Positions 1-64,000 of a stretch of 64,000 nt of DNA are shown here, one piece after another. Numbering within the stretch: the first letter of the stretch is position 1; each line of letters begins with the position of its first letter. The position numbers were made by a program, and so were the translations under genes. The notes under the pieces were generated by a model. The model searched no databases, was not told where the DNA came from, and was given only the letters and a program-made list of their open reading frames with translations. This DNA is from Candidatus Bathyarchaeia archaeon (GTDB taxonomy: Archaea > Thermoproteota > Bathyarchaeia > Bathyarchaeales > Bathycorpusculaceae), in contig JBEKHN010000001.1 of the NCBI GenBank assembly GCA_050012255.1, positions 320,001 through 384,000 on the forward strand, given 5' to 3'.

Positions 1-2
1 AT

Positions 3-1028
3 TCAACCGACGATGGATTGCGGCTTGACGGTTCTTCTGGAGGAGTAGCGACGCAACTGCTACTCTATGCCCAGGAAACGGGCGTGATCAACGGCGCGCT
101 AGTTGTGGGAATGAGGAAAGACGAGCCATTAGTCCCCGAGCCTTTTATCGCGAGAACAAGGGAAGAGATGGTTTCCGCTTCAAAGTCGAAATACTGTCCA
201 GTTGCAACGAATACTGCCGTGAACAAGATACTATCGGAAGATGGCAAGTTTGCCGTCGTTGGGTTGCCCTGTCACATCCATGGGATTAGAAAAGCTGAAA
301 GAGTCTCAAAGAGTGTGAGGGAAAAAATAGTCTTGCACGTTGGCCTTTTTTGCGGGCACACGGTGAATTTCGCGGGAACAGAGCTTCTTCTCAACAAGCT
401 TCGGATTGGGAAGAACGATGTCGCACGGATTGAATACAGAGGTTGTGGACACCCCAGTTTCATGTCAATCCAGTTGAAGAACGGCCGAACCGTGAAGTTT
501 CGTTTCAATAGAGGCTGGAACGCGTATTGGAATGTTTTCTCCAGTTTCCTCTTCACTCCCTTGCGCTGCATGACCTGTCCGGATCAATTCAACGAACTGT
601 CCGACGTTTCTTTAGGGGATGCCTGGCTTCCGGAGCTTGGACACGGTAGATTGGCCGAATCAGCAATAATCACGAGAACACCTGTTGCTGAGGAGATGAT
701 TTCTTCAATGAGGAAGAGTGGCGTGTTGTCCGTTAGACCCGTCCCCCCGGAGAAGATCAGGCAGTCACAGTCTTTCAGCTTGAACTTCAAGAAAGAACAG
801 TTTTCTGCTCGAGCTTCCGTCTTCAGAGTGTTGGGACATCCGACACCTTGGCTCGTTCCTGAAGCCCCGGATTCAAGGCTGATGGCGTTTGTTGGGGCAT
901 TCTTTTCCTACCTCAGCTTCCGTGTCTCTTCAAGTAAGCGTTTGAGTTCAGTGTTGCTTTATGTCCCGTTGCCACTGTTCAGAGTCTACTTTGGCGTGTT
1001 TAAGAGCATCTATCTCTTGTCAAGTTAG
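3..1028 (+). CDS. Coenzyme F420 hydrogenase/dehydrogenase beta-subunit (FrhB-like) protein, polysaccharide-locus type; 5' end outside window
   Basis: SSGG motif, SKYCP, VVGLPC, GLFC, C-terminal RCxxCxD...DVSLGDAW. The frame is open back to the window edge and the gene is adjacent to a pyruvyl transferase. Confidence 0.85.
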   Translation, partial: STDDGLRLDGSSGGVATQLLLYAQETGVINGALVVGMRKDEPLVPEPFIARTREEMVSASKSKYCPVATNTAVNKILSEDGKFAVVGLPCHIHGIRKAERVSKSVREKIVLHVGLFCGHTVNFAGTELLLNKLRIGKNDVARIEYRGCGHPSFMSIQLKNGRTVKFRFNRGWNAYWNVFSSFLFTPLRCMTCPDQFNELSDVSLGDAWLPELGHGRLAESAIITRTPVAEEMISSMRKSGVLSVRPVPPEKIRQSQSFSLNFKKEQFSARASVFRVLGHPTPWLVPEAPDSRLMAFVGAFFSYLSFRVSSSKRLSSVLLYVPLPLFRVYFGVFKSIYLLSS

Positions 1029-1037
1029 GGGGTCTCG

Positions 1038-2429
1038 TTGAGCTTGTGTTCTCTTAAAGTGCACATAATCCATGTTGGAAACATGGCAAACAAGGGAACA
1101 CAGGCTTTGCTTAAGAGCGACATGTCCGTGATAGGTGATGTTTTCAAAGGCAACGTTACGTTTTCTGTTTCCACCACAGACGTTGAAGGTGTAAGACGGT
1201 TAATTGCGCCCTACAACTCTGTGATGCCTACGACGATCGACATACCTTACGAGAGGGCAGACTTCTACGTGAGGAGATTTGGCTTGGAGAGAAATAGCCT
1301 CAGGTACAAAGTCTTCGCCTTTGCCAGTTTGCTCTACATGTTTGCTCAGGCATGCCTCTCAATTTTCTCGGTTTTTCTTGCGAAGGCGAAGTTGAAACCA
1401 GTCTATCGAGGCGAGATTCTGGAACATGTTAAGGCCTGTGACCTGGTTGTGTCTTGCAGTGACGAAAACTTCAAAGAAAGCGCATCCATGCTCCCACTGA
1501 ATGTCTATTGGATCCCAACGTGGTGGTCTTTGCTAGTTTCGAGAACCTGGGAAATTCTGCTCGCGAAATCGATGCGGAAACCCGTAGTTGTGTTTCCCAA
1601 CTCAATTGGGCCTTTTCGGACACGTATGGGGCGCATGCTATCAAGAACTGCGCTCGACAACTGTGATTTTATTCTCGTAAGGGATCCTATCTCATACGGA
1701 GCAGTCAAAACCTTGGGTGTAAGATCGCCTGTGATCTTGACGTCTGACACAACTCTTCTTTTCAATTCAACCCATAAATCGTCGACAGACAATTGCACCA
1801 GTGGGCTTTCTGATTTGAATGGAATAGTGGGCGTTTCTCCTGGAATATACAGTCACAGCCTTCCTGAAAAGAGGGTTCATGAGTATATTGAAGCTCACGC
1901 AAAGGCGTTGGACGGGGCAATCGAGCAGTATGGTTTTTCGGTTGTTTTTCTTCCCCATTACGTGAGTGGTTTTTCTCTCGATGATTTAGAGGTGTGTAAG
2001 CTCATACTCGGTAAGATGAAGAACGTGGAAAGGGCTAGGATAATCAACTGCAATACCGTTGAAGAGTATTCTTCTTTGATAGGGCAGATGGACATGATCA
2101 TATCTTCGAAAATGCATCCTGCTGTTCTGGCAGCTTCTTCGTTTGTGCCGTCGGTGTGCGTTGCTTACGATTACAAACAGACTGGTTTTTTTGTGAGCCT
2201 GGGGTTGGGCGATTGTGTCGTTCCTCTGAATGAGTTTTCATGTAAGCAGCTTTCCACAAAGATTGACTATGTTTGGACCAGGAGAAGTGAGATTAGGGGC
2301 CTGCTGAAGAAACGTGTTCCGGATCTTCAGAAGCAAATCAGAGAGTCCATCACGCAGGCCGTTGGGCCCTTCATCGAACTTTGCGTTCGAGGAAAACAAG
2401 ATACCAATAGTGATTTAACGGGGCGATGA
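1038..2429 (+). CDS. Polysaccharide pyruvyl transferase family protein (WcaK-like)
   Basis: N-terminal NKG..AL, SIGPF, VRDPIS, and SSKMHP..LA..YDYK motifs. Confidence 0.85.
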   Translation: MSLCSLKVHIIHVGNMANKGTQALLKSDMSVIGDVFKGNVTFSVSTTDVEGVRRLIAPYNSVMPTTIDIPYERADFYVRRFGLERNSLRYKVFAFASLLYMFAQACLSIFSVFLAKAKLKPVYRGEILEHVKACDLVVSCSDENFKESASMLPLNVYWIPTWWSLLVSRTWEILLAKSMRKPVVVFPNSIGPFRTRMGRMLSRTALDNCDFILVRDPISYGAVKTLGVRSPVILTSDTTLLFNSTHKSSTDNCTSGLSDLNGIVGVSPGIYSHSLPEKRVHEYIEAHAKALDGAIEQYGFSVVFLPHYVSGFSLDDLEVCKLILGKMKNVERARIINCNTVEEYSSLIGQMDMIISSKMHPAVLAASSFVPSVCVAYDYKQTGFFVSLGLGDCVVPLNEFSCKQLSTKIDYVWTRRSEIRGLLKKRVPDLQKQIRESITQAVGPFIELCVRGKQDTNSDLTGR

Positions 2430-2460
2430 TTATTATGAAGAACAATGAGAGGCACAATTT

Positions 2461-3783
2461 TTGGTTAATTATTTGAGAGCGTACTATTACTTTCGCATTT
2501 TGCTTGGGCGACTGTACTGGCCCAGGGAGAGATTAAGAAAATATCAGAATGCGAAGCTCAAGGAAACATTGGGATACGCTTATGAAAACGTGCCATTTTA
2601 TCGCAGAAAATTCAGAGAGGCGGGACTCAAACCGAACGACCTGAAAAATGTTGAAGACTTGGAAAGATTTCCCGTCACGACAAAGGACGAAATAAGGAAA
2701 AACTTCTGTGAAACAGTTTCTGGAGAATACAGCGCCCTGAGGCTTAAGATGCGCAGGACCAGCGGCTCGACGGGGCAGCCGTTGTTCTTTTACATAAGTG
2801 GGGTCGAAGATGAGTTCAGAAAGGCTAGACATCTAAGGGCGAACACGGTTTGCGGTCAGGGGCTGAGAGACAGGTATGTCACGATCACGCATCCGCTTTA
2901 TTTTAGCCAAACCACGCGTCTCCAGCGTCTACTGGGTTTCTATGCGGCCCTTCCCGTGTCAGTTTTTGATGATGTGGACAAGCAGATTTCGGTCATAAAG
3001 AATCTCAGGCCAGATATTTTGGATGGGTATGCGAGCAGTCTGCTGTTGTTGGCTCATCGCATCGACGACAAAGGTGTTGATGCCATAAAGCCTAGGTTTT
3101 TGATAAGCGGTGCCGACCTGATTGACTTGCAGTCGAGAAGATACGTCGAAAAAGTTTTCAACGTGCCATTCTACGACCAGTACGCGTGTGCTGAGCTTGA
3201 GAGACTCGCTTGGGAATGCGAGGAACGGGCAGGTTACCATATCGATGCAGACTCGTTGATAATGGAGTTTGTTGATGAACGCGGGAACCATGTTGCACCA
3301 GGCGAAACGGGGGAGATAGTTTGCACCAGCCTATTCAACCGTGCTATGCCGTTTATCAGGTACAAGATAGGCGACATCGGAAAGTCTTCAGAAGAGGAGA
3401 CGTGTCCTTGCGGAAGAACTTTCCCCTTGATGAAGTTGCTGGAGGGAAGAAAGGACGCGACGGTCTTCTTGCCCGATGGGAGGGCGTTGTCCTCGTTCGC
3501 GCTGATCGCGGCAATGTACCAGTTGAGCTTCTACAAGGATATTGATCAGTTTAGGGTTGTCCAAAAGAAAGAGAACCTTCTGAGTTTCATGATCAAAACA
3601 AAAGAGAATGTTCTCAGCAAAAAAGAGGCAGAGAAGGAACTGGTTGGGCTTTTCAACCGGGCACTAAGCCTCGAGGAGGATGAAGTTGAGTTTCAAGTGG
3701 ATTTTGTCGACGACATCCCCTTGGACAAGAGCGGCAAGTTCAGCGTGGTTATTTCGGAGTTGAGCCAGACCTCTAACTGTTGA
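2461..3783 (+). CDS. Phenylacetate-CoA ligase family (CapK/PaaK-like) adenylate-forming enzyme, copy 1
   Basis: AYENVPFY, TSGSTG, YACAE, MPFIRYKIGD, CPCGR, EGR.D, SGKF motifs. Confidence 0.9.
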   Translation: MVNYLRAYYYFRILLGRLYWPRERLRKYQNAKLKETLGYAYENVPFYRRKFREAGLKPNDLKNVEDLERFPVTTKDEIRKNFCETVSGEYSALRLKMRRTSGSTGQPLFFYISGVEDEFRKARHLRANTVCGQGLRDRYVTITHPLYFSQTTRLQRLLGFYAALPVSVFDDVDKQISVIKNLRPDILDGYASSLLLLAHRIDDKGVDAIKPRFLISGADLIDLQSRRYVEKVFNVPFYDQYACAELERLAWECEERAGYHIDADSLIMEFVDERGNHVAPGETGEIVCTSLFNRAMPFIRYKIGDIGKSSEEETCPCGRTFPLMKLLEGRKDATVFLPDGRALSSFALIAAMYQLSFYKDIDQFRVVQKKENLLSFMIKTKENVLSKKEAEKELVGLFNRALSLEEDEVEFQVDFVDDIPLDKSGKFSVVISELSQTSNC

Positions 3784-3794
3784 AGTGAGACTCG

Positions 3795-5108
3795 TTGACC
3801 AACTATTTCAGGGCTTCGTACTACTTGTACTCTTTGATGCGACGTGCCTACTGGCCAGAAGAAAGACTGCTGCAACATCAAAACAGACAGGTCAGAAGCG
3901 TCGTGAAGTACGCTTACGACAACGTCCCATTTTACCATAGAAGGCTGAAGGAAGCAGGTGTCGACCCGAGCGAAATCAGAACTGCTGACGATCTGAACAA
4001 GTTGCCCATCCTTGCCAAGGACGACGTGAGGAAGAACCTTGAACAGATGATTTCAAAGGAATTCGACGTTGCGAGGTTGAAGAGGCTTCGGACGAGTGGT
4101 TCGACAGGCAAGCCCCTGCACTTCTACATAACCTGGTCGGAGGACGAGTTCAGAAAAGCGAAACACCTCAGGGCCAACATGAGCTGCGGGCAGAAGCCCT
4201 GGGACAAGTGGGTTCTAATAACCTCACCCTTGCACTTTGGCGAAATCAAGAGCCTGCAGAGGCTGCTTGGCATTTTCGTTCCGACTCCGGTGCTCGTGTT
4301 CTATGATGTTGGCACGCAAGTTTCCCTTGTCGAGCAGATGCGACCAGACGTGCTTGACGGCTACTCCAGCTCTCTTCTCCTGCTCGCTAAAGAAGTGAAG
4401 AGGAGGGGAACGCACATGGTTAAGCCGAGGCTCATCATCGGCGGCGCCGAATTCATCGGTGATTCTTCAAGGCGGTTTATTGAGGAAGCGTTTGACGTGC
4501 CGTTTTATGACCAGTACGCTTGTGAGGAAATGGAGAGAGTCGCCTGGCAATGCAAAGAGAGACATGGGTATCACGTTGACGCCGATTCCATGATCTTGCA
4601 GTTTGTCAATGATGGCGAAGAGGTTTCTCCCGGCGAAAGTGGCGAGATAGTCTGCACCAGCCTGTTCAACTACGCGATGCCGTTCATCCGGTACGCGGTA
4701 GGCGACGTTGGGGTGCCCTCTGATGAGAAGTGTCCTTGTGGCAGGTCACTTCCTCTGATGAAAGTGGTTGAAGGACGAAAAGACTCGTTCCTCGTGCTTG
4801 CCGATGGCCAGGTCATGTCTCCCTTCGCTTTTGACGCGGCCATGTGTCTGTTCAAGTTCCACGATGACATCGACGAATATCGTGTGATACAGAGAAAAGC
4901 CGATGTTTTCGAGTTTCTGATCAAGATGGGCCGTGAAGGCCCGGATGAGAGAACCGTGGAGGAAGAGTTGCTGACGCATCTGAAGAAGACGTTGAATATG
5001 AGCCCCGAAAAAGCCTCGTTTAGAATCAGATTCGTCGACAGCATCCCCCTGGACAAGAGTGGGAAGCTGAGGAAGGTCGTTTCAGAGCTCGGTCAAACTC
5101 TTGAATAG
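3795..5108 (+). CDS. Phenylacetate-CoA ligase family (CapK/PaaK-like), copy 2 (tandem paralog)
   Basis: Same motif set (TSGSTGKP, MPFIRYAVGD, CPCGR, SGKL) and clearly collinear with 2461..3783. Confidence 0.9.
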   Translation: MTNYFRASYYLYSLMRRAYWPEERLLQHQNRQVRSVVKYAYDNVPFYHRRLKEAGVDPSEIRTADDLNKLPILAKDDVRKNLEQMISKEFDVARLKRLRTSGSTGKPLHFYITWSEDEFRKAKHLRANMSCGQKPWDKWVLITSPLHFGEIKSLQRLLGIFVPTPVLVFYDVGTQVSLVEQMRPDVLDGYSSSLLLLAKEVKRRGTHMVKPRLIIGGAEFIGDSSRRFIEEAFDVPFYDQYACEEMERVAWQCKERHGYHVDADSMILQFVNDGEEVSPGESGEIVCTSLFNYAMPFIRYAVGDVGVPSDEKCPCGRSLPLMKVVEGRKDSFLVLADGQVMSPFAFDAAMCLFKFHDDIDEYRVIQRKADVFEFLIKMGREGPDERTVEEELLTHLKKTLNMSPEKASFRIRFVDSIPLDKSGKLRKVVSELGQTLE

Positions 5109-5232
5109 CTAACGTCTTTCGAAGGTGCAAGTGGCCCTTGTTCAGAGCTCAAACCCGAATACAGAATAATTATCACAGATAAACAAAACCTAAATGTCGA
5201 TGCGGAATGGAAGTTTTGGAGACTTAGGCTGA

Positions 5233-6621
5233 ATGTCTGACGGTGAGTTTGAGGGTCTGCATTTTCCTGAGGCGCCGAAGATCGTCGTGAAGCCTCCTGG
5301 CCCAAAATCGAGAGAGATGCTTCAGAGGCAAAGTCTTGTCGAAACTGCTGCGGTTTCGTATCCGAAGGCCCTGCCGATGGCCCTTGAAGAAGGCAGAGGG
5401 GCAACTCTGAAGGATGTTGACGGCAACGTTTACATTGATTTCTTGGCAGGGGCTGGAACCGTTAACGTGGGTCACTGCAACCCCGAGGTTGTGCGGGCAG
5501 CGAAGCAGCAGATGGAGATGTTGACACACTGCCTCGATTTTCCCACGCCCGTCAGAATGGAACTCACGAGGGAACTGTTTCCGCTGCTTCCGGGGAAGCT
5601 GAAGAGCGATGCGAAGATCTTCATAGTGGCGCCCACGGGGGCAGATGCTGTTGAGACAGCCGTGAAATTGGCCAAGTTCAATACGCGTCGTGTCGGCCTG
5701 GTTTCGTTTGAAGGTGCCTATCACGGAATGACGGCGGGTTCACTGGCGCTGACAGCGGACACCGAGTTCAAGAAGGATTACATGCCGATGATGCCAGAGG
5801 TGCATTTTGTTCCTTACGCGTACTGTTACCGCTGCGCCTTCGGGAAAGAATACCCCGATTGCGACCTCGAATGTGCAAGATACGTGCGACACGTGCTGGA
5901 AGATCCGAATTCAGGTGTCGTTGACCCTGCTGCCATAATTGTAGAGGCGGTTCAGGGGGAGGGCGGGTCGATTCCCCCGCCTGAAGGGTTCATGGCGGAG
6001 ATCAGAAGGATATGCGCAGACCATTCCGTACCGCTTATAGTTGACGAGATTCAGGCGGGCATGTGTAGAACCGGCAGAGTTTGGGCGTGCGAGCATTCTG
6101 GAATAACTCCTGACATCATGACGATCTCAAAGGGAATCGGAGGAGGGCTTCCGCTGGCAATGGTCGCGTTTGACAAGAACCTTGACACGTGGAAGAAGGG
6201 GGCGCATGTGGGCACGTTCAGGGGCAACGTGGTCGCCTTGGCCGCCGCAGTCGCAACAGTGAGGTTTGTGAAGGAGCACAAGCTTTGGGAACACGCTGCC
6301 AGCTTGGGCAAAGAAGTTTTTCTACCAAGACTGGACGAGTTGAAAGAGGAGACTGAACACATCGGGGACGTCCGAGGGAAGGGGTTGATGGTGGGCGTTG
6401 AGTTTGTCAAAGATAGGAAGAGCAAGAAGCCGTGGCCTGAAATAGCGGGGGAAGTTCGAAAGACGTGTTATGAGATGGGGTTGATAACCGAGGTTGGAGG
6501 ACACTACCAGAACGTCATCAGGTTTATACCCCCGTTGGTTATTACGAAGAAGTTGGCCGAAACTGGATTAGAGATTTTTGCGGAAGCAACAAAGAGGGTT
6601 GAATCGTCTAAGTCTAGGTGA
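5233..6621 (+). CDS. Class III PLP aminotransferase (diaminobutyrate/4-aminobutyrate transaminase-like)
   Basis: DVDGNVYIDF, GHCNP, FEGAYHG, VQGEGG, DEIQAG, SKG, HVGTFRGN. The TFRGN signature resembles DABA aminotransferases. Confidence 0.9.
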   Translation: MSDGEFEGLHFPEAPKIVVKPPGPKSREMLQRQSLVETAAVSYPKALPMALEEGRGATLKDVDGNVYIDFLAGAGTVNVGHCNPEVVRAAKQQMEMLTHCLDFPTPVRMELTRELFPLLPGKLKSDAKIFIVAPTGADAVETAVKLAKFNTRRVGLVSFEGAYHGMTAGSLALTADTEFKKDYMPMMPEVHFVPYAYCYRCAFGKEYPDCDLECARYVRHVLEDPNSGVVDPAAIIVEAVQGEGGSIPPPEGFMAEIRRICADHSVPLIVDEIQAGMCRTGRVWACEHSGITPDIMTISKGIGGGLPLAMVAFDKNLDTWKKGAHVGTFRGNVVALAAAVATVRFVKEHKLWEHAASLGKEVFLPRLDELKEETEHIGDVRGKGLMVGVEFVKDRKSKKPWPEIAGEVRKTCYEMGLITEVGGHYQNVIRFIPPLVITKKLAETGLEIFAEATKRVESSKSR

Positions 6622-6668
6622 GTCTGAACGCGCGTGCCGCTTGTAGGCAATGAAGATGCTTGTTGACT

Positions 6669-9158
6669 TTACCAACTGACTTGAATTGTGCTTTTGGCCC
6701 CGTAGACCGTTAACGTGCCGCTGTTGTAGGTCCAGCCAGCGCCTTCACTTTTTGCTGTTCCATCAACGAGGACGAGTAAGGGCTTAACCCTGCCTCCGAG
6801 GTCGAACGTTGACGTGCAGTTCACTTGTGGGGCCAGGTTTGATGTGTCGATTTTCAATGTGAGAGCGGTTCCGTTCCAACTGAAGCTTCTGATGTCACCT
6901 TGAGTTACGGTGACGAAGTTGTCGCTTCGCAGCCTGTCGAAGTGGCTGAACAGTCCAAGAATGGTTGCAACATAATGATCCGTGGCCCACAAGATTTGGC
7001 GCGCGCCGTATGATTCGCTCCAGGTAAGCGGTTCTATGAGATAACTGCTTGCGTTGACCAGGTAGCCAGCGCCGATGTGAGCCTCACTGTCATACCCGCT
7101 TCCGCTTATTGCCACGATTTTTCCGATGTCAACGTTGTTTCCCCCGTCGGTGAAGTATCCCCACTCCTTCAAGGCCTCAAAATCATCCTTGGTATAATAG
7201 CAGTTTTGTTGTGAAGCCAGTTGCAGGTTGGTTGGCAACGTCCAACTGTAGTAGTATCCGTTGGGATACCAAATGCCTCCCTCATGAAGATTTACGTAGA
7301 CAACGGGTGAGTAGTTGCCCCAGAGCCAGCGCAGGGCCCAAGCCTCCGGTTCGGTCGTGTTTGTGTTCCCTGGTGGGAACTGGCGATTGAGATCCACACC
7401 GTTGGCGTTGTAGCGAACATTGTTAACGTAGCCGTCTGGGTTCACGATCGGGGTAACGATCACGCTTACCTCGCTCAAGCGGTCTTTCCAATAACCGCCT
7501 GCCACGAAGTTGTCTTGTATGACTTCAAGCAGTCTGAGCAGGGACGGTGCCGAGTTTTTCTCGTTGCCGTGGATACAGCCGTCAACCATGATGTATGTGG
7601 AGCCGTTGCCGAATCGGGTTGCGTTTATATCTCTTCCTAAGACTGATTTGCCGATTCTGATCAGTGAAGCGTTCATGCCGGGCGGCGCGTTGGCAACCCA
7701 GCTGCTGAGCCGGCTCATGACTTCGTCGTACGTGAATTCCTGGATACCGTCTGCAAACCAGCGTGCGTATGTTCCGGTCGGAAAGTCTTGCACCATTTTT
7801 ATTGGTGCAAATACGTGCCAGATTCCAGCCCACTCGGTTGTCGGTGTCGTTGCGTCAAGGTCCATCACGTAGAATCCGTTTTGGGGCTGCATACTGTTCG
7901 TGTGGAAATAGGCGATTCTACTTGCGTCGTAGCGGGCAATCACAGTTACGTTGGCAAGAGCTGACAATCCAGAAGCAAGAACGGTTGTCAACTGGCCAAC
8001 ATTGCCCGTCACATTATACATTTCAACTTGGTCTCCGCTGCGGAAGTTTCCGAAATCAGTAACGTACGTGACCAGGCTGGTTGAGACGATCTGGGTGCTG
8101 CCGCTTAGGCTTGGATAAAGCGTGTTGCAGAAGTCGTACATGTGCGCAATGACGATGCGCGTCTGAGCGAACTGCATGATGGCGGTGGCGTTGTAAGCGT
8201 TTGCATGTTTTGTGAAAACGACCAAGCCATCAAAGCGGTCTACGTCTTCGAAACGCGTGACGTCTGATGGTGAAATCGCCCTGAAGCTTATGCTCTGGTT
8301 GCCAAAAAGCCAATAGAAGTTTCTAATAGCTGGGTCTTCGTTAACCGAGCCTATCACCCCGAACGTGTATCGTAGCTGGCCAACGTACTTGGTGCTCATC
8401 ACGGCGCAGTCACTGAGAACCTCAACGTAATGTTGTACGTTTGCTGTGTAGGTCAAACCCACGCGAACGCGACTGACACCTGCACCGTAAAGTGTGGTGT
8501 CGACGTTGGTGATTGCCAGCTGCCGGACCCCGTTGATCCAGGCGATGTATTCTCCCAGCGTGCTGTGTACTCTGATGTAAAATTCGACGCAGTACCACTT
8601 CCCCTCGACTGGATAGATGTTGTCTGTGCTTGCAGAAACGCTTGAACTGCCGTTGAGGCCCACGATGTTGAATCTGTCAACACCATCAGAGCGATAGATG
8701 CGGAAGGTGCATTGAAGCTGGCCGCCAACTTCAAAACCGATCAACCCGAACCTGTCATCAGTGTCGTTAAGCGGCAGCCCATTAGCAATGTAGAAGTAGC
8801 TTCTCGCGTGGACTTCGCTAACTGCAGGCGATATACTTTGATAAACGGTAGCATATTTAGCGCCAGAAGACAAGGCGTCTGTCTGGAAACGCGCAGCGTA
8901 GACACCTTGATAAGGCGTTGTCGACACGACCGTGGCGTTGTCGCCCGTAGTTGTGTAGACGCCGCTCCAAGCCCCGAAGCCGCCGCTTTCAAATTCGTCT
9001 TGAAAGAGAACTTGAGCTGCTGGCGGATTATAAATCGAGCCGCTGGAAGGTATGAGGAAAGTATTCTGTAGGCTGAGACTCGCTCCAATGAGGGAAACGA
9101 CTAGGAGAATGACTAGGAAAGCGATTACTCCTTTGTCTCTTGAAAAACGAAGCCTCAA
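6669..9158 (-). CDS. Secreted modular protein: signal/TM anchor, LamG/lectin-like beta-sandwich, M14 zinc carboxypeptidase domain
   Basis: N-terminal hydrophobic helix; FQDEFESG...WYCVE...WING jelly-roll pattern; M14 motifs HGNE, NPDG, RYNANGVDLNRQF, NLHE. Confidence 0.8.
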   Translation of the reverse strand: MRLRFSRDKGVIAFLVILLVVSLIGASLSLQNTFLIPSSGSIYNPPAAQVLFQDEFESGGFGAWSGVYTTTGDNATVVSTTPYQGVYAARFQTDALSSGAKYATVYQSISPAVSEVHARSYFYIANGLPLNDTDDRFGLIGFEVGGQLQCTFRIYRSDGVDRFNIVGLNGSSSVSASTDNIYPVEGKWYCVEFYIRVHSTLGEYIAWINGVRQLAITNVDTTLYGAGVSRVRVGLTYTANVQHYVEVLSDCAVMSTKYVGQLRYTFGVIGSVNEDPAIRNFYWLFGNQSISFRAISPSDVTRFEDVDRFDGLVVFTKHANAYNATAIMQFAQTRIVIAHMYDFCNTLYPSLSGSTQIVSTSLVTYVTDFGNFRSGDQVEMYNVTGNVGQLTTVLASGLSALANVTVIARYDASRIAYFHTNSMQPQNGFYVMDLDATTPTTEWAGIWHVFAPIKMVQDFPTGTYARWFADGIQEFTYDEVMSRLSSWVANAPPGMNASLIRIGKSVLGRDINATRFGNGSTYIMVDGCIHGNEKNSAPSLLRLLEVIQDNFVAGGYWKDRLSEVSVIVTPIVNPDGYVNNVRYNANGVDLNRQFPPGNTNTTEPEAWALRWLWGNYSPVVYVNLHEGGIWYPNGYYYSWTLPTNLQLASQQNCYYTKDDFEALKEWGYFTDGGNNVDIGKIVAISGSGYDSEAHIGAGYLVNASSYLIEPLTWSESYGARQILWATDHYVATILGLFSHFDRLRSDNFVTVTQGDIRSFSWNGTALTLKIDTSNLAPQVNCTSTFDLGGRVKPLLVLVDGTAKSEGAGWTYNSGTLTVYGAKSTIQVSW

Positions 9159-9339
9159 GCGATCACCTGGTCATACTGCATTGTGTTTGTCGATGTTTTT
9201 ATGAGTCGCGGTATATGCTATATTGCTAATTAATAAACGATTCTGCGTTAGTGTTCAACACACATACACAAAATCGGCAACAAGCATGTGGTAGAGTGTC
9301 CACTGGACGTTCAGTGTCGAAATGCTCGGTTTGGTCGCT

Positions 9340-10422
9340 ATGAAGATCCTGCAGGTTTGTCCCGACACGTATTCCGAATTGGGCGGAGTCACCGTTCACG
9401 TGAGAAACATAGCCGAAAGGCTCGCCAGAAGACATGACGTGACAGTCTTTGCCGTGGCAAATCATGAGCTTCCAAGGTTTGAGGTGAAAAATGGCGTAAG
9501 AGTGGAGCGGTTTAGATGTTACGCGCCGAGCAACGCTTACTTTTTCTCTTGGGAGATTCCTCTGGAGATGCGCAGAGTCCAGTTCGACGTCGTTCATGGG
9601 CACGGATACCATGCCTTCCCACTTCACTATTCGGCTCTAGCAAAACGCGGCAAGTTTGTTGCAACGCCACATTTCCATGGCGCAGGGCACACGCCGCTCA
9701 GAGACTGTCTGATTAGACTGTTCAAGCCCTTCGGCGCAAGAACCCTTGAAAGGGCTGAAAAGATAATTGCGGTGTCCGAGTTTGAGAAGGCACTGCTGCA
9801 TAGGCAGTTCAAAATCGACGATGACAAGGTTTTGGTGATACCTAACGGGGTTGATCACGGAGAGTTTTCGAATCTGCAGAAAAGGGAACCAGAAGCTAAA
9901 TCCATCTTGTACGTCGGCTTCCTAACGGCATTCAAGGGCCCTCAATACCTGGTGGAGGTTCTGCCACGCTTGGCGGAAGACGTGGTCTTGGAGATTGTTG
10001 GGAGAGGGCCGCTTAGGCCTTTCCTAGAGAAACGTGCGCGCGAGCTGAGAGTTTATGACAGAGTCAGGTTCTATGAGAACTTATCGAGACACGAGCTTTT
10101 GGAAAGGTTTGCTGAGGCAAGCGTGTTTGCAATGTTGTCTACGTTTGAAGCATACTCCATTGTTGTGGCTGAGGCCTTGACTGCTGGAACACCCTGTGTA
10201 GTTGCTAACACTTCTGCTCTAAGCGAGTGGGTCGACAACGAAACGTGTTTTGGAGTCGACTATCCCATAGACCTGAATCAATTGGCGAAACAGGTCAATC
10301 GCGTCCTTGAAAATGGAGTGGATACCACAGCGATGAGGAAGTGGATTGGCACTAAGATACTGGACTGGAACGATGTCGTAGGCCGACTGGAAAACGTCTA
10401 TGAAAGAATAGCTGAGGAGTAG
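9340..10422 (+). CDS. Glycosyltransferase family 4
   Basis: MKILQV..GG, VIPNGVD, KGPQYL, EAYSIVVAEA...GTP. Confidence 0.92.
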   Translation: MKILQVCPDTYSELGGVTVHVRNIAERLARRHDVTVFAVANHELPRFEVKNGVRVERFRCYAPSNAYFFSWEIPLEMRRVQFDVVHGHGYHAFPLHYSALAKRGKFVATPHFHGAGHTPLRDCLIRLFKPFGARTLERAEKIIAVSEFEKALLHRQFKIDDDKVLVIPNGVDHGEFSNLQKREPEAKSILYVGFLTAFKGPQYLVEVLPRLAEDVVLEIVGRGPLRPFLEKRARELRVYDRVRFYENLSRHELLERFAEASVFAMLSTFEAYSIVVAEALTAGTPCVVANTSALSEWVDNETCFGVDYPIDLNQLAKQVNRVLENGVDTTAMRKWIGTKILDWNDVVGRLENVYERIAEE

Positions 10423-10426
10423 ATTT

Positions 10427-11647
10427 TTGAACATTCTGTTCCTAAGTGAATTCTTTTATCCTCACGGAGGCGGCGCTGAATTCGCCACCTATTTGTACGC
10501 CAAACTCTTGAGCAAATCAGGGTTCAACGTTGTCGTTGTCACGAACCGATTTGCAGGAGAAAAAGAAAGCTCAAAACGCGGGAATCTAACAATACATAGA
10601 CTGCCTCTTTTTAAGAGCGGCAGTGGAGTCAAATACCCAATCCTGACTAGGATTGATGTTCTGTTTTCTAATTATATGAGGAAACTGTTGAAATGGGCAT
10701 CTCTCGTTTATATTCCGAAGTCATGGTACTCTATGATACCTCTGGCGAAAGTTTACAGAAAACCTGTCATTGTTCATGTTCATGATTACAGCCCGATTTG
10801 TCCCCTGGCAATACTTTACAGTTCATCGAATCGTACAGTATGCCAAAACAGGAAAGCATGTTCTGCCCGATGCATTTATCAGTTTGAAATGGACAAAAAA
10901 AGCAGCTTCAAAGATTCTGCTTTGTCTTTGTCGCTCAATTTGTTCGCTAGGTTGCCGATTCAGAAATTCGTTGAACAAGCTGAGGCTATCGTATGCGTTT
11001 CAAAGGCACAACAAAAGATCTTGACTGAAAGCATGCCGCTAATAAGTCACAAGACACACGTGGTCTATAATCCAATGCCGAACATTTCACCAGTGGAGGT
11101 TGACGGAGACGATTTTGGATACCTGGGCGGATTCAGTCTGCTGAAGGGTTTTAATGTGCTGTGCAAGTCTTTATCCTTGGTCAATACTCATTCGTTCAAG
11201 GTTCACGTAACAGGAACTTCGATAACGCGCGAGATTGGGAGTGAACGTGCCAGACTGGAGTTCTTCAACCGGCTTGGCATCGTTCTTCACGAAAGGATGA
11301 AACATTCTGGTCAGGAGAATTTCTACAGACAGATCAAAGGAGTGATATTCCCGTCAATAGTTCCAGAACCCTTGCCCTACGTCACCGCTGAGGCTATCCT
11401 GAGGGGAAGATTGTTGATTGCCTCAAGGACAGGCGGAATTCCGGAGCAGGTCAAAGGCTGCAAAGGAGCGTTCCTGTTCGAGGCGGGCAACTACAACGAG
11501 TTGGCTGAAATTCTCGGTTATGCCAAGAACCTGGACAGAAACACGGTCTTGGAGTTAGGCTACCATGACAGAGACGTTTTTCGCAGAACGTTCAACAACG
11601 AAAAAACGCTCGCCGATTTCGAGAAGATAATTAGCAGTTTGACATGA
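10427..11647 (+). CDS. Glycosyltransferase family 4
   Basis: GGGAE, HDY..ICP, KG, PSIVPEPLP...EA...GGIPE. Confidence 0.9.
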   Translation: MNILFLSEFFYPHGGGAEFATYLYAKLLSKSGFNVVVVTNRFAGEKESSKRGNLTIHRLPLFKSGSGVKYPILTRIDVLFSNYMRKLLKWASLVYIPKSWYSMIPLAKVYRKPVIVHVHDYSPICPLAILYSSSNRTVCQNRKACSARCIYQFEMDKKSSFKDSALSLSLNLFARLPIQKFVEQAEAIVCVSKAQQKILTESMPLISHKTHVVYNPMPNISPVEVDGDDFGYLGGFSLLKGFNVLCKSLSLVNTHSFKVHVTGTSITREIGSERARLEFFNRLGIVLHERMKHSGQENFYRQIKGVIFPSIVPEPLPYVTAEAILRGRLLIASRTGGIPEQVKGCKGAFLFEAGNYNELAEILGYAKNLDRNTVLELGYHDRDVFRRTFNNEKTLADFEKIISSLT

Positions 11648-11717
11648 AGACAGCACATTTGAGCGCGTGCTATTCATTCGATACGCACACTAGCCTTATA
11701 TTGCAGAACTAGGCAGG

Positions 11718-11972
11718 ATGTTCAGCATGAAAAAGGTTTTTGGCAAGAATATTCTAGTAGCAAAAGTTGTTGGCGAGGTGCTGTTCTTGTATGGATTTCT
11801 TGGTTGGGGCTTCGGAGTGCTAGTGGCATTGGTTCGTCCGCAATGGTTGCAATGGAGTCTGTCTCATCTGACACCGTGGCTAAGGCTGGACACCTTCACG
11901 ATTGTGTCTTTCATCGTTAGCGCCGTCGGATTTTTCATGTGGAGTTTTACCAAAGAATTAAGGTCGAGTTAG
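11718..11972 (+). CDS. Small 2-TM membrane protein, copy 1
   Basis: Two hydrophobic helices. A close paralog at 33614..33889 (-) shares SLSHLTP.LRLDTFTI, which supports coding status. Confidence 0.75.
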   Translation: MFSMKKVFGKNILVAKVVGEVLFLYGFLGWGFGVLVALVRPQWLQWSLSHLTPWLRLDTFTIVSFIVSAVGFFMWSFTKELRSS

Positions 11973-12174
11973 CGCGAGTTTTCACTTCAATTGTCTCAAA
12001 ATCGGTCTTAATCGAGGCTCAAAGCTTGAAACGCCTTGAGGCGTCTTGCCAAAGGGCTCACAAGTTAGTCTTGAGGTGTCTTGAAAGCATGTCCTTTTTG
12101 TGCTTCAAGGGGATCGATACTCGTCCAACGGTTTGTGTGGTGAATGTCCACTTAGGAAAGCAAACGGTGTTGAA

Positions 12175-12897
12175 ATGAAGGTCTATAGAATTCCGACCTT
12201 AATTCACTTTTTCGGACCTGATGGTTCAGGCAAGTCTACTCACGTTGACATATTGCTGAATCTGCTGAAGGAGCAAGAACCGCGAGTTAAGAAAATCTGG
12301 CTTCGATCTCCTCACACAGTAGCTTTCTTGCTATGGCGTTTGTTTATCAAAGTGGGTTTTTACCGCGTTGTCTCAAACCCGTTTGGTGACCCTGTCAGAC
12401 TCCCAGCGGTCAATCGAAAAGGATCGCTTCGAACTCTCTGGGCCTTAGTCGAATTCTTCAGCGTCTTGCCCTTGATCGCGCGCATTCGTTTTTTGATGTT
12501 GAGAGGCTATAAATGCATTGCCGAGAGATACGTTCTCGACACGATTGTAACGGTTGCGTACTTCATAGGAGACATGAACTTCTTGACTAGCAGAATTTCG
12601 AGCCTGCTCTTTCGTTTCATCCCCCCTGACACCTTGTTCATCTTTCTAGATTCGGATTATGGAACAGTGTTCAGAAGGCGCGCACACTTGCGTGGTAAGA
12701 AGAGGTTACGCCGGAACGATGGAAACTACGGTAGTCTTCCCAGAGCTGCTGTTGAACCACAAGAATTCATCAACTTCCAGAGAAACGCCTACAAGATACT
12801 GTCAAAATCGTTCCATGCGACAGAGATCGATACGTCTTCACGTACAATAAAAGAAACATCCAACGAGATACAGAAACTACTGGAAAGTCAGGCATGA
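12175..12897 (+). CDS. Thymidylate-kinase-like P-loop kinase
   Basis: Walker A GPDGSGKST, ERY..DT and PPD...FLD motifs. Confidence 0.8.
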   Translation: MKVYRIPTLIHFFGPDGSGKSTHVDILLNLLKEQEPRVKKIWLRSPHTVAFLLWRLFIKVGFYRVVSNPFGDPVRLPAVNRKGSLRTLWALVEFFSVLPLIARIRFLMLRGYKCIAERYVLDTIVTVAYFIGDMNFLTSRISSLLFRFIPPDTLFIFLDSDYGTVFRRRAHLRGKKRLRRNDGNYGSLPRAAVEPQEFINFQRNAYKILSKSFHATEIDTSSRTIKETSNEIQKLLESQA

Positions 12898-12988
12898 AGT
12901 CTCTGGTGAAATGAGTGGCGAGCGCAAAATCCACGTGATTTAGAGATCGCGCATGTAGTGCAATGTGAACCTTCCGCTCGCCTTGTTT

Positions 12989-14011
12989 CTAGTAGGTTTC
13001 CCGAAATGCGTGGTCCACAAGTTTTCTAAAAAAATCATTTGCAAATTTAGCATCAAACATGTTAGACAATTGTTTTGCCAAGCTCCTTCTTGTTTCGTTT
13101 TGTTTCATCATTTCTATTAGGGATTTGCCGATTGTGATGGGGTGGTACTTGTGTGGCGTCTCAAATTCCTCTCTCTGGAGTCTTGCAGCTTCAAAATCCT
13201 CTTCGCCAATTGTGTCAAGAATCTTCTTGAGAGTATCAGGGACAGTTGCATGCGCGGTACAGTGCAAAAAGGCGGTAATAGCCGCGTGCGTCTTGGTTGC
13301 ATGTTTGATGTTGCATTTCTCCGCTGTTCGGACAAAATTTTCCACGTCGATCTGTTTCAGATAATAGATGAATGTGTAGTATTCTGCGAGCGTGTACATT
13401 TGTTCTTTTACTATTGAGTGAGCGATTATGCATATTAAGTCAGCTTCGGGTTTTAAGGTTTTTACAGGTCTGTTGTTCGTCAATTTTTTCTCTATAATGG
13501 AGTCTATGAGCTTACGTTTGTCTATGTAGGTTATTGAGCTTACAGCAATTTGATCATACAAGTCAATTCCTATGCCGTTGTCTCGATCCCATATTGTTGT
13601 TGACATTGGTCCTTGCACCACTAAACTGTATCCTGCTTCTTGCATCGTCTCCACAGCCTTTGCGTATCCTGCGAAAACGATCACGTCTATGTCAACTGTT
13701 GTGGATCTGTAAGGTCTAATGGTCTTGAAGACCGCGTGCTCAATGTGCGTCTCCGATAAGATGCGTGAGACCCTGGAAATTGAGTTATCTATTCTCAAGC
13801 GTTTGATGTTTTCGCTTTCATGGATGGAGGAAAAAGTGCTCACACGGTTTCGCGGGTTCATCGTTTGCAGCCTGTCCAGATAGTAAAAAAGCATCCTGTT
13901 TTTTTCCGAGAGCTGATAAAGTCTTATCAATTCCATCTTGGTAAATGTCCTGACCGTTGGCGACGCAAATGGAGACCCTAGTAGTTGCAGAAGCTCGACC
14001 GTTGAGTTCAT
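12989..14011 (-). CDS. Nucleotidyltransferase family protein (NTP_transf_5-like)
   Basis: FKT.RPY....DIDV catalytic motif, IDLY, PEADL....AH..KE. Confidence 0.75.
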   Translation of the reverse strand: MNSTVELLQLLGSPFASPTVRTFTKMELIRLYQLSEKNRMLFYYLDRLQTMNPRNRVSTFSSIHESENIKRLRIDNSISRVSRILSETHIEHAVFKTIRPYRSTTVDIDVIVFAGYAKAVETMQEAGYSLVVQGPMSTTIWDRDNGIGIDLYDQIAVSSITYIDKRKLIDSIIEKKLTNNRPVKTLKPEADLICIIAHSIVKEQMYTLAEYYTFIYYLKQIDVENFVRTAEKCNIKHATKTHAAITAFLHCTAHATVPDTLKKILDTIGEEDFEAARLQREEFETPHKYHPITIGKSLIEMMKQNETRRSLAKQLSNMFDAKFANDFFRKLVDHAFRETY

Positions 14012-14123
14012 TTATCTCATCTTTGATTATCCACCTGTTGGTACAATCAAGTATTAGTATTATGCTCTCGAGCGCGCCACTCGAAGAGCCATAACCATAT
14101 ACTTTATACAAAACGTTTATGAA

Positions 14124-14669
14124 ATGGTCGAGGAAGGGAGTCTGATGAAATATTCCGTCAAGTTTCTTATCAGGCTGTGTGTTTTGTGGGCGACAGTATT
14201 CATTGCCCTTGATTTGGGAATTATCCGGGTCCCTTCAGTTGTTGCAAGCGATAACACTTCTTTGAAGGTTGGTGAAGCTGATGATGCCTTGCAGAGGGCT
14301 TTTATGGCTGTTTCGGAAGCTGAGAATGCCGGGGCGAACGTTTCCAGTCTGTTGGTTCAGCTAGAAGAAGCAGGTCAAATCTTGGTAGAAGCCAAATTGG
14401 CTTACAACAACGCTAATTTCAATGAAGCTACTGGTGCAGCTGACGAGTGTTCCGTATTAGCGAGTAGCGTCATAAATCAGGCTTCAACTCTGGAAAGTTC
14501 AGCTTTGATCAGTACTCGTGTCCTGTTGTGGCAAATGATTGCATTCGCTGCAGTTGGAGGATTCGTCTTCGCAATAGTCTTGTTGATGATTTGGGTTAGA
14601 TTCAGGAAGCACTACGTAAAGAACTTGAACAGCAAGAAGCCAAGGGTTGAGTTCGATGCTGAAGCTTAA
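14124..14669 (+). CDS. Hypothetical membrane-anchored helical protein
   Basis: N-terminal signal, AE.AGANVS.L helical bundle, C-terminal TM with basic tail. Confidence 0.7.
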   Translation: MVEEGSLMKYSVKFLIRLCVLWATVFIALDLGIIRVPSVVASDNTSLKVGEADDALQRAFMAVSEAENAGANVSSLLVQLEEAGQILVEAKLAYNNANFNEATGAADECSVLASSVINQASTLESSALISTRVLLWQMIAFAAVGGFVFAIVLLMIWVRFRKHYVKNLNSKKPRVEFDAEA

Positions 14670-15264
14670 ACACTACAAAGCGATCTTTGCGATCACGGGC
14701 TTGGTCGGCATCCTTTTGTTTGCTTCTCCAACGTTGAGTCTTGTGTTACACCTTCCTGGCGGAGAGAAGTTCTCTGAACTCTGGATTTTGGGACCTACGC
14801 ACGTGGCCGGAGATGTTCCTTTCAACGTTAGAGCTAATGAAACATACACGATTTATCTGGGCGTTGGCAATTACATGGAATCTTCAGCCTACTATATTGT
14901 TGAGGTGAAGTTTAGAAATCAAACTGACCCTTTTCCGGATCCGTTGAGCAAGACGCCAAACACTCTTAATCCCATCTTTGAGTATCGCGTTTTCCTAGGC
15001 GACAACGATGTCTGGGAGAGAGAAATTGCGTTTTCCTTCGAAAATGTTTCATTCAAGAACAATACGAGCACAATCTCCAGCATAGTCATAGATGGACACG
15101 CATTACACGTTGACAAAGATGTTGCGTGGGATCAGACCAACAATGGCTTTAATTACGAATTGTTCTTTGAACTGTGGCTATACAATGCTCCGGCATCGAG
15201 TTTTCAATACAATGATAGAGTAGTAGGACTGCAGTTCAACATGACTGACAATAAGACGCTTTAG
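14656..15264 (+). CDS. DUF1616-like protein (C-terminal extracellular part)
   Basis: TM followed by EKFSELWILGP, GVGN.....YY, FELW motifs. Confidence 0.7.
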   Translation: MLKLKHYKAIFAITGLVGILLFASPTLSLVLHLPGGEKFSELWILGPTHVAGDVPFNVRANETYTIYLGVGNYMESSAYYIVEVKFRNQTDPFPDPLSKTPNTLNPIFEYRVFLGDNDVWEREIAFSFENVSFKNNTSTISSIVIDGHALHVDKDVAWDQTNNGFNYELFFELWLYNAPASSFQYNDRVVGLQFNMTDNKTL

Positions 15265-15285
15265 GCGAGGGGGTGTTATGGGAAG

Positions 15286-17016
15286 ATGGACAAGTCAAAT
15301 GACGATCGACGGTCACGAAAGGTACAGTTGTTAGTAGTTGCGTTTTTTGTGTTCTTGGTTCTCCTAGTTGTCCAGGTTTTTCTGAGCACGAAGGACAGTA
15401 CTGACTCTTGGATCTTGGAGGGTCTTGTTCCGTACTTTATTCTGGTTACTCTAACCTATAGTGCAATTGTGTCCTATTCTTCAAACATGAAACTAATAGC
15501 TTTGATTAGTGGTTTTTATCTTGTTGCATTGAACGTTATACCAACTCTAAAATACGTTTTTGTCTATGGTTATCATGATCCGTTGGATCATTTTGGTTCT
15601 ATCCAACAAACGATAGCAGCAGGGCATATGTCCGAGGTAGGTGTTTACAGTGAGCAATATGGAGCTGCGCCCGGGCTGCATCTCCTAGTATCGGAATTGT
15701 CAATGGTGACTGGTTCGAATGCGCTTTTTGCCTTCAAATTATTCCTGGTGGTTTCTCCTTTCATTTTACCACTTGTCGTCTATCTTGTAATGAAGAGGTT
15801 GGACGCGCCCAACGGGCTTGTAAAGGCGGCTCTGTTTGCTAGCGTGATAACCGCACCAGTAACGTACATTTATACAGGCACAACTTCCGTCTATCCTCTT
15901 TATGAGATGTTCATTTGCTTTTGCTTGCTCTTCTTCTCCTTCGGACCACGTTCGCGTTCAGAATTTGTTACTGCGTTTGTGATAGGGGTAGGAATAGTGG
16001 TGTCGCATGATTCAACTTCCTTCTTTTTGTTGGTGATCGTGTCCTCGACTATGTTATTTATCATATTGGCGAGAAGAATCGGGATTTTTAAGAGAATTCC
16101 AAATCTGTCGATTCTCTTTGCTATGAGCTTTGGGACTCTCGTACTTGCGCATTTCACTTTTACTTCCAGCACTGGTAATCTCACAAGACTTTTGTCTCTG
16201 ATGGATCAGATGATTGTGAGGACACTGTTTGGGCACCAATTGGCGGCTGTCAGCTATTATCAAGGTTTTTTCAGTCTAGGTTTAATTGACAGGATAAAAA
16301 TTTTCTTGATTACTTACGGAAATGTTGCTATCCTACTCTTACTTGTTGCTGCGGCTCCTTTTGCGTTGTACAAACTTCGTAGAGCGAATGTGAAACTGCG
16401 CGGATTCTACTATAACATGATCTTTCCAGCCTTGCTGGCTTTCTTGTCATTTGCTCTGTATCTTTTTGTTAGCGGCGCTCCAGATAGAGGATTGATTTAT
16501 TTTGCTGCCTTTGCACCATTCCTTGCTGGATTAACAATATACTACCTATTTTTCTCAAGGAGATATCGCTTCGATAATCTGGTCGTGACAATCGTCGTTT
16601 TCTCTTTGATCTGCGCATGCGTTCTATCTACATTCCCTGTTCAGCCCTTGATGCCAACCGTTTCTACAACACAGGGGAGTTATTATGCTTATGACTTGAG
16701 ACAAGTCAACACCGTATATGATCGATCGCTAGTTCTGTTTGTGAGCGCACATAACTCAAGCCTAAGTATATGGACAGACGATATTCTGAGGGATCTAACA
16801 CTCGCCTTAACGAACTCAGATTTTCAGTCTTTACTTACCTCGAACCCAGAGAAAGCTGCATTGTTGCTTCTTTCAGTATCCCATGCCATTCCATCAGGCA
16901 GAAATGCGTTTAGCAATGAGCAATACATCCAGAACGCCTCGCTACAGGATGATATCCTATATTCGAATGGTCTTTCATTTGCGATGTTGAACACGAGCAA
17001 CACTGCATTCCCATAG
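15286..17016 (+). CDS. Polytopic membrane protein (possible GT-C or polymerase-like)
   Basis: About 12-13 hydrophobic segments; D...H and YxxxPG.H loop motifs; glycosylation-locus context. Confidence 0.6.
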   Translation: MDKSNDDRRSRKVQLLVVAFFVFLVLLVVQVFLSTKDSTDSWILEGLVPYFILVTLTYSAIVSYSSNMKLIALISGFYLVALNVIPTLKYVFVYGYHDPLDHFGSIQQTIAAGHMSEVGVYSEQYGAAPGLHLLVSELSMVTGSNALFAFKLFLVVSPFILPLVVYLVMKRLDAPNGLVKAALFASVITAPVTYIYTGTTSVYPLYEMFICFCLLFFSFGPRSRSEFVTAFVIGVGIVVSHDSTSFFLLVIVSSTMLFIILARRIGIFKRIPNLSILFAMSFGTLVLAHFTFTSSTGNLTRLLSLMDQMIVRTLFGHQLAAVSYYQGFFSLGLIDRIKIFLITYGNVAILLLLVAAAPFALYKLRRANVKLRGFYYNMIFPALLAFLSFALYLFVSGAPDRGLIYFAAFAPFLAGLTIYYLFFSRRYRFDNLVVTIVVFSLICACVLSTFPVQPLMPTVSTTQGSYYAYDLRQVNTVYDRSLVLFVSAHNSSLSIWTDDILRDLTLALTNSDFQSLLTSNPEKAALLLLSVSHAIPSGRNAFSNEQYIQNASLQDDILYSNGLSFAMLNTSNTAFP

Positions 17017-17439
17017 ATTTTGAGATGGTTAACTAGCGCGTTTGAATTCTAGTTCAGACATGGTATAACGCTTGCATGAAGAATTCAGAAAAAATAATAA
17101 TGTTTCATTGGTGAACGCGTCGATCCGTTAAACGACGTCCTCAAAATGCTCGCCCGCTCAGCAGTAAAGGATTTGACAGAGGTGATACATTTCTGATATA
17201 ACAAGAGGTTTTTGTGCTCATGCGCGCGGGCAGATTAAATAATTGTTTTTAATGGGAGAGCCCGGTCTCCTCTTATTGGTTAGAATGAAGCGCGCGCGAC
17301 CGACATCCCGATGACGGAATTACTATTACTTAATTTCACCCCCTTTTAAAGAGCGCGATATCCATTCAGCGACCTTAGAACCCTTAGAAACACACCTTAA
17401 ACAACATTTAGGGTCTCTAACGCGTTTAAGCGGGTTTTT

Positions 17440-17506
17440 TAAGGCGTTTAACGCAAATCCAAGGTCGGTCAACATACATTTCCTAAGGCGTTTAACGCAA
17501 ATCCAA
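17440..17506. repeat. 23-bp perfect direct repeat TAAGGCGTTTAACGCAAATCCAA x2 (17440-17462, 17484-17506)
   Basis: Read directly; 44-bp period. Confidence 0.9.
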
Positions 17507-17812
17507 CACCGAACTCAAGGACCTTAAAAACCTTAAATCCAGGCCCTAATCATGCCGTAACAGAAAAAGGCTTGCACACCCGATAGCAGCTATCGGATGA
17601 GCATGGTTCAAAGTCTAGCGGTCGGGCATGGGCCGCACGGCTTAACCAATCCTGGTAGTTTTGTGTAGCCTCTGATCTAATCCTGTCAAACCGCTCTTTT
17701 GTGGTCCACGTCATGCGTGTCGGAAAGCGCGCGCGCTAAAATGTGCGTGGGGTTATCCAAATAGCTTTTATTATAGTCTCTGCGTTGTACCCTAGTGTTA
17801 CGCATACAAAGA

Positions 17813-18000
17813 ATGATTGTTTCGGTGATAATACCCACGTACAAGAGAGTTACTGAAACGAAAAATCTTTTAGACATGATACAACGGCAAGACATGGCAC
17901 CCTATGAGATCCTCGTAGTTGATGACACGCCGTCCAGACAAATTGAAACCTTGTGCCATGACTGTAAAGAAGGACTAGCAAACAAAGGTTGCGAACTGGT
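17813..18000 (+). pseudogene. GT2 glycosyltransferase 5' fragment truncated at TAGCGCGCGCTA
   Basis: MIVSVIIPTYKR...EILVVDD is the canonical GT2 N-terminus. Similarity stops at the motif at 18000-18011. Confidence 0.8.
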
Positions 18001-18013
18001 AGCGCGCGCTAAA
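17998..18013. repeat. Palindromic junction motif GGTAGCGCGCGCTAAA (identical at 20622-20637 and 52697-52712)
   Basis: Exact 16-mer seen three times; the 12-mer core also occurs at 22978-22989. Confidence 0.95.
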
Positions 18014-18126
18014 CCTCAAATTCTCGTAACGCGCAGACAAGTTTTTCTTGAAGAAGCTTACAATCTAATCCAAGGTGCTTGCAGGTCCGTCTTGGAAACA
18101 TTCACGATATACCGACAGAGGTTGTT

Positions 18127-19317
18127 ATGCTTATGCGCATCTTCTTTCTAGGTGATGCAGAACCTAGACTCGTGCTCGGAAGCGCGGCTGCGCTTGCGAT
18201 GAAGGGCCATGATGTCTTCCATGTAAGCCCATCAAAGAATCTGTTTCCAAGTTTCGCTGAGAAAATCCAAGTTGAAGTTTATGAAGGATTGCGCGTTCCA
18301 ATAAACCGGATAGATATACCTGTTATCGGAGAGAAGAATCTTGCTGGTAGAGAAATCAGTCCGCAAGGCGTTTCTGCCTCTGTATTAACGTTGTTGAAAG
18401 AGGTTTCTCCAGATGTGATTGTATCGTATCCAGAAAGCTGGATGCTGGCTCGTTCGCTGAGCAAGAAGCTGTATATTCCGTTGGTTCTCTACTTAGTCGG
18501 CATCAGAGCACTATATCTATTTACCTACCTGCAGTTTTTTCACAAGTATTCCGACATATTGCGTGCCCCATTTTCTTGCACTTATAATGTGGCTCTCTCT
18601 GAACTATCAGATTTCACGATTGCACCAAAAAAAACCGTAAAGTTCCTCAGATATTTTGGGATTCGAAGAGTTGCTGCGCTTCGCCCTCTTTTTGCGCGCG
18701 TCAATTTCTCGTCAGAACGCGTACGCAGAGGGACTAACATCGAGCTGCCTGAGTCTTATGTACTAAGCATTGCCACAGTCAGTAGAGACAGGAACCCTGA
18801 GATAGACCTAGGCGTTTTTCGGATTGTTATGGCTATTGCACGCAAAACACCAGATGTTTTCTTCGTGGTTGTTGGCACATCGATTAGCGATTTAACGAAT
18901 CTGGGCAAAGCTTCTGCCCTGCCAGGTAATGTGCGGCTTGTGGGAAAGATATTCGACGATGATTTGCTTGCTGTTATGTACAGGAAAGCCAAGTGTGTTC
19001 TGTGTCCGATAGTGTACCCAGGGCTGTCCACTAGAGTTGATGAAGCTCTTTTCTACAAAAGACCCATTGTAATGACCAAGACGACTGCTGACTCATATGG
19101 TGCGCTTGTGGATCACGAAAATTGCATTGTCGAGCAGGATTTTGGCAAGTGGCCTGCAAAGGTGCTCCAAGTAATGGACGATAGTGAATTGAGAAAAAAA
19201 CTCGAAGTGGGTGCGGAAAGATACTACGCCGAAGTATGTTCACCGAAACGGCACGCGCTGATATTGGAACAAATACTTAACTACGTGGTTGAGTACGCAC
19301 AAGCACGAAAAAATTGA
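18127..19317 (+). CDS. Glycosyltransferase family 4 (divergent)
   Basis: GHDV, PDVIV, C-terminal EAL...PIV and GT-B pattern. Confidence 0.75.
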   Translation: MLMRIFFLGDAEPRLVLGSAAALAMKGHDVFHVSPSKNLFPSFAEKIQVEVYEGLRVPINRIDIPVIGEKNLAGREISPQGVSASVLTLLKEVSPDVIVSYPESWMLARSLSKKLYIPLVLYLVGIRALYLFTYLQFFHKYSDILRAPFSCTYNVALSELSDFTIAPKKTVKFLRYFGIRRVAALRPLFARVNFSSERVRRGTNIELPESYVLSIATVSRDRNPEIDLGVFRIVMAIARKTPDVFFVVVGTSISDLTNLGKASALPGNVRLVGKIFDDDLLAVMYRKAKCVLCPIVYPGLSTRVDEALFYKRPIVMTKTTADSYGALVDHENCIVEQDFGKWPAKVLQVMDDSELRKKLEVGAERYYAEVCSPKRHALILEQILNYVVEYAQARKN

Positions 19318-19613
19318 ACGGAAAATCAGAAAAAGGAAGAATCGGCACACCCCACGCTTCAGTAGTGATTGTGGAACACGCTAAGAAACTACTTCAACTG
19401 TTCTGATTCTAGTGCAATATGGAGAAACCATAATCCTTAACTGTTTCTTCATGAGATTCAGGAAGGAAGGAATCTTAATTGAACCAGGAGGTCATTTACT
19501 GTTTATTGCTGAAGGTGATCGCGCGTGTCATTGCTGAATGACTGCGACATTGTTGCTCGGGCGCGCGCTCCGGGCTCGAAAAAAGAGCCTTCTTGGTTGC
19601 AGGAGAGATCTAC

Positions 19614-20597
19614 ATGACGAAGTTCAAAAGCATTCTGGTCTGTGGGGGGGCGGGTTTTTACGGAAGCAGCATAGTGGACGTGCTGGTTAAAGCCGGGGCT
19701 GAAAAAGTCATTGTCGTGGACAATCTGTTTCTTGGAAATCTGGAGAACCTCCAATGGGCGCAACGTAATGGCAATTTAATCGTGTATAGGGAAGACGCGC
19801 GCTACATCTCCGTCTTGGAAAGCATAATTGAAAAAGAGAAGCCTGAGGCTGTAATCAACTGCGCTGTCAAATGCCTACCGTACGGCTTTGTCGACCCAGA
19901 GGGTGCGTTTACTGCGGGAGTTGATATTGCGGTAAATCTCTGCAATTTGTTACGCAAGAAAAAGTTTGTGAGACTGGCGCAAGTTTCTTCATCAGAATCC
20001 TATGGCTCAGCAGAATACGTGCCTATGGACGAGAAACACCCTTTTCATCCTGAGACTTCCTATGCTGCTGGAAAAGCCGCTGCTGATCTCATTGTTCTGT
20101 CCTATCGAAATATGTACAACTGCGAGGCTACGGTCATAAGACCTTTCAACATGTATGGTCCGAGGCAAAACATGGCTGCATACGCTGCTGTTATCCCTGT
20201 GACGATTCGAAGATTGCTTACTTCAGAGAAGCCCGTGTTAGAAGGAGATGGCGAGCAAACTCGGGACTTTACTTATGTAGAGGATGCCGCTGAAGGGGCG
20301 CTGGCATTGCTGGAGTGTGATGCTGCGTTGGGCAAAGTTGTGAACTTGGGAACAGGAAAAGAGACGAAAATCAAAGACCTCATTGCCATGATTTGCGAAC
20401 ATTTCGGCTATCCCTTCGAGCAAATTAAACGTGCACCAACAAGACCAGCCGATGTAAGAAGATTGTGTGCGGGAATAGAACTGGCGAAAGAACTGATTGG
20501 CTGGAAACCGAAAACCGACTTCAAAGCAGGCATCGAGAAGACATCCAAATGGTTCAGCGAAACGATGAGAATAACAAGCAGAATGACTTACTACTAA
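19614..20597 (+). CDS. NAD-dependent nucleotide-sugar epimerase/dehydratase
   Basis: GGAGFYG, SSSESYG, YAAGK, RPFNMYGPRQ, GDGEQTRDF. Confidence 0.93.
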   Translation: MTKFKSILVCGGAGFYGSSIVDVLVKAGAEKVIVVDNLFLGNLENLQWAQRNGNLIVYREDARYISVLESIIEKEKPEAVINCAVKCLPYGFVDPEGAFTAGVDIAVNLCNLLRKKKFVRLAQVSSSESYGSAEYVPMDEKHPFHPETSYAAGKAAADLIVLSYRNMYNCEATVIRPFNMYGPRQNMAAYAAVIPVTIRRLLTSEKPVLEGDGEQTRDFTYVEDAAEGALALLECDAALGKVVNLGTGKETKIKDLIAMICEHFGYPFEQIKRAPTRPADVRRLCAGIELAKELIGWKPKTDFKAGIEKTSKWFSETMRITSRMTYY

Positions 20598-20621
20598 CTA
20601 TTTCAGTGACTGAGACGCCCC

Positions 20622-20637
20622 GGTAGCGCGCGCTAAA
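20622..20637. repeat. Palindromic junction motif GGTAGCGCGCGCTAAA
   Basis: Exact copy of 17998-18013. Confidence 0.95.
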
Positions 20638-20724
20638 AAGCGCTAGGCATATTAGTCCTCAAAACGAAACACAACTGTGCAGATCATGCTACCTTCGGAG
20701 TTCTAGGAATCCTTGGAGAAAAAA

Positions 20725-21609
20725 ATGTTAGAAAATGTTGATGTTCGTTTGTTGCCTTATTCGTGGATTGGCGTCGACAGAAACGTATTAGTAGATAAAG
20801 CAATTGCTGACATGAAGCATTTAAAATTGGTTTCAAATGAGAGGGTAACTCTTTTCTATAATGATTTAGAGTGGGATACAAAATTCTTTAGAGCAAAGGC
20901 GGGTGAGATTCCCTTCGTCATGCCAAAGGCGGATGCAACAATACATGACAGAGTAGAGATCCTAAGAAAACTCGTTAAAAGGACAGAGTACGAGTTCACT
21001 ACTCTCAGAGTCAATGCCCATGATCTGGCAACTGCACAAGCTGCGGAGCATTTGGGCTACTTTATCGCTGACATTCACACAAGCTACTTCTTTGATAAGC
21101 GCAAGCAAAGTTGCGAACCACTTCCCAACCAATACCAAGCCACAAGCCACGTTTACAAGTGTCCCTATTCTGCCAAGAGCCTTATAGCACTTGCCCAATC
21201 AGTTTTCTCCACCAATTTTGCCCATCGATTCCACAATGATCCACACATACCCAAAGAAAAAGCCGACGAATTATACGTGTTGTTGACCAAGCATTGCCTA
21301 GAAAAGCATAGCTCCGTAATAGTTGTTGAGCATGATGGTAATCCAGTTGGATTTTTGACTCTGCAAGAACACGCTGAAAACATTGACGGTGTAACAATTG
21401 GCAAATTCGGAATGGCAGGGGTCGCTCCAGAAGCTCGGGGAAAACAAATCTATCAGAACATGATTCTACAAGGTCTTCATCTCATTCAAGACGACATTGT
21501 TGAAACCACGAATACGGGCATAGTGAATCCAGTTCAACGAGCATGGATGAACCTGAAGTTTAAACCAGCATATGTGAAACTTACACTGCACAAATGGAGA
21601 GTCAAATGA
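20725..21609 (+). CDS. GNAT acetyltransferase, WecD (TDP-fucosamine acetyltransferase)-like
   Basis: LEWDTKFF, RFHNDP, V.P..RGK.I, terminal LHKW are all WecD-type features. Confidence 0.8.
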   Translation: MLENVDVRLLPYSWIGVDRNVLVDKAIADMKHLKLVSNERVTLFYNDLEWDTKFFRAKAGEIPFVMPKADATIHDRVEILRKLVKRTEYEFTTLRVNAHDLATAQAAEHLGYFIADIHTSYFFDKRKQSCEPLPNQYQATSHVYKCPYSAKSLIALAQSVFSTNFAHRFHNDPHIPKEKADELYVLLTKHCLEKHSSVIVVEHDGNPVGFLTLQEHAENIDGVTIGKFGMAGVAPEARGKQIYQNMILQGLHLIQDDIVETTNTGIVNPVQRAWMNLKFKPAYVKLTLHKWRVK

Positions 21610-21704
21610 AAATGAGAAAGCAAAGCGACGAAAGAAAGAACGCAGTGAAGAGGAACCTATGAACCATTGCACTTCGCTTTGAAGGAGAGTGAAACGAAAC
21701 GCAA

Positions 21705-22445
21705 TTGAAGGACAAGGTTTGCTTGGTAACGGGAAGCAGTAGAGGCATTGGAAAAGCAATTGCTTTGGCACTTGCCCATGAAGGCGCAAAACTAGCAATC
21801 ACCTACCATACTCAAAAATCTGACGCGATGGAAACCATGAACGAAATTGCCAGTGTAATTCATTCTAAGCATATCACTATTAGGGCGGATGTTTCAAAAG
21901 AGGAACAAGTCAATAGAATGATTCAGGAAACAGAAAAGACTTTTGGAACCATAGACATCCTAATCAACAATGCAGGCATACATAGAGACAGCATGTCCTG
22001 GAAAATGGATAAGAAAATCTGGAAAGAAGTATTGGCCACCAATCTCATGGGCCCTTTTCTCTGCACAAAACATGTGCTGCCGATAATGAGGGAGAAGGGT
22101 TGGGGCAGAATCATAAACATATCCTCAGTAATTGGAGAAACAGGATTGATAGGAGCAAGCAACTATGCTGCGTCAAAGTCTGGTCTTGTAGGCTTCACCA
22201 AATCCGTCGCCAAAGAAGTTGCAGACAAACACATCACGGTTAACTGTGTTGCCTATGGCTACATGAATGCGGGCATGAACCTTCAGCTTGCAGAAGAAAA
22301 CAGACAGAAAGTCTTACAGAATATTCCTTTGAAACGATTTGGGACATTAGAAGAAGCGACAGGCCCAGTTCTGTTTCTATGCACTGACGCAGCCTCGTAT
22401 ATAACAGGGCAGACGATTCATGTAAACGGCGGATATTACCTCTGA
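21705..22445 (+). CDS. fabG: SDR oxidoreductase, 3-oxoacyl-ACP reductase-like
   Basis: TGSSRGIG, NNAG, NYAASK, ASYITGQTIHVNGG. Confidence 0.85.
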   Translation: MKDKVCLVTGSSRGIGKAIALALAHEGAKLAITYHTQKSDAMETMNEIASVIHSKHITIRADVSKEEQVNRMIQETEKTFGTIDILINNAGIHRDSMSWKMDKKIWKEVLATNLMGPFLCTKHVLPIMREKGWGRIINISSVIGETGLIGASNYAASKSGLVGFTKSVAKEVADKHITVNCVAYGYMNAGMNLQLAEENRQKVLQNIPLKRFGTLEEATGPVLFLCTDAASYITGQTIHVNGGYYL

Positions 22446-22470
22446 TACAAGCGATTAAAAGCGCGCTCTG

Positions 22471-22901
22471 GCTATTGACAGATTTCATGCGGACACAGAC
22501 CTTTCGGAGAAACTTTCTGACGAGGTATATACTGAATGGCTGAAGAATAGTCTAACCGGGAAATTGGCAGACTACGTTGTGGTCCCAAGAGTTGACGGCA
22601 AAGCCGCCGAGTTCTTGACTTTGAAGCAACATGCTGACAAAGTTGGAGATACTGATATTGGTTAACTGGTCCTAGCGGCGGTCGATACATCAATCCGCGG
22701 CAAGGGTATTTACGCCAACATGATATCGCTTGGGCTGAGAGTTTTGAAGTGGGAAGCAGAAATTGTGGAGACAGGCACTCAAGTCACAAACTACGCTGTC
22801 CAAAAAGCTTGGGTTCAGGTCTTAAACAAGTGACAACGACACACGTATTTCATAAATGGTTAACTAGTCGAAGAGATTATTCCTTGAAAGATCAATCTTG
22901 A
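22471..22901 (+). pseudogene. 3' half of a second WecD-like GNAT gene (internal stop 22663-22665, frameshift near 22815)
   Basis: Manual translation IDRFHADTDL...FLTLKQHA...IG*LVLAAVD..IRGKGIY...IVETGTQVTNYAVQKAW /fs/ HVFHKW aligns with the C-terminal half of 20725..21609. Confidence 0.85.
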
Positions 22902-22928
22902 CTGCTTGGACGATGAGGAAGAAGAGAC

Positions 22929-22980
22929 TTGAAGCTTGAGCATGGCGGAGTCTTGGTAACGGGCGGCGCTGGCTTCCTAG
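22929..22980 (+). pseudogene. 5' stub of an NAD-dependent epimerase, cut at TAGCGCGCGCTA
   Basis: Purine-rich leader, then TTG-KLEHGGVLVTGGAGFL, ending at the motif at 22978-22989. Confidence 0.75.
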
Positions 22981-23265
22981 CGCGCGCTACGCTATCAACA
23001 ACTCTGGCGTAGCCGTTACCAGAGGGGTGGGAGGGATCCAACGAATTGGTCTGCATACTATCTTCAAGCGCGAAGAGATGTCGAACAGCGTTGCCGTTCA
23101 ATCAAGATAGTATATATACTATTTTGAGCGCGCGCGCTAAGTTTTTGCAGCTTGCCTTCCAATCCGAGTTCGCTTCTTCGTATAGAATCAGAGTAGAGAA
23201 TTGGCGTTGCGCGTGGGAAAACTGGGACACAGATCTCTGGAAAACAAAGGAATTGGAGGGCACGA

Positions 23266-24378
23266 ATGAAGAATAAGAAACTGAAGCTTATTGAACCCGT
23301 TATCGGTAAGGAGGAAATCAGAAGAGTCAGCAAAGTCCTCTGCTCAGGTTGGCTAACCGAAGGACGGCAAACAGAAGAGTTTGAAGAACAAGTGAGGAAG
23401 TACATTGGAGTAGACTACGCGATTGCCACTACTTCCTGTACAACCGCTATTGAACTGGCCTTGAGAGCCTTAGGGATAGGTCCAGGTGACGAAGTCATAA
23501 TTCCTGACTTCACGCATCCAGCCACAGGAAACATGGTTAAGTGGGTAGGAGCTACGCCTGTACTTGTCGATGTGGACCTGTTCACGTACAACATCGTGCC
23601 CGAAGAAATAGAAAAAGCAGTGACTAGGAAAACAAGATGCATAATTCCTGTTTCTTGGGGGGGAAACCCGTTAGACTTTGAGCCACTGAATGAAATCAAA
23701 CTTAAGCACGAACTGTTAATAGTGGAAGACGCGGCGTGCAGCTTGGGTGCTGAATCCAGAGGAAAGAAAACAGGAACCATGGCAGACATTACATGCCTGA
23801 GCTTCCACCCTAGAAAAATAATAACAACGGGAGAAGGAGGAATGGCAGTGACAGATAACCCTGTCTATGCGAAACGAATACATGATCTCAAGAAGTTCGG
23901 TATGACTACTGGAAAAAAAGGAATCAGATTTACAGGCAATGGAACCAACTACAAGCTGAGCGACGTTTTGGCAGCCATTGGAATAGCTCAGATGCAAAAG
24001 ATAAACAGAATCATAGATAGACGAATTGAGCTTGCCCACACATACGACAACCTACTTTCAAAGGTTGACTCGATCAGGCCTCCACAGAAAAATGAGAACG
24101 TGAAGCACACGTATCAATCCTATGCAGTCTACATCGAAAAGGAAGGAACAAGAGACAAAGTCATCAAAGACCTTCAAAAAGAGAACATTGAAACACAAAT
24201 AGGAACGTATGCTTTGCACATGCAGCCTAGCTATGAACATGTAAAGAAAATCGGGAAATTGACAAGAGCGAAGAAATTATACAAGAACTTATTGACACTA
24301 CCCATGTGTCATTCGATGACGAAGAGAGATCAAGAACGAGTTGTCGCGAAAGTCGAGTCCTCGATGAACGAGTATTAG
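23266..24378 (+). CDS. DegT/DnrJ/EryC1/StrS sugar aminotransferase
   Basis: GPGDEVI, EDAACSLG, SFHPRKIITTGEGG, NYKLSD, LTLP. Confidence 0.95.
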   Translation: MKNKKLKLIEPVIGKEEIRRVSKVLCSGWLTEGRQTEEFEEQVRKYIGVDYAIATTSCTTAIELALRALGIGPGDEVIIPDFTHPATGNMVKWVGATPVLVDVDLFTYNIVPEEIEKAVTRKTRCIIPVSWGGNPLDFEPLNEIKLKHELLIVEDAACSLGAESRGKKTGTMADITCLSFHPRKIITTGEGGMAVTDNPVYAKRIHDLKKFGMTTGKKGIRFTGNGTNYKLSDVLAAIGIAQMQKINRIIDRRIELAHTYDNLLSKVDSIRPPQKNENVKHTYQSYAVYIEKEGTRDKVIKDLQKENIETQIGTYALHMQPSYEHVKKIGKLTRAKKLYKNLLTLPMCHSMTKRDQERVVAKVESSMNEY

Positions 24379-24474
24379 GCAAGACTCGTCTTCTCACTCA
24401 ACTCGCGACATAGCACGCGCTTCAACTAGCTGACAGATTTCCTTTCCCGAACCAGCAACTTTCGCAAATACTCA

Positions 24475-24933
24475 TCATCTTTGAAATCTACTAGTTTGGA
24501 CGAGTGTGTTCTTAGTGTTCCTGTTTCCGGGCACCTGCATACATGCCAAACACAGTTCACTCTGCGAGGCCAAACAATCATTTTGCAAAGACAGGGCATG
24601 ACACTCAAGTTGCTTCATAGACAAATCATGCTTCACACCTTCCAACCTGCTTTTAACGTCTTTGCGTAGTCTTCTCTGCTCTTCAAGCTGGCGTTCAAGC
24701 CGGCCAATTTCATTCTTCGCTTGATGCAACTCCCTATATAGTAGCGCCTGTCCGTCGTGCAGCTCACGCACCCTCTTGATCACGAATAGACTCAGCAACG
24801 CATCATTGAACGGTAAGACGGAGCCACATGAACTAGCATCGTTCGTATTCACTATGCTTTGAAGCTCGATGAGATCCTCAGGCGCAACTTCTCTTGAAGG
24901 CTTCTTATCGTCTCCCACACTTCCGGAGAGCAT
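24475..24933 (-). CDS. Hypothetical coiled-coil protein (possibly the frameshifted continuation of the wHTH ORF)
   Basis: Heptad-rich segment; overlaps 24852..25421. Confidence 0.35.
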   Translation of the reverse strand: MLSGSVGDDKKPSREVAPEDLIELQSIVNTNDASSCGSVLPFNDALLSLFVIKRVRELHDGQALLYRELHQAKNEIGRLERQLEEQRRLRKDVKSRLEGVKHDLSMKQLECHALSLQNDCLASQSELCLACMQVPGNRNTKNTLVQTSRFQR

Positions 24934-25421
24934 TCACGTAACAGTCTTTCCGACGCGAAAGATGATATGATTCTCTCTTTGTTCATCCACAGAAAACCCT
25001 TTCGTAGCCTCTCCCTCCCTTCAAACCCTTTGCCTTGGATTTCGGTGGAACAGGAGGCAACAGAATAGAGAAGATCAGCGTCGGTCCGCGCGTCCTGCAC
25101 AACCCGCTTAACATCTACTACGCCCACGGTAGGATTCGATTTCACGCGCCCGTAGTAGTACATAAGCCGCCTTTTTCCCCTGTCCAAAACCCAATAAACA
25201 TAGCCGCGCACCCTGCCCCGCTTATACTCACGCCTGTCAACAAGCCCTTGCCGCCTACACTTCAAAAGAACCATCGAAACATTCTCCCCGGAAACCCCAC
25301 GCAGCCCAGCAGCAACATCACTGCTAGTTGCTGTTCCCAACCTAAAGACGCTTTCAAGAACCCGTCTTTTCAAATCACAACGAACAAACATCACCATTTT
25401 CCTTCTCAACGGTTCCTTCAC
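24852..25421 (-). CDS. Winged helix-turn-helix DNA-binding protein
   Basis: TSSDVA...NVSMVLLK..RQGLVDR...GYVY.V..RG matches a wHTH recognition helix and wing. Confidence 0.6.
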   Translation of the reverse strand: MKEPLRRKMVMFVRCDLKRRVLESVFRLGTATSSDVAAGLRGVSGENVSMVLLKCRRQGLVDRREYKRGRVRGYVYWVLDRGKRRLMYYYGRVKSNPTVGVVDVKRVVQDARTDADLLYSVASCSTEIQGKGFEGRERLRKGFLWMNKERIISSFASERLLRECSPEVWETIRSLQEKLRLRISSSFKA

Positions 25422-25562
25422 CCAGTCTTAGGACACACGCACTTTTAGAGTTGACGACTAAACACTAGCACGTAAACACCTGCCAACACCGGTCAACCCT
25501 CTCTACATAGTAGAGACACACGAAAAAAGCCAAGCGCGTTGAGACAAACCGCACGCGCAAAC

Positions 25563-25588
25563 GAATTTAGGAACAGGCATGTGCGCTA
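25563..25588. mobile_element. Solo terminal inverted repeat of the MITE-like element (GAATTTAGGAACAGGCATG followed by TGCGCTA)
   Basis: 19/19 match to the reverse complement of 41314-41332. Confidence 0.8.
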
Positions 25589-25628
25589 TCAAGAAGGGAT
25601 TTGAGCGGCCTCTAGTGTGGGAACTGAA

Positions 25629-26666
25629 ATGAACAAGGGAAAGATCATCAAACTTGGCATTCCAGTCTTGAGCCTTTGTTCAAGAGCAGATGATTCATTT
25701 CTCGTTGTTTCCAAAGGGAAAAAAAGCAATGAACTAGATATTTCTGTTCTCAATTCTTCTGGGATTAGAACTCAAGAATTCGCGACCTTGACAGGTTCAA
25801 GAAGTTTTCTCATAAACACGATAAAGGGAAAACTGTATGTAGGTGTCGATAACAAGCTCATATTGAATGATCATGGCACATGGAAAACGGTGATAAAGAG
25901 CAAAAACAAATCAAATTTCTTTTGGCACATGTGCGCTTCTGACGAAGGCACAATGTATGCTCAAGAATATGGTGAACATCCATGCAATATCTACATGTCA
26001 GAAGATGGCGAACAATGGAAACACCTCGGCACAGCAAAAGGCATAGACAAAAGAGCGAGGCACTTTCACAGTATTGCCTACGACCAATACCGAAGAATGT
26101 TACTGGCAACGCTCGGAGATGGTAATTACATCAGGATAGCCTCTCTCAGGGATAGTGATTGTAATTGGAGACCCTTCTACAGGGGCGCATGGCAAGTTGT
26201 TTCAATCACCGTTCTGAAGAGCCTAGTAGTTTTCGGTATGGATAGCGCCATTGCCCCTGGTGGTTTAGTCTTATGGCATCCGGAAAACTCTCGAATTGAA
26301 GTCTTACATCTACAATGGAGAGATAAGAGGGTCAAGTACATGCAAATGGCTGACTTGAAGCTTCTAAAAAACGGGATTTGGGTAGCTGCTTTGGGAAGCC
26401 CTCAAGCCATAATTGCCTCATGTGATCTTAGAAATTGGGTTCCTATGTACGTAAAAAGCTTTGACGCTGGTTTCAATCATTCAATTGGCATAAGCGAAGG
26501 AAAAAACACTGTTGCCTTCACGACTGGCAACAGTGTCATAGTCCTCAAGAAGGATTATCTGTCAACATATGTGACAAGACACAAACCTGTGATCCGTGAA
26601 CATATGGCATTATTTACCAAGCTTAAGGGCATTGGATACGACATCAAATGCGCGCTTTCTCGATAG
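25629..26666 (+). CDS. Hypothetical beta-propeller protein (BNR/Asp-box-like)
   Basis: SEDGEQW Asp-box, RHFH....D.Y, GD motifs seen in polysaccharide-locus propeller proteins. Confidence 0.6.
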   Translation: MNKGKIIKLGIPVLSLCSRADDSFLVVSKGKKSNELDISVLNSSGIRTQEFATLTGSRSFLINTIKGKLYVGVDNKLILNDHGTWKTVIKSKNKSNFFWHMCASDEGTMYAQEYGEHPCNIYMSEDGEQWKHLGTAKGIDKRARHFHSIAYDQYRRMLLATLGDGNYIRIASLRDSDCNWRPFYRGAWQVVSITVLKSLVVFGMDSAIAPGGLVLWHPENSRIEVLHLQWRDKRVKYMQMADLKLLKNGIWVAALGSPQAIIASCDLRNWVPMYVKSFDAGFNHSIGISEGKNTVAFTTGNSVIVLKKDYLSTYVTRHKPVIREHMALFTKLKGIGYDIKCALSR

Positions 26667-26891
26667 AGTGCACGGCTAGAGCAAGATTAGACTGATCATT
26701 CCCGGAGCAAATGAGAACGTTACAGGAATTCTTGAAGCAGGAAAGCTGGTTGAAGAAAAGATTGGATCGTTTGCCAGGTTATAGCGCGTGCTACTTGGAG
26801 TGGACAGCCGCGCGTACTGAATGAATGTTCTATAAACGTATTTATCTTTGTTTGTGGAAGACCTATGTGTTAAAATGAGGAGATAAGATAG

Positions 26892-29800
26892 TTGAGAATA
26901 TCCCGACTTCATAGACGAAAGTCTAAAGGTATGCTGATCATGTGGATTTTGGCAGCAATGGTCATAGTGCCACTCTCTATACTCGTGCAGCCCACCGCTG
27001 CGGAGAATTGGTGGAATCCAGGATGGAACTACAGAGAAACTGTTGTGGTGAACCATACTCAGGTAAACGCAACATTGCTGAGTTTTCCAGTTCTCATTGA
27101 CGTTGTAGATGCTAATCTTGTGAACAAGACTCAGGCCAGTGGCAATGACATTGTTTTCGTTGGTAGCGACAATGGTACGTTCAACCATGAGATTGAGTTT
27201 TACGATGGCACTGTTGGGCATCTTGTTGCGTGGGTTAGAGTCCCCCAGCTTTCTTCCACTCAAGACACGACATTCTACATGTACTATGGTAATCCTTCTG
27301 CTCAGAATCAGCAGAATCCAAACGGTGTCTGGGACGCCAACTTCACCATGGTTCAACATCTCGACGAGACAGGAGTGAGTCGCTTTGATTCTACAACTAA
27401 TAAAAATAATGGGACAGCTTATGGTGTGAGTAAGGGTTTGGGGAAGATTGATGGGGCTGACGTTTTTAATGGAGTAAACAGTTACCTCAGAGTGGCTGAC
27501 GCTCCGAGTTTGGATCCTTCGTCGACCATTATGGTTGAGTTGTGGATGAATCTTTCGTCGACGAATGATTACATCAACCTCATTAGCAAAGGCAGTTATG
27601 ACCAGTTTTACTTGAGGCTGGGTTCAGGATATGGAAGTAATTCCTCCGGAAATGCCTACTGGTCCGTTAAGTTCAGCGATGGCAACGTGTCAGTCATTGA
27701 GGGAAATGTTGGCTGGGCTTGGAACATGTGGCATTACGTGGTCGCCACCTTAGATACGAACGCTCAGGTTATGCGAATATATGTTGATGGTGTCTTGAAG
27801 CTAAGTGGCACTTTTGCTTCAGGAAAAAGCATCGCTGCCACGTCGAATCCTATTCTCATAAGCAACCCAAGTTCAAGGCAGATCAAGGGAATCATAGAGG
27901 AAATTCGCGTCTCAAATGCAGCTCGCTCGAATGCTTATATTCAGACTAGCTACATGAACCAGAAGAGTCCATCAACATTCTGCGCAGTGGGATTTCCAGA
28001 AACAAACCCGATCCCACCTGCCAACATTTTGATATATGATGCAAACCCAGCAAATGAAACCACAGGCACCTATACAAACCCAACTCTATCCATTCGAGCA
28101 GTCGACCTCAACGGAGGTACCATGAACATTACCTTTGTGGAAAGAGTGTCTGGCAATTGGATAGACATAGGGGACTACATTGGAAAGGATGGCGTGTACT
28201 CTACGATTTCAGAGAATGTGACAAGTCTTGGCAGTACGTATTACTGGGGCGTCTACGTTACGGATGGCACGAATTCCACAAGCAACTATTACTCTTTCAC
28301 GACCACCACGAAAATACTTACACAAAAATGGTTTGTGAATAGCGCTTGGAGCGGAGTTTCCGGCGCACTCATAGCTGACGTCAATGGAGATGGCACGCAA
28401 GAGGTTATCCAAGCTGGACAAGGTGGAGTGGTGGCTCTGAACGGTACCAACGGAAATGTTGTCTGGAATGTTTCTGACAGTGGTATAGGCGACCATTGTC
28501 AACCCGCGATCGCCAACCTAGACGGCGATGGAGACCTTGAAACAGTCGTTCCCCTTCAATCTCCGGCGGGGGTACTCGTTTTGTATGGCAATGGTAGCAC
28601 GTATTGGAGAAGAACCGATCTGGGCGGGGACATGTTTTCCGGGCCTGTAGTCTTCGACATTGATGGGAGTGGTCATCCAACAATCTTTGCAGCTTCTACA
28701 GATGCTTTAAGTGGCCTAGGCCTAAATGGCACTGGAAGGATTACCGCGCTGAGCTATAATGGAACCATATTGCGTCAAACCTTTGCTTGGCGTCCCTGCA
28801 GCGGAGGCCTGTCCATTGCAGATGTGGATGGAACTGGTCGATTTACGCTTTTCATGGGCGACAGATACATGTACCTAAACAGCTCTGAATATGGGGACAA
28901 CGACTATGGAAAAGGAGTCTCTGCATATTGGGCCACGAATTTGACGTTGCGATGGTACAGGCCGGAAATCTTCTGCAGCAGTCAAAAACCTATACTGGCC
29001 GACGTCAACAATGATGGAAAACTTGAAGTTGTAATAGGCGATATGAACGGTGGGGCCTGGGTGCTGAATGCAACAGATGGAAGCACAATAAACGCGATTC
29101 CAGGCGTTCCTTACGTTTTACCCACCCACTATCAACCTTCAGTCTACGACATAGACGGTGACGGGCACCTTGAAATGCTGATGGCTGACCCGCACGATAC
29201 TGCCTCGAGCGACCTCGTTGTCTTGGACTTGGTTACATGGAAGGTGAAAGCAAGCATTTACATAGGGAAGAACTTCTATGGCCCTCAACTCGCCGACGTA
29301 GATGGCGACGGTCACATGGAAATTATCGCGTGCAACTACGGCAGCATTCTCATCATCGATAGAACGTACCGCGTGATAGACGGCATAGTTGGGCTTTCGG
29401 GAGGAGTCATTTCCCAAGGTACACCAGAAAACATAGATGGATTAGCAGGACTCACAGGAACACTAAACTATGCGGTCGTGCAGGACATAGACGGCGACGG
29501 CTACAACGAGGTAGTCGTCACATCCCAAAGCGGCACCGTGTACGCATTTGATACCCCCGCACGCACACCATATCCAAGACCCAGAACTGAAGTTCAATTC
29601 TATAGCGAATATAGACGTGGGGCAGCAGAATACGTGCAGCCTCAAACTACGCAGTCACCAGTTATCTCCTCTCTATACCCGCTGAATTCCGCAACAGCAG
29701 TACCCGTCTCAACATCCCAACTGAGTTTTACTCTAACAGACTATCAACGCAACTTGATGAACTATACCGTTACGACTTACCCAAACATAGGATCTAGTAA

Positions 29801-32117
29801 TGTGCAAAATGCGGGAAACGGGAGATGCTATCTGAACGTAAGCAATCTGCAGTATTCAACGATGTACGCGTGGACTGTAAACGCAACAGATGGGCTGCAT
29901 CAGACAAACGCAGCCTATGTGTTCACAACAGAAGACTTGCCAGCACAGGTACCATGGTGGAACCAAGCATGGCCATATCGCAAGGCAATAACGATCGACC
30001 ACAACAAGGTCGCCGCAGACCTTGCAAGCGTACCAATACTCGTGGACACAACGGACAGCGATTTGATTGGAAAGACACAACCTGACGGCAAAGACATCGT
30101 CTTCACGGATGTCAATGGTACCAAACTCAATCATGAAATCGAGTCTTACGACAACAATACTGGGCATCTTGTTGCATGGGTGAACATACCTAATGTTTCC
30201 TCCACGGCAGACACGAAACTCTACATGTATTACGGCAACACTAGTGCCTCCAACCAACAGAACCCTGCCGCTGTTTGGGATTCTAACTTCATGATGGTTC
30301 AGCATTTGAAAGAAAAAGGTCAAAATCGGTTTGATTCCACCGCTAACGCCAACAACGGAACATTCTACGGCGGGATCGCCAAAGGCGTCAGGATTGACGG
30401 CGCTGACACATTTGCCAACGCTACCAATTACATCGTCGTGCCTGACAGTCCAAGCTTGAACCCTTCATCAGCCATCACTATCGAACTGTGGATGAACCTA
30501 TCCTCAACAGGCAATTACATCAATATTGTTAACAAAGGCAACTACGCACAGTATTACCTGAGGCTGGGCCCTCAGGCAGGATATGCCTACTGGTACGTTA
30601 AGTTCAGCGATGGCACGGCGAAATCCATCGAGGGCAATATCGGCTGGGTATTTGGCGCTTGGCACTACCTAGTGGCTACGTTGGATACTCAGGCACAAAC
30701 CATGACAGTTTACCTTGATGGCGTCCAAGAACTTACCGGCACCTTTGGTTCAGGAAAAACCATAGTGGCAACTAGCAACTCCATCATGATAAGTGACCTT
30801 GGTCAAAGACCTATAACTGGCGTTATCGACGAAGTCCGCATCTCAAACGTCGTTCGGTCAGCTGCATGGATACAGACAAGCTTCAACAACGAAAAAGGCC
30901 AATCAACATTTCTCACAATAGGAAGCGAAGAGCTCATTCCTCAAGCCCCACAAGTTTTCTCGCCAACACCTTCCTACAAGGCAACTAACGTGTTGCCCTC
31001 TCTGTCACAGCTCAGCTTCAACCTGACAGACTATCAGGGCAGCCTGATGAACTACACTGTCGCAAGCTATCCGGACATAACTAGCGGTCTCGTCAGCGGG
31101 CTGAATGTTAGCAGCGGCATGTACACCGTCAACGTTAGCGGCCTGCAATACTTCACAACCTACACGTGGACAGTCAACGTGACCGACGGAGTACACTGGA
31201 CGAATATGACATTCTCATTTTCAACACTCCCAAGTGTACCACCAACTCAAGCTACACCGCTGCTGGTTCAAAGCGGAACAGGAGACCTAACATGCTACAA
31301 CCAGACAACCTACGACCCCTACAGTAACGTAACAAACATCTATAACTGGTACAGAAACGGTACTTCCCTTACAAACCTGCTGCTTCCATTCGACACAAAC
31401 AGCTCAACGACAGCTACGGACTACTCAGGATACAACAACAACGGCCAGATAATTGGAGGAGTGAGCTGGGTCAGCAACGGAAAAGTCGGCGGAGCCTACA
31501 ATTTCAACAGAGGATTTATCCAAATTCCAGGCACGAGCACACTGGACGGCGGAGGTCAATGGTCAGAAATCACAGTGGAGGAATGGATATACCTCACAGC
31601 ATACGAGAACGAAACAAGAACCATAGCGAGAATACCCAGCTACGAAATAGGCATAAGCGGCAACACAATCTACGCTGGGATATGGGTGGTTACTGGCAGC
31701 CCGATGCTGAGCGGCTACCATAGAGTTACCTACAACCAAACACTCCAGACAAACACGTGGTACCATGTGGCCTTCACATACAAGAGCGGTGCTAGCCTGA
31801 CGCTTTACATAAACGGGATTCCAGTAGGCAATCAGACAGTATCAGGCAACATCCAACCAAGTGGCTCCAACCCTTTGTACATAGGCTGGTTCGACTACTT
31901 CAAAGGCAAGATCGACGAAGTTGCAATCTATCCAAGATGCCTAACGCCGCAGCAGATCAACCAAACCTACCTCGACACCAATAATGGCCTGAGCAACAGC
32001 TCGACGATAATGTCTTTGGAAACAAGAACGGGCGAAACATGGACGTGCGAGGTAATCCCCAACGACGGAAACCAGGATGGTATCGCAAAATTCTCAAACC
32101 CCATCACCATAAGCTAG
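26892..32117 (+). CDS. Giant secreted protein: DUF2341+LamG x2, FG-GAP/VCBS repeat propeller, C-terminal LamG
   Basis: Signal peptide; WWN..W.YR...WV..P...MYYGN (DUF2341) twice; W.Y.VAT..Y.DG...I.E.R.S (LamG); many D.DGDG..E repeats. Confidence 0.88.
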   Translation: MRISRLHRRKSKGMLIMWILAAMVIVPLSILVQPTAAENWWNPGWNYRETVVVNHTQVNATLLSFPVLIDVVDANLVNKTQASGNDIVFVGSDNGTFNHEIEFYDGTVGHLVAWVRVPQLSSTQDTTFYMYYGNPSAQNQQNPNGVWDANFTMVQHLDETGVSRFDSTTNKNNGTAYGVSKGLGKIDGADVFNGVNSYLRVADAPSLDPSSTIMVELWMNLSSTNDYINLISKGSYDQFYLRLGSGYGSNSSGNAYWSVKFSDGNVSVIEGNVGWAWNMWHYVVATLDTNAQVMRIYVDGVLKLSGTFASGKSIAATSNPILISNPSSRQIKGIIEEIRVSNAARSNAYIQTSYMNQKSPSTFCAVGFPETNPIPPANILIYDANPANETTGTYTNPTLSIRAVDLNGGTMNITFVERVSGNWIDIGDYIGKDGVYSTISENVTSLGSTYYWGVYVTDGTNSTSNYYSFTTTTKILTQKWFVNSAWSGVSGALIADVNGDGTQEVIQAGQGGVVALNGTNGNVVWNVSDSGIGDHCQPAIANLDGDGDLETVVPLQSPAGVLVLYGNGSTYWRRTDLGGDMFSGPVVFDIDGSGHPTIFAASTDALSGLGLNGTGRITALSYNGTILRQTFAWRPCSGGLSIADVDGTGRFTLFMGDRYMYLNSSEYGDNDYGKGVSAYWATNLTLRWYRPEIFCSSQKPILADVNNDGKLEVVIGDMNGGAWVLNATDGSTINAIPGVPYVLPTHYQPSVYDIDGDGHLEMLMADPHDTASSDLVVLDLVTWKVKASIYIGKNFYGPQLADVDGDGHMEIIACNYGSILIIDRTYRVIDGIVGLSGGVISQGTPENIDGLAGLTGTLNYAVVQDIDGDGYNEVVVTSQSGTVYAFDTPARTPYPRPRTEVQFYSEYRRGAAEYVQPQTTQSPVISSLYPLNSATAVPVSTSQLSFTLTDYQRNLMNYTVTTYPNIGSSNVQNAGNGRCYLNVSNLQYSTMYAWTVNATDGLHQTNAAYVFTTEDLPAQVPWWNQAWPYRKAITIDHNKVAADLASVPILVDTTDSDLIGKTQPDGKDIVFTDVNGTKLNHEIESYDNNTGHLVAWVNIPNVSSTADTKLYMYYGNTSASNQQNPAAVWDSNFMMVQHLKEKGQNRFDSTANANNGTFYGGIAKGVRIDGADTFANATNYIVVPDSPSLNPSSAITIELWMNLSSTGNYINIVNKGNYAQYYLRLGPQAGYAYWYVKFSDGTAKSIEGNIGWVFGAWHYLVATLDTQAQTMTVYLDGVQELTGTFGSGKTIVATSNSIMISDLGQRPITGVIDEVRISNVVRSAAWIQTSFNNEKGQSTFLTIGSEELIPQAPQVFSPTPSYKATNVLPSLSQLSFNLTDYQGSLMNYTVASYPDITSGLVSGLNVSSGMYTVNVSGLQYFTTYTWTVNVTDGVHWTNMTFSFSTLPSVPPTQATPLLVQSGTGDLTCYNQTTYDPYSNVTNIYNWYRNGTSLTNLLLPFDTNSSTTATDYSGYNNNGQIIGGVSWVSNGKVGGAYNFNRGFIQIPGTSTLDGGGQWSEITVEEWIYLTAYENETRTIARIPSYEIGISGNTIYAGIWVVTGSPMLSGYHRVTYNQTLQTNTWYHVAFTYKSGASLTLYINGIPVGNQTVSGNIQPSGSNPLYIGWFDYFKGKIDEVAIYPRCLTPQQINQTYLDTNNGLSNSSTIMSLETRTGETWTCEVIPNDGNQDGIAKFSNPITIS

Positions 32118-32369
32118 AGCTAGCATTGAAACAGCATTCGATAAGCCCACTTGACTCCGCCCGCGCGCGCTGCACAAAATAAGTCAGGCGATTATATCAG
32201 TGTAAGTTGAATAAACTTCATAGCTTCTTTTTCTGCTTTTGAAACAAGTTTGTCCAAGCAGTCAGTTTAGCATTCAAAGATATAGAAAATGGTATTTCTT
32301 AGAAAGTTATTCTACAAAACAAAAAAGATGGACAACGTTTTGTTCCTTTTGGCGTTTCAGACATTTCAT

Positions 32370-33365
32370 TCAATCACCTTTCAATGGAAACATGCTCTGA
32401 TAGACGCCAAGCCTATCGTTGTCTATTGTTTGAACGCCGTTCCAAATGTTCCATGGAATATTGTTTTCTTCACATCGAAGCAGTAGTTGCCGAATTATCT
32501 GCCATGAAGGGTTATTCGGGTCGTAAGGAATGCTTAGGTCGGGACTGCATTCTCCAAACCATATCGAAATATTGTATTTGCTTCTCAAAGCGACTAATGG
32601 GTCAATAATATTGTGGCTGACCACTTCTGCGCCGTAAGTGATAACCCATTGAAGGTTGCCTAACCAAAGCCCCCAGTGTGATGTGTATACCACATTAGGC
32701 AGCATCAGATTTTGAATGGTGTCGAAGCTTGGAATATAGCCAGGTGTTTCCCAGATGCATATTCTGTCGGGGTCTATATTTCGAATCGCCAGCGTAGTAT
32801 TATAATAGCCTTGAGCGTTCGCTTGTCTAACAGCATCCGTTGAAGCGGGAGGTTCGTTGTCAATTTCAAACGCCGCCACATATGGGTTGCCTTTGTAGTG
32901 GGTTGCGAGTTGTTGCCAGCTTGGTATGAAGTTCGGGTCAGACATCTGAGAATAGGGCGTAGTTGTCAAACCGAAGTCGCCGTGATTGTCTAGAATGCTT
33001 TGGACTCCATTAGCTCCCAGAAAATCTACGATCTCGTCCATCTTGGCAAGGTCGAGAACGTCCGCTGTGGCATTAGACGTGTCCCACGGGAACTTGAAGG
33101 CAAGTCGATAAGTGTTCAAGCCCATATACTTGATACGTGGAAGATAACGGCTCCAGCCTGTCATATAGTCGGTACTGCTATGCATCAAGTAACTTCCACC
33201 AGCCCCACGCCACATAGCGCTCGCGTTGTACTTGATACTTCCACTCGTGCTGAGAGTTTCATTCCATGTTGACAAAGACCATGCCTGGGCGACCAAGGCT
33301 ACGAGGATAATTGAGCTGAAGAAGAGAATGTTGACTGCGAGTTCTGAGGGCTTTAGAGTCGTCAT
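32370..33365 (-). CDS. Secreted glycoside hydrolase family 5 (cellulase-like)
   Basis: N-terminal TM, GLNTYRL, LDNH, NEP acid/base motif, YTSH, WFGE nucleophile. Confidence 0.82.
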   Translation of the reverse strand: MTTLKPSELAVNILFFSSIILVALVAQAWSLSTWNETLSTSGSIKYNASAMWRGAGGSYLMHSSTDYMTGWSRYLPRIKYMGLNTYRLAFKFPWDTSNATADVLDLAKMDEIVDFLGANGVQSILDNHGDFGLTTTPYSQMSDPNFIPSWQQLATHYKGNPYVAAFEIDNEPPASTDAVRQANAQGYYNTTLAIRNIDPDRICIWETPGYIPSFDTIQNLMLPNVVYTSHWGLWLGNLQWVITYGAEVVSHNIIDPLVALRSKYNISIWFGECSPDLSIPYDPNNPSWQIIRQLLLRCEENNIPWNIWNGVQTIDNDRLGVYQSMFPLKGD

Positions 33366-33613
33366 GCGAAGTCACAAGCGTGTCATAACTACTACGATGT
33401 CAGATATCGGTCATAATAAACGTTCTTGTCGACAAGTTCTACAAAAATACACAACAACAGATGTCGTTAGGTGAGAACGCAGGTGTCATTCCATTGCACG
33501 GATCAGCCATGCCCCAAAAGAGACAGATTCCCTTGAAAGGCGTGTTTTGAACTCGGAAATGATTGCAGCACGCATAGAAAAATGGCAGCCACAATCGCGC
33601 GGGAACAAGTCAA

Positions 33614-33889
33614 TCACAAATGATCTGTTAGCGGTGGTTCGGGTGCTAATTCTCTGGTCAGTCTCCACATGAGAAAACCGGCGGCACTTGCGATGAAAGA
33701 CATGATCGTGAAGGTGTCCAGTCTCAACCCGGGTGTAAGATGAGACAGACTCCAAGGCAACCATTGCGGACGAACCAATGCCACCAGCACTCCGTAACCC
33801 CAGCCAAGAAACCCGTAGAGGCAAAGCAGTTCGCCAACAACTTTTACGGCCAGAATACTTTTGCCAACAACCCTTTTCATATCTAACAT
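33614..33889 (-). CDS. Small 2-TM membrane protein, copy 2
   Basis: Paralog of 11718..11972, including the upstream promoter-like sequence. Confidence 0.75.
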   Translation of the reverse strand: MLDMKRVVGKSILAVKVVGELLCLYGFLGWGYGVLVALVRPQWLPWSLSHLTPGLRLDTFTIMSFIASAAGFLMWRLTRELAPEPPLTDHL

Positions 33890-33947
33890 TGCTTCCAGTT
33901 CTCAAATATAAGACTAATGCGCGGGCTTTCTGATTAGCGTACGCGCT

Positions 33948-34011
33948 TATTCGGAAGCTTCTACAAACTTATTAAAAGAGTATTACTGTTGTAGTTCGGG
34001 TTGTAGCGCGC
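33948..34011. repeat. 64-bp dispersed repeat; inverted copy at 41466-41529 (58/64 identical)
   Basis: Manual alignment; both copies are bounded by GCGCGC-type motifs. Confidence 0.9.
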
Positions 34012-34075
34012 TAGAGTTCGAGAAGCGAATGAAAGGGCAAAAAAGGCTAAAACCGCCTGCGAGCGTGTTAAGAGC

Positions 34076-34916
34076 ATGTCTTTCAACGATGTTGCACCCG
34101 TTTACGATGACGTATCAATCACGCCGAACTGGGTTTTCGAAAGACTCTACAAAGAGACTTTGGGAAGCAGGTTTCAGTCAGATCCCAAATATGCCATACT
34201 AGAAGTGGGAATAGGAACGGGCAGAACAGTTGGCCCACTCTTGAGACTAGGCATCACTCTCGTAGGCATAGACGTTTCCAGAAAAATGCTTGAGAGACTC
34301 AAAGAAAAGCTTCGGAAAGAGAGGGTCAAGACCCAACCTAGTCTGGTGCTTTGTGATGCAACAAGACTCCCGTTCCGCAAGTGCTTGTTTGACAGAGTCT
34401 ACGCCGTGAACGTCCTGCCTTTCGTACGAAACTGCAAACGGGCAATAGAAGAAATCAAGTTCGCTCTGAAAACCAGGGGCCTCCTTGTCGTCGCTATCCA
34501 CAGCCACCCAGAACTGCAAACCAAACTTGGGAAAACCTATGCGAGGGTTCTAACAGGCGCAGTCCACTCACGAAATGTTCCTGAGACGATACTAATACGA
34601 ATCATCGAATACCTGAGACTCACAAGCATAAAACCATCGAGTTCTTCTAGAAAACAGGCCCACTTCAGAAAACTGGAACCTGTGTTTGAAACGCCAGTCA
34701 AAATCAAGACAGATCTACACGCTGTCCTGGAAGGAAAAAATCCCCGCCTCTACGATGGCAGATTGCCTGGAAAAACGATTTACTTCGATACAAACCTACG
34801 TTTCTGCCAGAAAATACAGTGAACTCATGGCGAAATTAAACGAGTGGAGAAACGAAAACACGGGGAAGATAGTGCAGATCCCAAGAGAATTCTCCTACAC
34901 GAAAGTCCAATTCTGA
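34076..34916 (+). pseudogene. Class I SAM methyltransferase with a frameshift near 34630
   Basis: LEVGIGTG, GIDVS..ML, DA..LPF motifs. A plausible C-terminus continues in the 34686..34916 frame after ATAAAACCAT. Confidence 0.65.
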
Positions 34917-35140
34917 AAGACCACTTAAACATGGAGTTGAAATGGCCGAAAGCGTCCTCAACAACCTCAAACCTTAATTGGCGCGCTGCTAGACGATTTT
35001 ACAAGAGCGAACCTGGAATCAAAGGCACGCTAACTCTAATTAAACTCACTAAAGCTAAAGCAAGACTTAATACTTTCGCTTGAATGCCTAGTTACCTTAC
35101 GAAAAGGTCAGTATCAACGAACTTTTCGGAGTCGAACTCA

Positions 35141-36706
35141 GTGACAGAAGATCTGCTGCAACTCGCGGAAGATTCAACTCGGGGCAGTACCTTCCTAATC
35201 TACGGAAGTGCCATCTCAACAATAGTCATGGCAATCGGAACAATACTAATCTTAAGATTTCTCGGCCCGGACTTGTACGGTGAATACGCTCTCGCGCTCG
35301 TCGTTCCCACGCTCCTCTATTCCTTCACAGACCTGGGCCTGAACGAAGGAATAATCAAGTACGTCGCCAGCTTGCGAGCGAAAGGGGAAGAAGAGCGAGC
35401 GAAGAGGATAATCGGCCACGGACTAGCACTGAGAACAGTCATCGGTCTGGCCATCTTTGCCATAGACTTCTTTTTTGCTGACCTGTTTGCAACTCTCATC
35501 AACAGACCAGGCCTAGGCTTCCTTATTCGAATAGCCTCTGTCTCAATAGTCTTCCAAGTAGTGTTTACTACCGCAGCTTCAGCTTCTGTCGGCTTAGACA
35601 GGGCAGAATACAACGCCACAATAACAGGCTTGAACGCGTTCGCGAAAACAGTGATTCAGGTTGCACTTGTCCTCCTAAGCTTCGGCGTTGCCGGCGCTCT
35701 GATCGGATACGTTGGCGGCTATGCAGTCGCCAGCCTCGTAGGCCTGGGCCTAATCCTCACCAAGATGCGTGCTTCAAACAAGTACAAAGGCACAGATAAG
35801 TTCTTCAAGAATGCCAAGACTTTGGCAACCTATGGATTTCCACTCTATATATCGGTGCTCTTGACAAGCCTAAGCCCCCTCTACCAGAACCTCATAATCG
35901 CATACTACACGCCCACAAACGTCGACATAGGCAACCTCAGATCCGCAGCGAATTTCGTCACGCTAATAACAGTACTCACCATACCCATCAGCACAGCCCT
36001 GCTCGCATCCTTCTCCAAGCTTGACTCTTCAACCCACAAAAAGATCCAGGATTTCTTTAAAATCGCAAACAAGTACATGTGCCTCATAATAGTTCCCACA
36101 GCAACACTCATCATCGTCTTCTCAAAACAGATAGTTCAGATAGTGTATGGTTCCAGTTACCAGTCTGCACCTCTCTTTCTCTCTTTGAGCAGCCTGACCT
36201 ACTTCCTTGTTGCCATCGGTTTCGGAGTCTTGGGCAGCCTGTTCAACGGTCTCGGAGAAACCAGAACCACCTTCAAAATGACCCTTATCGGTTTTCTGGT
36301 CTTCACAGTGTTGTCTCCTCTCATGATCAGACCTTGGGGCGTGCCAGGCATGTTAATTGCCTCTCTCATAAGCAGCACAGCATCAGCTTTATACGCGACG
36401 GACGCTGCTCGAAGAAAATACAAAATCGAATTCAGCACAATCGCGATAATCAAGACTTACGTGATCTCCGCAATTGCCAGCGTTCCAGGACTAGTCATCG
36501 TCTACATGACAGCACTTCCCAATGTCCTGAAACTTGCCGCCGGAGCACTGCTCTACCTCTTCGCCTACGCGACATTGCTTCCCTTGACTGGAACCGTGAC
36601 TTCTTCCGAACTCCAGAAGGTCAAGGAGATTACCCAGAGGATAAGAATGCTGGGCTTCATAGCTAGGCCCTTGATCAAATACATGGAAAGATTCAGTATG
36701 CAATAA
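35141..36706 (+). CDS. Oligosaccharide flippase (Wzx/MATE-like)
   Basis: R.LGP..YG, DLGL....KY, about 14 TM segments, YG..Y..A. Confidence 0.9.
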   Translation: MTEDLLQLAEDSTRGSTFLIYGSAISTIVMAIGTILILRFLGPDLYGEYALALVVPTLLYSFTDLGLNEGIIKYVASLRAKGEEERAKRIIGHGLALRTVIGLAIFAIDFFFADLFATLINRPGLGFLIRIASVSIVFQVVFTTAASASVGLDRAEYNATITGLNAFAKTVIQVALVLLSFGVAGALIGYVGGYAVASLVGLGLILTKMRASNKYKGTDKFFKNAKTLATYGFPLYISVLLTSLSPLYQNLIIAYYTPTNVDIGNLRSAANFVTLITVLTIPISTALLASFSKLDSSTHKKIQDFFKIANKYMCLIIVPTATLIIVFSKQIVQIVYGSSYQSAPLFLSLSSLTYFLVAIGFGVLGSLFNGLGETRTTFKMTLIGFLVFTVLSPLMIRPWGVPGMLIASLISSTASALYATDAARRKYKIEFSTIAIIKTYVISAIASVPGLVIVYMTALPNVLKLAAGALLYLFAYATLLPLTGTVTSSELQKVKEITQRIRMLGFIARPLIKYMERFSMQ

Positions 36707-36828
36707 CAGCCGCCCTTATTTACTTCACAAGTCAAATTAGGATCTGACGCAGATAGACCCTCAACACGGTTTTGCCGCGCGTTGGCATGGGTCTTTCCCA
36801 TTAACCCCGGTAAACAGGAGAGAACCAT

Positions 36829-38229
36829 TTGCTACTCAACACGCTTGCTCGTTGCTATGAGCTTTCAAGAAATCAGTGGCTAAAAGAGACAGAACTCCAA
36901 AAACTTCAGGAGAAGAGGCTGAGGGCAATAGTCAAGCACGCGTACGAAAATGTTCCCCTCTTCAGAAGAAAATTCGATCGAGCCGGCCTTAAGCCCACGA
37001 GCGTCCAAGGCCTTGAAGACTTGACGAAGTTGCCCCTAACCACCAAACAGGAGATCAGAGCCGGAATCCCCCACGAGAGCATTTCGAAGAAACAAGATTT
37101 CAACGAATACCTCTGCGTGTCTACGTCCGGAACCAGTGGCGGACCCATGCCTGTTTTCTACGATGACCGCTTCATGGAATACAGCGTTGCAAACTGGTAT
37201 TTCCGGAAATACAACGCCATTGGAATTAAGCCATGGGAGAAGGTTATGCGCGTGGAGTACAGCATGCCAGAACCGACCGTTCTTCATGGGAAGAAAAAAG
37301 AAGAGAATCATGAGTTCAAGCCAAGATCGATTACCAGAACCGCGTTGGGCACCACTTCATACGGGCTATTGCAACGCCGACAGGCCACGGTTTACATCAA
37401 ACACGGCGGAGAAGATGTACTGCCGCAAATAGTCAAATTCAAACCCAGCCTGCTCCGCGCCAACTCATCATACCTACGGCTAATCGCAGAAACAATGGCA
37501 GACAGAGGGATTTCCCTGAATCCCAAAGCTGTCAGAACAAGCGGTGAAGTCACTGACGAGTCTGCTAGAGAATACTTAGAATCCGCATTCGGATGCAAAG
37601 TTTTTGATGAATACTCAACTTGGGACTCTGGACATGGTGCTTGGCAATGTAAAAAAAGAGAAGGGTACCACGTCGACGCAGACTTTCTCATCATGGAGAT
37701 TCTACGAAACGGCGAACCCGCAGCGCCTGGAGAACATGGAGAAATCGTCGTAACCGGCTTACTCAACTATGCAATGCCCCTGATTCGTTATCGAGTCGGC
37801 GACGTAGGCATTATGGACGATGAGAAGTGCTCATGCGGAAGGGGGTTCCCACTTTTGAAGTCCATTGAAGGCAGAATTGTCGACTGTTTCACGTTGCCTA
37901 ATGGTACGTCGGTTCCGCCCAAGGTCTTAATGAACGTGGTTCAGGGCACACATGGCGTGTCCAAATATCAAGTTGTACAGGAGAGTCGAAACAAGTTCAC
38001 CGTTTGTCTCATGAGAAAAGAGAATGACCCAGATGTTTCGATCAAGGAGTTAACAGCTAATCTGCAAGAGGTCCTTGGACACGACGTGGAAATCGAAGTC
38101 TTCGTTGGCGGCCGAGAAAACCTCAAAGCCAAATTTAGACCTGTGATATCAAAGCCCACGGTTGAGGACGAGCTTCGCTGGGCCAAACCTCACGGCGCCC
38201 TAACCCAGCCGGAGCAAGAAACCCTATAG
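36829..38229 (+). CDS. Phenylacetate-CoA ligase family (CapK/PaaK-like), copy 3
   Basis: AYENVP, TSGTSG, NYAMPLIRYRVGD, CSCGRG, EGR. Confidence 0.9.
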   Translation: MLLNTLARCYELSRNQWLKETELQKLQEKRLRAIVKHAYENVPLFRRKFDRAGLKPTSVQGLEDLTKLPLTTKQEIRAGIPHESISKKQDFNEYLCVSTSGTSGGPMPVFYDDRFMEYSVANWYFRKYNAIGIKPWEKVMRVEYSMPEPTVLHGKKKEENHEFKPRSITRTALGTTSYGLLQRRQATVYIKHGGEDVLPQIVKFKPSLLRANSSYLRLIAETMADRGISLNPKAVRTSGEVTDESAREYLESAFGCKVFDEYSTWDSGHGAWQCKKREGYHVDADFLIMEILRNGEPAAPGEHGEIVVTGLLNYAMPLIRYRVGDVGIMDDEKCSCGRGFPLLKSIEGRIVDCFTLPNGTSVPPKVLMNVVQGTHGVSKYQVVQESRNKFTVCLMRKENDPDVSIKELTANLQEVLGHDVEIEVFVGGRENLKAKFRPVISKPTVEDELRWAKPHGALTQPEQETL

Positions 38230-38686
38230 CGCACTTTGCGCGTGAACAAGAATTGGAATCAACCCTCACGCTCGAATGCGCTACCAAAAAGCTGGGCTAT
38301 AGCTCACAGAATGCTGTCAAGGCGGGTCTCAACTTCGTGAATCGTACAAGGGCACCGATTTTCGCGCGTGCTAGAAAGGAAAAAACGAATTCATCCTAAC
38401 TTCAGCGCGCGTGCCAAACCAATACTCAGATTCCAAGAACGAATACTTCAAACCACGACTAAAGCCAAAGCAACGTGAAATGCTGCGCGCGCTCATGAGT
38501 CATGAAATGCGCAGAGCAATGGAATTAGCGCACGTTTATCTGCGGCAGGATAAATCTTAAGTTCTTGGTCTGCACCAACATCGTCGTGTGGTTATGGACG
38601 CACCCGCGACGCGGTTACGGGTGCGCGCGCTCATGATCAGCAGGGAAATCTATCTCCCACACAAGCAGAGCCGGATCTGATCCTAC

Positions 38687-39121
38687 ATGCCCATTGAACG
38701 CAGTAAAATACATCAGTCAGTACGAATATGGCATCCTGAGCTAGTGAACATATACGATAGTGAAATTGGCGAAGACACCCGAATAGCCAGCTTCGTAGAG
38801 ATAGGTGGAGCTAAGATAGGCTCACGTTGCAAGATCGAGGCGCATGTCTTCATTCCGCCTGGAACAGTTGTTGAAGATCAGGTGTTCATAGGTCCCAACT
38901 CAACCATCACTAACGACAAGCATCCTGACCTCTTGAAGTCTTGGGATGGCTGGGAAATAAAGCCTGTCACCATAAAGCGCGGAGCGGTGATAGGCGCTAA
39001 TGCTGTAATCGTTGCAGGCGTAACAATAGGAGAAGAGGCCAACATAGCTGCTGGAGCCATCGTGACAAAGGATGTTCCACCAAGGACCAAGGTCAAAGGA
39101 ATCCCAGCACGCCCATACTGA
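38687..39121 (+). CDS. Hexapeptide-repeat sugar N-acetyltransferase (WbpD/WlbB-like)
   Basis: Left-handed beta-helix repeats, FIGP....TND..P, GA.IGANA, GAIVTKDVP, G.PAR. Confidence 0.9.
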   Translation: MPIERSKIHQSVRIWHPELVNIYDSEIGEDTRIASFVEIGGAKIGSRCKIEAHVFIPPGTVVEDQVFIGPNSTITNDKHPDLLKSWDGWEIKPVTIKRGAVIGANAVIVAGVTIGEEANIAAGAIVTKDVPPRTKVKGIPARPY

Positions 39122-39308
39122 GCACCCTTCAGATTACACGCGAAGACCAGAGAACAAAAGGTTTGGAGAAGGTTCTTGAGCTCTTACTACGATTTCGCGC
39201 GCGCCAGAGAAAAAAAGAAATCCTCCTAACTTCAGAAACCAGTTGGGCCTCAACAGAAAAAGAAATATCCTGATCATAAGACTAACGTACATAGAAGGCA
39301 AAGGGTTG

Positions 39309-40391
39309 ATGGAAAGACAACGATTGATCACGGTTTTATTAATCGCAGTCGTACTGTTGGTCCCAATGGTTCAACTGTTCTTGAAAACCTCATCTAGGAA
39401 TGTGTCGGCCCTCGAAACGACGATACCCATAGGACTGTACTGGGACGCAAACCTCACCAGACCAGTGGATCGAATCGACTGGGGGACTCTGGCGCTTGGC
39501 GAGGAAAAAAAGGTTGAAATTTACGTAAAGAACGAGGGAAACGAACCGTTCATTTTAACTCTCACGCCAGTGAACTGGCAAGGTGACAACACCTCAAACT
39601 GCATGACCTTCAGCTGCGAAAGGCCCAACATCAGACCAGGCGAAACCGTTCAAATCGCTCCAAGCCTACTAATATCCTCCAACGCTTCAGGACTCTCCAG
39701 TTTCAGCTTTGACATCGCCTTCTCGGAAGCCTCAATCACGATAGCCGATTTTGATACCTTTTTCTCCAACAACCCAAATGTAAGAATGATCTATCCTTCG
39801 GACAACTCCGACAAACCGCTCAACTGTAACGCGGCAATGGTGAGCGATTGGACAGCGTCAGCGTTCGTTTCCACAAAACTCACGAACTTTACGGAGGGAC
39901 TCGACACGAAGACTAGTTTTGTGAACCAAACCAACGGAAAACCAGTTGGCGCCTCAGGGACAGGCATAATAAGTTTTGGCGGTCCCATGGTAAACCTAGT
40001 TGTGATTTATGCAGAGAGTAACAACACTACCTTGCCCGATAAGGCACCCATCAAATTCCATAACGACAATGGACTTCTCTCCTTCCAATACTCGAATGGC
40101 TCAGCTGTTTCAGGGACAAGCATGCAGGGTGGAATCGTCAGCACAAATCAAGACATGTTTGTCATCGAAACATTCCAAGACGGAGGCGGCAGATACATCA
40201 TGCTGTGCTACGGCTTCGGATGGAAAGGAACGTATGCCGCAGGCAAGTATTTTTACACAATAATATACCCTAACCTCGGATCATACAATGAAGCCTGGAT
40301 CGTTGTAAAATGGGATGACACAAACAACAACGGATTCGTAAACGCTCCCGGCGACGGAGACACCTACACGATGATTGCAAAAGGCAACTAG
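39309..40391 (+). CDS. Secreted/S-layer-like protein
   Basis: N-terminal TM, IDWG.L..G...YVKNEGN Ig-like domain, GGP.VN and YG..W.GT.AA S-layer-type C-terminal domain. Confidence 0.7.
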   Translation: MERQRLITVLLIAVVLLVPMVQLFLKTSSRNVSALETTIPIGLYWDANLTRPVDRIDWGTLALGEEKKVEIYVKNEGNEPFILTLTPVNWQGDNTSNCMTFSCERPNIRPGETVQIAPSLLISSNASGLSSFSFDIAFSEASITIADFDTFFSNNPNVRMIYPSDNSDKPLNCNAAMVSDWTASAFVSTKLTNFTEGLDTKTSFVNQTNGKPVGASGTGIISFGGPMVNLVVIYAESNNTTLPDKAPIKFHNDNGLLSFQYSNGSAVSGTSMQGGIVSTNQDMFVIETFQDGGGRYIMLCYGFGWKGTYAAGKYFYTIIYPNLGSYNEAWIVVKWDDTNNNGFVNAPGDGDTYTMIAKGN

Positions 40392-40668
40392 CAAATGCGG
40401 CCGTGGCATTATCAAAGACTTTTCTCCAGTTGAACCAAAATGAACTGCAAACCAGCACGCGCTCTTAGTCACGCTGAAAGAAAAGACTATCAACTCAGCG
40501 AATAAAGGAAGGAACAGGAATATGGATCCATTAATAGAAAGAGTTCTCGACATTCTCAAGATGCTCCTGTCGGGCAGACTAATCAAGGAAATACGCCAAG
40601 TCAAACTGAAAATCAAGAATTGCATGACGGCTGAGCAAGACCAGCTCTCGGATAGAACGGGCCAAGAA

Positions 40669-41328
40669 ATGAAAGTGAGTATTGTGATACCCACATTAAA
40701 CGAATCCAAATTTATCTCTAATCCTCTCAAGTCGCTACAGGCAGGGCAATACTCTAACTACGAAGTCATAGTTGTGGACTGCATGAGTGAAGATGACACC
40801 GTAGAAAAAGCAAGAAGAGCTGGGGCACGAGTGCTGGTTTCCAGCAAGAAGAACGTTGGTTATCAGGTTCACCTGGGCTTTCTAGATGTCAAAGGCGACA
40901 TAATAATCAAAACAGACGCAGACACCATCTTTCCAAGAGATTTCCTCACAAAAACAGTAAAGGCATTCAAAAACCAAAAAACAATGATATACCACGCCGG
41001 CCACATCTACTACGACGGAAACATAATAATGAACTTGATGGCCCATCTCTACGACAAGTACTGGCGAAAGCCCTGGGCCACAACCGGACATTTCATCGCA
41101 GTAAGACGAGAAGCTTACGAAAAAGTCACCTTCAACCCTCTGCCCAAGAGTCAAGATTATGACTTCGGCCAAAGAGCCTATGACACGTTAGGTCCAGAAG
41201 CCTTCGCCTACAATCCAAATTCAACGGTACTCATCTCATCCAGAACAATAAAGAAACTAGGCCTACTAAGGTACGTACTCTACGGCGGCTCCTTCAGGAT
41301 AAGGGAGCGCGCGCATGCCTGTTCCTAA
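40669..41328 (+). CDS. Glycosyltransferase family 2; C-terminus runs into the MITE-like element
   Basis: SIVIPTLNE, EVIVVD..S.D.T, DAD. The stop codon lies inside the left TIR. Confidence 0.85.
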   Translation: MKVSIVIPTLNESKFISNPLKSLQAGQYSNYEVIVVDCMSEDDTVEKARRAGARVLVSSKKNVGYQVHLGFLDVKGDIIIKTDADTIFPRDFLTKTVKAFKNQKTMIYHAGHIYYDGNIIMNLMAHLYDKYWRKPWATTGHFIAVRREAYEKVTFNPLPKSQDYDFGQRAYDTLGPEAFAYNPNSTVLISSRTIKKLGLLRYVLYGGSFRIRERAHACS

Positions 41329-41466
41329 ATTCCGTCAGCATGTTAGCTTCTGCCGTTGGCTGCTTCAATCTGTTGACAGCTATGTAACTTTCGATGTGTG
41401 AATTATCGTCTACATACATGAACCAATCAGGCAGCTTTTGAAGGAACGAATTTAGGAACAAGCATG
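41314..41466. mobile_element. MITE-like element, 153 bp, 19-bp TIR CATGC(C/T)TGTTCCTAAATTC, flanked by CGCG on both sides
   Basis: Left TIR 41314-41332 and right TIR 41448-41466 differ by 1 mismatch. A third TIR copy is at 25563-25581. Confidence 0.8.
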
Positions 41467-41600
41467 CGCGCTACAACCTGAACTACAACGGTAATACTCT
41501 TTCAATCAGTTTGCAGGAGCTTCCGAATAGAAATCAGCGCGCGCTAGAGGTGCTAGGTGAGAAAAAGGAGGAGATTGGGGTAGTTTGTTTGGTTTTGCTG

Positions 41601-43622
41601 TCAACTTAATGTCCATGTCCAAGTGTCTGAGCTTATCAAGGCATTAGTTGTTGGGTTTCTTAATTCTGCGATCCATGTGTAGGTGCCGTGTGGAGCGGTG
41701 GGAATCGTGAACGAGTTCCAGAGGTAGGTGCCTGAGTTAAAGCTTGCGGGTAATGTAGTTGTCATGTCAAGCAATGGCCCATACGTGCCTCCGCCTGGTA
41801 GTCCAAGCTTTATTATGGCTCTGACAGGTGTGGCTGGACCTATGTTCCTAACCTGGACGTAAACGTACATTGTTTCTCCGATGGTGTAGGTGGCTTTGTT
41901 TGTCCAGATGTCGATCGAGGGAGTTTCATAGTATGCAGTGTATGTTCCAGCTGAACTGACCGTTATGGTCGTGCCCGTGCTGCCTGTGCTCCATTGTTTA
42001 AAGTGGTGACCCATCGCATCTTTACTTGGAACTGTGAAAGTGTGGGTTCCAGTCAAGCCTGTAAAGGTGTAAGCAGTATTGTAGCCCGTCGGCGAACCAT
42101 CCTTGGTAATGGGTACACTTACATATGCAGCTTCGGTATTGCAATAGGCATTAATAGTGGCAGAGTAGGTTGCCGTTGTGCCTGTGAGTACTATGTCGTC
42201 TAAGTATGCTCCTTCGTAGGTGACTGATAAGTCGCTGTGGAAGATGAAGCCAACATAAGTGGCAGTAGTGGGAATGGATACGCTGCTGTACAGCCAACCG
42301 CCAAGGTTGCCAGTGTGAGAATCAACGTAGTACCATACGCCGCCGCTATAGTACTCGACCCTAAGGGTGTCGAAGCCTGATTCGCTGTTGAGCCAATAGT
42401 AGTAGCTAAGCGTGGCAGAGCTGTAGGCACTCAGGTCGACCGCCCTATACATGTAAGCGTCCATGTAATTGTCATATTGATGTTGTACACTGTTAGCTAC
42501 GGTTGTTGTGCCTACTAGGCTTACATCGTCTATGTATGCTCCTTCGTAGCTGGCGATTATGGAGTCGCTGTAGAAGTAGAAGCCAACGTAAGTGGCAGTA
42601 GTGGGAATGGATACGCTGCTGTACTGCCAACCGCCACTGTTGCCAGTACGAGAATCAATGTAGTACCATGTGCTACCGGACCAGTACATGACCCTAAGGT
42701 AGTCGTAGCCTGATTCGCTATTGAGCCAATAGTAGTAGCTAAGCGTGGCAGAGCTGTAGGCACTCAGGCTAGCATATCTATACATGTAAGCGTTCATGTT
42801 AAGATCATACATGTGGACATTAGAGTTGTTTTTATATCCGTAAAGCTGCACGTCGTCTACGTATGCACCAATTAAACCAGAGATGCTAGAGTCGCTGTAG
42901 AAGCGGAAGCCAACATAAGTGGCAGTAGTAGGAATGGATACGCTGCTGTAGTACCAATAATTGCCGAGATCACCAGTATGTGTGTCGGCGTAAGTCCATG
43001 TGCTACCGGTCCAGTACATGACCTGAAGGTAGTCGTAGCCTGATTCGCATCTACAATAGTAATAATAGCTTAGATAGACAGTGGAGTAACCGCTAAGGCT
43101 AACTGGGATAGCTCTATACATGTAAGCGTTCATGTTATCGTCGTAATTGGTTGCATATGGATCCGGATAGCCGTTGCACCAACCACTCCAAGATCCCGCG
43201 TGAGCGCGTGCAGACACGTCATCCCAGTAGTCGTAACCGTTAAGAGAAGCCCAGTCGCCAACAGTCCACGCAGTTCCAGGGAAGGCACCCTCAAAAGTTT
43301 CAGTGAAAATTGTTGTCGCGGTTGTTTGACTTCCTACTTGTGCGCACCAGCCACTCCAAGATCCCGCGTGAGCTCTGTAGCTTGTGTCATCCCAGTAGTC
43401 ATAGCCGTTAACAGAATTCGAGTCGCCAACACTCCAAGCAGTTCCAGGGAAGGCACCCTCAAAACCTTCGCTGAACACTACTCCTGCGGGTTGAACATCT
43501 GTTGTTGCAACTCTAGATTCCTCTCCATTTACCTTTGCCTTTACTGCAAGAGACATTAGTGGCGCTGCTGCAATGAGCATCAGCAAAACCAACACAGATA
43601 ACAGAATCATTTTTCTTCTCAT
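41601..43622 (-). CDS. Secreted protein with internally repeated MAM/immune-inhibitor-like jelly-roll modules and C-terminal Ig-like domains
   Basis: GGAGGTG RBS, signal peptide, 2x FEGAFPGTAW...SGWC, 3x AYMYR...ESG.D.L.V...F.SD....GAY.DD. Confidence 0.8.
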   Translation of the reverse strand: MRRKMILLSVLVLLMLIAAAPLMSLAVKAKVNGEESRVATTDVQPAGVVFSEGFEGAFPGTAWSVGDSNSVNGYDYWDDTSYRAHAGSWSGWCAQVGSQTTATTIFTETFEGAFPGTAWTVGDWASLNGYDYWDDVSARAHAGSWSGWCNGYPDPYATNYDDNMNAYMYRAIPVSLSGYSTVYLSYYYYCRCESGYDYLQVMYWTGSTWTYADTHTGDLGNYWYYSSVSIPTTATYVGFRFYSDSSISGLIGAYVDDVQLYGYKNNSNVHMYDLNMNAYMYRYASLSAYSSATLSYYYWLNSESGYDYLRVMYWSGSTWYYIDSRTGNSGGWQYSSVSIPTTATYVGFYFYSDSIIASYEGAYIDDVSLVGTTTVANSVQHQYDNYMDAYMYRAVDLSAYSSATLSYYYWLNSESGFDTLRVEYYSGGVWYYVDSHTGNLGGWLYSSVSIPTTATYVGFIFHSDLSVTYEGAYLDDIVLTGTTATYSATINAYCNTEAAYVSVPITKDGSPTGYNTAYTFTGLTGTHTFTVPSKDAMGHHFKQWSTGSTGTTITVSSAGTYTAYYETPSIDIWTNKATYTIGETMYVYVQVRNIGPATPVRAIIKLGLPGGGTYGPLLDMTTTLPASFNSGTYLWNSFTIPTAPHGTYTWIAELRNPTTNALISSDTWTWTLS

Positions 43623-44255
43623 TCTTTTCACCTCCCTTCGCAGGCGCTATATTCATTCATGAAATAGCGGTAGCTTATTTGTGAATTAACAGATAAAAGT
43701 TTTATGTAGAACAGTGTTCTGTATGATTCTTCCATTCGGCAGCTTCGGCAACGTATAAACAGCTGCAGGCGGATAGTTCCCGCCCAAAATTGTGATGCTA
43801 AATAGCGCGCGCGCAGCCTCAAAACTAACTTTTCCCATTCTCTTAGACTATTTTTAATTTCGCGTGCTATGCGCAATTTCACAATTGACTTCAATGTGTA
43901 AATCTGTGGCTTCTGCTGGATTGGCACGCACGTTCTTGTAAATCATGGAAGATACAAATTGGATGAAAGTGATGTATATGTGGAAGGATAGGGGCTCATA
44001 TGCTCAACAGTAGTATAGAAACATACCACGAGCATAGAGAAGCATAAACTAGCACGCAACATCGTGCTACAATGGTCATACAATCTCGCCTTAGGTGTGG
44101 ATTCCACAAGACACAATTTTGTCCATTGTGGAATACAAGATTTCAAGCGCGCGCGCAGCAAAAGAGCGCGTGCGAAGTTTTCTATAGAAGACCTTTCTAT
44201 AGAATTACTCCTCGTATGGATATTAGGAAGATTGAGTAATAAAGTCTGGGTTGAA

Positions 44256-44471
44256 ATGAAAGTGCGCTGTGTATCTGAAGAAAACAAGATTCGTCTTGAA
44301 ATTGAAGAACGAGGAAGAATCAAGGTGTTGAGGCTGGAAGAGAAGCAGATTTGTTGGGAAGGGTTCAGAGAGCTGCGTGGAGAACTGGTACGTGGTGTCC
44401 CTAGACGGAATGGAAAAGACTGTCTAAAATACTGCCGCCATGAAGGCTGCGATTTTGGCAAACGCGGCTAA
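44256..44471 (+). CDS. Small hypothetical Cys-containing protein
   Basis: 71-aa ORF with coding-like composition, downstream of two TTCTATAGAA palindromes; no recognised family. Confidence 0.35.
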   Translation: MKVRCVSEENKIRLEIEERGRIKVLRLEEKQICWEGFRELRGELVRGVPRRNGKDCLKYCRHEGCDFGKRG

Positions 44472-44575
44472 GTGGAGCTACATTTTTGGATGCAAGCGAG
44501 CGCAATGATCCTTTCACTTGACTAGTTCCTTTATGAACAATCATGACGATGAAGAAATGAGAGCGGGGAACCACA

Positions 44576-45586
44576 TTGGAGTTTCTTGACAAAACCTCTT
44601 CGGAACACAGATTGGTTGAGGATTTCTTGCTGAAAGCGCTGAAATCGGGCGCGTCAGACGAGTTGTACGAGATTGTCAAACATCAGGTTGCAGCCGGCGG
44701 CAAACGAATCAGACCTGCGATGACCATATTGTGTTGCATGGCCGTTGGCGGAAAGAGTGAAGCTGCTATTCCTGCAGCCGCTGCGATCGAGTTGGTTCAC
44801 AATTACACGTTGATTTTCGATGACATAATAGACCGGTCTGAGTTGAGGAGAGGCTTGCCAACAGTCAGAGCAAAGTATGATAATGTTATGGCTATACTGG
44901 CTGGAATGCATTACAGAGAGGCAATTTTCGAAGCAGCAAAGCAGAGTCCGAGGCCGACAGAGATTGAAGAGATCTTGAGTAGTGCGCTCAGAAACATCAT
45001 CGAAGGAGAAAGGCTGGATATCTTGTTTGAACAAGCGGGGCGAGAAGCGGAATACATTCAAAAAATGATGTACAAGTCCATAAGTGAAAAGGACTATTTC
45101 GAAATGATCGGAAAGAAAACTGCCGCTTTGTTTGAGGCCGCCTGTAAGGTGGGAGGTGTTGTAGGCAACGGACCACCAGATCAAGTGGATGCATTATCAA
45201 GATTTGGCTGGAACTGCGGACTAGCTTTTCAGGTTACAGACGACTTGTTAGATATCACCGCAAAGAAGGAAGAATTGGGCAAAGAAATAGGAAAAGATAT
45301 CAAAGAGCACAAACTCGGAAACCTAGTCATTCTTCACAGTTTGAAAGAACTCTCTGAAGTCGAAAGGAACAGGCTTTTTGAAATATTGAGATCCCGCGTG
45401 ATTGGTGAGGCCGAAGTGAACGAAGCCATCAGAACTATATCTTCAACAAGCGCTGTCAAGCAGGTATGTAAGGTCTCTAAGGATTTTGCATCACGTGCAA
45501 GAACAAGCCTGAACATCCTTCCGATTTCTGAAGCGAAGAATACATTGTTGGAACTGGCAGTCTTCATAGATAGAAGGAGTTTCTGA
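44576..45586 (+). CDS. idsA: Polyprenyl diphosphate synthase (type-I GGPP synthase-like)
   Basis: GGKRIRP, FARM DDIID..RRG with Tyr at -5, KTA, SARM FQVTDDLLD. Confidence 0.9.
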   Translation: MEFLDKTSSEHRLVEDFLLKALKSGASDELYEIVKHQVAAGGKRIRPAMTILCCMAVGGKSEAAIPAAAAIELVHNYTLIFDDIIDRSELRRGLPTVRAKYDNVMAILAGMHYREAIFEAAKQSPRPTEIEEILSSALRNIIEGERLDILFEQAGREAEYIQKMMYKSISEKDYFEMIGKKTAALFEAACKVGGVVGNGPPDQVDALSRFGWNCGLAFQVTDDLLDITAKKEELGKEIGKDIKEHKLGNLVILHSLKELSEVERNRLFEILRSRVIGEAEVNEAIRTISSTSAVKQVCKVSKDFASRARTSLNILPISEAKNTLLELAVFIDRRSF

Positions 45587-45674
45587 TGCGCAGCGCACTA
45601 GAAGTGCGTGTTGAATCGCGCAATCTCACAAAAACTGAATACTGTGGGCACAAGGAAATATGGAGTGAAAACAG

Positions 45675-47006
45675 ATGAAGCTACTTAAGGTCAGCCTTAT
45701 GGTATTACTTTTGCTCGTTTCCTATTCGACTTTGCATGCTCCCATAAAAAATGCTTCTGCAAGCTCAAAGGAGAGCATCCAAATCTCTCCAGACGGGAAC
45801 GGAATCAGAATCGTTGTTGGAGATATTGAACTCTATTTCAATGCGAGCAATGGCGGAGAAATCACGGAATATTTCGATCTGACCGTTGATCCTTATCGTT
45901 CAAGAAATCTGGTAAACGTTAAATGGGCACCCTACTACAATCTTCTTCCGTTGTTCACGTCTTTGTTCTATAAGCCTCCCAACATCACGTTGGTTCTTTC
46001 GACTGGTGGGGATCGTAGTGCCAAGCTTTGGGTGATTAGTAACTCTAGCGAATACGTGATTCTACAGTCTTCTTCAAGGATCATCGGAAATGCGGGTGAA
46101 GTTGCCAAAGATGTTCACGGAGACACTATTTATGTGAATTCCACATGGATTGTACACGACACTGGTCTTGTCTCGGTTGAGAGAACTTTTCTTGTTCCAA
46201 GTTACGCGACTGTTCCTTCCGGGTGGAGATGGTATCCCTTTTACCTGACTAGGACGGCAGGCTTCGATTACAACGGGACCTTTTTCATGTTCAACACGAC
46301 ATACGCCCGCGCTTCAGTCGTTAACCAAGCCACATATAGAGACATGTTCAGCCTGTTCAGTGTTCTACCCAAGGACGCGGGGCACGTCTCGGGAGTTGCC
46401 TTGCCCTTTTCTAACACTAGCATCGGAGGAGATGGAACGCACAACATCCTCATCGCCTACAAATATGACGAATTGACGAGTGTCGATGAGTGGAGATCAG
46501 ACAACTACTATAGTCAAAGTAATAATGTAGTAGAAGGCGGCGCAGTACACGAGTTTAGTAAAGCTACGAACATTTCCACTCACACTTATCACATGATCGT
46601 CAATTTCACACGTCAGCCCATAGACGAGAAGAGAGTTCAGGACTTTGCAAACTACTATGCAGACAACCCATCTATCGCCTTGCCCATCGAATGTTCTGTC
46701 ACTGCAAACAAAGACCTCTACACGCCCGGGGACTACTATGCCTTCTATGGATCTGGAACATCACACTATGATTTGACGCGCCTCACCGCCAGACTCACCG
46801 TAATGAACAGCTCAAGCCGGATCGTGTATCGACGAGACTATGGACCAGCGAACACCCCTGCTGAACAAACCTTCAACGTGACACTGCTGACAGGAACCGC
46901 AGCTCCAAAGCCAGACAACTACACGGTTTCGTTTCAGATTTTCTCCCCGTTTGGAATAGTCATATCGTCGAGCAGCAAGGCAATCACAGTAACTACCGCA
47001 CTCTAA
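45675..47006 (+). CDS. Secreted hypothetical protein (beta-rich, many N-x-S/T sequons)
   Basis: Signal peptide and long clean ORF. Confidence 0.7.
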   Translation: MKLLKVSLMVLLLLVSYSTLHAPIKNASASSKESIQISPDGNGIRIVVGDIELYFNASNGGEITEYFDLTVDPYRSRNLVNVKWAPYYNLLPLFTSLFYKPPNITLVLSTGGDRSAKLWVISNSSEYVILQSSSRIIGNAGEVAKDVHGDTIYVNSTWIVHDTGLVSVERTFLVPSYATVPSGWRWYPFYLTRTAGFDYNGTFFMFNTTYARASVVNQATYRDMFSLFSVLPKDAGHVSGVALPFSNTSIGGDGTHNILIAYKYDELTSVDEWRSDNYYSQSNNVVEGGAVHEFSKATNISTHTYHMIVNFTRQPIDEKRVQDFANYYADNPSIALPIECSVTANKDLYTPGDYYAFYGSGTSHYDLTRLTARLTVMNSSSRIVYRRDYGPANTPAEQTFNVTLLTGTAAPKPDNYTVSFQIFSPFGIVISSSSKAITVTTAL

Positions 47007-47074
47007 CGAAAAGAGTTGGACGTACATCACAGTTACAGAGGGAAGGTACTGCACCGACCACCCAGTATTAATCA

Positions 47075-48286
47075 GTGCCAGAAAAGAGGAAAATCACCTT
47101 GGAAAAATATGACGTGGTGATCATTGGAGGAGGAATCGCCGGACTCTCCACTGCTCTACCTATATGCAGGAAGACCGATGTGAAGCTTCTCCTCGTCGAG
47201 AAAGGTCCTATTGGAGACCCAACAAAGACTTCGCCCTTCACTTTTCCAGACGTAGTTGAACGTTTCCAACTATCTGACGCTGTGCTCCAGAAATACAAAC
47301 GATTCACCTATAGATCCCCGACTGGGGTCACTGCGTCTTTTGAATATGAAAGCCCTGCCTTCGTAACCTTGGACTACCAGAAAGCTTGCGGTATAATGCT
47401 TAAAATGATGTTAAAGGAAGGCAATGCGGCCGTAATGGAAAACACTGAAGCCCTTGACTTGGAAGCAAGCAAAACTGACCTGAAACTGGCCCTTTCAAAC
47501 TCGAAGAGTGTTGTATGCAATGTTTTGGTCGATGCATCAGGAAGCAACTTCTTCATATCGCGTAAACTTCGAACCAAGCTTCCTACACTTTACAGCCACC
47601 CCTACGGCGAGTTTCTTGAAGGATGCGAAATTGAAGATCCAGAGGAAATGTGCATCTTTTCTGGCAACAAATACGGAAATGGTGGGGGATGGATGTACCC
47701 CATCGACAGGAAGACAGCGCGGTTCGGCTTTGCAACAGTTACCCGATCAAGTGTTTATCCAAGGGACATTGTCGAAAAAAACTTCAGAGAAGCAATCAGA
47801 AACTTCTATCCTTATAACGAGATGCTATCAGGCGCCCAGAGAAGAAGATCAGAATTTGGAACAATACCCTTTGGCCCCATCAATAATCTTGCGCATAGGC
47901 AATTCCTGATTGTCGGAGACGCCGCAGGTCAAGCAACACCATGGTACGGTGAAGGAGTACGACCTGCCTTGGAAAGCGGCGAGATGTGCGGCAAAACCAT
48001 TGCTGAGGCCTATCAAAATGGACAACTTAACGCCAGAACCTTAAACAACTACCAGCGCTTATGGGACGCCAAAAACAGAAAAACGTATTCAAACCGTACA
48101 AGAGCTGGCTTCAGATCATACTTCAGAAATCAAGAACAGTGGGACAATTCCGTCAGATACCAAGCTTCGCTAGCACCCCAAGAAATGATGGCTATAATCA
48201 GATATGGCAAATGGCCAACCTCTCAATCAAACATACTTCTTCGGTTTTATCACCGCATGCGCAGTGTCATAGGCCTATCGCAATAA
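47075..48286 (+). CDS. FAD-dependent geranylgeranyl reductase/lycopene cyclase-like oxidoreductase
   Basis: YDVVIIGGGIAG, DASG, GGGWMYP, VGDAAG..P..GEG...A..SG. Confidence 0.85.
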   Translation: MPEKRKITLEKYDVVIIGGGIAGLSTALPICRKTDVKLLLVEKGPIGDPTKTSPFTFPDVVERFQLSDAVLQKYKRFTYRSPTGVTASFEYESPAFVTLDYQKACGIMLKMMLKEGNAAVMENTEALDLEASKTDLKLALSNSKSVVCNVLVDASGSNFFISRKLRTKLPTLYSHPYGEFLEGCEIEDPEEMCIFSGNKYGNGGGWMYPIDRKTARFGFATVTRSSVYPRDIVEKNFREAIRNFYPYNEMLSGAQRRRSEFGTIPFGPINNLAHRQFLIVGDAAGQATPWYGEGVRPALESGEMCGKTIAEAYQNGQLNARTLNNYQRLWDAKNRKTYSNRTRAGFRSYFRNQEQWDNSVRYQASLAPQEMMAIIRYGKWPTSQSNILLRFYHRMRSVIGLSQ

Positions 48287-48354
48287 TAAGGTTCGCGTAA
48301 CCGCCTACTCGACAGACTTAGCATAAGTACGCCTCTTGAATCTGTGGATGCAAA

Positions 48355-49458
48355 ATGACAAACAAACCCGCACGAATTGTCATTCTGTGGAACGTCAAGA
48401 GAATTCTAGGCAAGATGAGGGAAATGCTGTTCTATAAGAAGCTTGACTGGAATTTCATAAGCAAACCCCTGAAAGAAGACCCCAGTGAACTCTTCAACAT
48501 CCATCGCCCCACCATTGAAGATTATGGGTTGAGGTACCGTGTTGATGGAAAGGCTAAGACCTGCTATGACTGGTGGTACTCCGCCATTCTCAAAGACACA
48601 GAAGAAAAACTCTATTTCTTCATTCTTGCCTTTCATCCAAAATGGAGCTTCTTCAGAATCATCCGAACAAACATGCGCGCGCGCGCTAAGCAGAATTCTC
48701 TTCCCAAATTTCCTGGTCTTGGATGTGACTTCCATGAGAAAATTGGTTATTCTGAACACGACGAAGCGATTGACATATGGGTTTCGAAAATCACAAAACC
48801 AGAATCTTCAAAGAGAACATTTGCGAGAGTTACTATCAAACCTTGCAAGAGCCACCTGATTTTGAAAACAGACGACATGACTCTGGATCTGAATTTTACC
48901 AGTCTAGGCATGCCTTTCTGGATAAACAGGGGACGCGAAGCGATATGCTCCCCCAAAGGTGATTCAATGAGTGGATTCTATGACGTTTCCCAAATTGAAG
49001 GTTCTCTCAAGCATCTAGCAGAGAAAACAGCAATCAGTGGTGTTGGCATTAACGAGCATCTGATGTCGTTCATCCCCCCTGAACGTTTCTGGAAAAGGAT
49101 AGACGGTATTTTCTTCTGCACCGACCAGGTCTACTGTGCAATATGGTACCTAGAAAACCAAATCGAAGCAAGACGTTTCGAGTACAAAGACGGTGCAGTT
49201 TTCATCCGAGCAACCCAAGAATACCTAATACCAATAGATCTGAATGTCGAATACCTAGAATTTGACAACCACAAACAGGTCCCTATAAAGATTCGCATCC
49301 AAGTAGATACAACAAAGGGAAAGTTGAACGCAGTGGCAGAGGCTATAGCCGAGACAGAAAAGCAGTTAGCGCTTAAGATCACAGACGGCAACTTCATTTT
49401 TGAAGATGGAAGAAGATTGAGGCTGACAAACGGTTACGGTCAGCACGCTTTACATTAG
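48355..49458 (+). CDS. Putative CrtC/tocopherol cyclase/AttH-like double beta-barrel protein
   Basis: YDWWY N-terminal motif, G.G..EH, WK, ..P....I, terminal GYG. Family assignment is by pattern only. Confidence 0.55.
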   Translation: MTNKPARIVILWNVKRILGKMREMLFYKKLDWNFISKPLKEDPSELFNIHRPTIEDYGLRYRVDGKAKTCYDWWYSAILKDTEEKLYFFILAFHPKWSFFRIIRTNMRARAKQNSLPKFPGLGCDFHEKIGYSEHDEAIDIWVSKITKPESSKRTFARVTIKPCKSHLILKTDDMTLDLNFTSLGMPFWINRGREAICSPKGDSMSGFYDVSQIEGSLKHLAEKTAISGVGINEHLMSFIPPERFWKRIDGIFFCTDQVYCAIWYLENQIEARRFEYKDGAVFIRATQEYLIPIDLNVEYLEFDNHKQVPIKIRIQVDTTKGKLNAVAEAIAETEKQLALKITDGNFIFEDGRRLRLTNGYGQHALH

Positions 49459-49618
49459 TCATGTGCTTCTGCTTAGGAATTCCGGCTACCTGAGAGAGCA
49501 AAGTCGCCATCGTAATATAGTCTCAGGCAGCCCGCGCGCTTTCAGTTGTCTGGAAAATGTTATAAACCCGCGCTTTTTTCTTTTCATTTCACTAGTGTAA
49601 AGAATAGAGGTGAGGCTA

Positions 49619-49750
49619 ATGAGTGAAAAACTTCTTCAAGAGATCAGAGATGAACTTCGCAAATCCAATTCAACTCTGAGCAAGATGTTGGAGGGATTTG
49701 AAGAATACGTGGAGTTTAGGAAAAAACAAAGCCGATTAACAACCAAATGA
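49619..49750 (+). CDS. 43-aa helical microprotein
   Basis: TTATAAA at about 49560, GAGGTGA RBS, MSEKLLQEIRDELRK... amphipathic helix. Confidence 0.5.
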   Translation: MSEKLLQEIRDELRKSNSTLSKMLEGFEEYVEFRKKQSRLTTK

Positions 49751-49975
49751 GATAAAGTGCCAGCATATTGCCAACCGACGGATAGAAGCTTCAAAGGTGT
49801 ATTCTCTAGAGTCAGAAACGTCTGATGTAAAGAACGCCTATAACTAGGACACTTTTTTTACGCTTGTGTAACCAGATAGATTTGAGGTGAACGATACGCC
49901 AGGCATTGAAAGGTTGATCGATATTGGGAACAAAGTAGATTCAAAGGCACTTTTACGAAACATAGCACGTGCGCT

Positions 49976-50646
49976 TAAAAACCCCAAAACCAAAATCCTC
50001 AGAGAAAACATTCGCGAGATGCATAATAGAACCTGGTAAGAGCCACCTGACTTTAAGAACGATCACCACCTCAGTGGACCTGAATTTCACTAGCCTAGGT
50101 TTGCCTTTCTGGATAAACAGGGGACGCGAAGCGATAGATTCCCCGAGAGGCGATACGATGAGTGGATTCTACGACGTTTCCAAAGTCGAAGGTTCACTTG
50201 AGCATGATGCGGAGAAACAAGGGATAAGTGGTGTGGGTGTCGACGAGCATCTGATGTCATTCACCCCGCCTGAACGTTTCTGGAAGAGGATAGACGGAGT
50301 TTTTTCTGCACTGACGAGGTCTACTGTGCGTTGTGGTATCTGGAAAATGAAATAGACGCAAGGGGATTCGAGTACAAGGATGGCGCGGTTTTCATCCGTG
50401 CGACTAGAGAATACTTGATACTAATCGATTTCAAGATCGAATACTTGATTTGACGACCTCAAGCAGTTTCCCATAAAGATTCGCATCTTAGCAGATACAA
50501 CAAAAGGAAAGTTGAACGCAGTGGCACGGGCTATGGCTGAGACAGAAAAGCAATTGGCGCTCAAGATCATCGATGGCCAGTTTGTTTTTAAAGACGGAAG
50601 AAAATTAAGGCTAACAAATGGATATGGTCAGCACGCTTTACATTGA
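49976..50646 (+). pseudogene. 5'-truncated, frameshifted paralog of 48355..49458
   Basis: Collinear from KP.SS..TFAR to NGYGQHALH*. Frameshifts near 50300 and 50448; begins right after TAGCACGTGCGCT (49963-49975). Confidence 0.9.
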
Positions 50647-50844
50647 AAGCTGTGCCATTAAGTGAATAAAGATTGGTGTTTAGTCTTCATGATTTTCTTT
50701 ATGTTTTTTCACTTCCTATTTCATCAATTCAAAGAAAAGGTTGATGCCAATCGCGCGCGCTCGACGCCTTTTACACAAGCTGGAACTAATGAATCCTTAT
50801 AAAGAACGTTGATCTTCAGTGAAAATAATGTTCGCGTGAAAGAA

Positions 50845-52332
50845 ATGACAAGCATCAAAACTTTGCTGATTAATGTCCAAGGTCCTTCAACATATCCCCA
50901 TTTGGGATGTGCCCATCTACTGTCTTCTTTGAAATCAGCAGGACATGAGGTAGACTTTTTGGATCTTGCATTTGTCAAAGATGCTAGACAAGGACGAAGA
51001 AAATTGCTGGAGAAGTTGTCTAGCAATCAATTTTCCCTTGTTGGTTTCTCTCTAAATGAGAAAGAAGAAAGCTATAAAATGGCATTTGATCTTGCAAAGA
51101 ATACAAAAACTTCTTATGGTCTCCCCGTTATTTTTGGAGGTGCGCTTTTCGGACACCCAGAACTATGTGTCGAATATCTTTCACTGCCCTTTGTCGACTT
51201 CGTCGCAAGTGGAGATGGGGAACTAACACTTCCCCGCTTAGTTGAGGCTCTGAACCGCCCGAAACTAGAGGAAGTACCAGGGCTTTGGAGAAAAACAAAG
51301 AACGGAAAAATCATCGCGCCTCGAACAGAAAGCTCTATTGAAGATCTTGATTCTGTCCCCTATCCTTGCTATGACGACTTCAACCTGCAGGAATATTCCC
51401 CTGCTCTTCCCATCTTGACCAGTAGAGGTTGCCCATGGGGAAAATGTAGATTTTGCAATGATATTGCTGGGGCAGCTTGTCATTTCACATATAGAGAAAG
51501 ATCCGCTGAAAATGTCTTTGCAGAACTGAGTTACCTTAAACGCAAATACTCTTCAGTAAAGATCTTCCCTTGGAACGATCAGATGATATGCTTTAATCTT
51601 ACTAGACTTAGGGAAATTTGTGACTTGATACGTGAGTCGGATCTTGAGATTTTCTGGGCTGGAGGAATCTATTCTATGCCCGGTCTAGGCAGGGAAGTAT
51701 TTCAAGACATGTTTTCGGCTGGTTGTCGCGCAATTAGCTTTGGCGTTGAGAGTGGAAGTCAAAGGATCTTATGGAGGATGCTCAAGGGGACAACAGTGAA
51801 AACGAACGAACGAATCATTAAAGATGCGAATAGGGCTGGCTTGAAGGTTCGCACAGGTTTCATAGTTGAGTACCCAGGTGAAACACGTGAGGATGTAGAG
51901 AAAACTATTGCTTTCCTGAGAAAAACAATTGACTACATAGATAGTGTGACAATTAGCCCTTTCTCGTTGAGACTTGGTTCGCATATTCAGCGACACATAG
52001 AAGAGTACGTACCCGCAGGTCTTCTTCGCGACATCAAGCGGCCTCCATTCACCACAAAGTTTGCCTATCCAGTGAAATTGAAGAGAGAACACGTAGAGAG
52101 TGTTCAAAGGCTTGAGGAATTTGTAGAAGATGCAGGGAAACAAAGGGAACTCACTGTTTGCGGCTATAATGTTGCATACTTCCAGTCTAGAGATGGGTTG
52201 AGATCCGCCCTGCGGCCGATGTATGCTCGGGGTATTCGTATATGGAGGCATTCCTTCAAATCCATGGGGTATTTGTATGTGCAGAGACTCCTTCGGAGGT
52301 ATTATCGAATGCGCTCGCGCGTTCGCTTGTGA
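50845..52332 (+). CDS. B12-binding radical SAM enzyme (class B methyltransferase-like)
   Basis: PHLG..L.S.L...GH cobalamin-binding domain, GDGE, TSRGCPWGKCRFC, GVESGS..IL..M.KG, PGET.ED. Confidence 0.9.
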   Translation: MTSIKTLLINVQGPSTYPHLGCAHLLSSLKSAGHEVDFLDLAFVKDARQGRRKLLEKLSSNQFSLVGFSLNEKEESYKMAFDLAKNTKTSYGLPVIFGGALFGHPELCVEYLSLPFVDFVASGDGELTLPRLVEALNRPKLEEVPGLWRKTKNGKIIAPRTESSIEDLDSVPYPCYDDFNLQEYSPALPILTSRGCPWGKCRFCNDIAGAACHFTYRERSAENVFAELSYLKRKYSSVKIFPWNDQMICFNLTRLREICDLIRESDLEIFWAGGIYSMPGLGREVFQDMFSAGCRAISFGVESGSQRILWRMLKGTTVKTNERIIKDANRAGLKVRTGFIVEYPGETREDVEKTIAFLRKTIDYIDSVTISPFSLRLGSHIQRHIEEYVPAGLLRDIKRPPFTTKFAYPVKLKREHVESVQRLEEFVEDAGKQRELTVCGYNVAYFQSRDGLRSALRPMYARGIRIWRHSFKSMGYLYVQRLLRRYYRMRSRVRL

Positions 52333-52710
52333 GCGCGAGCTGCGCTAAGCTTTCATACTTTCCGGCGCTCAAAAAGCAAATACCTTGCGCACACCCCTTT
52401 TTATGTTTTGCATGAAACTGTCTTCGGAACCACGGGTTACTCAATCGACAATGATCTTCAGTTCGGGAATCTCCCTTTTTATTGAAGCCCCTGTCGCGCT
52501 TAGGACTGGACGAAGAACTTTCAACTGATACGTCTTTCAGACCGACGATGACTTCAGCAGGAACACATCTTGTTGACTGTGGTGCAGCTTCGACATTTAT
52601 TGGCAACGTTGAGCGACTTCCATTAACCACAGCATTCACCTGTCAAATGAAGTTGAAGAAAGGGCACGGGGAGCGTATTGAAAGGCTCAAGGAATTGGTA
52701 GCGCGCGCTA

Positions 52711-53310
52711 AATTTGAATACTCCTTCATTATTACATTATTATATTCATTATGCATACTTCTGTCAATTCATGGACTTTGATTCAATTGATACGATGATG
52801 GAGATTGGAAGCGGCTCAGGAAAACAAATCGAAGTCATAAGAAAGCTTCACCCAGATGTTTGCTTTTATGTAATTGATGTACCACCGCAACTATATGTAT
52901 GTGAACAGTACTTGTCTGTCTTGTTCCCTGATTCAGTAGTCTCGTACAGAAGAACACGAACAATGAAAATCATTCCTGAGGAACGTCAGGGAAAAGTGTT
53001 CATTATCGGAAATTGGAAAATCCCTGAATTGGCAAGTTTGAACTATGACTTATTTTGGACTAGCGCAAGCTTCCAAGAAATGGAACCTGATATTGTATTA
53101 AACTACCTGAAATATGTAAACCAACAAGTGAACAAGTATGTGTTTCTTTGTGAAGTAATGGAAGGGCAACAGCTTGCCAATGTGAAAGGTGAATACGGAG
53201 TTCTCGAACGGACAAAGCTTGAGCATTACAGAATAGGACTTCGAGATTTTAGACTTCAAGATTTGTCGAGAGCTGTCTTTCCTAGCTACATATCGCGTGC
53301 GCCACTATAG
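52711..53310 (+). pseudogene. Internal/3' fragment of a putative sugar O-methyltransferase
   Basis: EIGSGSG, YVIDVPPQL...YL...FP, DLF....SFQEM....V.NYL. The N-terminal region is absent and the fragment starts at the motif 52697-52712. Confidence 0.75.
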
Positions 53311-53463
53311 TTTTTCGTTTCGGTTCAGAAAACAATCGAAATATCCTCCTCAAGTAAGTGTAAGATGCGCGCGGTGATCAACATTCTCACATTTCAGTTT
53401 GAACGGCCTAGACTAAGAGGTAACTATAAGAACTGTGTATGCAACATAAGAATCGTGGTCAAT

Positions 53464-56178
53464 TTGCGTAGAGAGTTTCCTATTTTCGTTACCTTTCTTC
53501 TCTTGATAGGTACAACTGGATGTATAGTTCACCCCAGTATGCTCAATGTGCCTGCTACTAATAGTCACATTATAGACTTTCCAATATTTCCGGAAGATGA
53601 AGAGCCTAAATTGCTGACTAAGCCTGATCTATCTCAAGAATGGCTTTGGTTAAGTGCAAAATGTTGGGATACAAGAGGAGAAGACGTGCTAATTGTGCTG
53701 TCCGTTGCCAAGCAATTTGCGTACCTTTTACTCCGTATAGAAGGTAGACAAGGGAGGATAGATTTCGATATTACAGAGTCTAGTTATGAAAATGGATTTT
53801 TAACAGTAGGCACAACATATCCACGTCTTGTATTTGACCTACACAACCCTCACAGATGGACTGTTTATATTGATGAAAATAGGACACTTGTAGTAGAACA
53901 GACCTATCGTGGCGCACCTTTATGGTACTGTAAAACTACGGACGCCAAGGATATGCTTAGAATAACCAATTCCTCGTTTTTTGGAGGCTATGACGGTCCG
54001 TCCTCGATAACTGGCTATTACACAGAAGGAGAGGAAACAATCAACTTTTCAGGATATGGCATATACGAACATACATGGCTTTATGGCGAACAGGGCGCTT
54101 GGATTGGAGCCGACGCCAGATGGATGTTTTTCCATGATGACCTATGGTATGGCATCGTGGTGCTCACAACCGACACCAAAACAGACGAAATTTTGACGAG
54201 GACTGGACGCCTTGCCATTGAAGGCGATCCCTCCAAAGTATATAGATTTGATGATTTTGAGTGGCAGGATGATGGGAAACAATACCCCACAGCAATTAGG
54301 ATTTATGGAAATTACACCGACTTACAGGGTAATTATGTTGGACAAGTTGATTTATCTTCTTCAACTTATACTTATTTTGGCATTTGGTTGGTGACCGATT
54401 TTGCTGGTGTAATTGGTGATGCTTTATTTGATGGTTTTAGTTGGAGCGAAATTCATAAGCCTTCACGCGCGCCGTGCATTGGCGACATCAACGGCGACGG
54501 TGTTGTTGACATTTTTGACGCAATAATCTTGAGCAATGCCTTCAACAGTGTGCCCACCAGTCCTAGCTGGAATCCCAACGCAGACCTAAACAATGACGGC
54601 AAAGTGGACATTTACGATGCCTTGATATTCTCGAACAATTGGAACGCCCAATCGGAAATTAACCAAGGTGAAATCCTCAATTACTTGGATTATAATTTGA
54701 ACCATCGTCAAGAGATAGGGTTGTTAGATTTCGTATTTACGCTTGACAGCTACGACATGCTTGGGATAGAAATTCCAAACAGAACTCAGACAATAGAATA
54801 TCTGAATAGCATACAATCAGACGAGGGAACTTGGCTGACTGGGCAAAATCATTATGTTCCGATAACGGCTCAGGTTCTGATGTTTTACAATAGATCAGGA
54901 GTAAAGCCGGCAAAATCTCTGGAACCTTTCTTCTCAACTATCGATACTTGGGAAGAGGTCGTTAAACACGTTCAAACCTACGACTCAGGGAACATTTGGG
55001 GTGGACTATGGGGATATGTCACATGCTATGTTGTTTATAAGGGAGAGAGCCCTCCTTGGACGAAAGAATTTTTGGACGCAGCAAATAGCCACTTTGACAC
55101 GTGGGCTTACGATAATCATCAAAGAACGCATCTTATAATGAATCTCTTTCAATTGGGTGCATCTGTCCCAAGAATCAATGATGTTTTGAACATTGCGCTA
55201 AATCAGCAGAAAGGAGATGGCAGCTGGGACTCCTCTTTACCAGAAACGGCTTTCATGGCAGGAGCCTTGCAACTAATAAGAAACCAGACAACCGTTGACC
55301 AAACTTTGATAGACTCTGCTATTCAAGGGTCTATCAACTTTACTGAAGGCTGTTACAGAAGGATTGAATCTGGCGGTAAATTTTATGCAGGTTTCGCATC
55401 CAATCTCACTGAACAGAATCCTAATCCTTGGGCAACTGGACTGGGCATATACTCGTCTTTGAATCCTGAAAGCGACGTTTGGCTAAGATGGTTTGCACGT
55501 GTGCATGGAAGCTTCGTGTATTTTCCGGAAAAGCCAATAGTCAACGAGCAGATAGACTTCAACGCGTCAGCCAGCTACTCACCAGGAGGAAACGTAACAA
55601 GCTACGAATGGAACTTTAACGACGGTAACACTGCAAAAGTAACGGTGCCTATGATGAACCACACTTATGCTCTGCCAGGGAACTACGCTGTAACTCTAAA
55701 CGTGACGGACGACAACAACCTATGGAACATGACGACAAAAACAATAAGAGTGTATTCTGAGCGCGTTTATACGTTCAGTGTTTCATGGCAGGGCTTGAAT
55801 TATACGATAATCGCTTTGAGCAACTCGACTGTAGCGAACTTCAATTTCAATTATTCGTTGAAACAAATAAGTTTCAACGTGACAGGCTTATTTGGCACAA
55901 TGGGCTACTGTAACGTTTCCATTCCGAAAACATTTATGTCGTGCGATTTTCCAAGCCAATGGAACGTGAGTGTTGACGGCTCTCCAATAGACGATCTTAG
56001 GGTCACAGAGGATACCAACACATACTTGTTCTTCACCTATGGTCACTCTACGCATGAGATAATTGTTGTGGCTGTTAATGTTGTGCCAGAATTTCCATCG
56101 GTCGTAGCCCTGCTCTCGATTTTGATGGTTGTCTCGCTCGGTTATGTCGCCGCAACAAGAAGACATCCGAGAGATTAG
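53464..56178 (+). CDS. Chimeric surface protein: signal, CrtC/AttH-like barrel, dockerin, prenyltransferase-like alpha/alpha barrel, PKD, PEF-CTERM
   Basis: QEWLW..G.GIYEH.W; GDINGDGVVDIFD...ADLNNDGKVDIYD; Q..DGSW repeats; FNASASYSP.G....Y.W.F.DG; VVPEFP+TM+RR. Confidence 0.82.
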   Translation: MRREFPIFVTFLLLIGTTGCIVHPSMLNVPATNSHIIDFPIFPEDEEPKLLTKPDLSQEWLWLSAKCWDTRGEDVLIVLSVAKQFAYLLLRIEGRQGRIDFDITESSYENGFLTVGTTYPRLVFDLHNPHRWTVYIDENRTLVVEQTYRGAPLWYCKTTDAKDMLRITNSSFFGGYDGPSSITGYYTEGEETINFSGYGIYEHTWLYGEQGAWIGADARWMFFHDDLWYGIVVLTTDTKTDEILTRTGRLAIEGDPSKVYRFDDFEWQDDGKQYPTAIRIYGNYTDLQGNYVGQVDLSSSTYTYFGIWLVTDFAGVIGDALFDGFSWSEIHKPSRAPCIGDINGDGVVDIFDAIILSNAFNSVPTSPSWNPNADLNNDGKVDIYDALIFSNNWNAQSEINQGEILNYLDYNLNHRQEIGLLDFVFTLDSYDMLGIEIPNRTQTIEYLNSIQSDEGTWLTGQNHYVPITAQVLMFYNRSGVKPAKSLEPFFSTIDTWEEVVKHVQTYDSGNIWGGLWGYVTCYVVYKGESPPWTKEFLDAANSHFDTWAYDNHQRTHLIMNLFQLGASVPRINDVLNIALNQQKGDGSWDSSLPETAFMAGALQLIRNQTTVDQTLIDSAIQGSINFTEGCYRRIESGGKFYAGFASNLTEQNPNPWATGLGIYSSLNPESDVWLRWFARVHGSFVYFPEKPIVNEQIDFNASASYSPGGNVTSYEWNFNDGNTAKVTVPMMNHTYALPGNYAVTLNVTDDNNLWNMTTKTIRVYSERVYTFSVSWQGLNYTIIALSNSTVANFNFNYSLKQISFNVTGLFGTMGYCNVSIPKTFMSCDFPSQWNVSVDGSPIDDLRVTEDTNTYLFFTYGHSTHEIIVVAVNVVPEFPSVVALLSILMVVSLGYVAATRRHPRD

Positions 56179-56195
56179 GAAGGAGACGAAATCGT

Positions 56196-57086
56196 TTGAA
56201 AAAAGGTGAAGTCACACGATACGTTGGCGGTTTGCTTGCTTTGGTGGATGTTCTCGGATGGCAAAAGTGGTTCGGAGCAGCTGTCCTGGGGTTTGCTTTT
56301 GCACTTGGCTTAAGCAGCAGTTGTTCGCTGCTTCAATTTCAAGGATTGGTTGTCGCAATTCCACTGATTCTGTGTTATATTCAATCTGTCAACGATTGTT
56401 TTGACGTGGAAATAGACAAGATGAAGGAGAAAATCATGGGGAAGGAGCTGATAGTTTCAAACATAATTTCGAGAAAGATGGCGTTGGTGATGACTTTCTC
56501 GTTTCTCCTGGTTGGGCTTGTGTCCGCCGGATTTGCTTCTGTGAGTCTTTTTATAGTTGCATCTGCGATGGCATTGTTGGGGACGCTTTATTCGGTTCCC
56601 CCTTTCAGGCTCAAGATGAAGTATCCGTTCTCCACCTTGATACAATTCGCAGGCTGCTTTTTGCCTTTCCTCGCCGGCGTTGCTTCCATAAACTCCGTAA
56701 CGCTCCAAGCATTAATATTATCTTCAATCTTTGCAGTTCTGGCCATGATTCATAGGTTTGCCCACGAGATCAAAAACTACAAAGCCGATCTCGTGACAGG
56801 AAAAGAAACCGTGGCAGTCAGGAAGGGGTTAGAAACCACGACAAAGCTTTTCAGATTGTCCGCAATGCTCGGAGTGGTCGAGTATGCTGCTTTCTTTGTT
56901 CTAGGCTGGTTCAATACAGTTTCACTGTTCCTTTTTGTCCTTTATCTAGCCCTCATCATCGCACCCTAGGTTTGGCTCCGCCACATGCCTGAGCGTTTGA
57001 AAACGGTGTTCAGTCGTATAATAGTATTCTCCAGTTTCATTCTGCTGCTTGCCGTCCTTCTGTTGTATGGGAAGATTCTGGTTTGA
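56196..57086 (+). pseudogene. UbiA-family prenyltransferase with an in-frame TAG at 56967-56969 (last TM helix lies beyond the stop)
   Basis: NDCFDVEID, YSVPPFRLK, D...GK.T.AV..G. The frame continues 38 codons, including a hydrophobic helix, to TGA at 57084-57086. Confidence 0.75.
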
Positions 57087-57904
57087 TCGAATCTCTTTTC
57101 CCAACATCCAACACGGCTAGGCGTGCCGAAACTAATAGTACAGCGGCGGGTATGAAAGCAATGTGCACGGTGGTATATCATTTCGGTAATGGAATCGTTG
57201 CCTGCGGTTCTCCGTGCAAGATTCTTTCCACGACTTCAAGAAAGATTTCCAAGTCCATTTTGATCCTGGCTCTTTTTTCGCCTCTGATTCCATACTCGTA
57301 TCTATCCTTGGAAGTGCAGACGTTTCCTTTGAGTGGAATGACAAGGCCCCTAATATTGAATCTCCAGTGAACTGTTAAAGTGATCTTGGCCACCGTGTAT
57401 GGGCCATGCTATGGCAATTAGTCTCTTGTACTTGGCTTGCTGTTTTCAAGCAGTCTGAGTACACTGGCGTGGTCGGTCGCTATTCTGAAGTCGAAGTTGA
57501 TTCTCTTTGATTCTTTCTGCGCGCGCTTCTTTGACACAAAGATCACCCTACTGTTGATGTCGCGTGCGCCCACAGTTCTATCAACACGTGTTCTGAAACG
57601 AGCCAAGCTAGACTTGGTGGAAATGCGCGTTCCTTCCTTCGGATTTGATTATCTTCATTGATTTAACCATAATCCACTGTCCCTGAGCAAACATATCAAT
57701 GATATTTCTATGGAGGACACAATACTCACAGGGTCATAATACACTTCGCCCCATTGACGTTTTGTTCTTCTTCTCACGTGGGCAACTAATTCGGGTGGCT
57801 GGCTCTTCCTGACTCGAGAATAACTCTTAAGAGAGCCTTTCTCTTTCAAAACTCCAAGAACAAGAACACCACGTATTCTTGACAGTTCGAGGAAGAATCA
57901 TAAA

Positions 57905-60019
57905 TTGAGCAAAAGCCAAAAAACTTTCACGGTGCGCATTCCAAGGCTGACCCAAAGCGATTTATGGCTGGCGGCAAAGGCCTCCACGCTTACAGTGGCC
58001 GTTGCAGCGCTATACTACCAGGATCTGGCGCTTATCTTCAATGATGCCCTCAAAAACGACGCAACAAGCTACATACTCGTCATACCAATACTTTTAGCTT
58101 ACCTCATTTATCGCAAAAGAAAAATGCTCAGAGCAACCGTCGCGATAAGCGCGCAAGAGGAATCCAAGAAAAACTACTACGCGACACTGGGGGGGATCCT
58201 GCTTTCCTCGGCCGCAGTAATACTATACTGGTACGGAAGCTACACCTTCACCCCTTTAGAATATCACATTTTCAGCATGCCCCTACTAGTAGCAGGCCTA
58301 ACACTGGTGCTGTTCAACCCTCAAACGTTGAGACAAGCACTATTCCCAATAGTCTTCCTTTTCCTTCTGGTTCCGCCTCCATCAGAAATCCTTTACGGCT
58401 TCGGCTCGGCGCTCAGCGTGTTCAGCAGCGAAGCCTCAGCCGCCATAGTCCAACTCTTTAGAATACCGGCAACTCTGACAGGAGAATACGGGACACCAAC
58501 CATCATCATAACCCGCCCAGACAACACCACGATACCTTTTACAGTTGACATCGCCTGTTCAGGAATATACAGCATCATCGGATTTTTCGTGTTCGCCGCG
58601 TTTGTAGCGTTCATCGTGAGAGATAAAACGTGGAAAAAACTCTCAATATTCCTCATCGGTCTCCCGCTAATCTATTTCCTCAACATCGTGCGTATCACGA
58701 CTTTGCTGGCAATAGGTTATCAAGTGGGTGCAGACCTAGCGCTTCAAGTGTTCCACCTCCTGGGCGGATGGATCCTGATTTTCATAGGCACCCTCCTGCT
58801 TTTAGTAGCTTCTGAGAAGCTGTTCAAGACGCGGTTGTTCTCCCCCAGGGGAAAGAGCGAATGCCCCGAATGCGCGGCAAACATATCAAGCCATGATGAA
58901 GCGTGTTCCGCCTGTGGAAAAATCAAGAAATACCCACGGCTCGCAATCAAACGAGAAGACGTAGTCAAGATCGCAGGCATTGCAATCGTAATAGCTCTTC
59001 TCTTGTGGATCCAGATGCCTACATTCGCCTTGGCCCGCAGCCCTGCCCCTATACTCGTCACAACGTCGGAAGGCACAACGGGAAACACGGAACTCTTCCC
59101 TTCCATCAACGGCTACAACCTATCATTCGAATATCGGGACACCACATTTGAACAAGCGGCGCAACAAGACTTCTCGCTCATCTTCTTCTATACCCCGCAA
59201 GAAAGCTATAAGGTACCTGTCTGGCTGGGAGTCGAAATCGCGTCCACCACAGAGAGCCTGCATCGTTGGGAGACCTGTCTCATAACATGGCCTGAGACCC
59301 ATCAATCTCAACCACAGGTGAGGCAGCTGGAACTGAGGGACGTGAAAATCATGGACAATCCTCCAGTCACTGCTCGCTACTTCGCATTCCAGTACCTAAC
59401 AGACAATCAGACACAGCTGGTTCTCTACTGGTACGAAAACACCTTCTTCACCATAAACAACTCAACCCAACAGAAATATGTTAAGCTGAGTCTAATCACC
59501 TACCCCGACAGCCCACAAGACGTTTCAAACATAGAACTTCAGCTTCTTCCCATGGCCGAAGCAATCTCAGCCCATTGGGAACCGGTCAGAACCTGGGCCA
59601 TCGCCAGCATACTCATAAGCCAACACGGAACAGAATTGCTCGCGACGACCACCATACTCCTCATAGTGCTAGTCATGCTATACCTCAACGAAACAAAGAA
59701 GCAGTCAAACGCAAGCCTGAACGCTTATCAGAAACTCTCTAGACAGAATCAACAGCTGGTCGATGCAGTTCAAAAAAGCGAGAGACACAACATGCCAACT
59801 CTCAACAGGATTAAGCAGAACTACGAAGCAACCAGTGGCCGCAAAACTGACGCAGAAGCCTTACAGCGGAGGCTCAGTGACCTGGAAAAAACAGGCATAA
59901 TCAAAAGAGTAACTGGAACCGACCAAGACGAGCCAATCAAGACCTGGAAAACCCAAACAGACTTTTTCCTCTACAGAATATTTGGAATCAAGAACAAAGC
60001 TGCAGAAGGAAACGTATGA
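57905..60019 (+). CDS. Exosortase/archaeosortase fused to a zinc ribbon, an EpsI-like domain and a C-terminal wHTH
   Basis: Catalytic ACSG, N..RI and FH...GW; CPEC..CSAC; H.WE.C and VLYWY (EpsI-like); L..LEK.G.I wHTH. Confidence 0.88.
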   Translation: MSKSQKTFTVRIPRLTQSDLWLAAKASTLTVAVAALYYQDLALIFNDALKNDATSYILVIPILLAYLIYRKRKMLRATVAISAQEESKKNYYATLGGILLSSAAVILYWYGSYTFTPLEYHIFSMPLLVAGLTLVLFNPQTLRQALFPIVFLFLLVPPPSEILYGFGSALSVFSSEASAAIVQLFRIPATLTGEYGTPTIIITRPDNTTIPFTVDIACSGIYSIIGFFVFAAFVAFIVRDKTWKKLSIFLIGLPLIYFLNIVRITTLLAIGYQVGADLALQVFHLLGGWILIFIGTLLLLVASEKLFKTRLFSPRGKSECPECAANISSHDEACSACGKIKKYPRLAIKREDVVKIAGIAIVIALLLWIQMPTFALARSPAPILVTTSEGTTGNTELFPSINGYNLSFEYRDTTFEQAAQQDFSLIFFYTPQESYKVPVWLGVEIASTTESLHRWETCLITWPETHQSQPQVRQLELRDVKIMDNPPVTARYFAFQYLTDNQTQLVLYWYENTFFTINNSTQQKYVKLSLITYPDSPQDVSNIELQLLPMAEAISAHWEPVRTWAIASILISQHGTELLATTTILLIVLVMLYLNETKKQSNASLNAYQKLSRQNQQLVDAVQKSERHNMPTLNRIKQNYEATSGRKTDAEALQRRLSDLEKTGIIKRVTGTDQDEPIKTWKTQTDFFLYRIFGIKNKAAEGNV

Positions 60020-60876
60020 TCCGAATCAGGACAGACAATCGGAAACTCACCATGACAGGCCCTAAGGTCGCAGGTAGCCTGCTTCTCATTCTTGGGATTG
60101 TTCTCCTCGGCCTCTCAATAGGCTACTCGGCCTCTATCCCAGCATTCGCAGGCCTAGGCCTCATCTTTTGGGGCATAATCCTCATCTACATACAAACCGA
60201 GGACTACGCAAAGAGCACGGTGCTAGACGCAACCGCTAAGTCACTTCTTACAAGCCTAAATCAGACGCTGGAAGAACTCGACTACAGAGGCAAGGCCGTA
60301 TACCTGCCACCAAAATACCTCAACGATCCAGAAGCCACAAAAATCTACCTGCCTAAGCAACCAGGCATCAGGCTTCCTCCGCCAGATCAAACGCAAAAAC
60401 TCGAAAGACAAACGTCACAAAGAAACCCCCAAGGAATGCTCATCGTGCCTCCGGGAGCAGACCTCACGAAGCTCTTTGAAGAAGCCCTGGGCGCGAAGCT
60501 CATAGGAAAGACGCTCAAAGATCTCGAAGAAAACATGCCAAAACTGCTTATCGAAGACCTAGAACTTGCCACAGAATTCACAATCCAAACCCCAGCAGAA
60601 ATCAGCCCACAAGAAACAGGAAAAACAGAGGGTGCCGACCAGAAGAATCATGACACGATACATGTCAGAATTACCACAGACCTCTATCCTACGACGCGTA
60701 AGCAAGCCCAGCAACAACTCATGATGCACGGTAACATCGGCTGCCCAGTCACAAGCGCGATAGCGTGCACCCTGGCAAAAGCAACAGGCAAACCAGTAGT
60801 CATTGAAAACCAGCAAACCACCAAAGATGGCAAGACAACAGAAACAGAATACCGAATCCTAGAAGATGAGACATGA
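60016..60876 (+). CDS. Conserved archaeal membrane protein with GCP..SAIAC.LAK.TGKPV C-terminal motif
   Basis: 2 N-terminal TM segments; overlaps the sortase stop codon (ATGA). Confidence 0.7.
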   Translation: MIRIRTDNRKLTMTGPKVAGSLLLILGIVLLGLSIGYSASIPAFAGLGLIFWGIILIYIQTEDYAKSTVLDATAKSLLTSLNQTLEELDYRGKAVYLPPKYLNDPEATKIYLPKQPGIRLPPPDQTQKLERQTSQRNPQGMLIVPPGADLTKLFEEALGAKLIGKTLKDLEENMPKLLIEDLELATEFTIQTPAEISPQETGKTEGADQKNHDTIHVRITTDLYPTTRKQAQQQLMMHGNIGCPVTSAIACTLAKATGKPVVIENQQTTKDGKTTETEYRILEDET

Positions 60877-61088
60877 TGGCTTTTCCATTAGGCTTATGGG
60901 ACATAAGCCTGCTTCTTGCCGTAGCAGCAATTATTCTCCTTATCACCTCAGAACTGCTCTCCCCTTACTATGGAACAGCAAACCTGAAAATCAGCAGAAA
61001 AAGACTAAGAAACTCGGCCCTGGCAACCTCAATACTCTTTCTCGTCACAGTAGCAATCAGAATAGCCAGCATAATCCTCGGTTTCTGA
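60873..61088 (+). CDS. Small 2-TM membrane protein
   Basis: ATGA coupling with the upstream gene; ELLSPYYG motif between two helices. Confidence 0.7.
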   Translation: MMAFPLGLWDISLLLAVAAIILLITSELLSPYYGTANLKISRKRLRNSALATSILFLVTVAIRIASIILGF

Positions 61089-61214
61089 ATTAGTATGACC
61101 CGCGAACTAGCAGAACGCAAGGAAAACTGGAGAAATCCTCTATAACAAAAAACCTTATACACTTATAAACTCCAAACATTGTCGATACGTATTAAAAGAA
61201 AGGAGAAGGAAAGT

Positions 61215-61946
61215 ATGAATAAGAAAATCTTGCTCATAGCATTGCTTCTAGTCTTAGCTTCGCCAATGGTAGCTTTTGCAGCACAGGACCAGATCAGAGT
61301 CATTCCTGTAGGCAGTTCCGATACAGGAATGGCAAGAATCACAACAAGCTCCGCAAGCCTTGAGATCTTCGTGACGAGCAGCAACAAGAACAAAACCAAT
61401 GTCTGGTTATTCATTGCATTAGACGACGCTACCTACAACGGCCTGACAAGCATCACCCTATCAGGAACACAAGGCCCGGCAACTTTAACCAAGAGCAGCT
61501 TCACAAGCATCGCCCTCTCAGGCGGAGGAAAGGTTCCACTAACAAACGATGGCAACTACACTGGCGACGGACACACTTACCCAGGATGCGCTGACAACGC
61601 GCGCTGGACCGTTAGCGCGATTATTTCGCAGATGCAACAAGTCTACAGCGCAGCTAACTCCATACACTACGGCCTCGTGTACGGTTTTGACAAGATCACA
61701 ACAGTGCCACAGGCTTTCACCGTCACAGTCAACGCGCCACACATCAATGTTCTGGTACTTGCTCAAGGACTATCCGAAGGCGCAACCACTGCCAGCACAA
61801 TAACAACGCTAACAGTGATTCCTCTCGACAGCAACAGCCCATTCAGCGGCAGCACGCTCGTGGTTCCAGAAGTTGGCACGATCCTTGCGGCCATAGCGTC
61901 CCTTGGCGCGTTCGGACTGTACATATCCAAGCGTCGGAAAAAGTGA
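61215..61946 (+). CDS. Surface protein with VPE-CTERM sorting signal
   Basis: Signal peptide MNKKILL..AFA; C-terminal VVPEVG+TM+KRRKK. Confidence 0.8.
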   Translation: MNKKILLIALLLVLASPMVAFAAQDQIRVIPVGSSDTGMARITTSSASLEIFVTSSNKNKTNVWLFIALDDATYNGLTSITLSGTQGPATLTKSSFTSIALSGGGKVPLTNDGNYTGDGHTYPGCADNARWTVSAIISQMQQVYSAANSIHYGLVYGFDKITTVPQAFTVTVNAPHINVLVLAQGLSEGATTASTITTLTVIPLDSNSPFSGSTLVVPEVGTILAAIASLGAFGLYISKRRKK

Positions 61947-61993
61947 AGCACAGGCTACTATGCATTAAAGGGTAAATAAGACTGAAGCAGCTC

Positions 61994-62011
61994 GGCGCAC
62001 GCAAGTGCGCC
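61994..62011 (+). other. GNRA-tetraloop hairpin GGCGCAC-GCAA-GTGCGCC downstream of the VPE-CTERM gene
   Basis: Perfect 7-bp stem; function (mRNA stabiliser or terminator) unknown. Confidence 0.5.
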
Positions 62012-62073
62012 AAACGAGCCTATTTCTCAATAGCTTATATTGAACTTTTGGTGAAGATATACTTCTGGGGAAA

Positions 62074-62712
62074 GTGCTATTGGTACAAGAATCTGCACAG
62101 CAGAGATTGGTAGAAGCAATCCTCCAAATTACCAAAGAAAAAAAACCAGCAACCGTAAACCAACTCGTCGAACAAGCACAGACGCAGATCCCTTCTGCCT
62201 CTCAGAAGGGGATCCTTGAGACAGTAATCAGCCTCCATGAAGAAGGCAAGTCAAGAATCAACGCGCAACTGCTGCCTTACCCGAAAACGTCATCTTATTT
62301 CAAAAGCAACAAAGCCCTTTGGTTTTGGATCACGCTTGCGGCAACCGCGGCAGCAATCATCAGCGCCTTCACGATACCCGAAGACGCTTACCCTCTTGTT
62401 GTCATCCGCTACTTTTTCGGTGCGCTGCTAGTACTGTGGCTTCCGGGCTATGCATTCATCAAAGCACTATTCCCTTTAACTCTTCCCATCAAGGCCTCCG
62501 AAAAAACCCTTGACAATATAGAACGAGCAGCACTCAGCGCAGGCATGAGCCTCGCTCTCGTGCCAATCATTGGACTTCTCCTCAACTATACGCCATGGGG
62601 AATACGCCTCACTCCAGTGACTCTAAGCTTAGCTGTACTAACGCTTGCATTCGCAGTTGCGGGTTTGGTGAGAGAAGAACGCGCTCAGAAACCAGCGACA
62701 GACGTACACTGA
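62074..62712 (+). CDS. DUF1616-like membrane domain with N-terminal wHTH-like segment
   Basis: LPGYA...LFP, IER.ALS.G.SLA.VP..GL.LNYTPWGI. Confidence 0.8.
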   Translation: MLLVQESAQQRLVEAILQITKEKKPATVNQLVEQAQTQIPSASQKGILETVISLHEEGKSRINAQLLPYPKTSSYFKSNKALWFWITLAATAAAIISAFTIPEDAYPLVVIRYFFGALLVLWLPGYAFIKALFPLTLPIKASEKTLDNIERAALSAGMSLALVPIIGLLLNYTPWGIRLTPVTLSLAVLTLAFAVAGLVREERAQKPATDVH

Positions 62713-62991
62713 CAGTAGACACTGCACGCGCGCCTGAAATGGAGAAAACCACCAGATAAACCTATTTTTCGCGTCTGAAGGCAGCGCGACACTAGCTTCT
62801 TTTTTCCATGCCTACCCCTGGACAGCGTGAGCGCTAAACCCAAATTGCGCGCTCTAAACGGTTGCTTGTCAGCTCTTGGCTTATTCCTTTGTTAGCTGAA
62901 GTAGAAGGAAGTTCTATAGAAAACCTATAGTATAGTCATTCATATGTCTTTATAAAAGCGGTCAGTCCTCACCTTATTTGGTTGTGATAAA

Positions 62992-63618
62992 ATGCGGAAG
63001 CTAATTTCACTAAGCATAGTTGCCTTGGTTGTTCTAACACTCTCCATGACAATTTCAACCGTCAAAGCAGAAACAGCAGGATCCAGCCCAACAACCCTGA
63101 ATACGACAAACTTGCTTCTTGTTTCATGTGACAAGAACGGAAACAAGAAAGACGTTTTCCAACTAAATGAAAACGTATACGTCAAAGGCGGCTACTTCAT
63201 CTTCGCACAGTCCAACGGATTGGTGGACATCTACGTTGTAGCGAATGGTGTAATACGGGGCGAACCCGTCCCAGCTAGTAGCATAGTATCCAGCGCGATA
63301 GCCGTACAGCTCAGCGGAAAATCATTGCCCGTAACGAAGATTTGGGATGCCCCTCTGAAGAAGGGAAAATACGACGTATGGGTTGACGTGAACCGAAACG
63401 GCAAGCTGGACTCGAAAGATGCATACTTCTATCTTGGAATCGAAAGTTTCACAGAATCGTCTTATCAAGTTTCCTGCGGACCCATCATATGTGACACGTC
63501 TCTCTTCACGGTCGTACCCGAAAGCTACATGGGTGTCGCAGGCACAATTGCGGCAATGATAGGCGCACTGGCAATCTTCAGATTAAAGGCTCCTAACATC
63601 TCAAAGAAGCATATTTGA
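62992..63618 (+). CDS. Surface protein with VPE-CTERM sorting signal
   Basis: Signal peptide, G.YD.WVD.N.NG..D motif, C-terminal VVPESYMG+TM+basic tail. Confidence 0.8.
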   Translation: MRKLISLSIVALVVLTLSMTISTVKAETAGSSPTTLNTTNLLLVSCDKNGNKKDVFQLNENVYVKGGYFIFAQSNGLVDIYVVANGVIRGEPVPASSIVSSAIAVQLSGKSLPVTKIWDAPLKKGKYDVWVDVNRNGKLDSKDAYFYLGIESFTESSYQVSCGPIICDTSLFTVVPESYMGVAGTIAAMIGALAIFRLKAPNISKKHI

Positions 63619-63879
63619 CGGAAAAAGATCGAGCAGACTTGCGAAGCTAAGTCCACACCATTACTGTTCTTTTGGAGAATTCTTCAGTACGTGCTGTTGC
63701 CTGGTATAGCACGCGAAGCTTAACTGCACTTACCCTAGTATTGGCAACGGTAGCGTTCATAAGAGAAAATCGGGCCCGAAGACCACAATCGACCAAGAAC
63801 CTACGGCAAATGCTGATTCCAAATTCATAAATTCCTTAACTAGGCCTCCACGTTCATCCTTTTGGAAGCAGTCGATAAA

Positions 63880-64000
63880 TTGCCAAAACGAAAACTTGCC
63901 TTTGTGTTTCTGCCTGCCATCTTATTCCTATGGATAATCGGCTGGACTCTGTTTTGTGTCGGCAAGAAAACGATGAACAGACAGACCACGTCGCCGGACC
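63880..64000 (+). CDS. Small membrane protein, 3' end outside window
   Basis: TTG-PKRKLAFVFLPAILFLWIIGWTLFCVG... Confidence 0.45.
   Translation, partial: MPKRKLAFVFLPAILFLWIIGWTLFCVGKKTMNRQTTSPD

Follow-up and report, generated by a model that had tools for sequence, protein, structure and literature searches.

Why should one short alternating G/C palindrome recur along a single archaeal locus? The question is raised by a 64-kb accessory surface-glycan island of a Bathyarchaeia genome (the window, by which we mean the whole stretch of DNA analysed); the source organism is a peat archaeon. A first-pass annotation had reported exact copies of TAGCGCGCGCTA at 18000, 20624, 22978 and 52699, and all four are present (0 in 100 shuffles). 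The identical 16-mer GGTAGCGCGCGCTAAA occurs three times, at window positions 17998, 20622 and 52697, its sole copies in the genome. The 30 variants listed with them divide evenly: 15 hold an alternating G/C run of at least 8 bases, and the other 15 are, on our reading, 6- to 7-base runs or looser look-alikes.

The window contains 20 runs of at least 8 bases, against 10.7 expected from the genome mean by our arithmetic, a roughly twofold density that follows from its being an accessory surface-glycan island. By the crude gene caller of our own from which gene boundaries were taken, 17 of the 20 lie between genes, as had been claimed; the run at 41307 overlaps the last codons of a gene, and those at 6999 and 48675 lie inside called ORFs. 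Eighteen stand alone in unique DNA, without inverted repeats beside them. The only elements in the window from the terminal inverted repeat (TIR) family described below are one MITE and one solo TIR. The features are as follows, with strand given where assigned.

6999..7006, 8-base run inside M14 peptidase-like gene 6669-9158, outside the range of the first-pass annotation
17290..17298, 9-base alternating G/C run, first of three in the 1-kb spacer 17016-18079
17727..17736, 10-base run (AGCGCGCGCGCT)
18000..18011, exact TAGCGCGCGCTA inside GGTAGCGCGCGCTAAA, spacer before GT1 gene 18079-19317
19561..19568, 8-base run, spacer before epimerase gene 19593-20597
20624..20635, exact TAGCGCGCGCTA inside GGTAGCGCGCGCTAAA, spacer between epimerase and GNAT-like genes
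22978..22989, exact TAGCGCGCGCTA, spacer 22445-23266
23128..23137, 10-base run (AGCGCGCGCGCT), spacer before DegT gene
25557..25593, minus strand, solo TIR of the MITE family of 41307 (..CCTGTTCCTAAATTCG..)
32162..32170, 9-base run just after the gene for a 1741-aa surface protein
38485..38492, 8-base run (TGCGCGCGCTCATGA), spacer 38229-38687
38623..38630, 8-base run (TGCGCGCGCTCATGA), spacer 38229-38687
39196..39204, 9-base run, spacer 39121-39243
41307..41476, MITE of ~170 bp, arms 41309-41332 and 41448-41471 (24 nt, 96% complementary)
41537..41544, 8-base run (AGCGCGCGCTAG), spacer 41328-41601
43805..43814, 10-base run, spacer 43631-44576
44147..44156, 10-base run, spacer 43631-44576
48675..48686, 12-base run inside called ORF 48355-49458 (no Pfam family)
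50752..50760, 9-base run, spacer before radical-SAM gene
52699..52710, exact TAGCGCGCGCTA inside GGTAGCGCGCGCTAAA, spacer before gene 52714-53310
57519..57526, 8-base run, spacer before exosortase-like gene

The MITE is flanked A-GCGCGCGC ... GCGCGC-TA. At the solo TIR, read depth is elevated and several contigs diverge, as at a repeat. The repeat units had also been said to cut through genes. The neighbouring genes are instead full length, with Pfam matches spanning residues 1-332 of 332 in the epimerase, 3-359 of 360 in DegT and 5-235 of 236 in the SDR protein; the one exception is GT2 gene 40522-41328, whose stop codon is provided by the left end of the MITE.

The motif is genome- and genus-wide

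In the whole 2.35-Mb source genome (G000), no 8- to 10-mer is more over-represented than this motif. The core, GCGCGCGC, is observed 868 times against 50 expected (17-fold), and TAGCGCGCGC is the top 10-mer, at 78 times expectation. A scan of the 2.351 Mb found 393 alternating G/C runs of at least 8 bases. Counts by length (6 bases, 517; 7, 171; 8, 201; 9, 123; 10, 63; 11, 2) indicate a discrete motif of 8 to 10 alternating bases, usually flanked A...T or TA...TA, and the distribution has the same shape in the sister species G001 (93% identical). Although 80% of the genome is called coding, 82 to 86% of runs are intergenic (e.g., 337 of 393). Solo sites have no stem-loop, and their flanks carry no conserved sequence.

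We compared 31 genomes, 11 of the genus (G000 and 10 congeners) and 20 from neighbouring genera. The 10-mer AGCGCGCGCT is present at 7 to 114 copies in 11/11 genus genomes, where controls number 0 to 4 (114 copies in G001, 82 in G009, 56 in G008, 39 in G004), and at 0 to 1 copies in each of the 20 others; related genomes here are non-independent samples. Density is low in G005 and G006 (83% and 65% complete). The motif is thus not the property of one locus that it had been taken for, being genome- and genus-wide, with 373 of the 393 runs outside the window.

Motif copies are not conserved beyond the neutral rate

Of the motif 8-mers spanned by alignments, 10/37 and 14/32 are identical, compared with 388/771 and 420/832 (~50%) for random 8-mers. 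The motif is not conserved beyond the neutral rate and is not under purifying selection. New copies arise by short insertion or replacement, not through stepwise slippage of a repeat: where species differ, it is mostly by indels or replacements, events of the type GC to (GC)5 and CG to (CG)4 are seen, and one de novo copy (G000 C3:19942) is absent from both G001 and the outgroup G007.

These results bear on the idea that the palindrome is a selected functional site, whether as a protein-binding site or regulatory element, as an insulator forming Z-DNA, or as a palindrome linked to methylation and spread by biased repair, as proposed for HIP1. The taxon-specific hyper-abundance of a GC palindrome does resemble HIP1, G000 has two C5 methyltransferases, and at G001:1628175 a gain of the motif through two substitutions is one possible reading. 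Yet orthologous copies are retained no better than random 8-mers (24/69 versus ~50%), differences are mostly not substitutions, runs are about as dense in tandem as in divergent and convergent spacers (0.68, 0.62 and 0.84 per kb), the motif is rarest in conserved syntenic spacers, and PF00145 is found in only 3 of the 31 genomes, G001 with its 114 copies not among them. We therefore consider selection for function extremely unlikely.

The motif is enriched at seams of the flexible genome

The first-pass annotation had proposed testing whether homology and synteny breakpoints fall on the motif, and genome-wide they are enriched there. Alignment ends lie within 12 nt of a motif in 94/321 cases from G000 to G001 and 120/391 from G001 to G000 (~29 to 31% of intergenic ends). 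The corresponding figures for random intergenic positions are 57/1000, 101/1500 and 86/1500 (about 4 to 6%), and for positions shifted within the same spacer 12/302, so that exact homology ends fall at the motif at five to seven times the control rate. Runs occur in 23/621 spacers with conserved adjacency (0.23 per kb), 21/100 at synteny breaks (0.91 per kb), 78/460 in which one side lacks an orthologue (0.70 per kb) and 90/348 in which neither side has one (1.23 per kb), so that synteny breaks and accessory DNA hold 3 to 5 times the motif density of syntenic spacers. A run is present at 63/677 block ends, compared with 2 to 6/677 when shifted; as this is only ~9% of seams, the motif is not a general cause of mosaicism.

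Such enrichment would accord with a dedicated integron-, pdif- or HIP-like system of site-specific shuffling, in which a hypothetical recombinase acts on pairs of motif copies, crossing over between them to excise, capture and rejoin gene units. From 17 to 24.4 kb the window consists of single genes or gene pairs parted by motif copies, and at one locus the contents between shared anchor points differ in each of three genomes, one of the genes being found elsewhere in G007. Crossing over, however, predicts that the genome keeping the segment has the motif on both sides, and a G/C run is missing from the sister's junction in 55/82 one-sided and 8/10 two-sided seams; at the latter, otherwise colinear sites, the motif replaces anything from 2 bases to 3 kb of unique DNA. 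The integron-like recombination between copies that had been suggested is unsupported because sister junctions mostly lack the run. Genes are uncut, and both Y1 transposases and reverse transcriptases were found in 0 of the 31 genomes. Dedicated shuffling would seem very doubtful.

An IS5-like transposon family inserts into the motif

The absence of a recombinase noted earlier holds for the window, but elsewhere there is a 328-aa DUF772+DDE_Tnp_1 transposase with matching inverted repeats of 24 to 27 nt. It falls below every NCBIfam cut-off (IS1182, 140 versus 270 bits; IS5_4, 99 versus 140) and is degraded in G000 and intact in G003 and G009. The TIR family reads tAGCGCGC-ATG/TAG/TGG-CnTGT(T/C)CCTAAATTC and forms 35 pairs in G000; its members inside the motif comprise the IS of ~1.09 kb, MITEs of 130 to 310 bp and TIR-bounded derivatives carrying genes.

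That the motif is a transposition target, as had been proposed, is borne out by three clean filled/empty comparisons and two polarised loci. In the former, an 8-base (or 7-base) run in one genome corresponds to a MITE flanked by ~6+6 bases in its sister: a G000 C3 MITE to the empty site TAGCGCGCGCTA in G001, and G001 MITEs to A-GCGCACGC-A and A-CGCGCGC-T in G000. With G007 as outgroup (G000-G001 identity 93.35% versus 91.5 to 91.7%), 16 three-way loci yielded two polarised insertions and one polarised gain. One insertion is a 1.76-kb TIR-bounded element with an MEDS/HTH gene, placed in a motif that G000 and G007 keep; the other is a G000 MITE at a site that carries the motif in G001 and TATCGCGAGCTA in G007. 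At one site, G001 and G007 carry two different MITE subfamilies and G000 is empty. We found no insertion/excision polymorphism in the contigs of the source sample.

Passage from an 8-base run to 6+6 around the element implies a 4-bp GCGC target duplication, a length deduced from run lengths. The 6+6 arrangement flanks 18 of the 35 pairs in G000, and some elements are flanked 6+8, 6+7 or 10+4. It is equally possible that the conserved GCGCGC, which adjoins the variable ATG/TAG/TGG, belongs to the transposon as its true tip.

Another possibility is that every solo run is the end-joined scar of an excised IS5-like element or MITE, with ~4 to 5 bases of each GCGCGC tip kept and no other generator at work. 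GCGCGC is common to element ends and motif, TA flanks are frequent on both, the 10-base cut-off is, as we infer, what two 6-base tips would give if they overlapped by 2 bases or more when joined, and the polarised gain is TA(GC)5TA in virgin DNA. The GC to (GC)5 and CG to (CG)4 events and the non-conservation of the motif suit a scar, and scars require end joining, for which the genus has Ku/LigD. Against this, the DDE_Tnp_1 search gave no match in G004 (93% complete, 39 copies), G008 (56 copies), G002, G005 or G010, all of which carry the motif; the TIR search gave none in G004, G008 or G005; and G009 has 82 copies and one TIR. Both polarised element/motif loci are insertions into an older motif rather than excisions, and around solo sites nothing of a TIR remains beyond 2 bases on either side. 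We regard scars as the sole source as unlikely.

End joining as a possible writer of the run

An end-joining operon, found almost exclusively in the genus, is a lead that may bear on the origin of the motif. On G000:C10 it comprises:

11524-12261, PolDom
12246-13166, Ku
13163-14557, ligase plus phosphoesterase

Ku is found in G000 and 7/10 congeners versus 1/20 other genomes (it was not found in G005 and G006, 83% and 65% complete), and the LigD polymerase in G000 and 8/10 congeners; outside the genus, the latter reaches the curated cut-off in only 1/20 (G016), the match in G012 being weak and sub-cut-off (E 5.1e-4, 19.5 bits). G016 is also the one neighbouring genome of 20 with the complete operon.

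It is possible that PolDom-Ku-LigD itself writes the run at double-strand-break junctions, e.g., through rounds of slip-synthesis on GC microhomology that is self-complementary, continuing until the duplex has the stability needed for ligation, and that transposons merely exploit the sites. This would accommodate the genus-level distribution of Ku and LigD polymerase, the replacements at colinear sites where the sister has no run in 8/10, the discrete motif length, and the motif in genomes without the transposase. G016, however, has the 10-mer once (control 1) despite its full operon, the correlation between operon and motif amounts to about one phylogenetic event, and G005 and G006, both incomplete, have the motif at low density but yielded no Ku. 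No end-joining polymerase is known to write a fixed alternating filler, which also counts against this account. Repair synthesis as the writer seems unlikely.

The reading we prefer, with a probability of about 0.6, is that the motif is a junction sequence of the flexible genome in a single Bathyarchaeia genus, neutral and quick to turn over, into which an IS5-like transposon family preferentially inserts. The transposase would recognise the centre of the run, and repeated insertion, excision and adjacent rearrangement at such motif pads may help to build gene-by-gene mosaics such as the glycan island of the window. The run itself may first be written either as end-joined excision scars of the elements or as filler from double-strand-break repair.

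Comparison with known systems

Like HIP1 (GCGATCGC) of cyanobacteria, the motif includes an 8-base palindrome, rich in GC, that is greatly over-represented in a single lineage and implicated in rearrangements. HIP1 is common inside genes, and spread by substitution and a tie to methyltransferases have been proposed for it; copies here are 82 to 86% intergenic, new ones arise by indel or replacement, and the C5 methyltransferase does not track the motif. As with integron attC sites and pdif modules, short sites lie between single-gene units of an accessory gene array, but these are of 8 to 10 bases, show no evidence of site-by-site crossing over and are linked to a DDE transposase. The short, unconserved insertions or replacements at novel junctions are shared with transposon excision footprints and prokaryotic Ku/LigD junctions, here in a host that has PolDom-Ku-LigD; unlike footprints, the motif is carried by some genomes without the transposase, and neither process is known to leave a fixed alternating filler of constant length.

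REP/BIME sequences with RAYT transposases, and the IS110/IS1111-type elements that insert into REPs, offer another case of an extragenic palindrome that is specific to a taxon, repeated many times and used by IS as a landing site. The motif differs from REP/BIME in its 8 to 10 bases without stem-loop or conserved flanks and in the lack of a Y1 (RAYT) transposase in all 31 genomes, and the inserting element is of the DDE, IS5-like type. There are also parallels to IS5-family elements and their MITEs: a ~1.09-kb element with a single 328-aa DUF772+DDE_Tnp_1 transposase and 24- to 27-nt TIRs, many short non-coding derivatives with the same TIRs, and a target duplication that is short and palindromic. 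In IS5 itself the duplication is 4 bp long, typically CTAG, and the eukaryotic relatives of the IS5/IS1182 superfamily are PIF/Harbinger elements with Tourist MITEs. The present family departs from these in a transposase under every NCBIfam cut-off, in a target that is an iterated 8- to 10-base alternating G/C palindrome with hundreds of copies, and in derivatives some of which carry passenger genes.

A discrete, genus-specific palindrome

The motif, an iterated G/C palindrome specific to one genus, belongs to the flexible genome and is a landing site for IS5-like elements, their MITEs, and gene-carrying derivatives. The observation that drew attention to it holds for the most part and has very strong statistical backing: the first-pass annotation placed exact copies of TAGCGCGCGCTA at window positions 18000, 20624, 22978, and 52699, where all four are found, and none arose in 100 dinucleotide-preserving shuffles. 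The degenerate form TAGCRCGYGCTA adds one further window site only (26782), and the three window copies of GGTAGCGCGCGCTAAA are the only ones in the host genome (G000; 2.35 Mb, 38 contigs, 48% G+C), of which the window is C1:320001-384000. The accompanying list of 30 variants holds up by half, with 15 containing an alternating G/C run of at least 8 bases and the other 15 being 6- to 7-base runs or looser resemblances. The window has 20 runs of at least 8 bases, against 10.7 predicted from the genome mean (393 in 2.351 Mb).

The motif is not special to this locus, as had been supposed, and the suggested genome-wide k-mer survey ranks it first. Scored against an order-2 Markov expectation for the host genome, the most over-represented 8-mer is GCGCGCGC (868 copies versus 50 expected, both strands counted) and the most over-represented 10-mer is TAGCGCGCGC (163 versus 2.1). 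Several other over-represented 10-mers are unrelated to it: GTACTAGTAC (34 copies, 45-fold), GGGGGGAGGG/CCCTCCCCCC (36 copies, 35-fold), and CCCCCTAGGG (25 copies, 28-fold). Within the genus, AGCGCGCGCT occurs 7 to 114 times in 11 of 11 genomes (0 to 4 for a reversed-pattern control; congeners are not independent samples), and it occurs 0 to 1 times in 20 genomes from 19 other genera of the same family and order. Our searches of an open-access library returned no prior description of the motif.

Run-length counts in the host fall smoothly to 7 bases (171) and then rise to 201 at 8, with 123 at 9, 63 at 10, 2 at 11, and 2 at 12. The sister species (G001, ~93% identical) has the same bump, and none of the five other alternating dinucleotides has one at 8 to 10, their counts decaying smoothly. 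This pattern identifies a discrete motif rather than a dinucleotide microsatellite, and stepwise slippage was rejected on the same length distribution. The run is preceded by A in 66% of cases and followed by T in 59%, with conservation ending beyond 2 bases on either side.

All gene-based counts rest on genes called with a simple in-house caller. By these calls, which assign 80% of the genome to coding sequence, 337 of the 393 runs are intergenic and 56 genic; the intergenic count is 321 of 393 in a second gene set. Density is similar in tandem, divergent, and convergent spacers (0.68, 0.62, and 0.84 runs per kb) and there is no sharp peak in distance to gene starts, which argues against a promoter or terminator signal. 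No Rfam RNA families or tRNAs were found within the window. Sites cluster, 103 neighboring pairs being less than 500 bp apart versus 53 ± 6 under random intergenic placement. A search for GCGC-specific methylases that co-occur with the motif had been suggested. An origin from C5 methylation and short-patch repair was rejected, PF00145 being present in just 3 of 31 genomes and absent from the motif-bearing sister. The host genome itself carries two C5 cytosine DNA methyltransferase genes (C7:4931-5887 and C6:37304-38281). "Healing" by a reverse transcriptase was likewise rejected, PF00078 being found in 0 of 31 genomes.

The motif is enriched at ends of homology

The sister genome is closed (2,346,764 bp), and 1,464 reciprocal best hits link it to the host at a median 94% amino-acid identity. 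Each site with 300 nt on either side was aligned to the other genome; seams were taken as BLAST end points, and ends were counted within 12 nt.

Alignment ends and motif content at seams between host and sister
Intergenic motif sites, host to sister: ends at 94/321 (29%), spanned 11.5%
Intergenic motif sites, sister to host: ends at 120/391 (31%), spanned 8%
Random intergenic positions: ends at 57/1000, 101/1500, and 86/1500 (5.7 to 6.7%), spanned 51 to 55%
Positions shifted within the same spacers: ends at 12/302 (4%), spanned 35%
Spacers of conserved adjacency: motif in 23/621, 0.23 runs per kb
Spacers at a synteny break: motif in 21/100, 0.91 runs per kb
Spacers with one side lacking an orthologue: motif in 78/460, 0.70 runs per kb
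Spacers with neither side having an orthologue: motif in 90/348, 1.23 runs per kb

In whole-genome alignments, a run of at least 8 bases lies within 15 nt of 63 of 677 block ends and a 6- to 7-base run at 41 more; with the ends shifted by 100 to 200 nt, these counts drop to 2 to 6 and 6 to 14. The three comparisons together show that the motif is strongly enriched at seams, bearing out the earlier expectation that synteny breakpoints would fall on it, yet it marks only about 1 seam in 10.

The proposed shuffling from one motif copy to another fares differently. In 10 colinear cases with both flanks matched, the sister has 64 to 3,006 bp of single-copy DNA, some of it with whole genes, where the host has the run alone. 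The sister junctions lack the run in 8 of these 10 cases, and in 55 of 82 one-sided cases the sister has no G/C run at the breakpoint; both counts tell against an origin of most seams in crossover from one copy to another.

Purifying selection on the motif is not evident: the 8-mer is unchanged at 10 of 37 and 14 of 32 spanned sites, compared with 388 of 771 and 420 of 832 random intergenic 8-mers. Differences between host and sister include single substitutions and, at some sites, one-unit length changes; others run from GC to (GC)5 or CG to (CG)4, or replace 2 to 13 unrelated bases with a run. What looked like a 17-base patch in place of the motif at two sites was a single locus viewed from two genomes. 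One anchor pair encloses three different contents: a 9-base run in the host (C5:77180), 1.47 kb with two genes in the sister (2242331-2243801), and 2.4 kb of other DNA in the outgroup G007 (C3:157497-159894), where one of the sister's two genes sits at another locus (C5:89304-90098).

IS5-like elements insert into the motif

A 28-nt repeat at window positions 41305-41335, 41444-41476, and 25557-25593, detected by blastn against congeners, is the terminal inverted repeat (TIR) of a MITE family, with the consensus tAGCGCGC-ATG/TAG/TGG-CnTGT(T/C)CCTAAATTC. The host has 35 inverted pairs in several subfamilies, mostly of 160 to 310 bp; in 18 the flanks are exactly 6+6 alternating G/C bases, and 10 have TA on both sides. 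These elements are small, non-coding, and multi-copy, and they have their repeats in common with a 1.09-kb insertion sequence, as is characteristic of MITEs. The same repeats bound a degraded 1,085-bp element on host contig C24 with DUF772 and DDE_Tnp_1 remnants, and they bound the transposase gene at 389077-390161 in the sister and at C204:1033-2127 in the congener G003. The sister has one element copy with a single homopolymer frameshift and also a relative of 40% identity whose ends are similar. An intact 328-aa transposase gene is present in G003 (C204:1121-2107) and an uninterrupted 329-aa reading frame in G009. The G003 protein matches PF01609 (73.6 bits; cutoff, 23) and PF05598 (41.5 bits; cutoff, 23.1), both domains also being present in the degraded host copy. 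Its nearest NCBIfam models are IS1182 (140.4 bits; cutoff, 270) and IS5_4 (99.1 bits; cutoff, 140); since it misses every cutoff, we call it IS5-like without assigning it to a curated group. Passenger genes occur in some of the repeat-bounded elements, namely, a MEDS/HTH protein in one of 1.75 kb and a 134-aa ORF in one of 872 bp.

Filled sites and their empty counterparts
Host C3:43049-43223, MITE (TA-GCGCGC...GCGCGC-TA): empty in sister, TAGCGCGCGCTA
Sister 430606-430810, MITE: empty in host, A-GCGCACGC-A
Sister 1936368-1936501, MITE: empty in host, A-CGCGCGC-T
Sister 1.75-kb cargo element: empty in host, AGCGCGCGCT

The outgroup roots these comparisons: over 142 one-kb pieces, host and sister are 93.35% identical, versus 91.5 to 91.7% with G007. 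Comparing the whole sister genome and 400 kb of the outgroup, we resolved 16 distinct three-way loci. Host and outgroup both keep the motif into which the cargo element inserted, and the host MITE inserted where the sister has the motif and the outgroup the same-length TATCGCGAGCTA. At sister position 430606, the outgroup has the same flanks around a MITE of another subfamily; at 1936368, it reads A-CGCGC-T. The claim that the motif is a transposition target is upheld. An empty 8-base run versus a filled 6+6 would imply a 4-bp GCGC duplication, although the repetitive target hides the register and other flank sums occur. We favor, from these alignments, insertion into a preexisting run in which a 4-bp duplication would turn 8 bases into 6+6. 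One gain could be polarized as a de novo insertion: TA(GC)5TA at host C3:19942, absent from both sister and outgroup.

The idea that all sites are pieces of MITEs was rejected because 296 of the 393 have unique flanks, conservation stops 2 bases out, and the window's multi-site spacers contain no inverted repeats. Several host contigs (e.g., C8, C9, C15, C16, C20, and C25) break ~100 bp inside MITE inverted repeats, which lie within ~130 bp of the contig end and thereby limit the assembly. Except for one 2.3-kb pair, no multi-copy repeat in the host is longer than a ~0.9-kb sequence in three copies of ~87% identity (C2:39566-40491, C16:8885-9810, and C1:26585-27495); it is part of a gene for a ~400-aa protein with, by eye, a dockerin-like N-terminal repeat.

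The window is an accessory surface-glycan island

The window is an island of surface-polysaccharide and cell-surface genes.

Gene content of the window
Transferases: pyruvyl transferase, GT1 and GT2 glycosyltransferases, hexapeptide transferase, methyltransferase
Sugar modification and transport: epimerase/dehydratase, short-chain dehydrogenase (SDR), DegT aminotransferase, flippase
Surface proteins: 1741-aa LamG/FG-GAP protein, PKD/dockerin protein
Membrane and lipid genes: polyprenyl synthase, UbiA, exosortase-like protein

The motif-bounded units had been thought to cut through these genes. They do not, since window genes fill their Pfam models end to end (epimerase, 1-332 of 332; DegT, 3-359 of 360). 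The GT2 gene at 40522-41328 has its stop codon within the MITE at 41307-41476, in the left inverted repeat (..CCTAAATTC..), so its last codons were probably replaced by the insertion. The whole window is accessory DNA: it has almost no orthologues in the sister, with two blastn blocks of at least 200 bp, and for this reason a DNA search of window positions 10 to 50 kb against five congeners returned scattered gene-sized matches only. The nearest named relative of one window protein is from an uncultured Bathyarchaeia archaeon (82% identity).

A 704-aa exosortase/archaeosortase-like membrane protein (PF09721, 57905-60019) adjoins the large PKD/dockerin and LamG/FG-GAP proteins, which suggests that surface proteins of the island are served by a sorting system. 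Two diverged paralogues of a small membrane protein of ~84 to 91 aa (11718-11972, plus strand; 33614-33889, minus strand) lie inverted, 21.7 kb apart, and bracket glycosylation genes; a degenerate motif copy precedes each (11662 and 33935), and a homologue lies at ~26.8 to 27.1 kb in the sister. They account for a 234-bp joint on "opposite strands" in the read table, which is two paralogous small genes and not a repeat element.

The read check used the one public run that contains the window, stored as contigs; it comes from a peat metagenome, possibly the source sample itself. One contig covers 25001-42285 with zero differences from the assembly, and the contigs of this single run listed no alternative joints at the motif; the assembly is thus not contradicted. 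Read depth is higher over the solo repeat and over the MITE, as is usual for repeats.

What writes the run

Repeat family, transposase, and motif were counted across the genus.

Repeat-family matches per genome
Host G000, 58; sister G001, 32; G003, 19; outgroup G007, 10; G010, 3; G006, 2; G009, 1; G002, 1; G004, G008, and G005, 0

The family transposase is found in 5 of 10 congeners, as is any DDE_Tnp_1 domain, none being found in G004, G008, G002, G005, or G010. AGCGCGCGCT nevertheless numbers 39 copies in G004 and 56 in G008, as well as 82 in G009. Genomes that bear the motif but lack the repeat family or DDE_Tnp_1 make a scar-only origin from this family doubtful; the motif does not depend on this transposon today, and the run may be written by something else.

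A candidate lies outside the window, where adjacent host genes form a complete archaeo-prokaryotic NHEJ operon (Ku, LigD polymerase, ligase, and 3'-phosphoesterase; C10:11524-14557).

Genes of the end-joining operon
C10:11524-12261: PolDom, TIGR02778, 263.8 bits (cutoff, 214.7)
C10:12246-13166: Ku, PF02735, 140.9 bits
C10:13163-14557: ATP-dependent ligase fused to 3'-phosphoesterase, PF01068+PF04679+PF13298

Two reports describe end joining as uncommon in archaea (10.1101/2023.09.30.560322; PMC4797286). Ku is present in the host, 7 of 10 congeners, and 1 of 20 other genomes (G016, from a neighboring genus). The LigD polymerase domain is present in the host and 8 of 10 congeners; among the 20 others G016 alone reaches the curated cutoff, a match in G012 being weak (E value, 5.1e-4; 19.5 bits) and far below it. 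Such an operon would allow either excision scars or break-repair filler, a lead rather than a finding. G016 has the operon and lacks the motif, and the association of the two amounts to about one phylogenetic event.

Our most extended reading is that members of the genus mark DNA junctions with a fixed (GC)4-5 palindrome, written by their nearly genus-specific PolDom-Ku-LigD system or through end-joined excision of GCGCGC-tipped elements, leaving a tagged break-and-join record on which IS5-like MITEs and gene-carrying derivatives land. The outcome would be an integrase-free, self-reinforcing shuffling of cassettes that builds and rebuilds the surface-glycan islands of Bathyarchaeia. We regard this as unlikely in its entirety, at roughly one chance in six.

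Significance and comparison with known systems

Bathyarchaeia are abundant, mostly uncultured archaea of sediment and peat, and genome change in them is, to our knowledge, almost unknown. As a simple sequence mark, the motif picks out about one-tenth of the homology breaks between sister species, and its density is several times higher in the accessory genome; in metagenome-assembled genomes it is a practical handle on mobile gene units and on recent insertions and deletions. Together with a 25-nt repeat and an 8-base target, the intact 328-aa transposase provides a defined substrate for the first transposition biochemistry in Bathyarchaeia. Should end joining prove to be its source, the run would represent a novel type of repair signature.

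Known systems resemble this one in part. HIP1-like palindromes are abundant in coding and non-coding DNA and tied to a cognate methyltransferase, whereas only 56 of 393 motif copies are genic in a genome that is 80% coding, and the C5 methyltransferase is limited to 3 of 31 genomes, the sister not among them. A REP/RAYT system was rejected, no Y1 (HUH) transposase of the RAYT type being found (PF01797 in 0 of 31 genomes; the control was positive in 6 of 14 known genomes). Integron cassette arrays would be expected to have a site at both cassette junctions, in contrast to the 55 of 82 and 8 of 10 run-free sister junctions. The closest likeness is to the IS5/IS1182 superfamily, with which the elements share a DUF772 and DDE_Tnp_1 transposase and TIRs around its gene, although this transposase reaches no curated NCBIfam model.
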